From the IMG/VR virus record IMGVR_UViG_3300030099_006533: a stretch of 64,000 bases of DNA, one strand, 5' to 3'. A model generated the notes under the pieces. The model did no database searches. It was not told where the DNA came from and saw only the letters and a program-made list of their open reading frames with translations. This DNA comes from a virus. The position numbers were made by a program, and so were the translations under genes. The number at the start of each line of letters is the position of its first letter. Positions within the stretch are counted from its first letter, which is position 1. Of this stretch, positions 1 through 64,000 are shown piece after piece.

Positions 1-2
1 CC

Positions 3-194
3 CAGCTTCGTCAGGATCTGGTTGAAACCGGCCGCGATGCTCTGCGTCTCTCTGAAGAGCCAGCCAGTACAACCGTGGAAGTACAGGAAGAAGACGATGA
101 GGAGTTACCTAGTGTCATTACACAAGAGGTTCTAGATTCCCGCCGTGTTAAGCCACGCGACGCCGGTACTGAGGAAGAGTCGAGTGAATCGTAA
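3..194 (+). CDS. 5'-truncated acidic hypothetical protein
   Basis: Open frame from the window edge (QLRQDLVETG...EEESSES*), stop at 192-194 overlapping the next start. Confidence 0.5.
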   Translation, partial: QLRQDLVETGRDALRLSEEPASTTVEVQEEDDEELPSVITQEVLDSRRVKPRDAGTEEESSES

Positions 195-507
195 GCAGCG
201 ACGTGCCATGGCTAGCCAGCAAAAGAAGGCCATCAAGAATTCTAAGGGCGCCCAAGATGATGTCGGCGCCAAGATGGCCTTGTTCGGGCACCTGCCAGAT
301 GCGTGCACAGCATGCAACAAGCCCTTTGATAAGAAGGACCAGTCTATGGTTATGTCATGGCACGTCACTGTTCGTGAGAAAGAAGAGAAAGTAAACTTAT
401 ACTGCCCTCCTTGTTGGTCGAAAGCCATGGAGGTTGTAAAGCAGCTTCAAGAAGATATGGAAAAGGAAGAGTTCAGTCATGAGCATCAAAAGCACGCTAA
501 CGTATGA
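184..507 (+). CDS. hypothetical protein with CxxC...CxxC Zn-ribbon
   Basis: CTAC and CPPC motifs; GTG start at 184 overlaps the previous stop. Confidence 0.65.
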   Translation: MNRKQRRAMASQQKKAIKNSKGAQDDVGAKMALFGHLPDACTACNKPFDKKDQSMVMSWHVTVREKEEKVNLYCPPCWSKAMEVVKQLQEDMEKEEFSHEHQKHANV

Positions 508-1513
508 TGATGTATTGTTGGTGCCCAAGTATAGCGACATTAGAAGCCGAAGCGAGATTGATATCTCAAGCAAACTAGATAGCAACATTACGCTAAGGCT
601 ACCAGTCATCGCCAGCCCAATGGATACAGTTAGCGGCTTTGAGATGGCTAGCTATCTTTCGAAGGTCGGTGGACTAGCCGTCTTGCATCGCTATATGAAG
701 ATCACCCAACAGGTAGAAGCAGTATCAAACCTCAAGAAGGAAACTGGTGCGATTGTCGCCGCGGCCATTGGCACAGGCAAGGAGCATCAAACCCGCGCTC
801 TCTGTCTCGCCTCGGTAGGTGTTGATGTATTGTGCATCGACGTTGCTCATGGCCACCATATTGCTGTTAAAGAGATCATTGATTGGCTAAGGTCAGACCC
901 GGCCTTTGATCATATTCACATCATGGCCGGCAATGTTGCAACACCGGAAGCCGTAGCAGAACTTGCAACCTGGGGAGCCCAGTCTATTCGCATCGGCATC
1001 GGCGGCGGTTCCATTTGCTCAACCCGAATCCAGACCGGCCACGGAGTGCCTACCTTACAGTCTGTGATGGACTGCGCAGCGGTGGCAGACGAATACAACG
1101 TTAAACTAATTGCTGACGGTGGGATTAGAAACTCGGGAGACATTGTAAAGTCTTACGCAGCCGGCGCAGACTTTGTTATGCTAGGATCTATTCTGGGCGG
1201 TACCCACGAGGCCCCCGGCCGAATCATTACAATGGGAGATAGAAAGTACAAAGAATACAGGGGTATGGCTTCCGCTGCAGCACAGATGGACTGGCGCGGC
1301 CGCACAGCCTCTTTGGAGGGCGTATCGAGTATGATTCCCTACAAGGGTCCTGTCGCCCCTATCCTAAGTCAGCTTGAGAACGGTATCAGAAGCGGGTTCT
1401 CATACTCAGGCGCTAGGAACTTCAACGAGTTTCAGCGAGCCGCAAGTATTATTCAGCAGTCCCCCGCCGGTCAGCTAGAAAGCTCAACTCATATTAAGGT
1501 AAGGTATGGCTGA
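479..1513 (+). CDS. IMP dehydrogenase / GMP reductase family (no CBS domain)
   Basis: LTYDDVLLVP, ASPMDTV, IDVAHGH, GIGGGSICSTR (catalytic Cys), IADGGI, YRGMAS..EGV; guaB vs guaC not resolved. Confidence 0.93.
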   Translation: MSIKSTLTYDDVLLVPKYSDIRSRSEIDISSKLDSNITLRLPVIASPMDTVSGFEMASYLSKVGGLAVLHRYMKITQQVEAVSNLKKETGAIVAAAIGTGKEHQTRALCLASVGVDVLCIDVAHGHHIAVKEIIDWLRSDPAFDHIHIMAGNVATPEAVAELATWGAQSIRIGIGGGSICSTRIQTGHGVPTLQSVMDCAAVADEYNVKLIADGGIRNSGDIVKSYAAGADFVMLGSILGGTHEAPGRIITMGDRKYKEYRGMASAAAQMDWRGRTASLEGVSSMIPYKGPVAPILSQLENGIRSGFSYSGARNFNEFQRAASIIQQSPAGQLESSTHIKVRYG

Positions 1514-1844
1514 GAATGACGATTACGGTGTCAACGATAAGAAGATAATGTTCTATGACACCGACAAGCGGCATGCCGATTTAAAAATCAGGCTGCACCA
1601 TGATGGATTAACGCAATCGGGTTTTTTCCGCATGCTCATCACAGGATACCTAGAGCAAGATTCTGAGCTTATGTCCTACATTGACAGGTACAAAGAAGAG
1701 AACGAAGTTCAAAGCAAGGCAAAACGAAAAAAGATTAATAAAATGATGACCAAAGGCAGAGAGTTGGAATCCTCTCATGGTCTCAAAGACAGTGAAGTCG
1801 AGAGCATTTTCGACTTGATTCAACAGGAGCACCCGGAGTTATGA
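1506..1844 (+). CDS. hypothetical protein
   Basis: Tiling ORF overlapping both neighbours. Confidence 0.7.
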   Translation: MAENDDYGVNDKKIMFYDTDKRHADLKIRLHHDGLTQSGFFRMLITGYLEQDSELMSYIDRYKEENEVQSKAKRKKINKMMTKGRELESSHGLKDSEVESIFDLIQQEHPEL

Positions 1845-2119
1845 TGTCGAACGAAAGAGTCGGAAGAGTTGTGTTACAGAACAAAAACGGCGTCGTCAGA
1901 TACGGCGTCGTCACAACTGAAAAAATTAAACAAGATGGCTGGTTGTATTACACGATCTACTGGATTAGTAAGACCAGCGGCGAGTCCCCATGGATGAAGC
2001 AGATTGAATGGAGGCATGACAAGCTGCATCTTATTGATGAAGACAGGCATCTCTATGACCTACAAACTGCGATGCAATTTGGTAAGTCTAGAAAATTTAC
2101 TGAAGAAGGTAATTTATAA
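1841..2119 (+). CDS. hypothetical protein
   Basis: Tiling ORF, ATGA overlap. Confidence 0.65.
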   Translation: MMSNERVGRVVLQNKNGVVRYGVVTTEKIKQDGWLYYTIYWISKTSGESPWMKQIEWRHDKLHLIDEDRHLYDLQTAMQFGKSRKFTEEGNL

Positions 2120-2388
2120 TGGCTAAGATTAAACATAAGCAGACAGAACCATCTTGTGGAGCATGGAAACATTTAGTAGATGAGAACAAGGTATGCAATC
2201 AGAAAAACTGTCGATTATGGATTGACTATCCAGAGGACAGAAACTGTACAAATGTTACAGTTTACGAGCACGGCAATATAACTTTAGCAGAAACAGCAAA
2301 AAGACTTGGCATCTCACTATCTAGAGTAAAGCAGATTGAGCAAGCGGCTTTGGCTAAGCTTAAAAAGAGAAAGATTTTTGATTTTTAG
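2119..2388 (+). CDS. small Cys-rich protein with sigma70 region-4 type HTH
   Basis: TLAETAKRLGISLSRVKQIEQAALAKLK resembles sigma region 4.2; four Cys upstream. Confidence 0.75.
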   Translation: MAKIKHKQTEPSCGAWKHLVDENKVCNQKNCRLWIDYPEDRNCTNVTVYEHGNITLAETAKRLGISLSRVKQIEQAALAKLKKRKIFDF

Positions 2389-2418
2389 ATACACGAAAAG
2401 CATTTAACAAAAGTATGC

Positions 2419-2428
2419 ACTATTTATA
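2419..2428 (+). promoter_or_regulatory. CTANTTA motif (putative phage late promoter)
   Basis: ACTATTTATA in the intergenic gap before 2501. Confidence 0.45.
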
Positions 2429-2500
2429 AGTGTTGATTTGGGTATTATATTAATACGCTTGTTTTCATAATTTATTATATACACGGGAGATTCATTTAAA

Positions 2501-3127
2501 ATGAGCAAGAAAACACTTCTTAACGAGACTCAGGTCCGCAGATTCATGAAGCTGGCCAACGTTGGAACACTAACCGATGGTTTTGTCAGCAACCTTTCAG
2601 AGGCTGGCTATTTTGATAATCCGCTAGCCGAGGAGGAAGAAGAGCTTCCCGGCGAGGATGATGAGGGCATGGGTGCTCTCGACGCCGCCGCACCTGAAGA
2701 TGAAGAGGGCCCCATGGACGACGAACCCATGGACATGGATGAGCCTGCAATGGATGATGCTGTTGGCGACGAGATGTCTCCCGAAGTCGTAGCCAAAGTT
2801 GAAGATATCCTTGGCCACATGCTTGGTGCCGCAGTTGACGCTGTTAAAGAAAAGGTGCCCGAAGCTGATCTGTCTATTGATGACGGTAGCGATATGGACG
2901 ACTTGGATGCGATGCCCCCGGCTGAAGAGCCAATGGATGCCATGGGTGACGAAGAGGAGCCCATGGGCGACATGGATGCCATGGGTGATGAAGAGGACGA
3001 CATGCCGGCCGATCTCGATGACGAAGCCATGGGCGGTCGTTACATGGAGGAGTCAGCCTCCGGTGATGCCGAATTGGTTGAGGCAATCGTAAAGCGAGTT
3101 GCCGCCCGCCTCCGCGAACTAACGTAA
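2501..3127 (+). CDS. very acidic low-complexity protein, putative scaffold/core protein
   Basis: D/E/M/P-rich centre; LLNE and LVE motifs near the ends. Confidence 0.7.
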   Translation: MSKKTLLNETQVRRFMKLANVGTLTDGFVSNLSEAGYFDNPLAEEEEELPGEDDEGMGALDAAAPEDEEGPMDDEPMDMDEPAMDDAVGDEMSPEVVAKVEDILGHMLGAAVDAVKEKVPEADLSIDDGSDMDDLDAMPPAEEPMDAMGDEEEPMGDMDAMGDEEDDMPADLDDEAMGGRYMEESASGDAELVEAIVKRVAARLRELT

Positions 3128-3153
3128 TTAGTTTACACACATACACATGATTC

Positions 3154-3182
3154 AAGGGCCGCAACAGCGGCCTTTGTTTTTT
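3154..3182 (+). terminator. Rho-independent terminator
   Basis: GGCCGC-AACA-GCGGCC followed by a T run. Confidence 0.8.
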
Positions 3183-3261
3183 ATGAATTTTAAAAACTCA
3201 AGGACTAATTACTACAGGTGCGCTAAAACGCCTCACAGCAATATAATCGGGATTACAAAAA

Positions 3262-3954
3262 ATGTCAAAAGAAAAAGAAATGATAGAACAAGCAGTTGCA
3301 CTTACAGAAACCGAAGAAGATGATTCGTCTAAGAGTAAGATTTTTATCATGCCCCCTATCGGAGGCCTGCTCGGCGGCTCGGGCCGCCCAGCGCCAAGAA
3401 TCGTAAGACTGTTCGGTGAAGTTAATGACGAACAGAGCGAGAGAATAATTGATGAACTCATGACACTTGCAGACACGGCTGAGGAGTTGGTCCCCAAAGA
3501 CCCACAAGACCCAGAATGTAAAGACATGGAGCGGGTGATTCACGAGATTGACTTTTTGATCTCAACTTACGGTGGCAATGCCGATGACATGTTCGCAATT
3601 TACGATTTCATGAAAAAGTTTAGGGACTTTGTCCCAATTCACACAGCCGGCGTCGGTAAAGTAATGTCCGCTGGCGTTCTGCTTCTTGCTGCAGGTACTA
3701 AAGGAGAGCGAAGAATTGGCAAAAACACTCGTGTCATGATTCACCATGTCGCCGGCGGCATCGCGGGCTCCCTACCTTCTATGGAAGCAGACTTAGACTC
3801 CATCAAGGCGATGGAAGATCGCTACATTGATGTAATGATTTCAGAGACTAAATTTACAAAAAGAACTTTGCGTAAATTGTTAGATAGAAGAGTGAACATC
3901 TATTTATCTGCAGAAGAAGCGATTGAATACGGAATTGCAGATAAACTTATTTAG
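3262..3954 (+). CDS. clpP: ClpP-family protease subunit
   Basis: ISTYGG, GKVMSAGVLLLAAGTKGER, MIHH, YLSAEEAIEYGIADK. Confidence 0.88.
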   Translation: MSKEKEMIEQAVALTETEEDDSSKSKIFIMPPIGGLLGGSGRPAPRIVRLFGEVNDEQSERIIDELMTLADTAEELVPKDPQDPECKDMERVIHEIDFLISTYGGNADDMFAIYDFMKKFRDFVPIHTAGVGKVMSAGVLLLAAGTKGERRIGKNTRVMIHHVAGGIAGSLPSMEADLDSIKAMEDRYIDVMISETKFTKRTLRKLLDRRVNIYLSAEEAIEYGIADKLI

Positions 3955-3964
3955 GAAAAAAGAT

Positions 3965-4585
3965 ATGGCCAAAATTAGAGGATTCCACGCAGAAGTTATA
4001 AAGGAAAGATATCGAAAAATTATAGAGAAAAAAGGCTATAAATTTTTTGACAGTGATGTACCATATAACGTAAACATTATCGGGGTTAGAAACATGCATG
4101 GCCAAGTAAATAAGTTTGATGATCTAATTCTTGTTATTTACCGAGATTCGTACAAAAGATGGATCGTAGATTCTTATCAAGCAACAACAGACCCCGGTCT
4201 CTACTGGCTCAAGAAGCCAATGAACGTGGATGGAACAGCTATTTTATGCCCCGGCCAGTATAGAGGTTCCCACAAGATCGACAAACACCAAGGCAAATAC
4301 GAAGCCCTCTGCCAACGAGGCGCCGAAGTGACTGTCTGGCGTGATGCAGACAGGGACGCAAGACACGATATGGATGATTCATCTAAGCAAACAGGCTGGT
4401 TTGGAATCAATCTTCACAAGGCTGGTAGAGCATCTATTCGTGTTGATAAGTGGTCAGCCGGCTGTCAAGTTTTTAAAAACGACAGTGATTTCAAGGGTTT
4501 CATGCAAACAATGAATGAGGCTGCCAAAAGATTGGGCAACTCATTTACTTACACACTCATCGAAAGTACAGACGTAGAGGATTAA
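3965..4585 (+). CDS. hypothetical protein, possible L,D-transpeptidase-fold cell-wall enzyme
   Basis: GINLH...WSAGCQVF His/Cys motif; start set at the ATG after AGGAA. Confidence 0.5.
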   Translation: MAKIRGFHAEVIKERYRKIIEKKGYKFFDSDVPYNVNIIGVRNMHGQVNKFDDLILVIYRDSYKRWIVDSYQATTDPGLYWLKKPMNVDGTAILCPGQYRGSHKIDKHQGKYEALCQRGAEVTVWRDADRDARHDMDDSSKQTGWFGINLHKAGRASIRVDKWSAGCQVFKNDSDFKGFMQTMNEAAKRLGNSFTYTLIESTDVED

Positions 4586-4587
4586 AG

Positions 4588-6252
4588 ATGTCAGACTTTG
4601 ACAAATTAGTAGAAGGTTTCTTAAGGCCGCGACAAAAATTAGATTTTGATAGACTAACCTCCTTGGTAGAGGAAGTCATTAGTGAATGGAAGGTAGAGCC
4701 ACTAAACGAAGAAGCTCCAGCAGGCGGCCGCTTCAGTGTTCATATTCCGATTCCAAAGTTGGTTCCAACAGAAGCTTGGGGTGACCCCAACTCAATGGCA
4801 CGCGAAGAGATCGACAAGGTGTTCTCAGCGATTAGACGCCAAGGCTCCATTAAGGATCGTATTGCCCATGTTAACTCATTCCTTGACGCTGAGCAGGCCC
4901 TAAAGAAGGCTCCCGGTGGCAAGGTAAACACGCTGCTTAGCATGATGCAGATTATTGAGTCCTTGCAGGCTACCCTAAACGACTTCAACGAGTCCTCCGC
5001 TGGATTCGTTTTCGAAGGTTTTATGGCTGCACTGACCCAAGGTCGCCAGGAAGCGGGTCGTGTTGGCGGCACACTACCGATTGAGGACTTTATCACTGGT
5101 GACGACCGCAACGTCAGCCTGAAGCTCCTAGGCCCCACTACGCCGATTCATGGTAGCTTCACTAACTTGGTTGACTACCTGTTTATTCGCGGTGGATCCG
5201 GTGTGCCTTCCATTGATTATCTCGTTGCCTACAAGGACAAGGAGGGCGACAATGTGTCGCGTCTCGGTATCTGGGAGTTTGAGGTTAACAGGGATAATCT
5301 CGTAGATATGCTTTCACAAACTGGTAAAAAGAACGCAGGCCTTCTCGGAAAGATGGCACAGCCGCTAAAGCAGCATATTGCCAACTGGCAAGATTCTCCC
5401 GAGTGGCGAGTGCAAATGGCTCAGATTTTACAACAAACCCCTGGCTATACTTGGCCCCGCGGCATGTTTAACAAGAACCTTGACAGCTCCGGTGCTTTTG
5501 ACGCAAAAGACCCCACAGATGAGCCATCAGCTGACGTTGGCAGATCGGCTAAGTTTGATAGTATGGCCGCCAGGGGCGCAAGAGTAAACTTGTACCACTC
5601 TGCCAGGACTGCTGGATTTGAACACTCCAGAGAGAACGGCCCAGATTTTGAATCTTGGTGGGCTAACATTTCATACGAGGATAAATACAAAATGGGCCTT
5701 GCTTCTGGTTCTAAAGTAGAAAGAACTCGCGTAAAGAAGGATGCCGAGATTGGTGCTAAAATTAAAGAAAAGTACTTTGATGCTGGTGTAGAAGAGGCCG
5801 AGGCCACAATGGTTGGCAATGACGAGACAGACCAGTTAACGCAGCAAGCCCCGGTCACCGAATCTTACTTTGGTCACTTCCACGAAAGAGAGAAGCAATT
5901 GATGGCAGAGGAGAGTGCCCTAATGGAAGGCGGAAAAGGCGGCGATGCCGGCTCGCAATGGGGGCTAACCGGAACCCATATTTCAGATCTCACCTCGCTT
6001 CTAAACACAGACTATTATGGAGAGATCAACCTTTCTAGCGACAACATTGAAGCTGTTGCCAAGATCTATATTGAAAAGCTTGGCGAGGACATGATGACTC
6101 TGCTTCAAACAACAAAAGAATTCTCAGAAAATATTGGAGTTTACTTTACAGCAGAGGACCGCACCAGAGGCGCCGAGGCTAGCCGCCAAGCACAGGACCA
6201 AGGAAAGGCGATTGTCTCCTCTCTTGCTGAGCGCAAAGAAGACACAGAATAA
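4588..6252 (+). CDS. hypothetical 554-aa protein, possible PD-(D/E)xK core
   Basis: Long ORF; G-F-V-F-E...D...S-L-K arrangement; LxE motifs. Confidence 0.7.
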   Translation: MSDFDKLVEGFLRPRQKLDFDRLTSLVEEVISEWKVEPLNEEAPAGGRFSVHIPIPKLVPTEAWGDPNSMAREEIDKVFSAIRRQGSIKDRIAHVNSFLDAEQALKKAPGGKVNTLLSMMQIIESLQATLNDFNESSAGFVFEGFMAALTQGRQEAGRVGGTLPIEDFITGDDRNVSLKLLGPTTPIHGSFTNLVDYLFIRGGSGVPSIDYLVAYKDKEGDNVSRLGIWEFEVNRDNLVDMLSQTGKKNAGLLGKMAQPLKQHIANWQDSPEWRVQMAQILQQTPGYTWPRGMFNKNLDSSGAFDAKDPTDEPSADVGRSAKFDSMAARGARVNLYHSARTAGFEHSRENGPDFESWWANISYEDKYKMGLASGSKVERTRVKKDAEIGAKIKEKYFDAGVEEAEATMVGNDETDQLTQQAPVTESYFGHFHEREKQLMAEESALMEGGKGGDAGSQWGLTGTHISDLTSLLNTDYYGEINLSSDNIEAVAKIYIEKLGEDMMTLLQTTKEFSENIGVYFTAEDRTRGAEASRQAQDQGKAIVSSLAERKEDTE

Positions 6253-6266
6253 TTTACTAAATTTAG

Positions 6267-6295
6267 TTGCAAGTCTCGCAACACTAGGTTATAAT
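6267..6295 (+). promoter_or_regulatory. sigma70-type promoter for groEL
   Basis: TTGCAA-N17-TATAAT. Confidence 0.7.
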
Positions 6296-6319
6296 GTATA
6301 AAAGACAACGGAGGAATAA

Positions 6320-7897
6320 TTGTCAACATTCAGCTATGATTCAAAAACTACACTTCGTGAGAAGATTCTTAACGGAGTAAACACACTGGCCGATAACGTG
6401 GCCACAACCCTAGGACCAAAAGGTCGAAATGTAATCTTACAAGAAAAGGACAAACCCCCGTTCATCACGAAGGACGGTGTTACAGTAGCACAATTTGTTC
6501 ATCTTGAAGATCACTTTGAGAATGCCGCCGCCCAGATTATTAAGCAGGCTGCTATCGAAACCAATACGCACGCCGGAGATGGCACCACTACAGCAACGGT
6601 ACTATCACGGGATATCCTTAGAAATGCTCAAGGGTATCTTGCTGCTGGCTCATCGCCTGTAGAGCTTAAGCGAGGTCTGGACAGGGCAGCAAAGGTTGCT
6701 GTTGAGCACCTTCGCGAAGTAGCCACGCCGGTAAAGACCATCGCTGACGTCGAACACATCGCAACAATTTCAGCAAACAACGATAAGTTTATTGGCAAGC
6801 TCGTAGCCACTGCTGTTGATAAAGTAGGCAATGACGGATCGATTACTATCGAAGAGTCGAGAACGATGGAGACTTATGTTGATATTATGGAAGGCTTTCG
6901 ATTTGATTCGGGCTACCGAGCCGGCGCATTCGTAACTGACGAGCGCCGCGGCACCATGAACTATAATAACCCGCTGATTATGGTAACAGACTATAAGGTT
7001 GAAATGGTTGATGAGATCTTGCCGGTCCTAGAACTGGCAGCCCGAGAGTCCCGACCACTGATTATTGTCGCGGACGACATCGAAGGTCAGGCCTTGTCTG
7101 CTCTTATTATGAATACAATGCGCGGCTCCCTAAAGGTAGCAGCTATCAAGGCCCCTCGTTACGGCCAAGAACGCCGTGATATGCTGGCTGACCTTGCGCT
7201 GTCCGTTGGCGCAAATCTGATTACTCGCGCAAAGGGCATGAAGCTAAAAGAGACAAAGCTGACAGATCTGGGCACCGCCAAGACTATTGAGGCAACGAAA
7301 ACACACACCACAATTGTTGGCGGTCAGGCTGACTATGAAGCCATTGAAGTGCAGATCGCTCGCCTCAAGGAAGAGATCAAGAACGAAGAATCGATGCAGC
7401 TTTGCGATGCTATGCAGCAGCGCATCACGCGTCTGGCTTCTGGCGTGGCGGTGATTCATGTCGGAGCGCCCACACAAGTTGAAATGATTGAAAAGAAGCA
7501 TCGTATTGAAGATGCTCTTGAAGCTGTAAAGTCTGCACAAATTGATGGCATCGTTCCAGGCGGCGGCACCGCTTTATTGCGCACCGCAGCCGAGATTGAA
7601 AACAATATCGAGACAGATAATGAAGATCAGCAGAGAGGTGTAGAGATTCTCTTGCGCGCCATGACTGGTCCTATTCGACAAATGTCTATCAATGCCGGCC
7701 TCAGCGCCGACTTGATTGTTAATCAGGTTTCCTCTGAACCAGCCCCAATGGGATGTAACTTCCGAACCCTAGAGAAGACCAACCTTTTAAAGGCAGGAAT
7801 TATAGATCCGGTTAAGGTCACCACAACTGCACTGCAGAATGCAGTATCCGCCGCTGGGACTCTGATTACGACAAATTATGCCATCATTCAAAGCTGA
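6320..7897 (+). CDS. groEL: group I chaperonin GroEL
   Basis: TLGPKGRNV, ITKDGVTVA, AGDGTTTATVL, GIVPGGG, GIIDPVKV; TTG start after GGAGG. Confidence 0.96.
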   Translation: MSTFSYDSKTTLREKILNGVNTLADNVATTLGPKGRNVILQEKDKPPFITKDGVTVAQFVHLEDHFENAAAQIIKQAAIETNTHAGDGTTTATVLSRDILRNAQGYLAAGSSPVELKRGLDRAAKVAVEHLREVATPVKTIADVEHIATISANNDKFIGKLVATAVDKVGNDGSITIEESRTMETYVDIMEGFRFDSGYRAGAFVTDERRGTMNYNNPLIMVTDYKVEMVDEILPVLELAARESRPLIIVADDIEGQALSALIMNTMRGSLKVAAIKAPRYGQERRDMLADLALSVGANLITRAKGMKLKETKLTDLGTAKTIEATKTHTTIVGGQADYEAIEVQIARLKEEIKNEESMQLCDAMQQRITRLASGVAVIHVGAPTQVEMIEKKHRIEDALEAVKSAQIDGIVPGGGTALLRTAAEIENNIETDNEDQQRGVEILLRAMTGPIRQMSINAGLSADLIVNQVSSEPAPMGCNFRTLEKTNLLKAGIIDPVKVTTTALQNAVSAAGTLITTNYAIIQS

Positions 7898-7910
7898 ACT
7901 AGATCGGCGG

Positions 7911-7920
7911 ACTACTTACA
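7911..7920 (+). promoter_or_regulatory. CTANTTA motif (putative late promoter)
   Basis: ACTACTTACA ending 7 nt before the ATG at 7927. Confidence 0.45.
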
Positions 7921-7926
7921 GAAGCC

Positions 7927-8232
7927 ATGACAGATGAAATGCCAGACATCAAGGACGTCAAGAATGAGATCGAGTTAGATCTTATGACCCTTGACACGAA
8001 GCTGCAAAGACTTGTAGATGCAGTAGAAGTTGTAAAGGGTCGCCAGGAACAAATGGCTCTTGATATCTCCAAGATTAAAGAAGCAGTTTATAACCCCGAC
8101 CAAGGTCTTTATGCTCGTCTGCGCGCCCTAGAGGCTTGGAAAGATACAAGCGCTCGTCTGACATGGATCATTGTAACTTCTATCCTCGGTCTCACAACGG
8201 CTACGTTGTGGAATATGCTAATCGGCTCATAA
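7927..8232 (+). CDS. coiled-coil protein with C-terminal TM helix (holin/XhlA-like topology)
   Basis: Heptad pattern followed by LTWIIVTSILGLTTATLWNMLIG. Confidence 0.6.
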   Translation: MTDEMPDIKDVKNEIELDLMTLDTKLQRLVDAVEVVKGRQEQMALDISKIKEAVYNPDQGLYARLRALEAWKDTSARLTWIIVTSILGLTTATLWNMLIGS

Positions 8233-8238
8233 AAATAT

Positions 8239-8267
8239 TTGACATTCCTATCACAGGGTGTTATTAT
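8239..8267 (+). promoter_or_regulatory. sigma70-type promoter
   Basis: TTGACA-N17-TATTAT. Confidence 0.7.
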
Positions 8268-8295
8268 ATATCATATATTAAGCACAGGAGGGTGC

Positions 8296-8694
8296 ATGAA
8301 CAAACAACAACAAAGAGTAAATATTCAGTATTCCGTAAACCTTGAGGAGGTTCCTTCGGTGTTGCTGAAACTGGCTACAGGTGCTATCAAAAAGCTATCT
8401 ACTGTGGCTACAACTTCAGGTCATGTCGTTGGTGAGCTTACGGAACACACTTACGATAATCCACAAGAGGCTGCAAGGCAGATTGATAATATCCGACGAG
8501 CATTGGCCGACATCGACTATAGATTGTCAGAGTGTCAGTCGATGTATACGTCTCTGTCACAGCTGGATGAGTCAGGTCACCCCCCACAAAACCCCACAGA
8601 ACAACTGGACACCACCGCCGCTACCGAGGCCTTGCGAGAGATGATGGCTTCACAGGTGCCAAGCGTGGCCGATCAAGGAACTACAGATGAGTAA
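8296..8694 (+). CDS. hypothetical protein
   Basis: ATG after AGGAGG; helical. Confidence 0.7.
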   Translation: MNKQQQRVNIQYSVNLEEVPSVLLKLATGAIKKLSTVATTSGHVVGELTEHTYDNPQEAARQIDNIRRALADIDYRLSECQSMYTSLSQLDESGHPPQNPTEQLDTTAATEALREMMASQVPSVADQGTTDE

Positions 8695-8929
8695 GGATGC
8701 TTGGCCGACCTCTGGTGATTTGGTATATGTCCCATCAGAAGTCAACCTTGTGCGGCATGTGTGCCACACCAACGGCCCAGTCGTCAAAGACTATCTAAGA
8801 CTAAAAACTCCTGCAACAATGTTAGTGTCATCTAGCCGAGTAGGCTCTAATTTTGTAGAAGTTATCTATCGCGGAACCAAATGGAACGTCGATAAAAGAG
8901 AAACATACCCAGTAAACAATGAATACTAA
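8687..8929 (+). CDS. small SH3/KOW-like hypothetical protein
   Basis: SGDLVYV start; beta-rich. Confidence 0.6.
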   Translation: MSKDAWPTSGDLVYVPSEVNLVRHVCHTNGPVVKDYLRLKTPATMLVSSSRVGSNFVEVIYRGTKWNVDKRETYPVNNEY

Positions 8930-9242
8930 AGGAAAAGAAATGAATAATCAAGTTGTAAGGTTTGTAGAGATTGTACAAAACAATTCGTCCACCGGCTCTC
9001 GGTATTTTTTGCAAGAAGTGTTTATTAACCCCAATCACATTGTGTATATTCGCAACGCTTCTGGCCTCAAGCAGGCCCTGACCGAGGGGCAAATGCCTGC
9101 TGATCTAGACAGCCGTCAAGAGTTTAGCACAATCCACCTGAGCCGCGGCACTTCCGGGGTAGATATCAATGTAATCGGAACCCCCGGCGCCGTCCGAGAG
9201 AAGCTAGGAATCGGCGCCCAGCAGGAGCTTCTGCGAGGATAA
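8919..9242 (+). CDS. hypothetical protein
   Basis: Tiling ORF. Confidence 0.65.
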   Translation: MNTKGKEMNNQVVRFVEIVQNNSSTGSRYFLQEVFINPNHIVYIRNASGLKQALTEGQMPADLDSRQEFSTIHLSRGTSGVDINVIGTPGAVREKLGIGAQQELLRG

Positions 9243-9544
9243 TGTTACACTATTATCATGTTTACGCCAAGGCTGCATGCCCATGGTGCGTCAAGGCAAT
9301 TAATATGCTACACGACTCAGGCCATGAGTTCGTGCTGACTCTGGTAGACAATTCCCCAGAGTTTTATCATACTGTAAAAAAGAAGTATGATTGGCAAACC
9401 GTACCGATGATCGTTGAAAACGATATTACAGGCAACGAGAAGTTCATCGGCGGATACACAGACCTAGAAGAATATTTTTCAGAGAATTTACAAGATGCTG
9501 AGACAGTTCAAGAGAACGAAAACACCGCTGACTTATCCGAATGA
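9242..9544 (+). CDS. glutaredoxin-like protein
   Basis: CPWC, WQTVPMI, FIGGYTDL. Confidence 0.9.
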   Translation: MLHYYHVYAKAACPWCVKAINMLHDSGHEFVLTLVDNSPEFYHTVKKKYDWQTVPMIVENDITGNEKFIGGYTDLEEYFSENLQDAETVQENENTADLSE

Positions 9545-10268
9545 TAGGCCTCTGTCGGTCTCTCTGTTGGAGTCAACATTACCAGAAGGGGTAAACAAGA
9601 TTGTTACTCCTTTTTTAGGTGGTGGTTCGGTACAGATCGGATTAGCTGAGAAGAACTATGATGTGACCGCGTATACGGAGTATCGTCTTCTGTATGACTT
9701 CTGGGAATGTATAATGAGAGACCCAGCAAAGATATACCACATGGCAAAGGCTTTTCATCCGATTGAGGATAATAGAACCTTCACCATGTTACAGAAAAAG
9801 GTTTATGATCCACACGATGAGTTTCTACGCTCGGCGCTTTTTTATGTTTTAAACCTTTGTTCGCAAGACGGCGCCACTACTTCGGGCGAGATGGAATTGG
9901 GGACGCCAAGATTTACAAAGTTACGACTTGATAGCATGGCGAATTTTAAAGCAAAGCCTTTTAAGCTGCAACTAGATAACTATAAAGAAGCACTCAACAC
10001 AACAGACTATCTCGTATGTGAGATGCCGGATTATATCCCGCCTATGATTCTGGGCGCGGTCGTCATTCCCGAGAAGCCTCAGATCAGTCATAAGAAATTC
10101 AGAAAGTTGATTGAGCAAAGTCCATGTTCTGGTTTTTCTTTACTTTATAAATACTGCGAAGAGGTCATGGACCTGTATAATGGTTATGATATTACTCTAT
10201 TAAATGAAGGGTACAGGCCCGTAAAGAACGTAAAGTCAGCGACCGAGGTTTTGATTCGTGGATCTTAA
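9495..10268 (+). CDS. Dam/D12-class adenine methyltransferase-like protein, catalytic motif degenerate
   Basis: KTPLTYP and TPFLGGGSV (motif I) present; DPPY absent (EMPDY at the expected position). Confidence 0.7.
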   Translation: MLRQFKRTKTPLTYPNDRPLSVSLLESTLPEGVNKIVTPFLGGGSVQIGLAEKNYDVTAYTEYRLLYDFWECIMRDPAKIYHMAKAFHPIEDNRTFTMLQKKVYDPHDEFLRSALFYVLNLCSQDGATTSGEMELGTPRFTKLRLDSMANFKAKPFKLQLDNYKEALNTTDYLVCEMPDYIPPMILGAVVIPEKPQISHKKFRKLIEQSPCSGFSLLYKYCEEVMDLYNGYDITLLNEGYRPVKNVKSATEVLIRGS

Positions 10269-10605
10269 GCTAATATATGGAATGCTGTTGTTCATCGCAG
10301 GCCACACGTTGGCTTGGTTTCAGCTTAATTCACAGTTTGTGTGGGATTGGTGGAGGGAACACCCGATTCTCACCATAGCAATTTATTCAATACCTGTTGG
10401 TTTGTGCTTTCTATATGGCACCAAGCTCGTAGTTGGGTCAACAGGTGCCCTGTGGACTTCTAGGTTTATTGCTTTTGCGGCCAGTTATTTTACGTTCCCC
10501 TTATTTACATGGTGGTTCATGAATGAGTCTCCATTCACCGCAAAGACTATTATCTGTAGCCTGTTGGCTTTTCTAATAATTATCATCCAAGTCGCGTGGC
10601 GTTAG
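10258..10605 (+). CDS. small 4-TM membrane protein
   Basis: Four hydrophobic segments, SMR/DMT-like size. Confidence 0.7.
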   Translation: MDLKLIYGMLLFIAGHTLAWFQLNSQFVWDWWREHPILTIAIYSIPVGLCFLYGTKLVVGSTGALWTSRFIAFAASYFTFPLFTWWFMNESPFTAKTIICSLLAFLIIIIQVAWR

Positions 10606-10617
10606 TTTAGAGGCTGT

Positions 10618-10627
10618 ACTATTTATA
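10618..10627 (+). promoter_or_regulatory. CTANTTA motif (putative late promoter)
   Basis: ACTATTTATA directly before the 1410-aa gene. Confidence 0.45.
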
Positions 10628-10628
10628 A

Positions 10629-13600
10629 ATGCACAAATCGCACTGGAGCCTATTAATGAACAAGAGCATGAAACGAATCCTCGCAGAGTTTCGCGAGTAC
10701 AGTCAAAAAGTAAACTCTCTAGGAAAAGTCATCGAGGCTAGGCATGCTAGACAAAGACGGCTTCAAGAAGATCGGGAGATCTTTAATGAGATTTCAAGGT
10801 CGTCCGCCGAAAACATTTACAACTGGATGAGTGACACTAGTGGCATGCCGTATGATTTTGAGGATCTGTTCGACGGCGCCATGCGAGTTCAGATTCCCCT
10901 TGCGTCGGAGGAGAGTCGCAACCTAGCTAAATTAGCAGCGGAGTTGTCTGACGCGGGGTGGGAGATTCCTCGCCCCGAAGGTATGTTCCCTGGTGTGCCC
11001 CCGCGCAGGTTTCCTGTAAAGAAGGTAAAGCAGAAGCTGCAGCGTCTTGCTGCAGATGGCGGCGGCGAGTATGAAATTGAAGTTGATGTTGCTGATCTGA
11101 GGCTTCTTAGAACAACGCAAAAGGTTATTCCTGCCGGCCCTCGCAAAGGTGAGACTATCGATAAGAAGGAAGACACCACAATGTCTAAGGCCATCGCTCG
11201 TCTGGCTAAGTCTGGAAAGATCGGCACAGACTTGTTAGACTGGTGGCAGAACAATCAAAACATCTACACTCGCGATGGCAACCAGAAGATGATTGAAAAG
11301 GCCTTTGAGGGTGACGAGTCTACTGACTACTCTATTGTTATTTCGCGCCATCCCATCGATGTGCTCCGCATGTCCGATATTAGTAGCATCCAATCCTGCC
11401 ACTCAGAAGGTAGTGAGTATTTCCATTGCGCCATCGCAGAAGCGAAAGGCCACGGCCCCATCGCCTATCTTGTAAACTCAGAGGAGTTGGAAAACCATCT
11501 GATGGAAGAGGCAGAGGACTTAGATCCGACGCAGATTCTTGGCAGGGCGATGAACAGCTTGGACCGTGATGAGTTCCGTGAGAAGATGGCGAAGGAGTTC
11601 GATCTAGAGACTCCCGCAGGCCGATGGGTTTACATTGAAACATGGGCTGAGACTCGTGATGGTGACAAGTGGCTTAAAGAGCTACAGCAGCGCATTGATG
11701 TGTCTTCCCACCCAGAGAAGTTCAAGGGCCAGTTTATGAACGCCAAAGCTAAACAGCTAGGTGTTCCGCTGGAGGAATTAGCCTTCTATTACCGCGTATG
11801 GCTAAAGGGCGATATTGAAACGCGCCCCATCCCTGTCAAGGACGCAGAGTACAAGAAAGCACGAAAAGCAGTCTACGGTCGCAAAGACGCCCCGGCAAAC
11901 ATCAACCCCATCTCGGACTATGACGATCAAGAGTTGTTCCGTGACAGAGATAGAGGCATCAAAGGCATTGGTGCAGAAGCTCGCCTCCGTCTTCGTAAGT
12001 TTGAAGAGCCGATGCGCTTTGGCACTTTTGCAGTGCCAGAGTTTCGTATGTATGGCAGGCACGTTCCCGGCTTTAAGGATGCCGTGCGGAAGTGGGCCGC
12101 CGAAGGTCAGCGCGAACAGTTCGTTGGAGACGACGGCGAGTTGTCATATCCTAGGTTTGAGGATCTCACTCGCCGCGGAGGCTCTTATGAAGATAACAAA
12201 GACGGCGCCATCCTCAATAAGTTTCTAGAAGAGATGTATGGCCCCGATACAGACTTTGAAGGCCCATACGATGACTATAGGAACGCATCAAAAGACTACG
12301 AGGACGAAGAGGATGCAATCGCTGATGCGAATGAGCGCCTGTACGAGGAGTACTCAGAAGCAGTTGAGGAACTTAACAGGTATGCAGCCCAAACGTTAGA
12401 GCACTTTAGCGCAGATGCATCAGTTGATTTTTATGACGAGGAAGCTCCCCCGGTGGTCTATGGCGGTGGTAGTCTGCGATACATCATTCCACTTGACTGG
12501 AAGGGCATGCAAGAACTCGAAGATATATATGTCCCGGGAGATTACGATCTGGATGCTGACCCCTACGCTGAGGAAGCAGGACAGTACATTCCGAAGTCAT
12601 ATGGTGGTAACTACGCCAACAGAAGATCTTTTGAAGACGCACTGGAAGAACCAGTGGACTACTACCCGGAAGAGACCGAATGGGAACTGATCGAGAACAA
12701 CGATGGCTCTGTGGAGTTACAGGTTACACACCTTTTAAGGCAGGAAGAGGGATCGGATCCAGATGACTTTGAAAGCTTTATTGATTATATCAAAGAGCTT
12801 GACGACAATTATCGCGCCCTTAAAGAAAAGATCCGACGTAGCTTGGTAGAGAACGAGTTCATCGGTCCAAGCGACTGGGACAACCTAGAAGATGACTTCT
12901 CCGAGATGGAGGAGACATTAGAGAACTGGAAAGTTTACGGACTTGGCGACGACGACGGCGAGGTCTGGTTCAGACTTCAGCCCGATGGCAGCAGCAGCGC
13001 ATTTATGAAAAGCGGAATCAAGTGGCCCTACTCAGCAGGTAGCAGATATTCCGATACTGAATCTCTTAGGGGTCTGTTTGGCGGCAGGCAGCAGTCCATT
13101 GGCCTACAACGATACATTTCTTTCGCACCCGTTCCGCACAGTACGGGCGCCAGAGGGTATGGCACCCCAGCCGGCGCAGTTCTCTTCAAGCGAGCGTTTA
13201 ATAAACTTCAGGCAGCTGCCAACGATTATGCACAGCGTCAGCTATCGCTGGACTTCGGACCAGAGTATGAGAAGAAGTTCACACCCATTGAGTTTGGGAA
13301 GAATGTTAACTTGGGCCTTGCACTTATCGATGGACAAGAAGAGCTTCAATTAGAGGTTGGCTTTTACATGAATGTTACAGTCAACTCAGACGACAACTCA
13401 GAAGTCATTGAACAAACCTTCAACTTTGTAAAGTTCCTAGATGCAAACATGGGAATGCTAAAGAAAACAGTAATGGAGGCTTTCACCGATAGAGTCCTTG
13501 GCTTCAAAGAAGAGAACGATGCCGCCGCACGCAGACTGTCCGATGGTACAGCACTGAGCAGAAACCTGAGAGGACTCAGGCTTAGCTGGGAAGATGCGGC

Positions 13601-14861
13601 AGATGAAGGCAGAGAGATGGGAGTGGCAGTTATGAAGGTTGTGATGTGGGCAGAACAAAACTTCAGCAAGATGCAAAGTGCATCAGAGAGGATTGCAATC
13701 ACACAGGTGACTCGCAAGATTCATGCCGGCCGTGATGGTTATCATGTGGCCATGGCAGTTTGGGATGAAGGCAAAGCTCTTCCGCATGATTGGGACAACG
13801 AAGTAAAACAGGTCATGGTACAGCAGGGAGCGACGTTCACCCAGAAGCAAAAATACAACAGCAGCTACCTTGCAGGCGAACCAGAGGGGACCACATACTC
13901 TCAGGACTTCAGCGACGGACAGCCAGTCAATGAGCCCGAGGCAGCCTTACGAGGCACAATAGGTGAGCCACGCCCTGCCGGCGGTGGCTGGCAAAACGAG
14001 GTCCAGTTGAAAGAAGAGATTTACAAGAGACTACAGAAGAAGATTCTGAAGAAGAAAGTAAAGGCTCATTTGGTTGAGAAGCTACAAAATCAGAAAGAAC
14101 TTCAAAAGAATCAGGTTCGCGAACTAGTCAAAAGTAAACTTCTAGAATTGGACATTGGCTACACGCAGCGAACATACAAACTAAATATGCGAATTGCTAT
14201 GGCTAAGGAGCACGGCGGCAAGCGCGACGAGACTGAAAACGAGATCCGCGGAGTCGAAGGCGTCACAACTGTGAAGATTATTGCAGGTACCACACGACAG
14301 GATGCCGCCAACTATTACGCCGATTGCATGATAAAGTGGATACTTCTAGGCCAGCAGTCTGTAACGCAGTATATTAAGGGCACACTCATGCCTTATCTGA
14401 ATAAGATCGAGGGTTTGTCGATTCTCCGCGTTGATCAGTGGGAAGAACTCAAGGGGCTTAGAGAGTACATCAGTATTCCTGGCGACGTTGGTAACGATAG
14501 GATTAGTCCGACACCATCTATCGATCAGATTGCACAAAGTTGGGCCGCCTCTGGTGACGAACGAGCTACGCAAGCCATGGCCCACGATCTGGCTCAACAG
14601 GTGAGGCAAGTAACAATGATTCCCGTTGCTGAGTTAATGCAATACTTGGGCAGTGCAGGCAACATGTTCAGCGGAACTAAAAACGAATTTGACGACTTAA
14701 AACAAAAGTTTATTAGCGGGTATCATGTTGAGCCAATTATGGTCGCCATCGGCAAAAACGGCCGCGTAAAGGTTGTCAATGGTGATGATACAATTTTAGT
14801 AGCAAAAGACTTGGGGCTTGAGGAGTTGCCAACCGTCTTCAGCTTACAGCTTCAAGTTTAA
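10629..14861 (+). CDS. 1410-aa multidomain protein, paralog of 43724..46138, C-terminal ParB-like domain
   Basis: Shared RHPIDVLRMSD..SCHS..CAxAEA.GHG, RLRLR, YG..xPGF, GGSYEDN; C-terminal EPIMV...KVVNGDDT. Confidence 0.8.
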   Translation: MHKSHWSLLMNKSMKRILAEFREYSQKVNSLGKVIEARHARQRRLQEDREIFNEISRSSAENIYNWMSDTSGMPYDFEDLFDGAMRVQIPLASEESRNLAKLAAELSDAGWEIPRPEGMFPGVPPRRFPVKKVKQKLQRLAADGGGEYEIEVDVADLRLLRTTQKVIPAGPRKGETIDKKEDTTMSKAIARLAKSGKIGTDLLDWWQNNQNIYTRDGNQKMIEKAFEGDESTDYSIVISRHPIDVLRMSDISSIQSCHSEGSEYFHCAIAEAKGHGPIAYLVNSEELENHLMEEAEDLDPTQILGRAMNSLDRDEFREKMAKEFDLETPAGRWVYIETWAETRDGDKWLKELQQRIDVSSHPEKFKGQFMNAKAKQLGVPLEELAFYYRVWLKGDIETRPIPVKDAEYKKARKAVYGRKDAPANINPISDYDDQELFRDRDRGIKGIGAEARLRLRKFEEPMRFGTFAVPEFRMYGRHVPGFKDAVRKWAAEGQREQFVGDDGELSYPRFEDLTRRGGSYEDNKDGAILNKFLEEMYGPDTDFEGPYDDYRNASKDYEDEEDAIADANERLYEEYSEAVEELNRYAAQTLEHFSADASVDFYDEEAPPVVYGGGSLRYIIPLDWKGMQELEDIYVPGDYDLDADPYAEEAGQYIPKSYGGNYANRRSFEDALEEPVDYYPEETEWELIENNDGSVELQVTHLLRQEEGSDPDDFESFIDYIKELDDNYRALKEKIRRSLVENEFIGPSDWDNLEDDFSEMEETLENWKVYGLGDDDGEVWFRLQPDGSSSAFMKSGIKWPYSAGSRYSDTESLRGLFGGRQQSIGLQRYISFAPVPHSTGARGYGTPAGAVLFKRAFNKLQAAANDYAQRQLSLDFGPEYEKKFTPIEFGKNVNLGLALIDGQEELQLEVGFYMNVTVNSDDNSEVIEQTFNFVKFLDANMGMLKKTVMEAFTDRVLGFKEENDAAARRLSDGTALSRNLRGLRLSWEDAADEGREMGVAVMKVVMWAEQNFSKMQSASERIAITQVTRKIHAGRDGYHVAMAVWDEGKALPHDWDNEVKQVMVQQGATFTQKQKYNSSYLAGEPEGTTYSQDFSDGQPVNEPEAALRGTIGEPRPAGGGWQNEVQLKEEIYKRLQKKILKKKVKAHLVEKLQNQKELQKNQVRELVKSKLLELDIGYTQRTYKLNMRIAMAKEHGGKRDETENEIRGVEGVTTVKIIAGTTRQDAANYYADCMIKWILLGQQSVTQYIKGTLMPYLNKIEGLSILRVDQWEELKGLREYISIPGDVGNDRISPTPSIDQIAQSWAASGDERATQAMAHDLAQQVRQVTMIPVAELMQYLGSAGNMFSGTKNEFDDLKQKFISGYHVEPIMVAIGKNGRVKVVNGDDTILVAKDLGLEELPTVFSLQLQV

Positions 14862-14941
14862 CTTTTTTTGTTCTCCATCTTCTAAAACCGTTTGTACCTT
14901 ATAGTTAATATTGGGTATAAGAGGCTTTTGTCTCGTTTGGT

Positions 14942-15739
14942 GTGAAGGGGAGGACCGTTTTGAAATACATTAAATATCTGCTTGGAGCCGCACTTATGTG
15001 TGCTGTCGTTGGGGTATTGGTGCCCGCGACACAAGTTCGCTCACAAGCCATTGGCACTGCGCTAACTGATTCCGCAGAAGTCATCCAAAATGAAATCAGT
15101 GAAAGACTAGAATTAAGCGAGATTGGTGCGACAGAGCATGTTGCCGTCCGCGAGGACGCGCGCAAGGCAGCTGTAAGGGTTATCACCCCGTCTGGGCGCG
15201 GCTCTGGGACCTACTTTAAAATCGGTGGATATCACGTTGTAGTAACCGCCCAGCATGTCGTTGACGACAATCCTGTTGTAATCATTGAAGGTCGCAACGG
15301 CGAAACTGTTTATGGCGAGCCGATTCTTCGCGGCATCGACACAGACGTCGCCGTCGTATTGATCCCAGAGATGAACAGTAGAGAGCCGCTGAAGTATAGA
15401 ACGATGCCTGCTCCCAGAAATCCTGACAGGATGGTCGGCAGAAGAGTAACCTATACAGGATTCCCTGCCAGTCACGACTTGATGACGATTGATGGTCAGA
15501 TCGCCGGATATGAGAACGGCCATGTTATTATTCATTCATACGGCTGGCCCGGGTCGAGCGGTTCCGGTGTTTTCGACATGCGTGGTCGACTCATCGGTGT
15601 CGTTAGTGCAGTTGATGTTGGTCGCTGGAACTGGATGATCCCACCTCAGTTGGTAGAAGACATTGTGTGGGTAGCCCCAGTGTGGGATATTAAACAAGCT
15701 GACATCACCGCCTACCTACGGGCAAGGGGGGAACGATGA
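14942..15739 (+). CDS. trypsin-like (S1) serine protease with N-terminal signal/anchor
   Basis: GSGTYF, VTAQHVV, D, PGSSGSGVFD..G.LIGVVS. Confidence 0.9.
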   Translation: MKGRTVLKYIKYLLGAALMCAVVGVLVPATQVRSQAIGTALTDSAEVIQNEISERLELSEIGATEHVAVREDARKAAVRVITPSGRGSGTYFKIGGYHVVVTAQHVVDDNPVVIIEGRNGETVYGEPILRGIDTDVAVVLIPEMNSREPLKYRTMPAPRNPDRMVGRRVTYTGFPASHDLMTIDGQIAGYENGHVIIHSYGWPGSSGSGVFDMRGRLIGVVSAVDVGRWNWMIPPQLVEDIVWVAPVWDIKQADITAYLRARGER

Positions 15740-16750
15740 ATGAACACTTTAGCCAAACTGTTTATGCTTGTGACCCTTGCGGTGACAGGCTGCTCTGACT
15801 ATACAATCATGTCCGCACACGGCCCAACTGAGACCGTGTACGTCGAGGTACCCGGAGAGACAGAGTATGTTGAAGTTCCCGGTGAAACAGAGTACGGAGA
15901 GATCTGGGTCGACCACTTCGTCCAACCTCTTAGTGTCGATGGGGTAGATATCCTGTGGGTAATTGACACCTCTGGTTCTATGGGCGTGTATCAAGACGAG
16001 CTTCTCGCTGGTATCGAAGCCATGATGCTAGCTCTGCCTCCGTCTGGTTGGCGCTTAGCTATGATGAGTAACGACCCGTTAGCAGCTTCAACGGAGGCTC
16101 AGTTTCCCCTAGTGCCCGGTGATGATATCGAAGACGCCATTGGTATGCTCAATGCAATGAACACTGGCCATCTCGAAGAGGGCTTTGACGCGACTTACGA
16201 ATACATGGTTAACAACCCCTACGCCGCAACATGGATGCGCTCCGACGCCGCGCTGCTCGTTGTTTATGTATCTGATGAAGAAGAACAGAGTGACGATCAC
16301 TTCCCGGTAGTGGATGACTTCTTGGTCTGGTACGGCAGTCAGCGAAACGGATCCGCGTTTCTGTCCAGCATTGTGAATGTAGAGCAGGCCGATTCAGTTT
16401 GCCCGTCCGCCCCGAGCCTGATAAATATTGGCGATAGATACATGGAAGCTACTAATTATTTTGGTGGAGTAATTGTTGACATTTGTTCTGAAGACTGGTC
16501 CCCAGGTGTGACCGATGCGTCAGCACAGATCGAGCCCCATGAGTCATGGGAGCTTACTCATGTGCCGACTCATGTTGACACGATTAGAGTATTTTGGGAT
16601 GGTGTTCCAAACTGGGACTGGTATTACGAGCCGAGCGACAACACTGTACAGTTCACGGTGGTGCCCGATGGTAATGTTTTAGTTGAGATGGGTTATCACT
16701 ACGAGCCCCCTGAAGAGGACGAAGACACTGGAGATACTGAGGCCCCTTGA
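15740..16750 (+). CDS. vWA-domain lipoprotein
   Basis: Lipobox-like AVTGC, VDILWVIDTSGSM MIDAS motif, tandem VEVPGETEY repeats. Confidence 0.8.
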   Translation: MNTLAKLFMLVTLAVTGCSDYTIMSAHGPTETVYVEVPGETEYVEVPGETEYGEIWVDHFVQPLSVDGVDILWVIDTSGSMGVYQDELLAGIEAMMLALPPSGWRLAMMSNDPLAASTEAQFPLVPGDDIEDAIGMLNAMNTGHLEEGFDATYEYMVNNPYAATWMRSDAALLVVYVSDEEEQSDDHFPVVDDFLVWYGSQRNGSAFLSSIVNVEQADSVCPSAPSLINIGDRYMEATNYFGGVIVDICSEDWSPGVTDASAQIEPHESWELTHVPTHVDTIRVFWDGVPNWDWYYEPSDNTVQFTVVPDGNVLVEMGYHYEPPEEDEDTGDTEAP

Positions 16751-16766
16751 AAATTAGGAGTGCAAA

Positions 16767-17063
16767 ATGACGGGAATTCTGTTATATTCATTAGTAGCAG
16801 CCTGTTTGGCAACTATCTTTCCAACAGTTTATATTGCCATAGCCCGACGTCGCCACGACCGGGCCATGCAAAAAAGACTAGAAGAGTATGCGCGCCAAAC
16901 AGAACTACGTCTTAAATTTGACGCTATCCGACGAGAACAAGGTAATTGTACAAATGTAATCAATGTTGATTTTGTTGACCACGCCCCGGAAGAAGATGAC
17001 GTAATGGGCTGGAAACTGGTATATAACAAAGAGTTAGGGGTATACCAGAAGGTTCGTCGGTGA
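16767..17063 (+). CDS. membrane-anchored hypothetical protein
   Basis: N-terminal TM; RBS AGGAG. Confidence 0.65.
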   Translation: MTGILLYSLVAACLATIFPTVYIAIARRRHDRAMQKRLEEYARQTELRLKFDAIRREQGNCTNVINVDFVDHAPEEDDVMGWKLVYNKELGVYQKVRR

Positions 17064-17110
17064 CATAACCTACAAAAGAAACTAGTTATTCTACACAGCG
17101 AGGTATAATT

Positions 17111-17332
17111 GTGTTAAAATGGATCAAGAACAGTTTTGATAATGGCCGAATTCAGAGATTAGAAGCCGAGGTGGCAGACCTGCGCCGCGAGCAAAAGGTG
17201 CTTCGTGATCAGAATGAGGCAATGGTTGAATGTGTAGAAAACATCAGCAAATACGAAAAACAGCTGGTCGAAGCGGTTGAGAGCCTAACGAAAGACTTGA
17301 GCGCCGCTGTTAAAGAAATGACAGGAGAATAG
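17111..17332 (+). CDS. short coiled-coil protein
   Basis: GTG start after GAGG; heptad pattern. Confidence 0.6.
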   Translation: MLKWIKNSFDNGRIQRLEAEVADLRREQKVLRDQNEAMVECVENISKYEKQLVEAVESLTKDLSAAVKEMTGE

Positions 17333-17333
17333 A

Positions 17334-17708
17334 ATGTCAGACGAGAATACCGAGAATGATTCTAACGAGTCAGCGACAGAAATTGCAACAGATCCAGAGG
17401 ATCTAAAACCAAAGAAGCCCTCCAATAGAGCACCAGAAGGAATTAGAACTTTCACTGTGTGTCGGCAAAACGACGAGACGGGGATTTCTGGTGAGGGTGT
17501 CGTTATTGAAGGAGTAACCTTTGCGACTGGTCATACAGTAATTCACTGGCTCACCCCGGCCCCGCGAGGCTCAATCGCATTCTTTGATGCATTCGATGAT
17601 TTCATCAAGATTCATGTGACCAGCCACCCAACCAACAATACAATCATAACCTTTGAAGACGGTGAACAAAAACTGTATGAAGGCAAAGGAGAATTAAATG
17701 GCTTATAA
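17334..17708 (+). CDS. conserved phage hypothetical protein
   Basis: DETGISGEGVVIEGVTF..G.TVIHWL pattern, recalled from phage proteins. Confidence 0.65.
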   Translation: MSDENTENDSNESATEIATDPEDLKPKKPSNRAPEGIRTFTVCRQNDETGISGEGVVIEGVTFATGHTVIHWLTPAPRGSIAFFDAFDDFIKIHVTSHPTNNTIITFEDGEQKLYEGKGELNGL

Positions 17709-18648
17709 ATTTAGACTAGGTTCAGCCTCGTTGTCGGGCTCGATGACAACAGATGACATTATGTTTGTGGAAGACACAGACACGGGAATTAACTTCGCAT
17801 CAGATACGATCAAGCTGGAGACTGATGGCACCGCGCGCTTAGAGGTGTCTAACTCAGGCCTGAAGGCGCTGACAAACATAGTTGTAGACACCAACTCTGA
17901 GCCCGCTATAGAATTCAAAGAGGGCGGCGCAAGCCGTGCTCAAATTTCCGTCAATGATTCTGACAATCTTGTTATCCACAATCAAACTATTAATAAGCAT
18001 ATTGTTCTAAAATGCAACGATGCAGGTCAAACAAGAGAAGGTATACGGTTAGATGGCTCTGTCCCAGAGGTGGTAGTTAATCAACAATCTGACTCGCTGG
18101 TAGACTTCAGAGTTGAATCGGACAACAACACGCACATGTTGTTTGTCGATGGTGGGAATGATAAAGTAGGAATCAACACAAGCCAGCCTGATTATGCACT
18201 TCATGTAGCAGGCGACATTGGAGTCGATGAGCACATCTATCACAACGGAGATGCCGATACCTTCGTACAATTCGCCAATGATAAAATAATTCTCAAGTCC
18301 GGCGGTAGAGCGATGATTACTGCTGAGATCAACAACGTGCAGCCCCATGAGGTTACTATTAACGACGGCAGCAACAATGTTGACTTTGTTGTTAAAGGCA
18401 ATGGATCTGGGGCCGGAAACCCCGGAATGAAGTTTGATGCCTCTACAAATAGACTAGGCATCAACGGGGTCGGCTCACCTGAAGTCGCTCTCGACGTCGG
18501 CTCAGATGCAATCCGAATAAGAAACAGTAGCACCCCATCAAGCGCCAGCGACTTTGGCTTCCCGGGCGAGATTAGGTGGGATGCAAATTATATCTATGTG
18601 TGTGTCGCAACTGACACTTGGAAGAGAGTGGCACTATCCACTTGGTAA
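17698..18648 (+). CDS. tail fibre / virion structural protein
   Basis: Repeated DFxV..D/G...F.D....+VGIN units; C-terminal GEIRWDANYIYVCVATDTWKRVALSTW. Confidence 0.7.
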   Translation: MAYKFRLGSASLSGSMTTDDIMFVEDTDTGINFASDTIKLETDGTARLEVSNSGLKALTNIVVDTNSEPAIEFKEGGASRAQISVNDSDNLVIHNQTINKHIVLKCNDAGQTREGIRLDGSVPEVVVNQQSDSLVDFRVESDNNTHMLFVDGGNDKVGINTSQPDYALHVAGDIGVDEHIYHNGDADTFVQFANDKIILKSGGRAMITAEINNVQPHEVTINDGSNNVDFVVKGNGSGAGNPGMKFDASTNRLGINGVGSPEVALDVGSDAIRIRNSSTPSSASDFGFPGEIRWDANYIYVCVATDTWKRVALSTW

Positions 18649-18655
18649 ACTAATT

Positions 18656-19639
18656 ATGAGTATGGAAGACTGGAACGACTACGTTAATACGGTTCGCGAA
18701 GCGCGTAAGAAAAAGAAGCGCCGCGAACCCACACCATTCAAGAGCAAGTATCAAAAGAAGACTAAGCGCATGCGGCGCCGCAATGATATTTACTCCACAA
18801 AGGCCGGCCACAAGAACCTTAGCACAGGAGCCCCTTTCAACAACAAGGTAAAGCGCGCCGGTACTGATCGTCTGCGCTTTGAGGACGTAGATCCAGAAAG
18901 CATCGATCTAGACAGCTTTGAGATTCAGGACGATCTTGAGCGCAGGATTTGGAATAATAAAGATCAACTGAAGCCGCTTCTGCGTGAGTACATGATGAAG
19001 ATCGCCATGGACTTTATCGACAGTCTAGATATGAATATCAATGTTGTGGACATTAAGCTCACTGGCTCGATTGCCAACTACAACTGGTCAAAGTTTTCTG
19101 ATATTGACTTGCACATCGTAGTAGACATGATGCAGTACGGCGAGGATGAGGACTTGGTTCGCGGTTTCTTTGACGGTAAGCGCATTGCATGGAATCAGGC
19201 TCACGATATTAAAATGCTGGGCTATGATGTAGAATTGTATGTTGAGGGCAAAGACGACATTCACATTTCAACAGGCATGTACTCAGTGCTGAAAGACGAG
19301 TGGATTATTCGACCAACACGCGAAGACGAAAAGTTCGATGAGGATTTGGTAAAGCAAAAGGCAGCATATCTAATGGATATGGTCGATGCCTCTGAGATTA
19401 TGCTGAGTAGAAAAGATTACAAAGCAGCTTACATGATGGCAGATAAATTAAAAGAGCGGATCCGTAAGATGAGGAAGTGTGGCCTGGAAAAGGGCGGCGC
19501 GTACTCAACAGAGAACTTGGCCTTCAAGGTGTTGCGTCGTAATGGTTACCTTGCAACATTGTCGGATGTAAAGAACAGAGCCTATGATGGCATGAATACA
19601 ATAGATCAGGTCAGCAAAGGCATTAGGATAAAGATTTGA
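18656..19639 (+). CDS. Pol-beta superfamily nucleotidyltransferase with basic N-terminal extension
   Basis: LTGSIANYNWSKFSDIDLHI (GS..DxD), YDVELYV. Confidence 0.8.
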   Translation: MSMEDWNDYVNTVREARKKKKRREPTPFKSKYQKKTKRMRRRNDIYSTKAGHKNLSTGAPFNNKVKRAGTDRLRFEDVDPESIDLDSFEIQDDLERRIWNNKDQLKPLLREYMMKIAMDFIDSLDMNINVVDIKLTGSIANYNWSKFSDIDLHIVVDMMQYGEDEDLVRGFFDGKRIAWNQAHDIKMLGYDVELYVEGKDDIHISTGMYSVLKDEWIIRPTREDEKFDEDLVKQKAAYLMDMVDASEIMLSRKDYKAAYMMADKLKERIRKMRKCGLEKGGAYSTENLAFKVLRRNGYLATLSDVKNRAYDGMNTIDQVSKGIRIKI

Positions 19640-19640
19640 A

Positions 19641-19886
19641 GTGCCTGCCGCGGCATTCCATAAGGGAGACTTAGTGGCAGTCAAGACGCCGCACACTAGA
19701 GCAGAAAAGACATACAAAGTAGGGCTGGTGGTCAAGCCTCCCAGCCACAAAAGTAGACTATATGAAATTTTGTGGTTGACAAGTAACAATTCGTATGTTA
19801 CTGTGTATACAGAGGGTAGGAATCTGGTGTTGTTGTCAGCCCCAGAGGGCAATGAAGCTCGCTTCCGTCGCTGGCGCGCCACATAA
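19641..19886 (+). CDS. SH3/KOW-like small protein
   Basis: FHKGDLVAVK...VGLVV. Confidence 0.65.
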   Translation: MPAAAFHKGDLVAVKTPHTRAEKTYKVGLVVKPPSHKSRLYEILWLTSNNSYVTVYTEGRNLVLLSAPEGNEARFRRWRAT

Positions 19887-19903
19887 TAACAACGAGAGAA
19901 TCT

Positions 19904-20308
19904 ATGAGCAACAAAGTACCACTTGATGATGACGAAAGGATGCTGATTATTCAGTTTCTGAGTGTTATGCACAGTTGGTTTCAAGAAGAGAAGAAGGTTG
20001 CTGAACAAAATCTTGCAAACCTTTCACTACAAGAAGGCATCATCAAACTGCTGTTTGCGCGATTGGCCCGGACCAGTATTGTCAAGGATCCTGTCTTTAC
20101 TGAGGCTGGTAAAAATGTCTTTGCTGCTGAGGATGGGAATACAGACAACTGGTTTGATAACTTAAACAGGGAACGCCACCTGCTGAACGCCATGGATGAG
20201 GCTTTCACAGATACAGAGTTAGAACAAGAGACGGCGCCCATAGTGGACGATGGGTCTAACGTGATAGACTTTACAGCCAGAAAACTACATCGAGAAGAGG
20301 ATGAATAA
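19904..20308 (+). CDS. hypothetical protein
   Basis: Tiling ORF. Confidence 0.65.
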   Translation: MSNKVPLDDDERMLIIQFLSVMHSWFQEEKKVAEQNLANLSLQEGIIKLLFARLARTSIVKDPVFTEAGKNVFAAEDGNTDNWFDNLNRERHLLNAMDEAFTDTELEQETAPIVDDGSNVIDFTARKLHREEDE

Positions 20309-20540
20309 AATGTTTAAAGTTGGGGATCTTGTAGAGCATTCTCGTGGCCCGGGCCACCGTGGTATTATAACAGAGATCATTTCCACGCGCGCCTCGGGCC
20401 AGCCGCGAATCGTTAAGGTGTGTTGGTTTCCGCCAACCGGATTAGCAGTCAAAGCATCTAACCCTTGGCAGCTTAATAAGTTTGAGGGCGAAAAAAAAGT
20501 TTCATGTCTTGATCTTGTAAAGCTCTCCGCAGCACAATGA
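20301..20540 (+). CDS. SH3/KOW-like small protein
   Basis: FKVGDLVEH...GIITEI...VKVCW. Confidence 0.7.
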   Translation: MNKMFKVGDLVEHSRGPGHRGIITEIISTRASGQPRIVKVCWFPPTGLAVKASNPWQLNKFEGEKKVSCLDLVKLSAAQ

Positions 20541-20866
20541 AACCAAACTTTCCACCCCGGGGCTTGACAAAGGGCTCACTAGTTCGCATTAAGACGCGCT
20601 ATGTAATCCCCCCAGATGTGTTTAGTGCTCCAGACAATCCTGAAGATGATACTGAGATCGGTATTGTTGTTGACAATCCTCGTTTAGAAACAAGATTCAA
20701 AACAGATTTTTTAGACCACTGCGTCAGAAACGAGTCTCATCTTGAGGTGGAGCCCTCTCGGTATGTTTATATGATAAAAGTACATTGGCCTGCTTCCAAT
20801 GCCACAAGTTGGCACAATGTACAAGATTTAGACGTTTTGAGTATTTCGCGGGTACTTACTAAATGA
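20537..20866 (+). CDS. SH3/KOW-like small protein
   Basis: LTKGSLVRIK...IGIVVD...IKVHW...DLDVLS. Confidence 0.65.
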   Translation: MKPNFPPRGLTKGSLVRIKTRYVIPPDVFSAPDNPEDDTEIGIVVDNPRLETRFKTDFLDHCVRNESHLEVEPSRYVYMIKVHWPASNATSWHNVQDLDVLSISRVLTK

Positions 20867-20867
20867 G

Positions 20868-21185
20868 GTGCCCAAACAAGTTTCAGATACCCAGTATGTC
20901 CTTTCCGCTCCTCTGCGCCGCGGCGCTCTTGTACGTTGGATTGTTGATTACAGATTACTTGCCGCAGATCACAAGGGTAATATCTGGCCCCACAACCCAA
21001 AGTACGAGTATGGTATAGTGACAGAAGTGTCTAAGGTTGATCCATCGCACCTGATTGTGCTTAGCACAGGGTCCGGCTACTATTTCACTGCTCAACTTGG
21101 AGTAGACGAGATTGAGATTATTTCAAACGGCGCCCCCCGAGTTCTTGCCCCCACGGCGCAGGAGATACGAAAGTATGAAAAGTAA
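20868..21185 (+). CDS. SH3/KOW-like small protein
   Basis: LRRGALVRWI...YGIVTEV...EIEIIS. Confidence 0.65.
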   Translation: MPKQVSDTQYVLSAPLRRGALVRWIVDYRLLAADHKGNIWPHNPKYEYGIVTEVSKVDPSHLIVLSTGSGYYFTAQLGVDEIEIISNGAPRVLAPTAQEIRKYEK

Positions 21186-21273
21186 ACTTCGCGACGCCGG
21201 GCGGCGCCGCGGGGGTCGGGGGTTGAAAAAGTTCGCGCCAAAATTTTCCTCTTTTGGCAGATAGGTAGACAAC

Positions 21274-21489
21274 GTGAATGCAGAATATGACCAGTTTGAA
21301 GTGGGTGACTTGGTATCAGTCAGCGACCCATACTATCTTAACAATAAGCAGTTTGTTGTTGCCGATGTACCGTACATCACTGTTGGCATTATCTTGAGAA
21401 AGCAAAGAATAGAGAGCTTCTATACGGTATACGCAAACAACGAGCACTATCACAACGTACATGCATCTTGGATTACTAAACTAACATGA
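21274..21489 (+). CDS. SH3/KOW-like small protein
   Basis: FEVGDLVSVS...VGIIL. Confidence 0.65.
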   Translation: MNAEYDQFEVGDLVSVSDPYYLNNKQFVVADVPYITVGIILRKQRIESFYTVYANNEHYHNVHASWITKLT

Positions 21490-21662
21490 GCGATTCTTAC
21501 TACTACAAAATCATCTACCGAGAAGGCACTACTCAAAAGACTACTCTTATCTCGGCTTCATACTCGATTAAACGGATAAAGAAAATTCTCGCGGAAGTAC
21601 ATCCGAGTTGGGATATCATCCGTGTGCAAGCAACAGGAAAGAAAGTAGAACGTGTAGAATAA
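21486..21662 (+). CDS. 58-aa hypothetical protein
   Basis: Read manually: MSDSYYYKII...VERVE*; ATGA overlap. Confidence 0.55.
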   Translation: MSDSYYYKIIYREGTTQKTTLISASYSIKRIKKILAEVHPSWDIIRVQATGKKVERVE

Positions 21663-21699
21663 GTCTCTCTTTCGCCTTTACGGCGCCTACTTATACTAC

Positions 21700-22041
21700 A
21701 TGAGGGCCGATGAGAAAAGAGAAAAAATCCGCAAAGGTATGCTGGTGCGACCGGTTGTCTTCTTCTCAGACTGGCTGGGTGTGGTGCTAACCGAACCGTA
21801 CGAGTACGAGCCTACTGAGGAAGATGAGGATATGATGTCATATATCCCCTCGATCATGAACCCTAAAGCTAACTATTGGGAGGACGTATACGTTGTTGAT
21901 GTAATGTGGTTTAGTGAAGCGGGGGCAACACAGGAGTTCGTGGACTTCCTTGAGATTGTGTCCCCACCCCAGGATTGTTATGACGATCCAGATTATATTG
22001 CAAAAAGATGGGATTTTGACTGGACAGATGAGGATGAATGA
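21700..22041 (+). CDS. SH3/KOW-like acidic small protein
   Basis: IRKGMLVRPV...LGVVL...VDVMWF...LEIVS. Confidence 0.65.
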   Translation: MRADEKREKIRKGMLVRPVVFFSDWLGVVLTEPYEYEPTEEDEDMMSYIPSIMNPKANYWEDVYVVDVMWFSEAGATQEFVDFLEIVSPPQDCYDDPDYIAKRWDFDWTDEDE

Positions 22042-22066
22042 GATATACTATGAATGTAACTGAGAG

Positions 22067-22537
22067 GTGAACATGAAGATCGTATTTCTCCACGGGCTTG
22101 AATCGAGCCCTAACTCCACAAAGGCAACGTATCTGCGCTCAATGGGCCATAATGTTGTGGCCCCCCACCTTCCAAAGGATTTATGGGAGCAGTCTGTGAT
22201 GGAGGCACGCCGCGCCATTGAGCAGCACCAGCCTGATGTTGTTGTTGGTTCCTCGCGCGGTGGAGCCATCGCTATGACAGCTATGATCACGGGCCCGCGT
22301 GTGCCCACTGTGCTTGTCGCCCCTGCTTGGATGAAGTATTGTCCGTGGGCAACGACCACATCAGATACTGTTGTTGTTCACTCGACCGCGGACGATGTGG
22401 TTCCCCACAAAGATTCAGAGAAGCTGCAAGCCCACTTTGGTGTTAGGCTTGTTTCTGCTGGCTCCTCCCATAGAATGAGTGATCCCGAGGCACTGGAAGC
22501 TATTGTTTCGGCATGCGAGGGCCTTATCAATGACTGA
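22067..22537 (+). CDS. alpha/beta hydrolase (YqiA/UPF0227-like)
   Basis: VFLHGLESSPNSTKA, VVGSSRGG, HS..DDVVP, SSH. Confidence 0.85.
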   Translation: MNMKIVFLHGLESSPNSTKATYLRSMGHNVVAPHLPKDLWEQSVMEARRAIEQHQPDVVVGSSRGGAIAMTAMITGPRVPTVLVAPAWMKYCPWATTTSDTVVVHSTADDVVPHKDSEKLQAHFGVRLVSAGSSHRMSDPEALEAIVSACEGLIND

Positions 22538-22715
22538 TGCTGAAGCCATTGACATTGCAGAGGGCATGGTCGAGCCTCAGAGCGAAGAAGAATACTATGC
22601 AGCATGGCAACACCTTATTGATCGCGGGCTTGCGTGGAGTCTGCAAGGATGGTTTGGGAGAACAGCGCACCGACTCATCCTGGCGGGGCATTGTCGCCCA
22701 CCGGATGCTGCTTGA
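22530..22715 (+). CDS. conserved phage hypothetical protein
   Basis: AWQHLIDRGLAWSLQGWFGRTA; stop lies inside a TTGACA box. Confidence 0.65.
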   Translation: MTDAEAIDIAEGMVEPQSEEEYYAAWQHLIDRGLAWSLQGWFGRTAHRLILAGHCRPPDAA

Positions 22716-22765
22716 CAACTTTTTTTCATTTGGGCCTTGACAAACGAACCTGGAGCCATTATATT
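22712..22765 (+). promoter_or_regulatory. multi-box promoter (degenerate middle box)
   Basis: TTGACA 22712, TTTTCA 22723, TTGACA 22737, N17, TATATT 22760. Confidence 0.7.
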
Positions 22766-22782
22766 ATAGGTGGAGGTTAGGA

Positions 22783-23025
22783 ATGACAGACAGACCATCG
22801 AATGTTTCAGGCTCTTCGTCTACCGAAGAGGTCGATGTGCTCACTGCCGAGCTTCGCGCCATGAACTTCGCGAAGAACCTGATGTATAGCACCCAGTTCC
22901 ACGAGATTCTACCATTGATTGAGGAGATTCAGCAGTGCGACGACGATGACCCTAGGCTGTTGCTTATCAATGCTGTGTTGAATGAGGCCCTCGAAACTTT
23001 CCCCCTTGCAGATTGCGACGTATAA
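22783..23025 (+). CDS. hypothetical protein
   Basis: GGAGG RBS, downstream of promoter. Confidence 0.65.
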   Translation: MTDRPSNVSGSSSTEEVDVLTAELRAMNFAKNLMYSTQFHEILPLIEEIQQCDDDDPRLLLINAVLNEALETFPLADCDV

Positions 23026-23301
23026 ATGAAGACTGTTATTGTTATTGACACCGAAGATCCTACCGGCATGGAGAGCACCCGGCTCATCGTGGATCACCTG
23101 ATGAAGACCCACCATAAGATTCCTTATGATAGAAACGATCCGTTTGGCTCTAAGATCCAGGCGATCAAAACTATCCGTGAGTATGTCAGATTCTGCAAGG
23201 AACACTGGCCCGATGACTGGCAGGACGCTATCGGTTCCCTCCGCGCGTCGAAGTCTTATGTTGATTCGCTCACCAATGCTAAGTTCTCAACGAGACTTTG
23301 A
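23026..23301 (+). CDS. hypothetical protein with possible L7/L12 CTD-like motif
   Basis: KIQAIKTIREY...LRASKSYVD. Confidence 0.5.
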   Translation: MKTVIVIDTEDPTGMESTRLIVDHLMKTHHKIPYDRNDPFGSKIQAIKTIREYVRFCKEHWPDDWQDAIGSLRASKSYVDSLTNAKFSTRL

Positions 23302-23528
23302 TGGGAACGCACAGACAAAAGGTAAACTTTGAGATGGGCGAGCTGGTTAGAGTGGTCGATAACACTTTTCAAGAGGGAATGTCGCCCACCCGCGTGGGGG
23401 TTATTACCGGAGTCGGTCAAGACGATTCGGGTTTCCACACAGGGGTGTATGAAGTTCTCTTCGCATCTAGCGAGGGCACACTAAAGATGCAGTTCTGGCA
23501 CAAGTTTTTGGAGAAGGTTGTAGTATGA
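23298..23528 (+). CDS. SH3/KOW-like small protein
   Basis: FEMGELVRVV...VGVIT...YEVLF...FLEKV. Confidence 0.65.
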   Translation: MMGTHRQKVNFEMGELVRVVDNTFQEGMSPTRVGVITGVGQDDSGFHTGVYEVLFASSEGTLKMQFWHKFLEKVVV

Positions 23529-23848
23529 GACAAGTCATCCTTGCATTTATTATCGGATTCACAGTCACCGCATGCACCGAGCGTGCAGTTCGCAATGGCG
23601 GTACTTCCGCACTGGAGCGGCGATGTGAGCCGGTGCTTGCCGAGATTCTACAGATTCAGGATCTGAGGCTGCTCAATAATCACGCCCTGAACCACAAGAG
23701 GGCTGAGGGTGTTCTGACTCCTGACGATGTTGAGTCTTGGAAGGCTGTGGAAGAGGAGCTTGGTTCGCGTGTGAACCATCTTTATAATGTCGCTGACCGT
23801 CGCAAGTGCTTTGATGGTGTCGAGCAAATGTTCTTGACATTCTCTTGA
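23525..23848 (+). CDS. putative lipoprotein
   Basis: Signal-like N-terminus ending VTAC. Confidence 0.6.
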   Translation: MRQVILAFIIGFTVTACTERAVRNGGTSALERRCEPVLAEILQIQDLRLLNNHALNHKRAEGVLTPDDVESWKAVEEELGSRVNHLYNVADRRKCFDGVEQMFLTFS

Positions 23849-23888
23849 CAAAAAAGTTCTTGCAATCCAAAATCCAGCGTGGTATATT
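23834..23888 (+). promoter_or_regulatory. triple-box promoter
   Basis: TTGACA 23834, TTGACA 23845, TTGCAA 23860, N17, TATATT 23883. Confidence 0.85.
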
Positions 23889-23911
23889 ATAGAAGATGAA
23901 AGGAGAGCCCC

Positions 23912-24244
23912 ATGGCCGATTGGTATGTAAGTCAGGTAAATGTTCGCGAAGGCAACCCCGCAGAGGGAGAGCCCGCGCTAGTTGTCGATGAGAAGGTGCT
24001 AACCATCAAGGCACCGTATCGAGCAGCGCAGCGTTCTTATAACGTATTCCGCTCACTGGGCACGCCCAACATCGGGCTTTATCCGTGGGAGACTAACAAG
24101 AAGTCTTATGCTGCATCACTCAAGGCACAGAAGCGCCGCAAGTCTAAGAAGCTGACGAAGGCTGATCTGGCCCCCGCTCTCATGGAGCTTGCAAAGGAGG
24201 ACGCAGCGCGTGAAACCGCAGAGACAGAAACTCAAGAGGGGTGA
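23912..24244 (+). CDS. hypothetical protein
   Basis: AAGGAG RBS after promoter. Confidence 0.7.
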   Translation: MADWYVSQVNVREGNPAEGEPALVVDEKVLTIKAPYRAAQRSYNVFRSLGTPNIGLYPWETNKKSYAASLKAQKRRKSKKLTKADLAPALMELAKEDAARETAETETQEG

Positions 24245-24410
24245 TCTAGTGACCCTCAAACGTGTGGGCGCACCAAACTATAGAGGTATCGTATTGGAAA
24301 CCGATGAATCTCCCATCTGGCCCAGCGCACGGATCATCTTCTATACAGATTCTTATAGCAAAGAAGTAACAGTAAATCAAAACCTATATGGACTAAGGAA
24401 ACTAACATGA
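24189..24410 (+). CDS. SH3/KOW-like small protein
   Basis: LKRGDLVTLK...RGIVLE; exact start uncertain. Confidence 0.55.
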   Translation: MQRRTQRVKPQRQKLKRGDLVTLKRVGAPNYRGIVLETDESPIWPSARIIFYTDSYSKEVTVNQNLYGLRKLT

Positions 24411-24607
24411 TGTTTGAAGTAGGACAAGCCGTAACCATCGACAGCAACGATTACATGAACTCACTCCCCGGCGTCGTCCTTGACGTTAGTGCGTCAAGTG
24501 GTGGCGTCGAGACTATGTATACTGTGGATGTTGAAGACCACGGAACCCAGTATTTCTATGGTCACGACCTCATCAACGCAGAGGAGTCTATCAGTGTTTT
24601 CCGATAG
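24407..24607 (+). CDS. SH3/KOW-like small protein
   Basis: FEVGQAVTI...GVVLDV...YTVDV. Confidence 0.65.
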   Translation: MMFEVGQAVTIDSNDYMNSLPGVVLDVSASSGGVETMYTVDVEDHGTQYFYGHDLINAEESISVFR

Positions 24608-24806
24608 TCAACTAAACGTATTGAGTGGGCTACTTGCCCGACGTCAAGACCCCGCAGTTTCAAGCTCTGACTATGATTCACTTATGAGTGTGGTTCAGTC
24701 CCTTCAAGCCATGCGCTCACGCGACTCCATCGAGGATGCAAGGCGGCATGCCACCGATGGGCCCGACAACATTCCCCAGCCCTTCAACGATCCACTAGAT
24801 TGGTAA
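24594..24806 (+). CDS. hypothetical protein
   Basis: GTG start after GAGGAG, overlapping the previous stop. Confidence 0.5.
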   Translation: MFSDSQLNVLSGLLARRQDPAVSSSDYDSLMSVVQSLQAMRSRDSIEDARRHATDGPDNIPQPFNDPLDW

Positions 24807-24810
24807 TATA

Positions 24811-25122
24811 ATGATGCACAGATATAAGCGAGTAGTATGCAAGGACGGATTCTCAGTTAGCATTCAGGCTAGTGAGACTAACTATTCTGACCCGAGAGAG
24901 ACACATGCCGAAAGGTATACTGCTGTCGAGCTAGGGTTCCCGAGCCACAGGGAAGAACTAATCCTAGAGTGGGCCGAAGATGCTGACCGACCTACTGAGA
25001 CGGTCTACGGATACGTTCCTGTCACGACCGTGAATCTAGTAATCGCAAAGCATGGTGGCATTATTGCGGGGGAGACACCGCCCGGAGTTGTACCACTTTA
25101 CTGTGAAGGATACGAAAAGTAA
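24811..25122 (+). CDS. conserved phage hypothetical protein
   Basis: CKDGFSVSIQAS..NYSDPR...VELGFPS. Confidence 0.7.
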   Translation: MMHRYKRVVCKDGFSVSIQASETNYSDPRETHAERYTAVELGFPSHREELILEWAEDADRPTETVYGYVPVTTVNLVIAKHGGIIAGETPPGVVPLYCEGYEK

Positions 25123-25135
25123 ACTTCTAGCTTTT

Positions 25136-25221
25136 GGCCGAGTGGTGGAATAGGCAGACACGACGGATTCAAAATCCGTTGCTCATTGAGCGTGCGGGTT
25201 CAAGTCCCGCCTCGGCTACCA
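25136..25221 (+). tRNA. tRNA-Leu(CAA)
   Basis: GGCCGAG/CTCGGCT acceptor stem, ACGGA-TT-CAA-AA-TCCGT, long variable arm, GGTTCAAG, encoded CCA. Confidence 0.95.
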
Positions 25222-25237
25222 ACTTTGTAGGAACACA

Positions 25238-25429
25238 ATGATTATATTGTTTATGCTTTTGATGGGTTCGGAATATCCTGAACAGCCTTCCCCTTGTGTG
25301 ATTGATGTGTGCGAAGAAAAGACATGTACAGTCGAGACACCAGAGGGCTGGGTTGATGTACCTAGGCGAGATCATTACGAAGAAGGCATGAGAATCGAGT
25401 GTCCCTTTTGGTTGATTGATCCAACGTAG
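25238..25429 (+). CDS. small Cys-containing exported protein
   Basis: Hydrophobic N-terminus, four Cys. Confidence 0.55.
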   Translation: MIILFMLLMGSEYPEQPSPCVIDVCEEKTCTVETPEGWVDVPRRDHYEEGMRIECPFWLIDPT

Positions 25430-25455
25430 CCTAGTTACCATAGGAGGGCACAATC

Positions 25456-25635
25456 ATGTCAATCATTCCACTGGATAAGCTAGAGCAACTAAGAAGAGAA
25501 CAAGGACAGGAGAACACTGTTGAAGAACGACCAGCCCTTTACGCACCCGAGCCCCCGATGGAGTTTGTTTCCGGCTCCGCTGATGATGATGACGCACCAG
25601 AGCGGGGCGTCACGATTATAGACTTTACGGTATAG
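25456..25635 (+). CDS. 59-aa acidic hypothetical protein
   Basis: Read manually; AGGAGG RBS; CTAGTTA motif upstream. Confidence 0.6.
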   Translation: MSIIPLDKLEQLRREQGQENTVEERPALYAPEPPMEFVSGSADDDDAPERGVTIIDFTV

Positions 25636-25644
25636 TGAACGCTC

Positions 25645-25857
25645 ATGTTGTTTGATCCACAAGTTGGTGATTTAGTTAGGCCGCGTACTTGGTGCGAGCA
25701 AGGAAGAAATATAGGCATCGTTGTGTCAACTGGTGAGGGTGTGTTTGAAGATCAGATAAAGGTATTTTGGGACAAACCAGTATGGTATGACCCCGACGAT
25801 GGGTACTCGGTTGAGTATGGCCCAGAAATGGAGATAATCAGTGCAGCGCGGAGATAA
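25645..25857 (+). CDS. SH3/KOW-like small protein
   Basis: PQVGDLVRP...IGIVV...IKVFW...MEIIS. Confidence 0.7.
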   Translation: MLFDPQVGDLVRPRTWCEQGRNIGIVVSTGEGVFEDQIKVFWDKPVWYDPDDGYSVEYGPEMEIISAARR

Positions 25858-26011
25858 AGTAAGGGCAACATGGACTGATGGTCTTGTCATAGTTGGTAAG
25901 TATGATCGAATCGAGCGCGGATATGTAATCTTGCTAGATGATTCAGGCAAGCGTATTGTATGCAACCCTGACGTCGTTGAGTTTGAACTCGTGAACATCA
26001 AAGAGGAGTAA
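25841..26011 (+). CDS. 56-aa SH3-like small protein
   Basis: Read manually: MQRGDKVRATW...; GTG start overlaps the previous gene end. Confidence 0.55.
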   Translation: MQRGDKVRATWTDGLVIVGKYDRIERGYVILLDDSGKRIVCNPDVVEFELVNIKEE

Positions 26012-26014
26012 TAT

Positions 26015-26272
26015 ATGTCAGCAACAACGCTCATTATCATCGCTTGCTTGATTGCTTATGTTATTGGATATTTCGTTGGCGCTTACGTTCAGCGAATGAA
26101 GTATGGTATGATCGACTGGGTGTGCCTACGATGGAACAAGGATAGCCTAGGCTACCGGCCAGTCGCAGATGGACAGGTGCTACACAGGGGACAAAGGGTG
26201 ATGTTGGCGCTTCCGATCCCTACAGATGATTTGCCCGAAGAAGGCATGCCATGGGGAGATAGCCGTTCTTGA
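26015..26272 (+). CDS. membrane-anchored hypothetical protein
   Basis: N-terminal TM; stop inside TTGACA. Confidence 0.65.
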   Translation: MSATTLIIIACLIAYVIGYFVGAYVQRMKYGMIDWVCLRWNKDSLGYRPVADGQVLHRGQRVMLALPIPTDDLPEEGMPWGDSRS

Positions 26273-26323
26273 CATTTCCTTGACAAAATAGTTGTTGACA
26301 ACCTGACTCGCATGGGCTATATT
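26269..26323 (+). promoter_or_regulatory. triple-box promoter
   Basis: TTGACA 26269, 26280, 26295; N17; TATATT 26318. Confidence 0.88.
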
Positions 26324-26325
26324 AT

Positions 26326-26661
26326 ATGCATAACAAGGAGCGAAATATGTCCGACTTTCTAAACATCCGTGTAACTGAATCAGAGCTTGATCTGATCATG
26401 CTACTTCTTGAGCAAGCTGGCTCTATGGAGGATTCCAATGGGCAGCCAGCCTTTGAGTTGCTTCACGACCTGATGGAGCAATCTGGAAACAGTGAAGAGT
26501 GGGAGACTACTGATCTTGAGGGCCGCACCTTCACCGTGGCCGAGGATGACTTTATCAAGATGGGCGAAAACGCCCGTGAGCAAGCTAAACTAAACAGTAA
26601 ACTAATGATGGGCACTCAAAGTGGTGTCGATGTGTGGACCCTTCACGGTCTGGAGGACTAA
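26326..26661 (+). CDS. acidic hypothetical protein
   Basis: ORF after promoter; true start probably 26347 after AAGGAG. Confidence 0.65.
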   Translation: MHNKERNMSDFLNIRVTESELDLIMLLLEQAGSMEDSNGQPAFELLHDLMEQSGNSEEWETTDLEGRTFTVAEDDFIKMGENAREQAKLNSKLMMGTQSGVDVWTLHGLED

Positions 26662-26855
26662 TGGCAGAATGTATTGAATGTGGCGCAGAGTATAGTGATC
26701 GGCGCTTGGCTCTAGGGTATCGTACTTGTTTGGACTGTGGTGATGCTTCTGCTCGCTCTACCATCCGAGCTAGGACCGCGGCGAACCTGCGGGCAATGGC
26801 CCCGAATCATTACACAGGTGACGTCCGTGAGGTACTTGACAAGCGGCCTGACTAA
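26661..26855 (+). CDS. Zn-ribbon small protein
   Basis: CIECG...GYRTCLDCG. Confidence 0.7.
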   Translation: MAECIECGAEYSDRRLALGYRTCLDCGDASARSTIRARTAANLRAMAPNHYTGDVREVLDKRPD

Positions 26856-26913
26856 CGCTTGACATTCTCTTTACAACTTTCCCCTTGATCTTCTTCTCTG
26901 CATGGGGTATATT
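26836..26913 (+). promoter_or_regulatory. five-box promoter
   Basis: TTGACA 26836, CTGACT 26848, TTGACA 26859, TTTACA 26870, TTGATC 26885, N17, TATATT 26908. Confidence 0.88.
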
Positions 26914-26941
26914 ATAGAAGTAATCAGCAAGGAGTATAGCG

Positions 26942-27295
26942 ATGATGAGAGTGTGCGTCCACTGTGAGAGCGACTTCGATGACCAGTCCCGTGCAAAGCG
27001 TGAAGCTGGGGGTCGAATCAACGAGTGTCCTGATTGTGTGGAAGAACTCGGTACAGAGACAACAGTAAAGTATCTAGGGTTGCAGGCCGGCGATGGCAAG
27101 AGCAACGCTATCTCTATCGTGGCCTTTGAGTCAGACGAGGATCGGGATTCGTACTCACGCGCATGGAAGGCTGTGACTGGATTCCACAAGGGTAAGTCCT
27201 GTCATCTGTCAGGCTCAAACACTACCATCGGCAACCGTCCAATGCGCCACGTTGCTTACAACGCAGGCAACGCAAACCACAAGGGGAAGGCATGA
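26942..27295 (+). CDS. Zn-ribbon hypothetical protein
   Basis: CVHC...ECPDC; AAGGAG RBS. Confidence 0.7.
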   Translation: MMRVCVHCESDFDDQSRAKREAGGRINECPDCVEELGTETTVKYLGLQAGDGKSNAISIVAFESDEDRDSYSRAWKAVTGFHKGKSCHLSGSNTTIGNRPMRHVAYNAGNANHKGKA

Positions 27296-27468
27296 GAGTT
27301 GGTGATTTAGTAAAAGTAAAGTTGAAGCGCCGCGAAGACACCCTAGGTCTTGTGGTCGAGGTCAAGCAAGATGATAGCAACCGCATCATCATTGTCCAGC
27401 CAGTAAACCCCGGCTTGCAGGTCTATGCCAACCCGGTCGATGTGGAGGTGATCAGTGAAAGTAGGTGA
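27292..27468 (+). CDS. 58-aa MRVGDLV SH3/KOW-like protein
   Basis: Read manually: MRVGDLVKVK...LGLVVEV...VEVISESR*. Confidence 0.65.
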   Translation: MRVGDLVKVKLKRREDTLGLVVEVKQDDSNRIIIVQPVNPGLQVYANPVDVEVISESR

Positions 27469-27646
27469 TATTGTTAGACATTTTCTTACCGAGCAGATCG
27501 GTATTGTGCTAGAGGTACGCAAGGGTACTAGGGTTGCACTTTCCGCAGCAAACGTACTTTGGACCACGCAAGGCGATTCGCTTTTCGGCCCCGGCCACAA
27601 AGAATGGTGCTGGCAAAAAAGTTTGGATCTCTTGACAAATGCTTGA
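27455..27646 (+). CDS. MKVGDIV SH3/KOW-like protein
   Basis: MKVGDIVRH...IGIVLEV...NVLW. Confidence 0.7.
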   Translation: MKVGDIVRHFLTEQIGIVLEVRKGTRVALSAANVLWTTQGDSLFGPGHKEWCWQKSLDLLTNA

Positions 27647-27686
27647 CAAAAGAATCCTTGACCCCAGCACTGGGCAGTGATATATT
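27632..27686 (+). promoter_or_regulatory. triple-box promoter
   Basis: TTGACA 27632, 27643; TTGACC 27658; N17; TATATT 27681. Confidence 0.88.
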
Positions 27687-27709
27687 AGTAGAGTACAAAG
27701 GAGATACGC

Positions 27710-27946
27710 ATGGATTATGATAGAGAGTTTCAGGTATACACTGACAACCATCAGTGTGAGGACTTTGAGGTGCCCTACATTGGTTCGCCTGCCACGCTGG
27801 TCATCGCTGCCCGGGATCTGCTGGCATCGAAGGACTATGACACCAGTCACCGCGAGTACCTTAGTCAGTTTGGCAACCGCGTGCTTGTGATGCAGCGCAC
27901 CGCAGATCAGAGCCCCGGCTGGTGGCGTGTGACGGAGGTACACTAA
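27710..27946 (+). CDS. hypothetical protein
   Basis: AAAGGAG RBS. Confidence 0.65.
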   Translation: MDYDREFQVYTDNHQCEDFEVPYIGSPATLVIAARDLLASKDYDTSHREYLSQFGNRVLVMQRTADQSPGWWRVTEVH

Positions 27947-28242
27947 TGCAGTTCTGGCATGCATCAATCACCCATGAAGGCGAACACGCAGTCACCACCC
28001 ACTTGACAGAAGAAGGGGCCTTGCGGGCCGCTATCTTTGACGTTATGGAGTTCATGGGTCTTGAAGATGGTGAGGAACGCATGAACCGCGATCAAGACGT
28101 TGATCTAGTCACTGACCATAAGGTGATTATGGAGGCAAGTCTTGATCAGTTGCGGCGATGGTGGCCCACATGGTGCGAGGAAACATGGGATAACCCATAT
28201 AGCTATGACGTACAAATCACAACGAGTGACCTGCAAGCATGA
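27946..28242 (+). CDS. hypothetical protein
   Basis: GGAGG RBS, TAATG overlap. Confidence 0.65.
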   Translation: MQFWHASITHEGEHAVTTHLTEEGALRAAIFDVMEFMGLEDGEERMNRDQDVDLVTDHKVIMEASLDQLRRWWPTWCEETWDNPYSYDVQITTSDLQA

Positions 28243-28547
28243 GTATGGAACTACCAGTAAAAGTAACTTGGCCCCCGTGCCTCGCAAACATCGGATTCAA
28301 GCGATTCGCGATCAGCGGTGGAACTTGGATCGAAGTACCACTTGATACCACTCGCGACGAACTAGGGCTTTACATGGTTTGGGATCGCCCGAAGATTGAC
28401 ACAGTTGAACGAATGACATGGGAGGTCGAGGGCAGCAAGGGCAACGTGTATAAAGTAACCTTGACTGGTGATCACTGGTCATGTACTTGCCCCGGCTTCA
28501 GGTGGCGTAACTCATGCAAGCATATCGAGGCGAAAAAAGCGGGATGA
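28239..28547 (+). CDS. SWIM zinc-finger protein
   Basis: GSKGNVYKV...WSCTCPGF...CKHI. Confidence 0.85.
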   Translation: MSMELPVKVTWPPCLANIGFKRFAISGGTWIEVPLDTTRDELGLYMVWDRPKIDTVERMTWEVEGSKGNVYKVTLTGDHWSCTCPGFRWRNSCKHIEAKKAG

Positions 28548-28756
28548 AAGTTATTGATTTACACGGTGTTAGACACAAAGATATTTATGGAATGATCGAA
28601 GGTCCGTGTGTGGACGGCGAATATCCGTTCATTGTTGTCACGGGCAAATCTGAAACAATGAAAAGGATCGTGACGCAGATTGTTGGAACATTCGGTCTAC
28701 ACACCAAAGAGAAGCTAGGCAACAGCGGGAGGCTTGTAATCTGTGAAAGTCGGTGA
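28544..28756 (+). CDS. stand-alone Smr-like domain protein
   Basis: IDLHG...VVTGKS..MKRIV...NSGRLVI. Confidence 0.6.
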   Translation: MKVIDLHGVRHKDIYGMIEGPCVDGEYPFIVVTGKSETMKRIVTQIVGTFGLHTKEKLGNSGRLVICESR

Positions 28757-28946
28757 TCTAGTCAAGATGCCGGGAACCATGCATCGCGACGATGCCGAGG
28801 TGATAGGCGTGGTTACTCGCACCAGACCCGATGGGATCAATCGAGGCACGCCCCACCTTCATCGCGTTCAGATTTACTGGATTCAAGACAATGAGTATTC
28901 ATGGGAGCCCGCGAAGTGGTTGGAGGTGATCAGTGAAAGTCGGTGA
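28743..28946 (+). CDS. MKVGDLV SH3/KOW-like protein
   Basis: MKVGDLVK...IGVVT...VQIYW...LEVISESR*. Confidence 0.75.
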   Translation: MKVGDLVKMPGTMHRDDAEVIGVVTRTRPDGINRGTPHLHRVQIYWIQDNEYSWEPAKWLEVISESR

Positions 28947-35976: not shown

Positions 35977-37254
35977 ATGACTGACCAGACCACCACTCCC
36001 GCGACCGAGACCACCGACGCGCCCGCATTCGACCTGAACATGCACGCCGCTCGCCTGCTTATGCGCGAGCCCTTCTTCGCTGCGATCTCGCGGCGGGTCA
36101 ACAAGCGGGCGACCACTTCCATCCCGACCGCGGGCGTGACCGTGACGAAGGACGGTCAGTTTGAGTTGGTCTACAACCCTGAGTTCATGGGTGGCCTCGA
36201 CGACTCCCACAAGCTGGGTGTGCTCAAGCACGAGTTCTACCACCTGATCTTCGAGCACGTTACCGGCACCCGGTTCGCTCACTTCCGCGACCTTGATTCT
36301 TCCGAGCGTCGGCTCCACAACATCGGCATGGACCTCGCGATCAACAGTCACCTTCAGGGTGAGTTGCCTGAGCAGTGCTGCATGCCCGGTGCTGGTCCGT
36401 TCGCTGAGTACGAGCCCTTCCTTTCTGCCGAGCAGTACATTGCGAAGCTCCGCGAGGACAAGGACCAGCAGGAGCAGGAGCAGCAGGATGGCGAGTCCGG
36501 CGAGGGTGGCGAGGGCGACGGTGATGGCTCTGGAGACGGCTCTGGCGGCTCTGGGGACGGTCAGTTCGACTCCCACGACGGTTGGGGTGAGGCTGGCGAT
36601 GCGGCCTCTCAGATCGCCTCTGAGCGCCTGAAGGATACCATCCGCAAGGCTGCCGAGGAAGCTGACCGCAGCCGCACCTGGGGCTCCGTCTCTTCGTCCG
36701 TCCGTGAGGACATTCGCAAGGCTCTCCGGTCGCACGTTGACTGGAAGAAGGTTCTTCGATACTTCATCAAGACTAGCCAGCGCGCCAACAAGAGCAGCAC
36801 TGTGCGCCGTCTCAACCGTCGCTACCCACGCATCCACAGTGGCAGCAAGGTCAACCGTCAGGCGAAGATCGCCATCAGCATCGACCAGTCCGGGTCCGTT
36901 GACGACCGCATGCTCTCCGCATTCTACGCGGAGCTTGACAAGCTGGCGACCCTTGCCGAGTTCACTGTTGTGCCGTTCGATACCGAGGTCGCAGAGGATC
37001 ACGTTTACGTCTGGAAGAAGGGTGAGCGCCGCAAGGCCGAGCGTGTTCGCTACGGTGGCACCGACTTCAACCCTCCGACCGAGTGGGTCAACAGCCGCGG
37101 CTTCGATGGTCACATTGTCCTCACAGACCTCTGTGCGCCGAAGCCTGTGAGCAGCAAGTGTCAGCGCATGTGGATGACCACCCGGTACTACGCCGAGCGT
37201 CCTTACTTCCAGACCAACGAGATGATCGTTGCCATCGACACCGAGGGAGCATAA
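35977..37254 (+). CDS. vWA-domain protein with N-terminal HExxH metallopeptidase-like domain (MoxR partner)
   Basis: IPTAGV, LKHEFYH, acidic Gly/Ser linker, ISIDQSGSV MIDAS motif, GGTDF, VLTD. Confidence 0.88.
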   Translation: MTDQTTTPATETTDAPAFDLNMHAARLLMREPFFAAISRRVNKRATTSIPTAGVTVTKDGQFELVYNPEFMGGLDDSHKLGVLKHEFYHLIFEHVTGTRFAHFRDLDSSERRLHNIGMDLAINSHLQGELPEQCCMPGAGPFAEYEPFLSAEQYIAKLREDKDQQEQEQQDGESGEGGEGDGDGSGDGSGGSGDGQFDSHDGWGEAGDAASQIASERLKDTIRKAAEEADRSRTWGSVSSSVREDIRKALRSHVDWKKVLRYFIKTSQRANKSSTVRRLNRRYPRIHSGSKVNRQAKIAISIDQSGSVDDRMLSAFYAELDKLATLAEFTVVPFDTEVAEDHVYVWKKGERRKAERVRYGGTDFNPPTEWVNSRGFDGHIVLTDLCAPKPVSSKCQRMWMTTRYYAERPYFQTNEMIVAIDTEGA

Positions 37255-37258
37255 AGTA

Positions 37259-37639
37259 ATGTTTGAGAAAGGCCAGATGTATATCCTCCGAGGCATGAAG
37301 AAGAATAAGCGATACAACTCACTCACAGATATGGATGGGAGACTATACGTTGCAGACTCACAGGGCTGGCACTCACAAAGCTGCCCGACCTTCACCGATG
37401 GTGCCCTGTTCCTGTGCCTTGAGGACTCGCCTGATTTCGATTCTGAGGCCTTCCAGAGGACTTTGGACCCCACCCTAACGGAGTGGTCGGCTCTCAGCAA
37501 GACAGCGCGTGCTATGCGCTCCTACGAGCAGCACAGAGAGGTATCCTTCCTTGCCCCGAACGGCAAGCGTGTGAGGATGATGGTAAAGGGAAACAAGACG
37601 AAGTTCAAGAAGGTCACAAGAAGGACAAAGGTAAAGTAG
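37259..37639 (+). CDS. hypothetical protein
   Basis: MFEKGQMY start; tiling. Confidence 0.6.
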   Translation: MFEKGQMYILRGMKKNKRYNSLTDMDGRLYVADSQGWHSQSCPTFTDGALFLCLEDSPDFDSEAFQRTLDPTLTEWSALSKTARAMRSYEQHREVSFLAPNGKRVRMMVKGNKTKFKKVTRRTKVK

Positions 37640-37640
37640 C

Positions 37641-37880
37641 ATGAACGCTGGTGACTTCATCGAGGACACATATACTTCTTTCGACGGTCAGATTGTAGCA
37701 GTAACGCGAGGTGTGATCACAGAAGTCATCCGAGACTATGTAAAATATTATTGCTCACAGATACGTTTCGCAGAGCACGATAGCTCACTAGATGGTATGC
37801 TGGGCACAATGGTGATGAGACATAAGAGAAACCTCACAGTATTGTCTCAGCGTGGTGGCAAAGTGGTAGAAAGTGGGTGA
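37641..37880 (+). CDS. SH3-like small protein
   Basis: MNAGDFIED...RGVITEV. Confidence 0.55.
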   Translation: MNAGDFIEDTYTSFDGQIVAVTRGVITEVIRDYVKYYCSQIRFAEHDSSLDGMLGTMVMRHKRNLTVLSQRGGKVVESG

Positions 37881-38152
37881 GAGTGGTAGAAGGTAGTTTT
37901 TGCTAAAGTGTTATAAAGAGATATGATACAATAGAAATAATAAAGGAGTGTGAGTAAAGGTAGTAAACGAGGGGTGTATCAAGTATACTAGTGAGCTTTA
38001 TTTGTCAAGCTGTGAGTTTATTTGCTACACCTGTTACATGTGAGTGTGACACATAAAACACCGTGAGCCCGTAAGCTACCGTAAACACTCAAGTTTTTCA
38101 ACAGCGTGAGTCACAGCGTGAGTATAAATGTGACAAGAGGAGTAGATGTAAC

Positions 38153-38269
38153 ATGACTGATTACGAGATCGCAGTAGCCGCAATGTTCAAGATTGCTCAC
38201 AACTTCTGGCCTATTCTGGTGCTGGTTGTCGCATATCCTGTTTTTGAAAAGTACTGGAATATCAGGTAG
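38153..38269 (+). CDS. 38-aa membrane peptide
   Basis: Read manually; GAGGAG RBS; one TM. Confidence 0.5.
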   Translation: MTDYEIAVAAMFKIAHNFWPILVLVVAYPVFEKYWNIR

Positions 38270-38299
38270 TTAGTTTAGTATACGCTTAGGGGAAGTAAC

Positions 38300-38632
38300 A
38301 TGAAGGTAGGTAGAATGTATCAAGTAGCCGGGCTAGCGCAGCTTAAGCGCAATGACGGCCTATTCATCAACGCATACAGCAATGGTGATACACCTATCAT
38401 GGAGACAGGAGAGGCTGGCTGGTATCCTTCACGCCGCGCCTACGTCGATGGTGAGGTAATGGTCTGCGTGGGCAAGGAAGAGCGCAGGACAGGCCACTAT
38501 GAGCCGCAGACATTTTATAGGGTACTCACACTAGACGGAAAGACGGCGCTAGTATCTAAGGGAACGCGCAAGTATTTCAAGCCTGTGAAAAGTAACCTTT
38601 GTGAGCGTGAGCGACCGGAGGAGTGCCCGTGA
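38300..38632 (+). CDS. MKVG-start SH3-like protein
   Basis: MKVGRMYQV; GGGGA RBS. Confidence 0.6.
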   Translation: MKVGRMYQVAGLAQLKRNDGLFINAYSNGDTPIMETGEAGWYPSRRAYVDGEVMVCVGKEERRTGHYEPQTFYRVLTLDGKTALVSKGTRKYFKPVKSNLCERERPEECP

Positions 38633-39022
38633 GTGAGCCATGGAATGAGATCGAGACTGTATCATATAATGTTACACTACCCAGCGTGAGCCAGATCCGC
38701 GAGGCTGTGAGTACATGTCTCACTGTAGCAACAAACCTCACATGTTACACGGCTGTAGCAGGCATGGTATACATGAGCATGGCCCGCCGTGAGTACCGTG
38801 AGTCACATAAACGTGAGTGAGACATAAAACATGCTACATGTGCGACAACAAGAAGTTTAATAAAAACAAACACTTAGGGGTAGTCCTACCCCCCTGGTAC
38901 CCCCCTACCCGGGATATATGTCTCACTACTACTCACAGGGCTCACAGGGCGACTAAGTACATACGCGATACGCAGCCAATTTTTCCAGATTTGGCAATCC
39001 CAAAAAAATGCCCCAAAAAAAT

Positions 39023-39051
39023 TTGACAGATATAAGGGTCTATGTTAGTAT
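39023..39051 (+). promoter_or_regulatory. single sigma70-type promoter
   Basis: TTGACA-N17-TAGTAT with TG extension; no upstream boxes. Confidence 0.6.
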
Positions 39052-39069
39052 AAGATTACACAGGAGAGT

Positions 39070-39327
39070 ATGATGGCATATGGTTCAGGAGAGATGGGTG
39101 AGTTGATTAGGTCGGTATGGGGCATGGTGCTGCTAACGCTGTCGGTCGGAGCTTGTTGGGTGCTGTTGATGTTTAGCGGCCCAAGCTCGGAGAGTGTGAC
39201 TCCCCCAGAAGACTTGCCAGTGGAAGCTGTACCGGCCTTTTGCACGGTGCAGGACATAATAAGCATGCAGGAAGTGATCAATGAATGCCATGAAAGGCTA
39301 AGAATGCAAGAAAGCTTATGTGAATAA
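39070..39327 (+). CDS. membrane-anchored hypothetical protein
   Basis: AGGAG RBS; one TM. Confidence 0.6.
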   Translation: MMAYGSGEMGELIRSVWGMVLLTLSVGACWVLLMFSGPSSESVTPPEDLPVEAVPAFCTVQDIISMQEVINECHERLRMQESLCE

Positions 39328-39387
39328 ATACCCAATAAAAGGCCGAGAGTATAATTCCAGCGCGCTAGCCTATTTATAGGTCAGCAT

Positions 39388-39633
39388 ATGCGCAATAAAC
39401 TACCAAAGCTTTTTACGTTTAAACAAGGTACCCTGCTTTGCCCCAAGTGCAAGTCCGAAATACGCTGGAGTTGTCCCTCGGAGCCCGGTGCGCGCGGGAG
39501 AGCCACTTGTGTCAACTCTATCTCAGCTTATCGAGTAATCTCAGCTAGAGATCTGGATATGGACAAGATGTTCTGTGATTGGCGTGCTGAAACAATCCGA
39601 CTTACCGATGGTGATGTTGGTATCATCCTTTAA
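39388..39633 (+). CDS. Cys-rich small protein
   Basis: CPKC...C...C...C. Confidence 0.6.
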   Translation: MRNKLPKLFTFKQGTLLCPKCKSEIRWSCPSEPGARGRATCVNSISAYRVISARDLDMDKMFCDWRAETIRLTDGDVGIIL

Positions 39634-39647
39634 TTATCGAATAGCAA

Positions 39648-39908
39648 ATGAACAACAAGAACACATGGGAGGACAATTTGCCTCCGTTTAAGGAGTATAT
39701 AATGTCTGGTAAGAATAGAAGGGTGTCCACTCTTCTTCGTAGCGAACAAGTAACTGCTGTTTTAGGCGAAAATTTTGACTTTGATGCCCTCAAGCCTGCA
39801 ATGATACTTAGCGTACCTGCTGTAGGTGGGCCTGCCAAGACGCCATTATACGACTGGTTGGACGTTCAACTAATCCTTGATAGACGCAATTCAACCAATA
39901 TTGGCTAA
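39648..39908 (+). CDS. hypothetical protein
   Basis: Tiling ORF; start uncertain. Confidence 0.5.
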   Translation: MNNKNTWEDNLPPFKEYIMSGKNRRVSTLLRSEQVTAVLGENFDFDALKPAMILSVPAVGGPAKTPLYDWLDVQLILDRRNSTNIG

Positions 39909-39999
39909 ATTTACCAAAAGTAGGGGTTGAAAATTTTTTCCGAAAAATAAAAATTCGGCCGTTTGGCGCCTGGGGCGCCGACTCAAGCTAGTTATTTGA

Positions 40000-40335
40000 G
40001 TGAGTGGTTCCTACGATGCCTATGATTGGGATGCCGCGGCCGAAGAGGCCGCCACCCGGTATGCTTATAAAGTGGGAGACCTTGTTCGCTTTATTCCTAG
40101 TCGCAAAATATGGGATTACTACGATCCATGGGGATATCGTATAAACACTCCCAGTGAACATATGGATTCGCTTGGGATAGTTGTTGAGCGGTATCGAACT
40201 TATGGAAGCTATTCACAAATCTACTATCGTATCAGATGGATTGATATGGGTAGTGTTAGTATGTCTAACGAAAAACACGAGGATTTAATGCTTGTATCTG
40301 AGGCTGCTCGGCCGAGCGGATCCTGTGATGAATAA
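40000..40335 (+). CDS. SH3/KOW-like small protein
   Basis: YKVGDLVRF...LGIVVE...YRIRW...LMLVS. Confidence 0.7.
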   Translation: MSGSYDAYDWDAAAEEAATRYAYKVGDLVRFIPSRKIWDYYDPWGYRINTPSEHMDSLGIVVERYRTYGSYSQIYYRIRWIDMGSVSMSNEKHEDLMLVSEAARPSGSCDE

Positions 40336-40383
40336 CCAGTTTAAGCATCTATTTATAGCAGAAGGCTATTGCAATAAGATGTC

Positions 40384-40611
40384 ATGGAAAACACACCGAA
40401 TTATTACAAACATTATCAGATCGGTGACCTCGTACAGAGTACGGTTATTGGTTTGCAAGATTTTGAGTTCAATTCGTACGGCCGCTTAGGAATTGTTATT
40501 AGTCTTGTGCCCAATAAAGATGCTGCGAAAGTGTGGTGGGTGGGCGAAACAGAACCCAAAACGGTTTTATTCCAAACTTTTAAATTAATTTCTAGAGGAA
40601 AGAAGTTGTAA
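40384..40611 (+). CDS. SH3/KOW-like small protein
   Basis: YQIGDLVQS...LGIVIS...AKVWW...FKLIS. Confidence 0.7.
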   Translation: MENTPNYYKHYQIGDLVQSTVIGLQDFEFNSYGRLGIVISLVPNKDAAKVWWVGETEPKTVLFQTFKLISRGKKL

Positions 40612-40632
40612 AAAAGCTAATTATTCATTACC

Positions 40633-40911
40633 ATGAGTGGTGAAAGTGAATACAAATTAAAAGTCGGTGATCTATTAATAGACACAGAAACCAATAACTC
40701 AGGAATCCTCGTGCAAAAGCATAGAGTTTTAAGTACTTCTGGCCGATTTATTAATGATAGATGGTACTGGGCGTGGAGAATTAGATGGGCGCGCACTCCA
40801 GAAACTAAAAATATTGCCGAGTGGGCAGATAATTTTGATAATACTACTGCAGAATCAATTATTGTCAATAATATTAAAGAAGGTAAGGTGAAACATTTCA
40901 CAAATTCTTGA
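40633..40911 (+). CDS. SH3/KOW-like small protein
   Basis: LKVGDLLID...SGILV...WRIRW. Confidence 0.7.
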   Translation: MSGESEYKLKVGDLLIDTETNNSGILVQKHRVLSTSGRFINDRWYWAWRIRWARTPETKNIAEWADNFDNTTAESIIVNNIKEGKVKHFTNS

Positions 40912-40918
40912 AAATAAT

Positions 40919-41323
40919 ATGCACCTCATATCAACTCACATCTGCAAAGCTAGCAATTTGGGAGTTCATGGTAATTTATTTGGTGGTACGATGTTGGCGT
41001 GGCTTGATGAGGCCGGCGCGGCGTACGCTTGTCAATTTTGTGATACCCCAAGAATGGTCACAGTTAAAATGTCTGAGACAAGGTTCCAAAAACCCGTGAG
41101 AACCGGACATTTAATTAAAATTTATGGCAAAATTTGTTATATTGGTACCTCGTCTGTTACAGTTTCATTGGAAGCTAGAAGACATTCGGTGTATAATGGT
41201 ACTCAAAGAACTGTTTGTACGACTGAAATCACATTTGTTCGGGTCGACGGCGACGGTGAGCCCATCCCAGTGGGTGAAAAAGTACAAAATAAGTTTCTTA
41301 GCCTTCAAGGAGATAATCAATGA
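40919..41323 (+). CDS. hotdog-fold acyl-CoA thioesterase (YciA-like)
   Basis: GNLFGGTMLAWLDEAG, VTV, F.KPV..G, GTSSV, TFVRVD. Confidence 0.9.
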   Translation: MHLISTHICKASNLGVHGNLFGGTMLAWLDEAGAAYACQFCDTPRMVTVKMSETRFQKPVRTGHLIKIYGKICYIGTSSVTVSLEARRHSVYNGTQRTVCTTEITFVRVDGDGEPIPVGEKVQNKFLSLQGDNQ

Positions 41324-41532
41324 GTAATGAAAACGACAGAAAAATGATGACACAAGAGGCATTTCAGATGTTTCTTGGAGAATTACAAGAAAGAATGGCA
41401 GAATTTCAAGTGGATGCTGCAAACACGGCCGAATTTATGGAAGAAGCTCTAAAAATGGCACAAGAGCGGCTAGCCGAAAAAGGCCCAGACGAATATTTTT
41501 CAACACCCCAACCAGATTTTGATGATGAATAG
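41320..41532 (+). CDS. small acidic helical protein
   Basis: AAGGAG RBS. Confidence 0.65.
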   Translation: MSNENDRKMMTQEAFQMFLGELQERMAEFQVDAANTAEFMEEALKMAQERLAEKGPDEYFSTPQPDFDDE

Positions 41533-41544
41533 CTAAAAAAAAGC

Positions 41545-41573
41545 TTGACATGTGCTTCATAACAAGATATTAT
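41545..41573 (+). promoter_or_regulatory. single sigma70-type promoter
   Basis: TTGACA-N17-TATTAT. Confidence 0.7.
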
Positions 41574-41592
41574 AATAGTATAGGAGCACAAA

Positions 41593-41826
41593 ATGACTAT
41601 TTTTTCTAGCTTTATGACCATTCTTACTACAATTGTAGGCGCAGCGGCTGTTTTTGTAGCCTCTTTAGTATTTGGTTCCACATTATTTTCTCTAATTGTA
41701 GCGATTTTTGTTTCAATTCCAACAATTGCTACAATTGTTGGCACCTTATTGGTCTTGCCGCTAGAGTTGGCAGATGAAGCATACCGAAAAGAAAATATCC
41801 GCCAGATTAATAGCTATAAGCCTTAA
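41593..41826 (+). CDS. hydrophobic membrane protein
   Basis: Two TM segments; AGGAG RBS. Confidence 0.65.
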   Translation: MTIFSSFMTILTTIVGAAAVFVASLVFGSTLFSLIVAIFVSIPTIATIVGTLLVLPLELADEAYRKENIRQINSYKP

Positions 41827-41865
41827 ATAACACTTTCTTTCTGCAAGCTTTCCTAGTTAATATAG

Positions 41866-42204
41866 GTGCGACTCACAATGGGTAGGCTAGTGACGAGAGG
41901 AAAAGGCAAAGTGTCAGAAGATCCTAATGAAAAAGACTTAAAAATGCTAGAAGAAATGCTCAAAGAAGCGTTAGGAAAAGCAAAAACATCACAAGAAACG
42001 TCTTATGACAAATATTTTTTAGTCAGCGACGAAGATATGTGGTTTTATAATCCAACAAGCAGACAAATGGTCAGAGTTCCAGGCAGAAGTAGCCTGTTAG
42101 TTTCAGATCTTACACCTGACGATGATGGAAAAGTGCTTTGTTGGACCGATTTTGGTTACGCGTTGATCCCCGAAGACCTTATTGCACCTTTAGGATACAA
42201 TTAA
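41866..42204 (+). CDS. hypothetical protein
   Basis: ORF after CTAGTTA motif. Confidence 0.65.
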   Translation: MRLTMGRLVTRGKGKVSEDPNEKDLKMLEEMLKEALGKAKTSQETSYDKYFLVSDEDMWFYNPTSRQMVRVPGRSSLLVSDLTPDDDGKVLCWTDFGYALIPEDLIAPLGYN

Positions 42205-42399
42205 ATGTTTTTTACCTTTTTCGAAAGTCCATTTTGGCGCGGCGCACTTTGGATTGGCTCTTTTTTGGCTCTTTTCGGCCTTTTTGGATACAAATTTACA
42301 GTGGTTACTGCTCTTGCTGTAATTGCAATGCGACAAAGACGTGGCGAAGCCCTGTTTTTTTAAAAATTAAGTGATACTTAGTCCCGAGAGGGTCTTGTC

Positions 42400-42906
42400 G
42401 TGTCAAATAATGTTAGTCTGCAGTGCTATCCAGACAATGAAACCTATTTTTATCGTAAAAGCGATAAAGTTGAGACAATTACAGCCGATATTATCTCTTT
42501 AGCCCATTATATGGCTCAAATCATGTATGATCATGAAGAAAATGGCGTTTCTGGCCCGCATTTTGGCTTAAATAAGCGGATTGTTGTCTTTGATTGTACT
42601 GATGACTACAGCAACACTGTTTATTTGATAAATCCCGTTATATTATGGCAATCTAGAGAAACTTCTCAGTGTTTAGAGACTTGTTTAGGATATCCGGGCT
42701 TATCTTTGCCTGTTAACAGGCCAAATAAAATAAAAATTGAAGCTTTAGACATAAATGGCAAGAAAATTGGCTTTGAAGCCACAGGAAAGTATGCTAGAAT
42801 AGTACATCAGCAGATTGACCTACTTGATGGTATTCCATTTACGCAAAGAGTGTCAAGACAGATAAGACGTCATCTAATAAGAAAATGGACAAAGCAAAAT
42901 GAATAG
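42400..42906 (+). CDS. peptide deformylase-like protein, catalytically degenerate
   Basis: PDF layout (G.NKRIVVFD, LINPVI, RP.KIKIEALD.NG, DLLDGI.F), but EGCLS becomes ETCLG and HExxH becomes QQIDL. Confidence 0.8.
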   Translation: MSNNVSLQCYPDNETYFYRKSDKVETITADIISLAHYMAQIMYDHEENGVSGPHFGLNKRIVVFDCTDDYSNTVYLINPVILWQSRETSQCLETCLGYPGLSLPVNRPNKIKIEALDINGKKIGFEATGKYARIVHQQIDLLDGIPFTQRVSRQIRRHLIRKWTKQNE

Positions 42907-43105
42907 CGAACTTGATACTTGGGAAGAATGGATGGGTTATAGAGTACATTACGTTCTTGACGGAGTTGCATATGTGCAAGACTCGACTTCATATGGCGTT
43001 TCTTATGGCAGAGCATCACAAGTAATGAAAGATGTCCTGTTGCAAGGCTTTTGTGCTTGGATTGTTAGAATGAAGCCTGACGAAGTGGAGGAAATACCAT
43101 TTTGA
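42899..43105 (+). CDS. hypothetical protein (paralog of next gene)
   Basis: Shares GxCAW motif with 43102..43311. Confidence 0.6.
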   Translation: MNSELDTWEEWMGYRVHYVLDGVAYVQDSTSYGVSYGRASQVMKDVLLQGFCAWIVRMKPDEVEEIPF

Positions 43106-43311
43106 AGGGCCCACAAATTGATATATTCAAAGATAGAATAAGTGTTTTTATACATTTTGCAGACAAACAGGCGGAGCCAATATGCATAGGTACCTATTAT
43201 TGTTATGAAAATGCATATAAAGAACTAATTAGTAATTTAAGCGAAGGTTTGTGTGCTTGGATGATATTTGATGGAAGAGAAACCAAGTTTTGGAGAGTCG
43301 AAAAAGATTAA
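43102..43311 (+). CDS. hypothetical protein
   Basis: GLCAWM motif. Confidence 0.55.
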   Translation: MKGPQIDIFKDRISVFIHFADKQAEPICIGTYYCYENAYKELISNLSEGLCAWMIFDGRETKFWRVEKD

Positions 43312-43531
43312 CCCGGGCGATCTAGTTCAGTGGCGCCACTGGGATAATGGATGGGTAGCCATTGTGGGTGTGGTAACATCTGTAGGCACCTCTAAAATTG
43401 GCGGCCGCCGGATTATAATGGCTAAAGTCACAGCCACGAGTTCTGGTACTGACAACATCCTTGTTGGCCAAGAGTTAGAATTAAACCCTTTAAGTTTAAA
43501 AATTCTTTCAACAAACATCATAAGTGAATAA
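43268..43531 (+). CDS. SH3/KOW-like small protein
   Basis: INPGDLVQW...VGVVT...LKILS; start uncertain. Confidence 0.6.
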   Translation: MMEEKPSFGESKKINPGDLVQWRHWDNGWVAIVGVVTSVGTSKIGGRRIIMAKVTATSSGTDNILVGQELELNPLSLKILSTNIISE

Positions 43532-43559
43532 TTGAAAACTACTTACTTATGGTAAAAGT

Positions 43560-43727
43560 ATGAAACACGCCCTTAGAAACATTTGCTTTGTTGCAACTGG
43601 AATAAATTTACCGATTATTGGGCTGGGAGTTTATATGAAGGACCCTCAGCTTTTTTTATTGGGGGCTAGCTCTGGTGTCCTTACACTTTTCGGAGCATTA
43701 TTTGTATATGCAGAGGATGAACAATGA
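43560..43727 (+). CDS. 55-aa two-TM peptide
   Basis: Read manually; ATGA overlap with next gene. Confidence 0.55.
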   Translation: MKHALRNICFVATGINLPIIGLGVYMKDPQLFLLGASSGVLTLFGALFVYAEDEQ

Positions 43728-46138
43728 ATATTAACCAATGGCGCAATTATTTGGCCGAGAGTAAGCCTGAGCGTCTTCTCAGGGAAATTACAGAAGATGA
43801 GCTTCTGCACATTCAGCAAGCCCTTGACGAAATGAGCAATGAAGACCTTGCATTCAATAAAATCTTTGATGGCAAGATGCGCGTTGTATTGGACTTTAAA
43901 ACAATGGACAAAACAAGTGCTTTGGGTACTTTTGTGAATTTCTTTAAAGTTAACGGCTATGAAGTTGATTGGAACAAGGGAATGCTCTCGGGCGTTCAAG
44001 AATTACATGATACAAGTGTATCTAACCAAGTTGCCGGCCTAGGCTTGGCAACAGGTGGCCAGGAATATAAGCCTCCACAAAAAAAGAAAATTCAAATGAA
44101 GGTTGGCAAGTATCTTAAGAAAGTTGCAGACCTTTATACAAAACAACAACAATACTTCCAGAAGATTGTTGCATACAGTAGAGAAAATCAAATTTATGGG
44201 AGGACACCAGAACGGCCGGGGCAAGTAACAGGCACACTAGAGGGCAAAGCATTAACCCCTGAAGAGCAAGAGAACTATCGCAGAATTGGTGCAAATTTAG
44301 ATATGTACGATCCAAAAGTTGGAAGAGGAATGGCTGCAAGTTTTGCTCAATATTGGGCCAAGAATGCTGAGTTTATCAAAGACAAAATTGGCACTCTTGA
44401 AAATGACAGGTACAGCATTATTATCACTCGACACCCTATTGACGTCCTTCGCATGAGTGATTTTGATGACATCACCTCTTGCCATTCTCCGCCCTCTAGA
44501 GGCACAGGGGAGAGCTATTACAAGTGTGCAGTGGCAGAAGCTCACGGGCACGGTGCGGTGGCCTATGTGGTCGAAACAGAGCACCTTAAAGAGTGGGCAG
44601 GCGATCCAAATGCCAGCCTTGAAGAAATTGAAGATGAAATGCAAACAGGCGAGATCTTTGATGATGACAGGCGATATGATGCGGGTAGCATTGAGCCCGT
44701 ATCTCGACTGCGTTTACGACAAGTTAGGTATTACGAAGCTACCCAAACAGGTGTACCTAAAACAGATGATTATAAGAAGGCCGGCCGCAATCCTTTTGAT
44801 GGAATTCAACTAGCAATTCCTGAAAAGCGAGTCTATGGTGAGAAAATCCCGGGCTTCAGAGATCGTGTAATGAAATGGGCAACAGAAGCTCAACAAAAAC
44901 AAATGCAGATTGTCAGAAGAGATTCAGAGCCCGACAATGATCAAAGAGTGATTCAACTAGACAAGTTTATCAAGTTTGGTGGCTCATACGAAGATAACAG
45001 TATTGGGCCACTGATTGCTGACTTCTTTGGAAACGAAGCTGGAGATGGTTTACCGGCCAACACAACTGGCTATGTTAAGCAGGATACAACGACAGAAGAC
45101 GAGTTAGATGCTAACCTTGTTGGAGGCCTTATGGAGCAATTTCAAGCAGAAGTTGACGATATTGCCGACAGGTGGAATAACCGTTACGCATATATGGAAG
45201 TAGAAGCCAGCGCTGAAGATGATGGCGGTGGCTCTGTTTATATCGAGATGCAGGCTCACATGAAGATTCGATGGGACGCAGATGAGTGGGCCACAATGCC
45301 CGGCTATCAAGAAGCCCGATATGCTGCGATGGAGCTTAATGATATAGGCTGGGGCTGGGTTGATTCTGATGGTGTAAACATGCAATCCGATGCAACTCGC
45401 GGCGAGATTATATATTCATTTGCTATCAACTTTGAAGGGATCATGGATGGCCCTAATAATATGGGTGAAGGAAGACGAGGCTATGCCGTTGATCCTGAAG
45501 AGTTCGAAGACTTCTGTGTTGCTCTTAACACAATCGATGATACGCACGATGGCGTAAAAGAGATGCTTGAAAGGTTCTACAAAAGAGAAGGGTACATGCA
45601 AGGTGGTGAGCTTGGTAGAATAGCTAGAGAAATCATCGACGGTGATCTTGATACTGAATGGGATATGGAACCCGATGACAGATACGATTGGGATGAAGTG
45701 ACTCAAATCGATGCAATCGCTAAATTTGACTTTGGTGCTTTTGATCCCCCACTTCCAGAGCACAATCCGGCCGTTGCAAAAGCTATCGCTGAAGACAGGG
45801 ACTTTCAAATTCAATTTCGAAAAGCTATCCATGAAAGCGCGCAACGGAAAATGAATACAGAATACTTTGTCGACACCTATTGGAGAGTTTATCTAGACAC
45901 TAGCAATGATGTTATTATGGAATGTAATCTTCGTGTAAACGACAGATCAAAAGATGAACAAGTCAGTATACTTGAACAGATTGTCACTGACAATTTTGAC
46001 TTAGATGATCTTCGTGACTCAGTACTGCGGCCTCTAGTGATCCAAGCGATGAACTCTAGAATGCCTTCGGGAATGCAACAGTCTTTTAATGAAAATGCAA
46101 GAATTGTAAAAAGCTGGAAGAGCTTCCTTAAAGGCTAG
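43724..46138 (+). CDS. 804-aa protein, paralog of the 1410-aa protein
   Basis: Shared motifs over about 650 aa; N-terminal QWRNYLAE leader. Confidence 0.8.
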   Translation: MNINQWRNYLAESKPERLLREITEDELLHIQQALDEMSNEDLAFNKIFDGKMRVVLDFKTMDKTSALGTFVNFFKVNGYEVDWNKGMLSGVQELHDTSVSNQVAGLGLATGGQEYKPPQKKKIQMKVGKYLKKVADLYTKQQQYFQKIVAYSRENQIYGRTPERPGQVTGTLEGKALTPEEQENYRRIGANLDMYDPKVGRGMAASFAQYWAKNAEFIKDKIGTLENDRYSIIITRHPIDVLRMSDFDDITSCHSPPSRGTGESYYKCAVAEAHGHGAVAYVVETEHLKEWAGDPNASLEEIEDEMQTGEIFDDDRRYDAGSIEPVSRLRLRQVRYYEATQTGVPKTDDYKKAGRNPFDGIQLAIPEKRVYGEKIPGFRDRVMKWATEAQQKQMQIVRRDSEPDNDQRVIQLDKFIKFGGSYEDNSIGPLIADFFGNEAGDGLPANTTGYVKQDTTTEDELDANLVGGLMEQFQAEVDDIADRWNNRYAYMEVEASAEDDGGGSVYIEMQAHMKIRWDADEWATMPGYQEARYAAMELNDIGWGWVDSDGVNMQSDATRGEIIYSFAINFEGIMDGPNNMGEGRRGYAVDPEEFEDFCVALNTIDDTHDGVKEMLERFYKREGYMQGGELGRIAREIIDGDLDTEWDMEPDDRYDWDEVTQIDAIAKFDFGAFDPPLPEHNPAVAKAIAEDRDFQIQFRKAIHESAQRKMNTEYFVDTYWRVYLDTSNDVIMECNLRVNDRSKDEQVSILEQIVTDNFDLDDLRDSVLRPLVIQAMNSRMPSGMQQSFNENARIVKSWKSFLKG

Positions 46139-46148
46139 TCTATTTACT
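46139..46148 (+). promoter_or_regulatory. CTANTTA motif (putative late promoter)
   Basis: TCTATTTACT abutting ATG 46149. Confidence 0.4.
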
Positions 46149-46568
46149 ATGGCACTATACGAAATAAAATGGAGAGAGTTCTTGGACGAAAACAAAGAAG
46201 GCAAAGATTCCGACCAAATCGCTAAGGCAGTTCTTTATAAGGACGACAAAGTTTTGTTGCTTAAGCGCTCCTCTTATATGAAGAAGCATGCCAAAGAATG
46301 GGATTTGCCCGGAGGGCATGTCATGGAAGGCGAAGACCTCGTAGACGGCCTTCTGAGAGAGGTTTGGGAAGAAACCGGACTCCACATCAAAAACCCGGAA
46401 AGACTCCACAGAAACAAGCGTGACACCTATTATAAAGCGAAATTACCAGACACAAAAGTAAAGCTCAGTGATGAACACACTGAACACAAGATGTTCTCGC
46501 TAGAAGATCTAGAAGATTTGAATTTACCAGATAAATATGCAAGAGCAGTTAAGGAAGCGCTATCGTGA
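46149..46568 (+). CDS. Nudix hydrolase with W-R-x-F-L-x-E leader
   Basis: WDLPGGHVMEGEDLVDGLLREVWEETGL Nudix box. Confidence 0.92.
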   Translation: MALYEIKWREFLDENKEGKDSDQIAKAVLYKDDKVLLLKRSSYMKKHAKEWDLPGGHVMEGEDLVDGLLREVWEETGLHIKNPERLHRNKRDTYYKAKLPDTKVKLSDEHTEHKMFSLEDLEDLNLPDKYARAVKEALS

Positions 46569-47167
46569 ACAAACGTTGGAAAAACTTTATTAAAGAAAAG
46601 AAGTTCGCTGATTTTTCAAAGGGAAAAGGCCAGTGGACAGATTTAAGTGTATCTGATTTAAAAGACCCTGAGAACGTTGATTTGACTTTTGAGCTTTATG
46701 ACTTAATCGCCACTGCTTATGCCAATATTGGTGGCCACCTTAATTTTAAAGGTCCTGAAGATATCCCCGGTAAGGAAGATATGTGGACAGCTGTAGATAT
46801 TGATGGAGACGAAACTCCTGATGCTTTGAAATTTGGTAAGACTAAGCCGCACGGTAATAAAACTAGTGGAGGCGGACACGACGGAACTCGCCCTGGAAAG
46901 GACGCTTACAAAGCCAAAACTGCCCAGCTGCTTCACACCAGCGGTCATTATGCAGAAATGTCTAAAGGTATCGGACATATTATGTTAACATATTATCAAG
47001 TGCCCGCTGTAGAGGATGAGGAAACGGTAAGGAAAGTTCTAGGAAAAGAGATCGAGTGGATCGGACCACACCCAGAAGGTAAATATCCCGGTATCAATGG
47101 CTGGTATGTTCGTACAATCAATAATAACAAAGAGCTAAAAATCATGTTGGGTAATCCCAACGCTTAA
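46565..47167 (+). CDS. hypothetical protein with RWKNFIKE leader
   Basis: Tiling ORF with leader motif. Confidence 0.7.
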   Translation: MNKRWKNFIKEKKFADFSKGKGQWTDLSVSDLKDPENVDLTFELYDLIATAYANIGGHLNFKGPEDIPGKEDMWTAVDIDGDETPDALKFGKTKPHGNKTSGGGHDGTRPGKDAYKAKTAQLLHTSGHYAEMSKGIGHIMLTYYQVPAVEDEETVRKVLGKEIEWIGPHPEGKYPGINGWYVRTINNNKELKIMLGNPNA

Positions 47168-47182
47168 CAAATAGGAGTAAAA

Positions 47183-47380
47183 ATGGCTGCTACAAAAACC
47201 ACCACAACTGCGCTCAAGAATCAAGTCAATACGCTTACGGAAGAAAACACTACCCTTCGTAATGCAAAGGACGCTGTCTTGGCAAGAGTTGGCGGACTTC
47301 GTGCTCACATTATGCAGAATAATGTGACAGACACGAAGGAAATTGTTAGACTGCTTGAACAAATAATTCATGACGGCTAA
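47183..47380 (+). CDS. small coiled-coil protein
   Basis: AGGAG RBS; followed by terminator. Confidence 0.7.
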   Translation: MAATKTTTTALKNQVNTLTEENTTLRNAKDAVLARVGGLRAHIMQNNVTDTKEIVRLLEQIIHDG

Positions 47381-47391
47381 CACAACATCTT

Positions 47392-47414
47392 AGCGGGCTC
47401 CGGCCCGCTTTTTT
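47392..47414 (+). terminator. Rho-independent terminator
   Basis: AGCGGGC-TCCG-GCCCGCT-TTTTT. Confidence 0.85.
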
Positions 47415-47439
47415 GTTATGTGCCCTTTATAATATAATG

Positions 47440-47449
47440 ACTATTTATA
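47440..47449 (+). promoter_or_regulatory. CTANTTA motif (putative late promoter)
   Basis: ACTATTTATA ending 7 nt before ATG 47456, right after a terminator. Confidence 0.5.
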
Positions 47450-47455
47450 ATCGTT

Positions 47456-47701
47456 ATGGGACATTTAAAACAAGTAAATGAGAGCTATTTTGAGCATCTC
47501 GCTACCACCGCCAGGGTGGCCTCACGACTTGTCTGTGCGGCAGGTTGTCAATTAATACACGGTCTTGTGCCCGATTTAAACCCTCCATTTAACAATAATT
47601 TAGAATCTATTATTGGCTTTCTCAACAGGAACCTGCCCTGCAACCGTATTAATGGTGAAGTTGATGACGAAGAACTATATACTAGTTATGGAGGCGATTA
47701 A
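47456..47701 (+). CDS. conserved hypothetical protein
   Basis: HLKQVNESYFEH...LIHGLVP. Confidence 0.65.
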   Translation: MGHLKQVNESYFEHLATTARVASRLVCAAGCQLIHGLVPDLNPPFNNNLESIIGFLNRNLPCNRINGEVDDEELYTSYGGD

Positions 47702-47702
47702 A

Positions 47703-47891
47703 GTGACAAAATTTGGCAAAACCTTACTTTCTGTTTACTGTCTATTTGTCGCAGGAATCCTATTTTCTATGTCATGTGTTAAGCAAAAGAAAGTAGACGA
47801 GCCTTTAAAATACGAACCTGATCCCGCTCTTCTTGAACTCGATGACGAAGAGTTGGAAGATTTACCAGAAGACACGGGAGAAACCTTATGA
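47703..47891 (+). CDS. putative small lipoprotein
   Basis: GTG after GGAGG; hydrophobic stretch then MSC. Confidence 0.55.
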   Translation: MTKFGKTLLSVYCLFVAGILFSMSCVKQKKVDEPLKYEPDPALLELDDEELEDLPEDTGETL

Positions 47892-49288
47892 AAAAAATTC
47901 TAGATAACTGGAGTAAATATCTCACCGAATCTCATTCAAAAAAACATGAAGAGCAGCTTGAAGATATTGTTAAAGAACTAGAGAAGGCCTCTGAGATGCA
48001 TGCCAATCAATCCAAACAATTAGAGAAGGCCTCTCAAATGCACGCCAGCCAAGCTGAACGTATTCAGAAGATTCTCGATGAGACAGACGACGAAGAGCTT
48101 GAAGAAGCTCTAGATTCAAAAAGAATCGCCGCAATGGAAGATCAATATGTAAAGTTAGGTGGCAAAGGTGGCCCTGCTGCATCTATCTTCCAACAACTTA
48201 CTAAACTATCAAAAATGGGTAAGTACGATATGAAACGTTTACGCAATAAGATGAAGGCAGTAAAGGAAGGAAAGAAAAACTGTGGATGTGGCCAAGACCC
48301 TTGCAAGACTTACGGTGTTCAAGATGAAGGTGTCGAGTTAGACGAGAAGAAGAAAAAAAAGAAGAAGAAAAAGAAGAAGTCTAAAGGCAAAAAAGACGCG
48401 TGCTACCACAAGGTAAAAGCAAGATATGATGTATGGCCTTCTGCTTATGCTTCTGGTGCTCTCGTTAAGTGTCGTAAAGTTGGTGCTAAAAATTGGGGTA
48501 ACAAGTCTAAAAAGAATGAAAATCAAGAGTTTGAAGACCTTCTAGTTCAAATCGTTACCGAAGAGTTGGTCGACCTTCTTGAAAAAAAAAAGAAAAAAAA
48601 GAAAAAGCGTAAAGGCGGAAAGAAAGACGGCAAAGGAGCTAGCGACCCAGGATACACACTAAGAGATTGGTTTAAAAACGGAGGCTGGGTTCAGACTGGC
48701 GGTGCTCATGATGGCAAGCCATGTGCCAAGCAGCCCGGGCAAAAAACAAAACCCTACTGCAGGGATCCTGACGACCGAGCGAAACTCAGTAAGAAAGATC
48801 GTAATAAGAGAGCTGCCAAAAAACGTAGGGAAGACCCAAATCCTAACCGTAAAGGAAAAGCTAAAAACGTAAGCCAAAAGAAAAAACGTAAATCTAAAAA
48901 GGAATCAATTGAAATGATTACAACACAACAATTAACAGAAATTATTCTAGACGAGTTAAGTGATAACGTCTACTACCACATTACAGATGCAACCTATGAC
49001 GATGGGTCGCTCGCAGAAGATGTGGAGTTTTGGGATGATGTGATCGAGGAAGCCGAGTACCGTGGCCGAAAGGTCAAACTTAACAAGCCAACCCGGGGCG
49101 ATGTTAAAAAGTTCAAGGTTTATGTGAAGAATGCTAAAGGCAATGTTGTCAAGGTAAACTTTGGTGATAAGAAAATGAGAATTAAAAAGTCAAACCCGAA
49201 ACGACGCAAGTCTTTTAGAGCTAGACATAATTGTGATAATCCGGGCCCCAAATGGAAAGCACGCTATTGGTCATGCAGGAAGTGGTAA
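47888..49288 (+). CDS. modular highly basic virion-type protein
   Basis: MKKILDNWSKYLTE leader; KKDACYHKVK..WPSAYASG module; LRDWFK..GWV module; AEY.G+KV.LNKP..GD.KKF.VYV..G.V.KVNFGD module. Confidence 0.8.
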   Translation: MKKILDNWSKYLTESHSKKHEEQLEDIVKELEKASEMHANQSKQLEKASQMHASQAERIQKILDETDDEELEEALDSKRIAAMEDQYVKLGGKGGPAASIFQQLTKLSKMGKYDMKRLRNKMKAVKEGKKNCGCGQDPCKTYGVQDEGVELDEKKKKKKKKKKKSKGKKDACYHKVKARYDVWPSAYASGALVKCRKVGAKNWGNKSKKNENQEFEDLLVQIVTEELVDLLEKKKKKKKKRKGGKKDGKGASDPGYTLRDWFKNGGWVQTGGAHDGKPCAKQPGQKTKPYCRDPDDRAKLSKKDRNKRAAKKRREDPNPNRKGKAKNVSQKKKRKSKKESIEMITTQQLTEIILDELSDNVYYHITDATYDDGSLAEDVEFWDDVIEEAEYRGRKVKLNKPTRGDVKKFKVYVKNAKGNVVKVNFGDKKMRIKKSNPKRRKSFRARHNCDNPGPKWKARYWSCRKW

Positions 49289-49289
49289 T

Positions 49290-49769
49290 ATGAAACTTTT
49301 AATTGAAAATTGGCGCGCCTATATAAAGGAATCCCCCGAAGATAGTAATCTAAAGAATCAAATTGATGATATTATGAGAACTGCGGCAAATATGAGGCTG
49401 ATGACTGGTGCACCCGGCCAGCGGAACATGCGTCCAGAATGGGAAAATGTATTACAAGCACTAGATGATATCGCACTAAATGTTAGCGGAGCTTCTTCTG
49501 TTGATATTATCCTGATGCCAGCTTACCGAGATTCTATCAAATCACGAATGAAAATGTCTTTCGATCAATTAGATAAATTGGAAACAGCAGCACAAGATAA
49601 TACTGTTAAGTTACTACAGGCATTGTCAAAAGAATTAAAAATCATGGACGGCGAAGTACCTCAAAACTTAATTGATGCTTTCCTTAAAGCAAACGAGAAG
49701 ATAAGTGTTGAGAGAGCAAAACCAGTAGGTAAGTTTCGAGCCGATACACTGGGATCACGGAGAAAATAA
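49290..49769 (+). CDS. MKLLIENWR-leader hypothetical protein
   Basis: Leader motif. Confidence 0.7.
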   Translation: MKLLIENWRAYIKESPEDSNLKNQIDDIMRTAANMRLMTGAPGQRNMRPEWENVLQALDDIALNVSGASSVDIILMPAYRDSIKSRMKMSFDQLDKLETAAQDNTVKLLQALSKELKIMDGEVPQNLIDAFLKANEKISVERAKPVGKFRADTLGSRRK

Positions 49770-49995
49770 AAACAGAACATGGACCACTCAGCAACAAATC
49801 TAAAAAAAATTATTGATGAGGTCTTATATTTAAGAAAAGTGATGATTTATGAGATTCGATACATGGGCGAAGACTTGCTAGAAACAATGGAGACTAAAAA
49901 ATGAAAACAGTTATCAAGTACCTTAGAAAACTCGCGGATCTAACGATTGGCCGCTGCTGTTCCGACTGCGGCTGCTGGAATACAGGAGAGGGCAA

Positions 49996-50922
49996 ATGAA
50001 ACTTATAATGGAAAACTGGAAGAGATTTTTGAATGAATCGAGCGAACCTTCCGGGCCCCCTTGGAGTGAGCCCGCCCAAGTCCTCGCCGCTTTGGCCCAA
50101 CGGGGGTATGAGCCCCTAGGCAACGACCCCGCAGAAGTCGAAGATTACATTGCGACAATGCTAACGTCGGCGCCGGTCAGGCAATGGGAAGTGACTGACT
50201 GGATAAGCACCTTGGACGGAGAATGGATCATTCACCCCGCCAAAGAGAAAGAACGCATCGAGAAACAGAAGCAGCGCGAGAAAGACCCAGAGTATCAGAA
50301 AAGGTGGGACGACATTGAACGCAAGCGTCGGGAGATGTCCGCGGCCGTCGACTCTATCGACTGGGCAACAACAGACTTGGGGCACCCCAAGGGACTCGAA
50401 GAACACAAACAACAGATCCTAGATTATCTAGAAGAAAACAATATTGTTCTTACAGAAGAGGAACTAGCAGAAGCAATGTCTGGTTTAGGGAAGAGGCTCG
50501 CTGCTGCAGGTCTTGCTGCGTCACTGGGTTTGAGTACAGCGACACCTGCACAGGCCAACCCTATTGCAGACTTTTTTAGATCCAAAGCCCAAACTCACCA
50601 AGTAGATCAAGCTCAACAAGCCGATCAGCAACAAGCTGATCAAGAATCTGAGACAAAAGCACAAGAAGGGTATAGTGTTGTAGACGGTGTTCATTATTTT
50701 TTCGTCAAGGGCGAGCCGGGCGATTACTTTGCAGAAAGGCAAGCTCAACAAAATTTAATGAGAAAACTTGTTGGACAAGGCGGCCCTCTAGAGGGAGAAT
50801 CTACAGTTCACGGCGCCGTAAAAGCTGGTTATAAAGATGGCATGCACGGATATATGTGGAGTACACAGACTGCTGCTAATGCAAAACAAATGATCCAGCA
50901 AATGCAACAAATGCAACGATAA
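49996..50922 (+). CDS. MKLIMENWK-leader hypothetical protein
   Basis: Leader motif; internal hydrophobic Ala-rich stretch; Gln-rich. Confidence 0.75.
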   Translation: MKLIMENWKRFLNESSEPSGPPWSEPAQVLAALAQRGYEPLGNDPAEVEDYIATMLTSAPVRQWEVTDWISTLDGEWIIHPAKEKERIEKQKQREKDPEYQKRWDDIERKRREMSAAVDSIDWATTDLGHPKGLEEHKQQILDYLEENNIVLTEEELAEAMSGLGKRLAAAGLAASLGLSTATPAQANPIADFFRSKAQTHQVDQAQQADQQQADQESETKAQEGYSVVDGVHYFFVKGEPGDYFAERQAQQNLMRKLVGQGGPLEGESTVHGAVKAGYKDGMHGYMWSTQTAANAKQMIQQMQQMQR

Positions 50923-50929
50923 AACAACT

Positions 50930-51232
50930 ATGAAACTTCTATTTGAAAATTGGCGAAAGCTACTAAATGAGGAAAGTGACTCAAGTAACCAAGACAATGA
51001 AACAGACTTGTTGCTCCCTCAAAATAAAAAAATAGTTTTAAAAGCCGATACTCCCGATCATGATCGTGGCCTTGTAGTAAAGTGGAGAGAAGATGGGGGT
51101 TATGATGTTTATTATTGGTATGATGATCCCGACACCCCTGTCCCGGCAGAACTAGAGGCAGATGGAAAAAAGATTGGCGATGATATAAAAAAAGTGTTTT
51201 TAGGATTCCACCCGGAGCTTGATGACAAATGA
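50930..51232 (+). CDS. MKLLFENWR-leader hypothetical protein
   Basis: Leader motif. Confidence 0.75.
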   Translation: MKLLFENWRKLLNEESDSSNQDNETDLLLPQNKKIVLKADTPDHDRGLVVKWREDGGYDVYYWYDDPDTPVPAELEADGKKIGDDIKKVFLGFHPELDDK

Positions 51233-51777
51233 AACTCCTACTTGAAAACTGGCGGAAGTATCTTACAGAGGCGAAAGTCTACACGCCCGAAGAAGTGCGC
51301 TCAGTTTTCTTTCCTTCGATGCCTGATCATGTCTTTAACGATATGAAGCGTGAGGGGTTTGGATCGTTTCTCGAAGACAGAGCTGATGATATAGAGGAAC
51401 AGGGGCTAGAAAAGATACTGACCACTGATGAATACGGCAAAGCTTGGTACGATCGATATAATCTTAACTGGACGCAAGATGCTCAAATTCTTGATTTATC
51501 TTGGGAAGACGTCGGTGCTAAGGAGCGCAAGTTCCTGATGGATAAGTACAAAGGCAAGAATCCTGATTTCCCCCAAGCCGATCAGGAAAAGCGCTATGCG
51601 GATATGATGCAGAGATTCCCGGGATTGGGCACAGGAGATCACGAACCAGTTATCGTTAAGATGGAAGGTGGAAAGATTGTTGACATTATCGGTGGCCGCC
51701 ATCGTACGTTTGCCGCGTTCTTAAAAAATAATTTCAAACCTATTAAACTAAATGCATATGTGGGGACTGCTAAATGA
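51229..51777 (+). CDS. MKLLLENWR-leader protein with ParB/Srx-like C-terminal motif
   Basis: EPVIV...IIGGRHRTFAA. Confidence 0.7.
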   Translation: MKLLLENWRKYLTEAKVYTPEEVRSVFFPSMPDHVFNDMKREGFGSFLEDRADDIEEQGLEKILTTDEYGKAWYDRYNLNWTQDAQILDLSWEDVGAKERKFLMDKYKGKNPDFPQADQEKRYADMMQRFPGLGTGDHEPVIVKMEGGKIVDIIGGRHRTFAAFLKNNFKPIKLNAYVGTAK

Positions 51778-52406
51778 AACTCCTACTTGAAAATTGGCGA
51801 AAGCACATCATCATCAAAGAAGAAAAGGGCAAGCACCAGATCTACTGTGATATGGATGGTGTTCTAGTTGATTTTGTCAAGGGAGCAGTTGATCAGATTA
51901 ACCATGATATTAAGAATACTATGCTAGCCACAGAAGAGCTTGAGGCTCTAAGAGAAAAGCTCAAGCAAATGGGCAAGAAAAAGATTGAAGAGAAGGACCT
52001 TCATATCAACTCCTCAATGGCCCTAGAAGAGGCTAGAGTGTACATGTACAAGCGTTTGGCAGGAGATAAGAAGTGGTGGGCCGAACTGCCTTGGATGCCC
52101 GATGGAAAGCGTTTATGGAACTTTATTAAAAAGTATGATCCGCTTATTCTTACCACACCAATGAAAAACAAGGCATCCGAAGAAGGCAAGCTTATTTGGG
52201 TTGAGTACAATCTTGGTATTCCCCGAGGAAAAGTTCACTTTTCTCACAACAAATATGAGTACGCCAAAGATGGTGATAATCCTAATGTTTTAATTGATGA
52301 TTTCTTAAGAAAAAATATTATGCCATATCGTGAAGCTGGTGGTATCGGTATTCATCATACAGGCGCAGATTCTAGTATTCAAGAACTTAAAAAACTTGGG
52401 TTTTAA
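51774..52406 (+). CDS. HAD 5'(3')-nucleotidase-like protein with MKLLLENWR leader
   Basis: IYCDMDGVLVDF, ILTTP, K..WV, LIDDF..NI. Confidence 0.85.
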   Translation: MKLLLENWRKHIIIKEEKGKHQIYCDMDGVLVDFVKGAVDQINHDIKNTMLATEELEALREKLKQMGKKKIEEKDLHINSSMALEEARVYMYKRLAGDKKWWAELPWMPDGKRLWNFIKKYDPLILTTPMKNKASEEGKLIWVEYNLGIPRGKVHFSHNKYEYAKDGDNPNVLIDDFLRKNIMPYREAGGIGIHHTGADSSIQELKKLGF

Positions 52407-52432
52407 TAAAAAGCGGTTTTAGTAACTTTTCA

Positions 52433-52442
52433 ACTATTTATT
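52433..52442 (+). promoter_or_regulatory. CTANTTA motif (putative late promoter)
   Basis: ACTATTTATT upstream of 52469. Confidence 0.45.
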
Positions 52443-52468
52443 GTCGTATTGCTGGAGTTTTACCTATT

Positions 52469-54580
52469 ATGAATATGAAAGATTTTAATTTACTTACAGA
52501 TGAAGAAATCAAAGAAGTTATAGCTGAAGTGTTAGGAGAGGCTACATCGCCGCCAGCAGGTGGCGGCATTCAAAGTGCGGCTACTGCTGAAGAAGACTCT
52601 GAAGAAGAGGGCGAAGAGCAAGAAGATACGACTGCTAATACAAACACGACTAGCGGTGACGAAACCCCAGATACTAGAGGTCAAATTGGCGTAGATCAGC
52701 ATGCAGCGGGGCGAGTCGGAGGAGGCCTACAGGATAGAGGTGACCCAGGAATTAAAAGCAGTCTTGCATATGCTCAGCAAAGGGGAGTTACTTCTGCAGC
52801 GTCAGGAGATATTAACCCTTCTAGAACAAAAGATGCGCGAGGACTGGCTCAGCGCGTGGCCGGAGGCGTACAAAGTGCTCTTACTGGTAAAGATACTGTT
52901 GGCGGAGGAGCCACAAGCAATAAGTACGGTGAGCCAGGAGTGGCAGCTGCTGATGGTAACAAGTTGGGCGGGCCCGACAACATTGATAAGCCCGAATTTT
53001 GGACACTTACAGATTCTAACTGGTATACAGGAGGAAGCTCAAAAACTGCACCTGCCGCGGTAAGACGTAGAATTCAAAAAAGGTATGGTGGAATCCCTAT
53101 GTCCCCGGACCATGTTGTTAATGATTATATTTTTAGTCGTCACGGTCTTGGGGCAGGAGATATTACTTCGCAGATGGCCAACACAGAGCGTAAAATGACT
53201 TTGGCCAAAATCGATCAATTGATTAAAACAGCACAAAAAACAAAAGGTACAGAAGATGGGCCAGACCATGCAGAAAAAGTCCTCCGGTATCTTGACGCGC
53301 TGTTGGCCTTAACTATTAAAGAAGACCCAGGTGGTAAAGTGCCCCCTGGTAAATCTCCCGAGGCCGATCCTGAGCCAGGACCTGAACCTGAGCCTACTCC
53401 CGACCCAGAAGAGCCAGAGGCTGCTGATGATGACAAAAGAAAGGTCGGCGCTGTTAACTTTATGATGTCGGCCCGCGGTGCTGACCCCGACAAATATCCA
53501 GACGTTTCTGACAAGGACATTCGTGAATTAGCTGCAGCCGTAAATGATGATTTAAACTTTGTTGCTGAACGTAAGTCTAAAGAAATGCCAAAAACAAAAG
53601 AGTTCCTTACAAAGTGGTTTAACTCTAATAAAGGCATTCAACAGGGACTTAAGGTTGCCGGGCAATCTGGGTTGTCTGCGGACGTAGCCAAGCGGGCCCT
53701 TCCAGAACTCGCAAAGGGAGCTAATGCTTTTAAGGGCATGATGGCCTTGCTTGTAGATTATCTCAAGACAACAGAATCTTCAGTCACTCGCGACCTATAT
53801 CAGACTTATAAGCAGCTGTTTGATAGTGCTAGTAATGCTGTGGCTACAATGAAGGGTCTTGATTCGGGTGGTGGTGAAGAAAAAGCTCCAGAAGAGCCAA
53901 AACCAGAAGAACCACAGGAAAAAGAACCCGAAGAAAAAGAAAAAGAGACCAAGAAAAAAGGTCCAAAATATATTTTAAACCCATCAGATAAGGCAGCCAA
54001 TGCAAAGATTAGTAGATTGATTCAAAGAGCATACGAATCTCAGAAATCAAAGCACCCCGAAGGTTCTAGTTTCGAAAATGACTTTGCTGAATTTATTAAT
54101 GATCTTGGAAGAGTTAAGTTTGAAAAAGCCGCCAGGGTTAAGCCGCTTGAAGAAATTGCAGGTGCGGCTTTAGGAAACATTTTTGCACTTAGTAGTGGAG
54201 ATGAGGTTACTCCTCAAGAACAGGGGCGCATCCGAGATGCTTTAGCTGCATTAGGTGCGGCCCGAAGAAAGAATACTGGCAGCTATCGTATTATGCAAGC
54301 TTTGCGAAAAATTAAAATTAAGAAAAAGGGTGACAGTGCCGAAGCAAAAATGCTTGGCAATATGTGGAACTCTATCAAAAGAGCGCCTAAAGCTCAAAAG
54401 AAGAAGCAAAAGGCTGATGCTACTGCAGTTTCAAGCTCAAGTGCAGATACCGGACAGACAAGCGCAGGCTTCGTTGGTGATTTCATTCAAGACCCACCAG
54501 CTATTGCGGCCGAAGGCATGCTTAGTGAAAGCGTAATTAACAGATGGAAAACTATTTCTGGTGTTACTAGAGGCAAGTGA
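52469..54580 (+). CDS. 703-aa low-complexity protein, putative virion core protein
   Basis: Gly/Ala-rich and PEPE tracts; LGE, LEE, LSE motifs. Confidence 0.75.
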   Translation: MNMKDFNLLTDEEIKEVIAEVLGEATSPPAGGGIQSAATAEEDSEEEGEEQEDTTANTNTTSGDETPDTRGQIGVDQHAAGRVGGGLQDRGDPGIKSSLAYAQQRGVTSAASGDINPSRTKDARGLAQRVAGGVQSALTGKDTVGGGATSNKYGEPGVAAADGNKLGGPDNIDKPEFWTLTDSNWYTGGSSKTAPAAVRRRIQKRYGGIPMSPDHVVNDYIFSRHGLGAGDITSQMANTERKMTLAKIDQLIKTAQKTKGTEDGPDHAEKVLRYLDALLALTIKEDPGGKVPPGKSPEADPEPGPEPEPTPDPEEPEAADDDKRKVGAVNFMMSARGADPDKYPDVSDKDIRELAAAVNDDLNFVAERKSKEMPKTKEFLTKWFNSNKGIQQGLKVAGQSGLSADVAKRALPELAKGANAFKGMMALLVDYLKTTESSVTRDLYQTYKQLFDSASNAVATMKGLDSGGGEEKAPEEPKPEEPQEKEPEEKEKETKKKGPKYILNPSDKAANAKISRLIQRAYESQKSKHPEGSSFENDFAEFINDLGRVKFEKAARVKPLEEIAGAALGNIFALSSGDEVTPQEQGRIRDALAALGAARRKNTGSYRIMQALRKIKIKKKGDSAEAKMLGNMWNSIKRAPKAQKKKQKADATAVSSSSADTGQTSAGFVGDFIQDPPAIAAEGMLSESVINRWKTISGVTRGK

Positions 54581-55101
54581 TGAACAACAACTACTACACA
54601 GTCCAGAATAACTCAAAGTTAGACTTAACTGAAGTTGAAGACTTGCTTGGTAGTTTTATGCCCTTTTCAAAAAAGCGCCTTGGGTGGAATAAGCCTGTTT
54701 CAATTCACTTTGAATCAGACGTTGCGAATGGAAGTAACATCTTGGGCAAAACAGCTTATTATGATCCTAACAATATGAGCGTTACATTGTTTACTGACTT
54801 TCGTCATCCAAAAGATATTATGCGCTCACTCTCACATGAACTTGTGCATCATACACAAAATTGCAGAGGTGAATTTGAGGGTGCTAGCGAAATGGGCGAA
54901 GGATACGCTCAGGCCGACGAACATTTACGAAATATGGAAAAAGAAGCCTATTTACAAGGCAACATGTGTTTTCGCGATTGGGAAGACACATATAAACATG
55001 ACTTAGCGACTAATTATACTGACGTAAGCGCGATGATCACCGAGAAAAAAGAGCGTTTATTCGGTTTACTAACCAAACAAATTATTAAGGAGAAAATATA
55101 A
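54577..55101 (+). CDS. zincin-like metallopeptidase
   Basis: AYYDP....ITLF, MRSLSHELVHHTQ, E.EAY. Confidence 0.8.
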   Translation: MMNNNYYTVQNNSKLDLTEVEDLLGSFMPFSKKRLGWNKPVSIHFESDVANGSNILGKTAYYDPNNMSVTLFTDFRHPKDIMRSLSHELVHHTQNCRGEFEGASEMGEGYAQADEHLRNMEKEAYLQGNMCFRDWEDTYKHDLATNYTDVSAMITEKKERLFGLLTKQIIKEKI

Positions 55102-55568
55102 TGATTCATGGTAAGAAACGAAATGGCGATCTTTTTAAGCGCCTAACTGAAAGTTGGGGTTATACAAAACCCGAAACTGTTGAAGAGGAAACTACTCCTC
55201 TTGACGAAGAAATGGCTGCTGATACCGAGACCGTAACCGAAGAGGAAGAGGTTCAGGAAGAAGGCGGTGTGTACAATCGCGAGCGCAAGGATGACGAGCT
55301 TGAGGAAATGGCTTATAAGGCCGATGAAGAGGACCGGGGAGAAGTGGATGAGGCCTCAACAAAGGGTCTACCAGACCGCGTGGCCGGGCGGAATGCTGCC
55401 CGTCGACTCCGCCCCGCAGAAGGAGTTGAGGCTGCTGCAGATGAAGAGGTCGTCGCAGAAGCCGACGAAGAAGTTGTTGAAGAGGTTGAAGAAGAGGATG
55501 ACAAGCTTGAAGAAGCTATCCGACGCGTAGTTGTTCAGGCACTTAACACAATTAAAGCCAATAAGTAG
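55101..55568 (+). CDS. very acidic hypothetical protein
   Basis: E-rich; LTE, LEE motifs. Confidence 0.7.
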   Translation: MIHGKKRNGDLFKRLTESWGYTKPETVEEETTPLDEEMAADTETVTEEEEVQEEGGVYNRERKDDELEEMAYKADEEDRGEVDEASTKGLPDRVAGRNAARRLRPAEGVEAAADEEVVAEADEEVVEEVEEEDDKLEEAIRRVVVQALNTIKANK

Positions 55569-55576
55569 GGTTCTAA

Positions 55577-55843
55577 ATGAGCAAGCCAATTGATTTTGAT
55601 CGCATGACCCGAGAGTTTCTTTCGGGTATCACATTAGAGGAGAACCATAACGCAGACGTTTGGGTATACATTCAGAGCGTTATGGAATCCTTACAAGCGC
55701 TTTCGCCACGCACAAAGGCTGGTGAGCGTAAAATTACACTTGCTCTAGAACACATGAAAAAGATTCGTCGCCATACGCGCCGTTTAGAAGAAAGAGTCCG
55801 TGTCCTAGAGGAAAATAATCAGGTCTTAGAAGAGGGAGAATAA
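55577..55843 (+). CDS. coiled-coil hypothetical protein
   Basis: DFDRMT start similar to 4588 gene; heptad C-terminus. Confidence 0.65.
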   Translation: MSKPIDFDRMTREFLSGITLEENHNADVWVYIQSVMESLQALSPRTKAGERKITLALEHMKKIRRHTRRLEERVRVLEENNQVLEEGE

Positions 55844-58032
55844 TGCGCAAACTTTTGTTAGAAGGTGGAGTTGCAGGCCACCTGTCACACCTTTATGATA
55901 ACCGTCAACTGACGGCGAACAAAATGTTAAAGATTCTCTCTATGGCATCAAATGGTGAGCTTATTGGTACTGAAAAGACTGATGGGTTTAACATTTATCT
56001 AGGTTTCCGCGATGGGGAGGCACGCTACGCTCGCAACAAGGGAGATATGCGTGCGGGGGGTCGCCGGATGGAGGATCTCGTTAATCGAGAGTTTGCCGGT
56101 GGCCAACAAGTTAAAGATGTTTACCTTAAAGCCTTTGGGGCTTTTTCTGATTTTGTCAATAAGCTCCCTCCAAATACACAGGCTTCAATTTTTGGTGAAG
56201 ATGGTTCTGTTTTCTATAATACAGAGATTCAGGGCCCGGGCGCAAACAACGTTGTAACGTATGACGCTAATGTTGTTTCTATTCACCATGGTGGGCACAA
56301 AAGGTATGATGCGGAGACAGATACCGTAGAAGTAGTTGATGCAGAACAGAACGCAAAGATTCTAGATCGTGCTATTGACTCCATCGAGCAAGACGCGTCA
56401 GGTCAAAATTTTAGTGTAAGACGAACAGCCATGTTAAGGTTGCGTAAACTTACCGACGATACAGACTTCCGCATTGTAAAAGCAAAGATTGAAAAGGCCG
56501 GTTTTACAGGCAACATGACGATTGAGGAGTATCTTGAAATGAAGATCGCTCCACAAATTAAAAATATGATGCCTCACTTGGATCCTGCCGTGCGTCAAAT
56601 GATGGTCGATTATATCTTAACTAGAAAAAATGAGGAAGGTCAAAAGGTAAAACTTAACAATATCTATAAGGGTTTTCCTTTAGAGCAACGCCGTAAAATT
56701 CGTAAGATTGTCAAGGACGACGCCGGCAGAATGATCAAGAACGCTATTTGGCCACTTGAGACGGCTATTCATGATTTCGCTGTTGAGCTTTTAAGGGGTC
56801 TAGAAAGCGCCTATATCCTTGATAACAACAAAGAAGTGGCTAGACTTAGGAGAGAGGTTGGAAGCGCTGTCAGAGCCATCCAGACGTATTCTGGTGAAGG
56901 TGCTGATGAGGCTCGTAATGTTTTAGCTCAGCAACTAGAAAAAATTAAACATCTAGACAATATCGATTCTGCCGTTGAAGGCTTTGTTTTTATTCACGAT
57001 GACCAGATGTACAAGTTCACAGGAAACTTTGCACCAGTTAACCAGATTCTTGGTTTATTCAAGTATGGCCGTGGAAGCGTCCCAGCCATCAAGAGAAGCC
57101 CTGCCAAGTCTGAAGAGCCGCAGGAGTTAGACGAGCTTGAACAAGTGCCTCAGAGCGGCCCTGAGCGCATTGTAGCTGTGCTTCCCGGGGCATTTAAGCC
57201 TCCTCATAAGGGACACTTTGATATGGCCCTGCATTACGCTGGAATCGCTGATGTTGTTTATATCTATATTAGCAGAATTGCTAGAGACAATATTGACTTT
57301 GAAACCTCTCGACTTATTTGGAATACCTACAAGGCCGCTTCTAAAAACCCTGATGCTTCAAAGATTGAAGTTATTGGTAAGCCTTCCGAAAACGCTTCCC
57401 CCGTTGGAGCAGCCTATGAGTTTGTAGGAAACAAAAATTCAGATCCATTGTTGGCTCAGCCTGGAGATCTTGTTATCTTAGCCGCTAGTGATAAACCAGA
57501 CGATAAAGGCGTTCCAGACTTTATGAGATTTAAAGGAGGAGGTCAATACTTTGGTCACGGCGTCCTGGGCGGAGAAGAAGAACCGTCCACTGGTATCCCT
57601 ATCGAAACCCTTAAAAGTCACTTCGAAGTTGATGATGAACCATTAAGTGCTCGGAATCTTCGTCGCGCTGTAGAAACCAACGACGTCGATGTTATTAGAA
57701 GATACCTTCCAGAAGATGTTATTACCAACGATCAGGCGCTCGCTTCTATCTTCGATATTCTTGATGTGTCTTTAAATTCTACTGCTCCCCTGGAAGAGCT
57801 TTTACTTAGGCTTGTAGAAGAGCAACTATCTCCTGAAGTATTTGCTAAGGCTGCAAATATGAAAAAGCAGGGTAAGCTTAAAAAAGAAGAAGACGAATTA
57901 GAAGAGGTTTCTGTGGCTGCCGGCGGTGTAGCTGGTTCACCCGGCGCATTTAAAAGGCGTAGAAGAAATGTTAATAAGGAACAGCTAATTCAAAAAGTAA
58001 CAGACTATTTACTTACGAGGTCTAAATCATGA
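55843..58032 (+). CDS. fusion of an EKxDG ligase-like domain and a HxGH cytidyltransferase-like domain
   Basis: GTEKTDGFNI, VEGFVF, YKFTG; VLPGAFKPPHKGHFDM; LSARNLR. Confidence 0.78.
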   Translation: MRKLLLEGGVAGHLSHLYDNRQLTANKMLKILSMASNGELIGTEKTDGFNIYLGFRDGEARYARNKGDMRAGGRRMEDLVNREFAGGQQVKDVYLKAFGAFSDFVNKLPPNTQASIFGEDGSVFYNTEIQGPGANNVVTYDANVVSIHHGGHKRYDAETDTVEVVDAEQNAKILDRAIDSIEQDASGQNFSVRRTAMLRLRKLTDDTDFRIVKAKIEKAGFTGNMTIEEYLEMKIAPQIKNMMPHLDPAVRQMMVDYILTRKNEEGQKVKLNNIYKGFPLEQRRKIRKIVKDDAGRMIKNAIWPLETAIHDFAVELLRGLESAYILDNNKEVARLRREVGSAVRAIQTYSGEGADEARNVLAQQLEKIKHLDNIDSAVEGFVFIHDDQMYKFTGNFAPVNQILGLFKYGRGSVPAIKRSPAKSEEPQELDELEQVPQSGPERIVAVLPGAFKPPHKGHFDMALHYAGIADVVYIYISRIARDNIDFETSRLIWNTYKAASKNPDASKIEVIGKPSENASPVGAAYEFVGNKNSDPLLAQPGDLVILAASDKPDDKGVPDFMRFKGGGQYFGHGVLGGEEEPSTGIPIETLKSHFEVDDEPLSARNLRRAVETNDVDVIRRYLPEDVITNDQALASIFDILDVSLNSTAPLEELLLRLVEEQLSPEVFAKAANMKKQGKLKKEEDELEEVSVAAGGVAGSPGAFKRRRRNVNKEQLIQKVTDYLLTRSKS

Positions 58033-58889
58033 ACGATAAAGAATTACAAAGATTAGAGTTTTTAAAAGAGATTAAGGGTCGCGAGTTGATGCGCAAGGCA
58101 ATTCGTAAAGCCATCCATACTGTAATTGAAAATAAAAAACAAGAAATGTTTGATGAAGTCATTGCAGAGCAAGACGAAATTCGACTGCGGGCTCACATTC
58201 GTAACATCTTAAGTGAGGCTGCAACTGCAGATACAGACCCTGCGCCGCATAGGTCGACTGGTATTAATGTGCTTTCTGATCTTCTCAAGAAAATTATTTC
58301 AATTCTAGAAGATGACTTCAAGATCCTAACAACCAGTTCGGAGCAGCGACAGTCTTTCAGGGCACACATTATTCATGGCGTACAAAATGCATTAGCTCCA
58401 CTAAGAAGTACTGAGGCCGCCGGAAAAGCTGCTGGTCTTGCGGAAGTAGAAATCAAAGTTGGCGATGAAGCAGACCCTGACAAAGAGGCGTTTATCGATG
58501 TAACAGACTCAGCCGCTGATGACACAGTAAGTCCTGAAGAAGAGTTTGGTGCAGGTCTAGAAGGAGCAGATCAAACTGGTCGAAATATGGCATATGCTTC
58601 GTTTAAAAAGATTGAGCAAAACATTATTGATGCTTACGAGTTGTTGCACAATGATAGTGACCGCGAGGTTTTCTACGATTATCTGATTACTAATCTAAAA
58701 CTATATTTTGATAAATTCGAAGATGAGCTGGCTTCTTCTCTACAAGAGCCTACAACTCCCGAATATGATCAAGCCACGGATGATACTGCGGTAGATGCTG
58801 ATGCGGGTATTTCTGATGAAGCACCTCCGGCTGAAGACGATCTAGGTGACGACCTGGGTGATGAATTAGGTGACGATATAGAGCTATAA
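58029..58889 (+). CDS. hypothetical protein with acidic C-terminus
   Basis: Long ORF; ILSE and LAE motifs. Confidence 0.75.
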   Translation: MNDKELQRLEFLKEIKGRELMRKAIRKAIHTVIENKKQEMFDEVIAEQDEIRLRAHIRNILSEAATADTDPAPHRSTGINVLSDLLKKIISILEDDFKILTTSSEQRQSFRAHIIHGVQNALAPLRSTEAAGKAAGLAEVEIKVGDEADPDKEAFIDVTDSAADDTVSPEEEFGAGLEGADQTGRNMAYASFKKIEQNIIDAYELLHNDSDREVFYDYLITNLKLYFDKFEDELASSLQEPTTPEYDQATDDTAVDADAGISDEAPPAEDDLGDDLGDELGDDIEL

Positions 58890-58893
58890 GGTT

Positions 58894-59232
58894 GTGTGGA
58901 ACAAGCTGTACAGATTTTTTCCAATCACATCTCAGCTTAGAACAATTGTAGCTCTTACCTTAATTGACCTTGTGTTTACCATCTACTGGGTAGGTGCTGG
59001 TCATGCAACGGAAGCCAATCCTCTACTGAACTATTTTTTGAATTACGGGATGGTGACATTTGCTTTTGTAAAATTAGCATTGGGCCTTGGCTCCATTTTG
59101 ATTTTGTTTAGGAATTTAAATCACTGGCTAGTAAAGCTGACAGTACCGATGATTTTGTTTTCTTATGTTTGGTTGACTCTACATCACTGCAGAGGAATAT
59201 ACTATTGGTTGATTAATTTATTGGCTGGTTAA
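58894..59232 (+). CDS. DUF5658-like membrane protein
   Basis: D..FT........EANPLL...L, K motif, three TMs. Confidence 0.7.
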   Translation: MWNKLYRFFPITSQLRTIVALTLIDLVFTIYWVGAGHATEANPLLNYFLNYGMVTFAFVKLALGLGSILILFRNLNHWLVKLTVPMILFSYVWLTLHHCRGIYYWLINLLAG

Positions 59233-59345
59233 GTTAGCAGGTAGTTTTTATAAAAGTTCAGTAGATCTAAGTTAGTTAAGTTAATTTAATATAAATTTAT
59301 TTATATTTATTATATTATTACTACTCCAAGTTTGAAGGTAATCCA

Positions 59346-59687
59346 ATGGGCCGGCAGGGCAAGAACAGATATTATAGTACTTCAAGAAAACTTAAATTTG
59401 CAGGAAAAACTTCCGAAGAATTTGAGGCCATGCTGGCAAACCTGAGCCTGGAAGAAATAATCGCACTTAAGCTGGAAATCTCAGCAAAAGTGATCAATAA
59501 TAAGTTATACGGTTTTGATCTTTGGAAAGCAGTCCCAAGAATAGCAAGAGATGCAGTTTTAAAATTTGTATATTCGGCCACTCAGTCTAAATCCGATGCG
59601 AGCAGGGTATTAGGAGTTAAGCAGGCAGAGTTTTCGAAATTATTAAAGATTTATGAAACTGAAAGCTATTTTATTAGTGAGGAGTAA
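59346..59687 (+). CDS. hypothetical protein with C-terminal Fis-like HTH
   Basis: QSKSDASRVLGVKQAEF. Confidence 0.65.
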   Translation: MGRQGKNRYYSTSRKLKFAGKTSEEFEAMLANLSLEEIIALKLEISAKVINNKLYGFDLWKAVPRIARDAVLKFVYSATQSKSDASRVLGVKQAEFSKLLKIYETESYFISEE

Positions 59688-59703
59688 AAACCTCAGATAG
59701 GAC

Positions 59704-59864
59704 AGGAATCGTCGGTCGAATTTAATTTTATGGGATTAAGGTTCAATGTTCGTAACGAACCTAGCCGAGTGTCAAGGGAGAAGAAATCCGAAATTGTAGG
59801 GCGGCAAATTAAAGACGAACTGGCATGGCGCAGAGCGAGGAGTTGCGTCCGACCGACTTTTCTT
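59704..59864 (+). ncRNA. weak structured RNA candidate
   Basis: Nested helices GTCGGTCG/CGACCGAC, TTTAATTT/AAATTAAA, GGATT/AATCC, GTTCG-TAA-CGAAC. Confidence 0.4.
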
Positions 59865-59975
59865 ACATATTTGTGTAAAAAATGTCAAATTTTAAAAATC
59901 AAAACGCTTTTAATAAAAGAAGAGGATATATAGAGTGCCGGCACAAAAACCTACGGCAAGGAGAACAAAAGAATA

Positions 59976-60209
59976 ATGTGGCAATTTTGGAAATGGAATG
60001 GGAAGTACATTCAGGGAGATCTGATTAGTACACACGACAGTAAAGAAATGGCCATCGAGCGAGCAGAAAAAGAATTCAACGGTGGCATCATCTTTACAGA
60101 AGAGGTCAGAAGAAGAAAAAAGAGAATTTGGGTTGATGATAAAGCCCACACACCGGTAGGAATTATCGTAAACACATCCAGCGGGGGTGCTAAGGTTTCG
60201 ACAGGGTAA
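59976..60209 (+). CDS. hypothetical protein; 3' end overlaps tmRNA 5' end
   Basis: AAGGAG upstream; stop at 60207-60209 inside ssrA. Confidence 0.55.
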   Translation: MWQFWKWNGKYIQGDLISTHDSKEMAIERAEKEFNGGIIFTEEVRRRKKRIWVDDKAHTPVGIIVNTSSGGAKVSTG

Positions 60210-60514
60210 GAAAGAGAAAGAGTGCAAGCAGGAAAGACACATCCTTAAAAGTTCAAAAACTATAGTTGCAAATAACAACGACTACTTCGAACAGCGCTTA
60301 GCCGCTTAATAGGGAGGCTGATCAGGGCCTTCTATCCAATCTGGTCACCCCAACAAACAAGTTGTAAAAATTAAAAAACTCAATGCAACAGGATGGTAAG
60401 CATTGTTTTATAACCATCTATCTTTGTCAGTAGGTGATAGAAACTGACTAAGCTTGTGAATGACTTCTATTGGACTTATTGTGGACGCGGGTTCGATTCC
60501 CGCCACCTCCACCA
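60183..60514 (+). ncRNA. ssrA: tmRNA with tag (A)ANNNDYFEQRLAA
   Basis: GGGGGTG/CACCTCC acceptor stem with G3:U70, TTCGAC, T-arm GCGGG-TTCGATT-CCCGC, ACCA end; resume codon GCA at 60268 after TAGTT; TAA TAG stops. Confidence 0.97.
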
Positions 60515-60530
60515 TGTTTTTAAAAAAAAC

Positions 60531-60559
60531 TAGACAATTTAAAAAAACGGTGTTATAGT
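60531..60559 (+). promoter_or_regulatory. sigma70-type promoter
   Basis: TAGACA-N17-TATAGT. Confidence 0.6.
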
Positions 60560-60591
60560 ATATAAACACTTCACAAAGGAGGCCGAAAGGC

Positions 60592-61041
60592 ATGAAAGTA
60601 GAAAACGGACATAATGTTAAAGTCCATTACCGAGGAACACTAACTGATGGTACTGAATTTGATAATTCTCGTACTCGCGGTGAAACACTAGATTTTACTG
60701 TAGGTAATGCGGGTCTTATCGCTGGATTTACTGATGCAGTGTTGGGAATGACTGTAGGAGAAACAAAGAATATCTCAATTCCGCCCGAGGAAGCTTATGG
60801 CCCTCGCATGGAAGAGGCAATTCAGGAGGTAGAAGCGTCCGCATTTACTTCTATTCCTGATATGGAAGTAGGGGGTTTAATTCAAGGAAATGGGCCTAAC
60901 GGCACTTTTGTTGCAAAGGTGGCTAATATTACCGAAACTCACGTTACTCTAGACCTCAATCATCCTCTTGCTGGGGAGACTCTAAATTTTGAGATTGAGC
61001 TTTTAGAAAGCGTAGAACCTACTGAGACAACCACGACCTAA
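60592..61041 (+). CDS. FKBP-type peptidyl-prolyl isomerase (SlyD/SlpA-like, no His-rich tail)
   Basis: VKVHYRGTLTDGTEFDNS, PPEEAYG, LDLNHPLAGETLNFEIE. Confidence 0.93.
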   Translation: MKVENGHNVKVHYRGTLTDGTEFDNSRTRGETLDFTVGNAGLIAGFTDAVLGMTVGETKNISIPPEEAYGPRMEEAIQEVEASAFTSIPDMEVGGLIQGNGPNGTFVAKVANITETHVTLDLNHPLAGETLNFEIELLESVEPTETTTT

Positions 61042-61072
61042 TTTAACTAAATTAGATTTTTTTTAATACTAG

Positions 61073-61098
61073 AGCGGCTCTTCGGAGCCGCTTTTTTT
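61073..61098 (+). terminator. Rho-independent terminator
   Basis: AGCGGCTC-TTCG-GAGCCGCT-TTTTTT. Confidence 0.9.
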
Positions 61099-61118
61099 AT
61101 TGTTTTAAAACGCCACGG

Positions 61119-61128
61119 ACTATTTACC
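61119..61128 (+). promoter_or_regulatory. CTANTTA motif (putative late promoter)
   Basis: ACTATTTACC after a terminator, before AGGAGG-ATG. Confidence 0.5.
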
Positions 61129-61148
61129 AAACACAGGAGGTAACCACT

Positions 61149-61283
61149 ATGCTAGATAAAGTAAGAGCAGCAGTTGCTTGTGCTTGTTCTGACCTACTCA
61201 GCGGTGATCATCGTTGGTGCGTCCGCGGCGCCCTCGCCGTTGGCGCAGTTGTAGGTTGGTTGGCAGGCGCTAGCCTTTGCTAG
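61149..61283 (+). CDS. 44-aa membrane peptide
   Basis: Read manually; AGGAGG RBS; C-terminal TM. Confidence 0.6.
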   Translation: MLDKVRAAVACACSDLLSGDHRWCVRGALAVGAVVGWLAGASLC

Positions 61284-61409
61284 GTTAACAAACAATGGTG
61301 TTCCCTTGTTTCACTGTTTCGCTGATTCAGTAACGAGGTGGGGCGGTTAGCTGGGTGGAGGCTTAACCAATAATTTAAAAAAAATAATATATTATGATAT
61401 TATTTTTAC

Positions 61410-61685
61410 ATGCAATGGAAATATGGCATGATAAAGGTCTCTGAAGAGATTGACCTTGAAACACAACAAACAATTGACGATATTTGTGAACTAGTTGAAC
61501 TCTATTACAATGATAAAGGGGAATGCTGTAAGTTTTGCAAGCCTACAATAATGTCTGTAGAGTGCCTGTACAGGGCCTTTGCTGATGTAGCCAACGATGG
61601 CGTTAACACATGGTTTTGGGAAAATGGAACATTTAGTTGGTCCAGTAAAGAAAAATACTGGGCTTGGGAAAAATACAAAACGTAA
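61410..61685 (+). CDS. hypothetical protein
   Basis: ELVELYY....C..F. Confidence 0.6.
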   Translation: MQWKYGMIKVSEEIDLETQQTIDDICELVELYYNDKGECCKFCKPTIMSVECLYRAFADVANDGVNTWFWENGTFSWSSKEKYWAWEKYKT

Positions 61686-61858
61686 ATTAAGTTTTGCAAA
61701 TAAAACAAGATTGACCCTTGTAGCGGTCAATTTATTAATGATCGCATGGACTCTTGGTCTTATCCACAAGTTAATAAATCTTTGGGAAAAAAGACAGTTA
61801 AAATATCAAAGCTTGAAATCAACAAAACAATATGATATTATTGATGTTGTTCCTGTAA

Positions 61859-62098
61859 ATGAGGAGAAAACTGATGAATGAAGAAGTACAAGGAGATTCA
61901 CCGGAGTTTTTAATCACAGCGATTAGAAAATCAGAGATTAACGGTGAAATTTTAATTGATTATCAGCTCACTAACGAGTTCAAAGACTGGTACAAAAAGA
62001 AGAACAATTTAAAGAGATGGTCAAGAAAACGTTTTGAATCTGACCTAAAAGACCTTGTACTGGGCCAAATGGCAGCGACAAGAACTTCTGAAAAATAA
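61859..62098 (+). CDS. hypothetical protein
   Basis: GAGGAG RBS near 61874. Confidence 0.55.
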   Translation: MRRKLMNEEVQGDSPEFLITAIRKSEINGEILIDYQLTNEFKDWYKKKNNLKRWSRKRFESDLKDLVLGQMAATRTSEK

Positions 62099-62101
62099 AT
62101 C

Positions 62102-62130
62102 TTGACTTTCAATTTAATTTGGGTTATATT
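62102..62130 (+). promoter_or_regulatory. sigma70-type promoter for tRNA pair
   Basis: TTGACT-N17-TATATT. Confidence 0.7.
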
Positions 62131-62148
62131 AATAACATGATGAAGTAC

Positions 62149-62224
62149 GGGTCGCTAGCTCAACAGGTAGAGCAACGGACTTTTAATCCGTTGGTTCTGG
62201 GTTCAAGTCCCAGGCGACTCACCA
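62149..62224 (+). tRNA. tRNA-Lys(UUU)
   Basis: GGGTCGC/GCGACTC, ACGGA-CT-TTT-AA-TCCGT, GGTTCAAG, CCA. Confidence 0.96.
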
Positions 62225-62233
62225 ACAATCTTC

Positions 62234-62309
62234 TGGCCGGTAGCTCAGTGGTCAGAGCAGTCGTCTTATATGCGATTGGTCGTGGGTTCAATCCCCACCC
62301 GGCCGACCA
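62234..62309 (+). tRNA. tRNA-Ile(UAU)
   Basis: TGGCCGG/CCGGCCG, GTCGT-CT-TAT-AT-GCGAT, GGTTCAAT, A73, CCA. Confidence 0.9.
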
Positions 62310-62324
62310 AAACTAGCAAGAACA

Positions 62325-62545
62325 ATGAAAAAGAAAATTCATATCAACCAACACAAGATTCGTTCAAACAAGAAAAACGATGAGTTTGAGCCTGTCATTA
62401 CGGTGAAGACTTATAAATCAAATGATTATTGTCACGAAGCTATTATTGAAGGCCCTTGTAAGGTTGTGTATTCTCCTGATAAACCTCTTTCTTGTGGAGC
62501 GAGAGTTTGGATTGAAACTGAATCTGAAGTTCGCTGTGTGATTAA

Positions 62546-62549
<4 letters not shown>
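62325..62549 (+). CDS. conserved phage hypothetical protein
   Basis: IHINQHKIRSN...PVITVK...VVYSPDKPLSCGARVWIET. Confidence 0.75.
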
Positions 62550-63415
<866 letters not shown>

Positions 63416-63440
63416 CTCAACGAAGGGAATACATATACAC

Positions 63441-63588
63441 GGCCTCTGACAAATAATATGTGTTCCTGGGGAGCTCTGATAGGACCGCCAACTTATCATC
63501 TTCCTGCCCTTGGCGGAGGGCGAAACGATATCCTGAACGCTGGTGCGCTACCTACCCAGCACTAAAAAACAGGTAGCAGTCAGAGGCC
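63441..63588 (+). ncRNA. unassigned structured RNA candidate with kissing loops and pseudoknot
   Basis: 10-bp closing helix GGCCTCTGAC/GTCAGAGGCC; complementary loops CCGCCA and TGGCGG; GCTGG/CCAGC crossing GCTACCT/AGGTAGC. Confidence 0.7.
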
Positions 63589-63593
63589 ACTAT

Positions 63594-63669
63594 GCCGCTT
63601 TAGCTCAGTTGGTAGAGCATCGGTTTTGTAAACCGACGGTCATCCGTTCAAGTCGGATAAGCGGCTCCA
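63594..63669 (+). tRNA. tRNA-Thr(UGU)
   Basis: GCCGCTT/AAGCGGC, TCGGT-TT-TGT-AA-ACCGA, CCA. Confidence 0.95.
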
Positions 63670-63670
63670 C

Positions 63671-63697
63671 AGGCACCCTTCGGGGTGTCTTTTTTTT
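63671..63697 (+). terminator. Rho-independent terminator
   Basis: AGGCACCC-TTCG-GGGTGTCT-TTTTTT. Confidence 0.88.
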
Positions 63698-63741
63698 GAA
63701 CGAAAGCCGGTTGCACTGTATAATCTAAGCAGGTGGAAGAT

Positions 63742-63900
63742 ATGCCTTGTTTGAAACACATCATGTTAGCTGCGGTCGCCCTTAACTGCGTGACTGCTGT
63801 TATTAATCTAGTAGGCGGAAACCTGCAGTGGGCCATCTTTAACATGATCATAGCGTGCTTCTGCCAGATCGGCTATCTTCAGGAAGCTAACAAAGAATGA
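63742..63900 (+). CDS. 52-aa two-TM peptide
   Basis: Read manually; TTGAAC-N17-TATAAT upstream. Confidence 0.55.
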   Translation: MPCLKHIMLAAVALNCVTAVINLVGGNLQWAIFNMIIACFCQIGYLQEANKE

Positions 63901-63903
63901 TTC

Positions 63904-63979
63904 GCGGGTGTAACTCAATTGGTAGAGTGTCAGCCTTCCAAGCTGAATGTTGTGGGTTCGAGACCCATCGCCCGCTCCA
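63904..63979 (+). tRNA. tRNA-Gly(UCC)
   Basis: GCGGGTG/CGCCCGC, TCAGC-CT-TCC-AA-GCTGA, U73, CCA. Confidence 0.96.
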
Positions 63980-64000
63980 AAAATCTTTATCCAGCAGAAG

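What the first reader, a model, noticed from the sequence alone, without database searches (positions are those of the whole stretch)
19641..43531. Large expansion (more than 20 copies) of KVGDLV SH3/KOW-like mini-proteins
Seen: about 25 ORFs of 50-113 aa share the pattern x-(K/E/Q)-x-G-D-L-V...G-(I/V/L)-(V/I)...(V/I)-x-(V/I)-x-W...L-E-V-I-S (e.g. 20301, 21274, 25645, 27292, 27455, 28743, 28933, 29340, 30640, 31846, 40000, 40384, 40633, 43268), with highly variable loops. Established: this resembles the five-strand SH3/KOW/Tudor barrel, a protein- and RNA-binding module (NusG, uL24). Inference: a diversified scaffold library acting as anti-defence binders or as decoys of transcription-translation coupling, expressed largely from the multi-box promoters.
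Basis: partly seen in the sequence, partly recalled or inferred. Interest (0 to 1): 0.75.

Follow-up and report, generated by a model that had tools for sequence, protein, structure and literature searches.

The report
SH3-like mini-protein family in marine phage
An abundant, uncultured marine T4-like phage carries about 20 diverged copies of one tiny, uncatalogued barrel-shaped protein among its early genes. The genes are real and kept by selection, and they probably each bind a different host molecule, but their function is untested.

Summary
An HMM built inside the window converges on 20 plus-strand ORFs of 50-111 aa between 19641 and 43531. Nineteen pass a leave-one-out test, and the same 19 score E <= 5.5e-6 against a profile built only from other phages. 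Five more ORFs are marginal. No minus-strand ORF matches.

Two members fold with confidence (pLDDT 86 and 82) as five-strand SH3-like barrels. The best structural matches are Spt5/NusG KOW, PsaE, R67 DHFR, Tudor and PWWP domains, and none stands out. No member reaches any Pfam, PHROG or NCBIfam model, and no cultured phage holds a detectable homologue.

The family is large in uncultured marine T4-like myophages: 989 copies in 97 related loci, and 12-18 matches in each of five 191-236 kb genomes. Orthologues are under purifying selection (pN/pS 0.27), equally in loops and core. The paralogues are old, differ widely in pI and GC3, and change order between relatives. A third of neighbouring copies overlap by exactly 14 nt.

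Eleven of the 20 lie behind the sigma70-like multi-box promoters. Function is inferred only: paralogue-specific binders used in early host takeover or counter-defence. A NusG decoy role is unlikely. This scan has already noted the same family on other DNA.

The parts
19641..19886 (+). family member, 81 aa, pI 10.2
   Evidence: leave-one-out E 6.9e-6; external profile E 4.7e-10
20301..20540 (+). family member, 79 aa
20537..20866 (+). family member, 109 aa, with a long insert between strands 2 and 3
20868..21185 (+). family member, 105 aa
   Evidence: 40% identical orthologue in L046
21274..21489 (+). family member, 71 aa
23298..23528 (+). family member, 76 aa; the real start is probably the ATG at 23301
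   Evidence: homologues P0002, P0003, P0043, P0045, P0057, some from Tara
24189..24410 (+). family member, 73 aa as listed; start uncertain because it overlaps the end of 23912..24244
25645..25857 (+). family member, 70 aa, pI 4.3
27292..27468 (+). family member, 58 aa, ends EVISESR; its last 14 nt are the first 14 nt of the next gene
   Evidence: 81% identical orthologue in L041
27455..27646 (+). family member, 63 aa, GTG start inside the tail of 27292
   Evidence: hits of 40% identity or more in 18 loci
28743..28946 (+). family member, 67 aa, the reference copy; folded
   Evidence: pLDDT 86, five strands; hits of 40% identity or more in 41 loci
28933..29085 (+). family member, 50 aa, the smallest copy, pI 4.1
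   Evidence: an RNA-library contig lies on 28978-29144
29340..29528 (+). family member, 62 aa
   Evidence: 92% identical orthologue in L004 and L047
30640..30894 (+). family member, 84 aa, GC3 0.65
31846..32103 (+). family member, 85 aa
   Evidence: RNA-library contigs lie on 31645-31882 and 31980-32147
32183..32386 (+). marginal member, 67 aa; has KVGDLL but lacks the Trp
   Evidence: leave-one-out E 0.16; external profile E 0.023
40000..40335 (+). family member, 111 aa, with an N-terminal extension
   Evidence: leave-one-out E 4.7e-7; external profile E 7e-14
40384..40611 (+). family member, 75 aa
   Evidence: homologue P0046 seen on 30 contigs
40633..40911 (+). family member, 92 aa, GC3 0.28
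43268..43531 (+). family member, 87 aa, divergent (no Trp); folded
   Evidence: pLDDT 81.7, five strands; SH3-like matches only
21700..22041 (+). marginal candidate, 113 aa
   Evidence: external profile E 0.013
24407..24607 (+). marginal candidate, 66 aa
   Evidence: external profile E 0.042
22737..35951 (+). zone of about 13 sigma70-like promoters with tandem TTGACA-type boxes; 11 family genes lie behind them
   Evidence: repeat families D1, D2 and D6; promoter-like sites 38 found against 15.8 expected

Best explanation
The stretch is the early, hyperplastic region of an uncultured, abundant marine T4-like myophage of about 190 kb. It holds 19-20 old, strongly diverged paralogues of one uncatalogued family of 50-111 aa proteins. 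Each is a single SH3-like (KOW-type) five-strand barrel.

Shown here:
- the family is real;
- the fold is predicted with confidence;
- the genes are under purifying selection;
- the family has hundreds of copies in related phages;
- copies are often chained by a 14-nt overlap, in which L-E-V-I-S-E-S-R-stop of one gene supplies the ribosome-binding site GGAGGTGAT and the GTG-K-V-G-D start of the next;
- gene order changes between relatives.

Inferred:
- they are made early by host RNA polymerase from sigma70-type promoters, or by read-through;
- the conserved residues (G-D-L-V, G-I-V, W, L-E-V-I) only build the barrel, while the paralogue-specific loops, which orthologues conserve, give each copy its own ligand;
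- they act as small stoichiometric binders of host proteins or nucleic acids during takeover or counter-defence, and phages swap them as cassettes to suit their hosts.
For: - Family.
- Fold: pLDDT 86 and 81.7 with five strands; only SH3-like barrels are matched (best Z 7.3, Spt5 KOW). Weak sequence hits go to the same fold class: uL24, eS4, MIB1, PsaE, L19; HAS-barrel, Cul7, MIB_HERC2, DUF1918.
- Real genes: 49 orthologue pairs give pN/pS 0.27 and none exceeds 1. Core 0.26 and loops 0.27.
- Old paralogues: only one pair in the window finds itself by BLAST, while orthologues elsewhere are 50-92% identical.
- Spread: 548 plus-strand and 0 minus-strand hits in 40 IMG/VR loci; 989 copies in 97 loci, plus the window's 20; 12-18 matches per genome in five genomes of 191-236 kb, four of them rated complete. 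Those genomes have a Gp23 capsid gene and no psbA.
- Early setting: multi-box sigma70-like promoters.
- Coupling: 303 of 911 neighbouring family pairs overlap by exactly 14 nt (window cases).
- Shuffling between conserved flanks.
- Varied properties: pI 4.1-10.5; GC3 0.28-0.74.
- The stretch occurs nearly unchanged in marine metagenome runs of several studies, 2014-2020.
Against: - No binding partner, expression timing or phenotype is known.
- The host is unknown.
- Nine of the 20 genes are not behind a multi-box promoter.
- Contigs from RNA libraries touch only a few of the genes and cannot prove transcription.
- Selection in the loops is no weaker and no more positive than in the core, so there is no arms-race signature of the kind often seen in counter-defence genes.
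- No fusion to a domain of known function was found that could hint at a target.
Confidence: 0.5

Rival explanations
1. They are nucleic-acid binders: small KOW- or LSm-type regulators of RNA or DNA. The models are the predicted KOW N-terminal domain of T4 MotB and the LSm-like early proteins GoF, MotB.1 and Frd.2.
For: KOW domains of Spt5 and NusG are among the best structural matches. The profile weakly matches the KOW hairpin of uL24 and eS4 (E 0.016-0.03). Four members are basic, pI 9.0-10.5. T4 has early proteins of this fold class that bind DNA or affect RNA stability (PMC7827196, PMC12152347).
Against: The pI runs from 4.1 to 10.5 and most members are neutral or acidic. No conserved basic position lies outside the core. 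hhalign finds no likeness to T4 MotB, MotB.1 or GoF, probability under 1%.
Confidence: 0.2
2. They are decoys of the NusG KOW domain that break transcription-translation coupling or Rho loading.
For: The fold class is shared with NusG KOW.
Against: No member matches the Pfam KOW model, even at E <= 1 for ten members or E <= 0.05 for 94. NusG ranks below PsaE, R67 DHFR and others. One mimicked surface does not need 20 paralogues with unrelated loops and charges.
Confidence: 0.05
3. They are mainly selfish cassettes. The dual-coding junction and the promoter repeats spread them by recombination, and they bring the phage little benefit.
For: A third of neighbouring copies share the same 14-nt junction. 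Order is shuffled between relatives. Metagenome contigs show joints at promoters and gene starts. A comparable ORFan block was lost from cyanophage S-PM2 in culture, and that loss brought a fitness gain (PMC4503421).
Against: Purifying selection on the protein sequence (pN/pS 0.27, none above 1), in the loops too. Individual paralogues are kept at 50-92% identity across diverged phages.
Confidence: 0.12

Closest known systems
SH3-like small beta-barrels of the KOW type (NusG C-terminal domain, Spt5 KOW repeats, uL24; Pfam PF00467)
   Same: Five-strand barrel with an x-G-D-x-V first strand followed by a G-x-V second strand. These are the best structural matches (Z 7.3, 6.9 and 6.0), and there is a weak profile match to the uL24 KOW hairpin.
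   Different: No member reaches the Pfam KOW model. The short KOW hairpin loop is replaced by loops of very different length. The proteins stand alone and are not part of a transcription factor or ribosomal protein.
Mind bomb / HERC2 / CUL7-type SH3 repeats (Pfam SH3_15 PF18346, MIB_HERC2 PF06701, Cul7 PF11515)
   Same: The family profile's two strongest matches in 1.84 billion proteins are long multi-repeat proteins, and three of its long matches (P0086, P0089, P0099) carry SH3_15 repeats. HERC2 and the CUL7 CPH domain are top Foldseek matches.
   Different: Single members give only sub-threshold hits: 2 of 94 each for MIB_HERC2 and Cul7. Those domains are eukaryotic E3-ligase modules; these proteins are stand-alone and viral.
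Variable early genes in hyperplastic regions of T4-type phages, shuffled at PeSL promoter/stem-loop cassettes (PMC2839356, PMC4122927)
   Same: T4-like phage. A block of small accessory genes lies between conserved genes. Repeated early-promoter elements are present, and order and content change between relatives.
   Different: One protein family supplies about 20 of the small genes here. Terminator-like stem-loops are not enriched (18 found, 18.4 expected). A second kind of joint, the 14-nt dual-coding gene overlap, links the cassettes.
T4 early proteins of the same fold class: MotB N-terminal KOW-like domain (PMC7827196); GoF, MotB.1 and Frd.2 with LSm-like folds (PMC12152347)
   Same: Small early proteins of a T4-type phage from a non-essential region, with a predicted SH3-class barrel and no homologues outside phages.
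   Different: No detectable sequence relation (hhalign probability under 1%). The T4 proteins have extra domains or helices and occur once per genome.

Membership tests
SH3-like small beta-barrel (fold class) | Five antiparallel strands forming a small barrel of about 60 residues | tested here: met
   AlphaFold2 models of 28743 (pLDDT 86) and 43268 (pLDDT 81.7) have five strands. Foldseek and VIA-align return only SH3-like barrels. These are predictions, not solved structures.
KOW motif (Pfam PF00467) | Sequence match to the KOW model at or above its cut-off | tested here: not met
   KOW is not among the hits of 10 members at E <= 1 or of 94 members at E <= 0.05. There is only a weak profile match to the uL24 and eS4 KOW regions (E 0.016-0.03).
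Mind bomb SH3 repeat (Pfam SH3_15, PF18346) | Sequence match of the members to the SH3_15 model | tested here: inconclusive
   No member matches SH3_15 at E <= 0.05. The family profile does find multi-repeat SH3_15 proteins at E 1e-28 summed over 14 repeats. A distant relation is possible; membership is not shown.
T4 MotB / MotB.1 / GoF families | Detectable homology to the T4 proteins | tested here: not met
   hhalign of A1 against each T4 protein gives probability 0.1-0.4%. The T4 side was a single sequence, so sensitivity was limited.
PHROGs / NCBIfam catalogued families | Any member matches a model | tested here: not met
   0 of 20 members match at E <= 0.001 in PHROGs or at E <= 0.01 in NCBIfam. 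Only scattered hits of E 0.0035-0.1 appeared earlier.
PeSL-type hyperplastic region of T4-like phages | Repeated early promoter plus stem-loop terminator units flank variable genes, and relatives differ by gains, losses or swaps at these units | tested here: inconclusive
   Repeated early-type promoters are present, and gene order is shuffled between conserved flanks in L003, L004, L005, L042 and L046. Terminator-like stem-loops are not enriched. Joints at promoters in metagenome contigs have short sides and may be assembly artefacts.
Tudor / PWWP / chromo 'royal family' readers | Aromatic cage that binds methylated lysine or arginine | not tested
   Only one aromatic residue (Trp of strand 3) is widely conserved. 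Cage geometry was not examined.

The most novel reading that the evidence does not exclude
The arrays are a natural plug-and-play library of binders. One minimal SH3-like scaffold carries many loop sets, each aimed at a different host protein or defence component. Marine T4-like phages exchange the copies as ready-to-express cassettes, because the last codons of each gene carry the ribosome site and start of the next. The gene set of a phage would then record which host factors it has to neutralise.
Probability: 0.3. Interest if true: 0.8.

Novelty: new variant of a known kind. Interest (0 to 1): 0.55.

Why it matters
These phages recur almost unchanged in marine metagenomes of several studies and years. 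About one ORF in five or six in their early regions belongs to this one unnamed family. If the proteins are target-specific binders, the family would explain a sizeable share of the 'dark' early genes of an abundant ocean phage group. It would also offer a very small, naturally diversified binding scaffold. The family needs a profile model so that annotation pipelines stop calling a thousand genes unrelated hypothetical proteins.

Tried and rejected
- Cultured relatives: blastn and tblastn of the region, of the 1410-aa and 804-aa proteins and of member 28743 against 50,697 phage records found nothing useful. Only GroEL and the capsid protein of a relative match cultured phages, at 46% identity or less.
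- Fusions: a search for longer fused forms found none (weak evidence). The long proteins hit by the profile are repeat arrays with no catalytic domain recognised.
- Homodimer of 28743: complex prediction gave no verdict (score 0.00). This is not evidence either way.
- ESM Atlas: only unnamed viral clusters; the nearest named ones (SH3-C_UBE2O, DsrB, R67 DHFR) are leads only.
- RNA-library contigs cover only parts of 28933, 29340, 29515 and 31846 and cannot prove transcription. Parts without cover say nothing.
- Literature: no paper holds 'MKVGDLV', and none found describes this family.
- Programmed frameshifting at the 14-nt junction was considered and set aside. There is no slippery heptamer, and the junction carries a strong ribosome site upstream of a GTG or ATG start.
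Full report
**Setting.** The window codes almost entirely on the plus strand. It carries six tRNA genes and a tmRNA, plus a GroEL-type chaperonin, a trypsin-like peptidase, a peptide deformylase, a thioesterase, a phosphomannomutase and an AAA_5 / DUF2201 pair. No whole genome is held. Proteins that the window encodes sit on a contig of 190,331 bases. Relatives in IMG/VR are 191-236 kb. Four are rated 100% complete and one has terminal repeats. All five have a Gp23-type capsid gene and none has psbA. Their capsid protein is at most 46% identical to that of any cultured phage. Region-level DNA and protein searches of 50,697 phage records found nothing. This is an uncultured, non-cyanophage, marine T4-like myophage. 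The stretch recurs almost unchanged (95% or more of sampled words) in marine metagenome runs of several studies from 2014, and in large part (60-90% of the words) in runs of 2015 to 2020.

- The motif [VIL]G[DE][LIVMF][VIL] near the N-terminus occurs in 14 plus-strand ORFs of the stretch, in one elsewhere, and in none of 306 minus-strand ORFs.
- A profile built from those 14 and iterated within the window converges on 20 ORFs.
- When each is left out of the model in turn, 19 still score better than any non-member (E 9e-9 to 9e-3 among 561 ORFs). ORF 32183 does not.
- A profile made only from 877 distinct copies in other loci finds the same 19 at E <= 5.5e-6. It leaves 1841, 21700, 50930, 32183 and 24407 as marginal, at E 0.005-0.04. 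Those external copies were picked with the window-derived HMM, so this check is not fully independent.
- The likeness covers the whole protein: G-D-L-V, then G-(I/V/L)-(V/I), then V-x-(V/I)-x-W, then L-E-V-I-S.

**What the proteins are.** No member reaches a Pfam, PHROG or NCBIfam model. The scattered weak hits all go to SH3-like barrels: HAS-barrel, PriA 3'BD, SH3-C_UBE2O, Cul7, MIB_HERC2, DUF1918, Tudor and PWWP. A profile search of PDB sequences gives the same picture, with uL24 and eS4 KOW regions, MIB1, PsaE, HERC2, L19 and L21e at E 0.016 or weaker.

AlphaFold2 with a 94-row alignment folds 28743 at mean pLDDT 86 into five strands. The divergent copy 43268 folds at 81.7, also into five strands. 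Foldseek and VIA-align return only SH3-like barrels:
- for 28743: Spt5 and NusG KOW, the Hpy99I SH3 domain, PsaE, R67 DHFR, CPH/HERC2, PWWP, Tudor, CAP-Gly and NdhS;
- for 43268: CAP-Gly, chromo, Tudor, PWWP and CarD/CdnL N-terminal domains.

The best Z is 7.3 and no family stands clear of the rest. The nearest predicted viral structures are unnamed small proteins of uncultured viruses, and the ESM Atlas neighbours are unnamed viral clusters.

**How wide the family is.** The profile finds 303 representative clusters at E <= 0.001 among 1.84 billion proteins. Most are 55-90 aa and start M-K-V-G-D-L-V. A few are tandem two-domain forms, and some are long repeat proteins. Three of those (P0086, P0089, P0099) carry Mind bomb-type SH3_15 repeats; others show no catalytic domain.

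In 40 IMG/VR loci fetched around relatives of 28743, the window profile hits 548 plus-strand ORFs and no minus-strand ORF, at 7-26 per locus of 20 kb or less. With 57 metagenome loci added, the count outside the window is 989, out of 4455 plus-strand ORFs when the window and its 20 copies are included. Five relatives of 191-236 kb have 12-18 matches each, mostly within one 20-60 kb zone. Arrays also occur on a contig binned with a Rhodospirillaceae MAG and inside a WOR-3 MAG chromosome.

**Evolution.** Paralogues within the window are too far apart for BLAST, except 28743 with 29340. Several have orthologues elsewhere at 50-92% identity: 28743 in 41 loci, 29340 in 27 and 27455 in 18. The duplications are therefore older than the split of these phages.

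For 49 gapless orthologue pairs of 70-99.9% identity, pooled pN/pS is 0.27 and the median dN/dS is 0.22, with none above 1. Other ORFs of the same loci give 0.20. Split by profile position, core strands give 0.26 and loops 0.27. The loops that differ so much between paralogues are thus conserved within each orthologue line. The pairs are not all independent, and only gapless pairs were used.

The pI runs from 4.1 to 10.5 and GC3 from 0.28 to 0.74. The GC3 spread suggests that copies came in from phages of different base composition rather than by local duplication alone; this is an inference. Between conserved flanks (22479 and 24811 on the left, the AAA_5 and DUF2201 genes on the right) the order of family and non-family genes differs in L003, L004, L005, L042 and L046.

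**Gene arrangement and expression signals.** Between 22.7 and 36 kb there are about 13 copies of an intergenic element. It has two upstream TTGACA-type boxes, a TTGA(T/C) -35 box, a 17-nt spacer and a TATAAT-like -10 box (promoter-like sites 38 found against 15.8 expected). Eleven family genes lie behind these promoters: 23298, 24189, 25645, 27292, 27455, 28743, 28933, 29340, 30640, 31846 and 32183. The five at 19.6-21.5 kb directly follow a nucleotidyltransferase-like gene. The four at 40-43.5 kb lie in AT-rich DNA with ordinary promoter-like sites. Terminator-like hairpins are not enriched.

Four family genes (27455, 28743, 28933, 29340) start 14 nt before the upstream gene ends. The sequence CTG-GAG-GTG-ATC-AGT-GAA-AGT-NGG-TGA encodes L-E-V-I-S-E-S-R-stop. 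It also contains the ribosome site GGAGGTGAT and, in another frame, GTG-AAA-GTN-GGT-GAT for M-K-V-G-D. The E-S-R tail is therefore set by the next gene's start, and it also ends the non-family ORFs 28514..28756 and 29201..29353. Across all loci, 303 of 911 neighbouring family pairs overlap by exactly 14 nt, and 299 of 1009 copies end in E-S-R.

Contigs from two metatranscriptome libraries match parts of 28933, 29340/29515 and 31846 at 99% or more. Contigs cannot prove transcription.

**What it most likely does.** The residues shared by all copies build the barrel. What distinguishes the copies is the loops, and orthologues keep them. The proteins have no signal peptide or extra domain, vary widely in charge, sit in the promoter-rich early region of a T4-like phage, and are exchanged as units.

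The best-supported reading is a set of small, paralogue-specific binders of host proteins or nucleic acids, made early for takeover or counter-defence and swapped between phages to match hosts. My confidence is about 0.5. The binding itself is inference.

The rivals are:
- KOW- or LSm-like nucleic-acid regulators, as proposed for T4 MotB and GoF (PMC7827196, PMC12152347; no homology by hhalign), at 0.2;
- largely selfish cassettes, at 0.12;
- a NusG decoy, at 0.05.

A homodimer prediction gave no verdict.

**Comparison and novelty.** The phenomenon, variable small early genes in hyperplastic regions of T4-type phages shuffled at repeated regulatory cassettes, is known (PMC2839356, PMC4122927). 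So is the fold. The new points are these: one uncatalogued SH3-like family supplies about 20 genes per genome; it has about a thousand copies in the loci sampled here; and it is chained by a dual-coding junction. I found no paper on it.

Earlier notes of this scan describe the same kind of array on other DNA (e1-5835700, e1-5703101) and the junction on this window (e1-5814780). They gave me the PeSL lead and agree with what I measured here, but they are not independent evidence.

Noticed in passing
window 22737-35951: About 13 copies of a roughly 75-nt intergenic element with two upstream TTGACA/TTTACA boxes, a TTGA(T/C) -35 box, a 17-nt spacer and a TATAAT-like -10 box, all on the plus strand. 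They look like early promoters for host sigma70 polymerase.
   Followed up: partly
window 27443-27474, 28731-28762, 28921-28952, 29328-29359, 29503-29534: A 14-nt dual-coding junction. E-V-I-S-E-S-R-stop of one gene holds the ribosome site and the GTG/ATG-K-V-G-D start of the next. It also gives an E-S-R tail to the non-family ORFs 28514..28756 and 29201..29353. ORF 29515..29736 starts M-K-V-G-E but does not match the family profile.
   Followed up: yes
window 26856-32400: DNA metagenome contigs (runs X11, X13) show alternative joints at promoter copies: 30385 to 31142, 31192 back to 26856, 32400 back to 30359, and loose ends at 26889 that continue as the promoter at 35896. There are also joints at gene starts (29195 to 28744; loose ends at 27459 and 29340). 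These may be co-existing strains with cassettes rearranged, but the sides are short and repeat-induced assembly artefacts are possible.
   Followed up: partly
window 49288-51803: Five ORFs begin with nearly the same 32 nt (ATGAAACT..TTGAAAA.TGGCG, M-K-L-L-x-E-N-W). This is a second small family sharing an N-terminal leader (repeat D5).
   Followed up: no
window 30000-38000 against 40000-44000: G+C is 56-60% at 30-38 kb and 39% at 40-44 kb, in a window that averages about 46%. Family members span GC3 0.28-0.74. This suggests a mosaic origin.
   Followed up: partly
window 34602-37254: An AAA_5 (MoxR-like) ATPase and a DUF2201 metallopeptidase/VWA-like protein, each behind its own multi-box promoter. 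They are 58-73% identical in relatives and form the right-hand conserved flank of the shuffled zone.
   Followed up: no
window 60183-60514, 25136-25221, 62149-63979: A phage-borne tmRNA with tag A-N-N-N-D-Y-F-E-Q-R-L-A-A, a lone tRNA-Leu(CAA) inside the early region, and a cluster of five tRNAs.
   Followed up: no
L099 (PAXN01000034.1) and L100 (CP070664.1, 2138650-2148859): Arrays of 11 or more and 7 family genes, with the same M-K-V-G-D-L-V starts and E-S-R tails. One is on a contig binned with a Rhodospirillaceae MAG and the other inside a WOR-3 MAG chromosome. They could be a prophage, a mis-binned phage contig or a chimera.
   Followed up: partly
P0086 (1319 aa), P0087 (2269 aa), P0099 (538 aa): Long proteins of unknown origin made of up to 14 repeats that match the family profile. 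P0086 and P0099 carry Pfam SH3_15 (Mind bomb) repeats; P0087 does not.
   Followed up: partly

What the first reader, a model, noticed from the sequence alone, without database searches (positions are those of the whole stretch)
63441..63588. Compact ncRNA with predicted kissing loops and H-type pseudoknot between tRNA-Arg and tRNA-Thr
Seen: a 10-bp closing helix (63441-63450/63579-63588). Hairpin TGATAG/TTATCA has a loop containing CCGCCA (63485-63490), and hairpin GCCCT/AGGGC has loop TGGCGG (63511-63516), a perfect 6-bp complement. GCTGG/CCAGC (63539/63556) crosses GCTACCT/AGGTAGC (63547/63571) with an A-rich loop, a classic pseudoknot topology. It sits in a tRNA operon, where RNase P processing of the downstream tRNA could release it. 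Inference: an undescribed tertiary-structured phage RNA (ribozyme, ligand binder or nuclease-resistant decoy). Large tRNA-associated phage RNAs such as GOLLD are much longer.
Basis: partly seen in the sequence, partly recalled or inferred. Interest (0 to 1): 0.72.

Follow-up and report, generated by a model that had tools for sequence, protein, structure and literature searches.

The report
Orphan folded spacer in phage tRNA operon
The 178-base gap between two tRNA genes of this uncultured marine phage looks like a small folded RNA made together with the tRNAs, but no relative of it was found anywhere I could search, so its fold and function stay unproven.

Summary
The spacer (63416-63593) has no plausible gene. 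It is G+C-rich for this genome and lies inside one promoter-to-terminator unit with tRNA-Arg and tRNA-Thr. It folds much better than shuffles on the tRNA strand only (z -3.1 against -0.8). Chance levels are moderate: the 10-bp closing helix appears in 0.8% of shuffles, the 6-bp loop-loop match in 1.2% and the 5-bp pseudoknot stem in 6%. About 19 other local folds on the same strand of the window score as well or better.

No Rfam family reaches threshold. The pseudoknot part resembles a preQ1-I aptamer at 19.8 bits (threshold 39). It has no gene to regulate, and five complete related phages lack queuosine-pathway genes.

No homolog turned up in cultured phages, IMG/VR, 80 metagenome loci or GTDB genomes, so covariation cannot be tested. 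Relatives carry nuclease and transferase genes, extra tRNAs or nothing between these two tRNAs.

Best reading (about 45%): a lineage-specific small RNA released by tRNA processing, a positional analogue of T4 rnaD/rnaC. This scan has reported other, unrelated folded RNAs in phage tRNA operons, but no look-alike of this sequence.

The parts
62102..62130 (+). Promoter-like site (TTGACT-17-TATATT) just upstream of tRNA-Lys; likely start of the unit tRNA-Lys, tRNA-Ile, 74-aa ORF, PMM, tRNA-Arg, spacer RNA, tRNA-Thr
   Evidence: consensus scan only
63338..63415 (+). tRNA-Arg(UCU) with encoded CCA; the PMM ORF (62546-63361) ends 24 nt inside it
63416..63440 (+). 25-nt A/U-rich unpaired leader between the tRNA-Arg 3' end and the closing helix
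63441..63450 (+). Closing helix P0, 5' strand (GGCCUCUGAC)
   Evidence: pair probability 0.98-1.0
63460..63465 (+). Helix Pa, 5' strand; pairs with 63535-63540; probability about 0.5; overlaps pseudoknot P1 by 2 nt
63468..63473 (+). Helix Pb, 5' strand; pairs with 63500-63505; probability about 0.8; contains two G-U pairs
63477..63498 (+). Hairpin H1: 7-bp stem (63477-63483 with 63492-63498) and 8-nt loop ACCGCCAA holding CCGCCA (63485-63490)
   Evidence: probability 0.94-1.0
63506..63521 (+). Hairpin H2: GCCCUU/GAGGGC stem; loop region UGGCGG (63511-63516) is complementary to the H1 loop (candidate kissing contact, duplex -9.9 kcal/mol)
63522..63534 (+). 13-nt unpaired junction GAAACGAUAUCCU
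63539..63577 (+). Candidate H-type pseudoknot: P1 63539-63543 with 63556-63560, P2 63547-63553 with 63571-63577, A-rich loop ACUAAAAAAC 63561-63570. Sub-threshold match to Rfam PreQ1 over 63534-63578
63579..63588 (+). Closing helix P0, 3' strand (GUCAGAGGCC)
63589..63593 (+). 5-nt trailer ACUAU; RNase P cutting at 63593/63594 would define the 3' end (inferred)
   Evidence: inference from tRNA 5' maturation
63594..63669 (+). tRNA-Thr(UGU) with encoded CCA
63671..63698 (+). Intrinsic terminator (8-bp G+C-rich stem, UUCG loop, U8) that ends the unit; a new promoter-like site follows at 63696-63724

Best explanation
The spacer is a lineage-specific gene for a small non-coding RNA of about 150-178 nt. 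It is co-transcribed with tRNA-Arg and tRNA-Thr from the promoter near 62102 and ends at the terminator at 63671. tRNA maturation cuts it out of the precursor. RNase P cleavage at the 5' end of tRNA-Thr makes its 3' end, 5 nt after the closing helix. 3' processing of tRNA-Arg makes its 5' end. The 10-bp G+C-rich terminal helix and two very stable hairpins would protect it from exonucleases, so it would persist as a stable by-product RNA. That makes it a positional analogue of phage T4 rnaD and rnaC, which also sit directly 3' of tRNA-Arg(UCU).

Shown: the sequence features, the transcription-unit context, and the absence of any known family or homolog. Inferred: transcription, processing, stability and any trans-acting role. 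Its molecular job is unknown. My guess is a protein- or nuclease-binding decoy rather than a catalyst or a metabolite sensor.
For: - ORF-free 178-nt gap on the tRNA strand, between a promoter-like site and a strong terminator.
- G+C is 0.52-0.55. Other ORF-free gaps are 0.21-0.42, apart from five G+C-rich ones (0.51-0.61): two hold a tRNA, one holds the folded RNA of earlier finding e1-5814776, and two I did not examine.
- Strand-specific stability: z -3.06 on + against -0.77 on -, with five G-U pairs that would be A-C on the other strand. One of 1000 shuffles folded as well.
- The perfect 10-bp helix closes 148 of the 178 nt (8 of 1000 shuffles).
- P0, H1 and H2 have pairing probabilities above 0.9.
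- T4 has the same arrangement, tRNA-Arg followed by rnaD and then rnaC.
- Other tRNA-cluster spacers in relatives are A+T-rich and unstructured or coding.
Against: - No homolog was found, so there is no covariation and no sign of purifying selection.
- The closest relatives (PMM 77-79% identical) fill the same slot with unrelated genes or tRNAs. The element is young, or it is a leftover.
- RNALfold finds about 19 equally good or better local folds on the + strand of the window, most overlapping long ORFs.
Confidence: 0.45

Rival explanations
1. Incidental filler. The Arg-to-Thr interval is a recombination and insertion slot, and this 178-nt piece is a non-functional remnant or randomly acquired DNA. 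It is transcribed and discarded during tRNA processing, and its predicted fold carries no function.
For: - The slot is hypervariable. It holds a PD-(D/E)XK endonuclease and a cytidylyltransferase-like gene in L048, the latter also in L047; extra tRNAs in L046 and L047; and only 7 nt in L022.
- The piece is unique to this window.
- Comparable z-scores occur about 19 times elsewhere on the + strand of the window.
- The pseudoknot stem is at chance level (6%).
Against: - Remnants in compact phage genomes are usually A+T-rich and erode quickly. This piece is G+C-rich, and a perfect 10-bp helix encloses 148 of its 178 nt.
- Its stability is strand-specific for the tRNA strand.
- It shows no DNA or protein-level similarity to the genes that occupy the slot in relatives.
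Confidence: 0.33
2. Ligand-sensing RNA. The 3' domain (63539-63577) is a preQ1-I-like H-type pseudoknot aptamer that binds preQ1 or another guanine-like base, embedded in a larger scaffold.
For: - Rfam PreQ1 is the best non-tRNA match: 19.8 bits, E 0.11 for the 421 nt searched.
- Direct reading shows a 5-bp P1, a U right after its 5' strand, AC right before its 3' strand, an A6 run in L3, and a 3' tail that pairs back into the loop. These are the ligand-contact features listed for types II and III in PMC11625349.
Against: - The score is half the gathering threshold of 39 bits.
- An unrelated phage hairpin, found by searching for this element's own 16-mer, scores the same 20.9 bits.
- P2 is 7 bp, and no L2 loop remains beyond the AC motif.
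- There is no downstream ORF, ribosome-binding site or terminator for it to control. The next feature is tRNA-Thr, 16 nt away.
- QueC and TGT/DpdA are absent from five complete related phage genomes.
- Neither tRNA-Arg nor tRNA-Thr carries queuosine (own knowledge).
Confidence: 0.06
3. A DNA-level mobile element: a MITE-like miniature inverted-repeat element of 148 bp with 10-bp terminal inverted repeats that landed between the two tRNA genes.
For: - 10-bp perfect terminal inverted repeats and a size typical of MITEs.
- It sits in a slot that accepts insertions.
- A Vicinamibacteria MAG carries a five-copy 158-bp repeat whose termini begin with the same 10 nt.
Against: - There is no second copy in the 64-kb window.
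- No copy with these termini and related interior exists in IMG/VR or in the GTDB species-representative genomes. The number of GTDB hits, 17, is close to my own rough estimate of chance.
- The interior of the Vicinamibacteria repeat is unrelated.
- There is no clear target-site duplication (flanks CAC and ACT).
- Stability is strand-asymmetric and uses G-U pairs, which DNA palindromes do not need.
Confidence: 0.06
4. A small protein gene: the 35-codon ORF that starts at ATG 63458 (MCSWGALIGPPTYHLPALGGGRNDILNAGALPTQH).
For: The frame is open from 63458 to the stop at 63563-63565.
Against: - No Shine-Dalgarno sequence precedes it (CUGACAAAUAAU before the ATG).
- The ATG lies close inside the closing helix.
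- No similarity was found in 125 related loci by tblastn.
- It is below the size at which chance ORFs are rare.
Confidence: 0.03

Closest known systems
Phage T4 small stable RNAs rnaD (species 2, 119 nt) and rnaC (species 1, 139 nt)
   Same: These are non-tRNA RNAs of similar size inside a T4-type phage tRNA cluster, on the tRNA strand. They sit directly 3' of tRNA-Arg(UCU), with a nuclease gene in the same cluster (segB in T4; a PD-(D/E)XK gene in relatives of this phage). They are excised from a tRNA precursor and have no known function (own knowledge).
   Different: There is no sequence or structure homology: model R1 finds nothing on the T4 region. rnaC ends in a tRNA-like T arm (GGGUUCGAAUCCC) and an acceptor-like stem, which this element lacks. 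In T4 the two RNAs follow the last tRNA; here the element lies between two tRNAs.
preQ1-I riboswitch aptamer (Rfam RF00522), types II and III
   Same: A small H-type pseudoknot with a 5-bp P1, a 12-nt loop, U after P1 5', AC before P1 3', an A-rich L3 ending in C, and a 3' tail pairing into the loop.
   Different: It scores 19.8 bits against a 39-bit threshold. P2 is 7 bp rather than 3-4, and there is no L2 loop. It is not in an mRNA leader and has no expression platform. Relatives have no queuosine or 7-deazaguanine genes.
Uncatalogued folded RNAs wedged in phage tRNA operons, and the 177-nt pseudoknotted RNA at 30180-30356 of this same window
   Same: The same kind of object: 150-230-nt multi-branch RNAs closed by a long terminal helix. 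They occur as optional inserts in uncultured T4-like phages and match no Rfam family.
   Different: Those notes report relatives and compensatory changes; this element has none. It shares no short words with any stretch indexed by the scan, and it does not align meaningfully with the 177-nt RNA.
Coremin / exoribonuclease-resistant RNA motifs
   Same: Small hairpin-plus-downstream-pairing modules proposed as nuclease blocks.
   Different: Coremin needs a 3-bp hairpin with a YGAD loop, a conserved 10-nt spacer and a second hairpin (PMC6546385). I see no such unit in 63416-63593 by direct reading.

Membership tests
preQ1-I riboswitch (RF00522) | Covariance-model score at or above Rfam's gathering threshold (39 bits) | tested here: not met
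   19.8 bits, E 0.11 on 421 nt; absent from the gathering-threshold scan of the window.
preQ1-I riboswitch (RF00522) | H-type pseudoknot: P1 hairpin whose loop pairs with the 3' tail after an A-rich L3 | tested here: inconclusive
   The complementarity is present (5-bp P1, 7-bp P2, L3 ACUAAAAAAC). It is a single sequence with no covariation, and P1-type pairing occurs in 6% of shuffles.
preQ1-I riboswitch (RF00522) | Ligand-contact bases: specificity C preceded by A before P1 3', U after P1 5', A in L3 (PMC11625349) | tested here: met
   U63544, A63554-C63555 and the A run 63564-63569, by direct reading.
preQ1-I riboswitch (RF00522) | Sits in the 5' leader of a queuosine-related gene, with a ribosome-binding-site or terminator expression platform | tested here: not met
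   The next feature is tRNA-Thr, 16 nt downstream; no ORF or ribosome-binding site follows. QueC and TGT are absent from five complete relatives.
T4 rnaC/rnaD-type tRNA-operon stable RNAs | Non-tRNA gene inside the phage tRNA cluster, same strand, next to tRNA-Arg(UCU) | tested here: met
T4 rnaC/rnaD-type tRNA-operon stable RNAs | Sequence or structure homology to rnaC or rnaD | tested here: not met
   Model R1 with filters off on the T4 region: best 4.8 bits, and not on rnaC or rnaD. The folds differ.
T4 rnaC/rnaD-type tRNA-operon stable RNAs | Accumulates as a discrete stable RNA after precursor processing | not testable with these tools
Miniature inverted-repeat transposable element (MITE) | Terminal inverted repeats | tested here: met
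   10-bp perfect repeats at 63441-63450 and 63579-63588.
Miniature inverted-repeat transposable element (MITE) | Multiple dispersed copies and a target-site duplication | tested here: not met
   One copy in the window. No related copy in IMG/VR or the GTDB genomes when searched by the repeat pair. The flanks CAC and ACT show no clear duplication.
Any Rfam 15 family, including self-cleaving ribozymes, ToxI, SAM-II/V, Y RNA, GOLLD and ROOL | Match at gathering score, or any suggestive match at E up to 10 | tested here: not met
   Only tRNAs pass the threshold. The sub-threshold list holds PreQ1 and chance hits that overlap the tRNAs or the terminator.
Evolutionarily conserved structured RNA (generic criterion) | Homologs with compensatory base changes in the proposed helices, kissing loop and pseudoknot | not testable with these tools
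   No homolog was found in phages, 25 whole IMG/VR relatives, 125 PMM-linked loci, IMG/VR pattern scans or GTDB genomes.

The most novel reading that the evidence does not exclude
The element is the only sampled member of a new class of compact, tertiary-structured phage RNA. An intramolecular 6-bp kissing complex and a preQ1-I-like triple-helix pseudoknot are locked by a terminal helix, and the RNA is released from a tRNA precursor. It acts in trans, for example by binding a guanine-like metabolite or by trapping a host nuclease or a tRNA-targeting defence protein.
Probability: 0.06. Interest if true: 0.75.

Novelty: new variant of a known kind. Interest (0 to 1): 0.3.

Why it matters
If it is real, it adds to a growing set of small, non-homologous folded RNAs that large T4-like phages keep inside their tRNA operons. 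The function of that set has been open since T4 species 1 and 2 RNAs were described. A member with a ligand-pocket-like pseudoknot would offer a concrete handle: binding assays and pull-downs. As it stands it is one unsampled sequence. Its value is as a candidate for RNA-seq or probing, not as an established new RNA class.

Tried and rejected
Known families:
- Rfam at gathering score on the whole window and at E up to 10 on 63300-63720 gave only tRNAs and a sub-threshold PreQ1 hit.

Homolog searches, all negative:
- blastn in distant mode against 50,697 phage records.
- blastn-short and nhmmer against 45, then 125, PMM-linked loci.
- A single-sequence covariance model R1 against 25 whole IMG/VR relatives, 80 metagenome loci, all pattern-hit loci and the T4 tRNA region.
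- IMG/VR pattern scans with a 32-mer, two 16-mers, the kissing-loop pair, the terminal-repeat pair and the pseudoknot P1 plus A-tail. All hits were chance matches on inspection.
- A GTDB genome scan with the terminal-repeat pair gave 17 hits, close to my own rough estimate of chance. They include an unrelated five-copy repeat in one MAG.

Other ideas tested:
- Relic of the slot's protein genes: six-frame tblastn found nothing.
- Relation to the 177-nt RNA at 30180-30356: not alignable.
- tRNA-like or degenerate tRNA: neither ARAGORN nor the Rfam tRNA model finds anything in the spacer.
- Coremin: the motif is absent by direct reading.
- Partner genes nearby: neighbouring ORFs gave no RNA-related family.

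Tools unavailable:
- The metagenome records behind L046-L052 are not held for whole-record search.
- No whole genome is held for the window.

Full report
**What is there**

The window carries a cluster of stable-RNA genes on the + strand:
- tmRNA 60183-60514
- tRNA-Lys 62149-62224
- tRNA-Ile(UAU) 62234-62309
- tRNA-Arg(UCU) 63338-63415
- tRNA-Thr(UGU) 63594-63669
- tRNA-Gly 63904-63979

A eukaryote-type phosphomannomutase gene (PMM, PF03332) runs from 62546 to 63361 and ends inside tRNA-Arg. A promoter-like site at 62102-62130 precedes tRNA-Lys. A strong intrinsic terminator at 63671-63698 follows tRNA-Thr, and a new promoter-like site follows at 63696-63724. The flagged element therefore lies in a 178-nt spacer (63416-63593) inside one predicted transcription unit, on the tRNA strand.

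**Check of the observation**

A script confirmed each of the six complementarities at the coordinates given. RNAfold gives -57.6 kcal/mol for the spacer. The fold has:
- the 10-bp closing helix P0;
- an inner three-way arrangement: Pa 63460-63465 with 63535-63540, Pb 63468-63473 with 63500-63505, hairpin H1 63477-63498 and hairpin H2 63506-63521;
- a 3' hairpin, 63547-63553 with 63571-63577.

Pairing probabilities are above 0.9 for P0, H1 and H2, about 0.8 for Pb, about 0.5 for Pa and 0.6 for the 3' hairpin. The kissing contact needs the U-G closing pair of H2 to open.

**Is it more than chance?**

On the + strand z is -3.06. The reverse strand gives -0.77. The asymmetry comes from five G-U pairs and argues for an RNA-level feature rather than a DNA-level one. 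In 1000 dinucleotide shuffles:
- 1 folded as well;
- 8 had a perfect inverted repeat of 10 or more;
- 12 had a loop-loop complement of 6 or more;
- 61 had a 5-bp loop-to-flank pairing.

The spacer is G+C-rich (0.52-0.55 against 0.47 for the window). Other ORF-free gaps on this strand are 0.21-0.42. Five further gaps are G+C-rich (0.51-0.61): two hold a tRNA, one holds the folded RNA reported earlier at 30180-30356, and two I did not examine. Against this, an RNALfold z-score scan places the element only about 20th among local structures of 100 nt or more on the + strand. Thermodynamics alone does not single it out. My reading is that the secondary structure is probably real, the kissing loop is suggestive, and the pseudoknot is unproven.

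**Known families**

No Rfam 15 family reaches its threshold. At E up to 10 on 421 nt, the only non-trivial hit is PreQ1 (RF00522) at 63534-63578 with 19.8 bits; the threshold is 39.

Read directly, the domain has the preQ1-I layout and the three ligand-contact positions described for types II and III in PMC11625349: U after P1 5', AC before P1 3', and an A-rich L3. Several facts speak against membership:
- P2 is 7 bp, and no L2 loop remains.
- There is no gene or expression platform downstream.
- An unrelated phage hairpin, found by searching for this element's own 16-mer (L141), scores the same 20.9 bits.
- Five complete related phages lack QueC and TGT/DpdA, while the control genomes were positive.

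I therefore do not file it as a preQ1 riboswitch. It may still work like an A-minor-stabilised H-type pseudoknot.

**Homologs**

None was found.
- The spacer has no blastn match among 50,697 phage records.
- PMM-anchored searches gave 45 IMG/VR loci (best 59% identity) and 80 metagenome loci (best 77-79%: L046-L048).
- Neither blastn-short, nhmmer nor the covariance model R1 finds the element in those loci or in 25 whole viral records.
- Six IMG/VR pattern scans and one GTDB scan gave only chance matches.

The synteny is informative. In relatives, tRNA-Arg follows PMM exactly as here, but the interval to tRNA-Thr differs:
- L048 holds a PD-(D/E)XK endonuclease (PF11645) and a cytidylyltransferase-like gene (PF01467).
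- L047 holds the transferase-like gene and tRNA-Gln, Glu and Gln.
- L046 holds an extra tRNA-Asn.
- L022 has just 7 nt between the two tRNAs.

The interval is an insertion slot, and this filler is unique to the window's lineage. The filler shows no DNA or protein-level trace of the genes found there in relatives.

**Mechanism**

The best-supported reading is a small RNA co-transcribed with the tRNAs and freed by their maturation.
- RNase P at 63593/63594 would leave the closing helix plus a 5-nt tail.
- 3' maturation of tRNA-Arg (CCA is encoded) would leave a 25-nt A/U-rich leader that can be trimmed back to the helix.
- The G+C-rich terminal helix would then protect a core of about 148 nt.

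This mirrors phage T4, where tRNA-Arg(UCU) is followed at once by rnaD and rnaC, annotated as small stable RNAs. It is an analogy of position and kind only. R1 does not match the T4 RNAs, and rnaC has a tRNA-like T arm that this element lacks. Transcription, processing, stability and function are all inferred.

**Rivals**

- Incidental filler in a recombination slot, about one third. This is the main rival, because nothing shows selection.
- A preQ1-like ligand binder, about 6%.
- A MITE-like DNA element, about 6%. It has terminal repeats but no other copy anywhere searched, and its stability is strand-asymmetric.
- A 35-codon ORF, about 3%.

**Earlier notes of this scan**

Other agents report unrelated folded RNAs in phage tRNA operons (e1-5391333, e1-5827842) and one in this same window (e1-5814776). 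They name the same T4 RNAs as closest known. A sequence look-up found no look-alike of this element in the scan, and it does not align with the 177-nt RNA. A coremin lead (e1-5864267) does not fit by direct reading.

**Verdict**

It is an orphan candidate of a known kind and of modest interest until expression data or homologs appear.

Noticed in passing
window 62546-63415: The phosphomannomutase ORF (62546-63361) ends 24 nt inside tRNA-Arg (63338-63415), so 5' maturation of the tRNA would cut off the mRNA's stop codon. The same overlap is kept in relatives: in L001, L046 and L047 the tRNA-Arg starts about 20 nt before the end of the PMM match.
   Followed up: partly
window 63416-63593 versus L046, L047, L048, L050, L052, L022: The tRNA-Arg to tRNA-Thr interval is a hypervariable cassette slot. 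Relatives carry a PD-(D/E)XK endonuclease (PF11645), a cytidylyltransferase-like gene (PF01467), extra tRNAs (Asn; Gln-Glu-Gln), or only 7 nt.
   Followed up: partly
window 61169-61282: A 114-nt long imperfect hairpin (-57.9 kcal/mol; RNALfold z -5.0; shuffle z -3.05 for 61160-61290) lies just after the terminator at 61071-61094. It overlaps a 44-codon ORF (61149-61283) and matches no Rfam family.
   Followed up: partly
window 1-373, 33399-33539, 35364-35976: Further G+C-rich stretches without a + strand ORF (G+C 0.53-0.61) and very stable local folds (194-373 z -6.9; 35364-35549 and 35634-35808 z about -4.8). They may be more structured RNAs.
   Followed up: no
window 63338-63415: tRNA-Arg(UCU) has an A1-C72 mismatch and a G2-U71 pair at the top of the acceptor stem in ARAGORN's frame. 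Rfam's frame starts one base later and flags a non-standard pair.
   Followed up: no
L203, L206, L211, L212, L215 (Vicinamibacteria MAG CB11b_AW.47): A five-copy 158-160-bp MITE-like repeat with roughly 22-bp terminal inverted repeats that begin GGCCTCTGACCAGAATAAGCTT, most copies flanked by TTA or TAA. It was found by chance through the 10-nt terminal-repeat pattern. Its interior is unrelated to the phage element.
   Followed up: partly
L141 5005-5052: An unrelated IMG/VR phage has a preQ1-I-like hairpin (GCUGGG/CCCAGC) with an A-rich tail that pairs back into the loop (CGUAG/CUACG). It sits just upstream of the ribosome-binding site of a 98-aa ORF, between structural genes. It scores 20.9 bits, below threshold.
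   Followed up: partly
L202, L209, L213, L214 (Actinomycetota genomes): Several hits of the terminal-repeat pattern are GGCCTCTGACCTG...CAGGTCAGAGGCC pairs that bracket a tRNA or a tRNA 3' half in actinobacterial genomes. This may be a recurrent repeat associated with integration sites.
   Followed up: no
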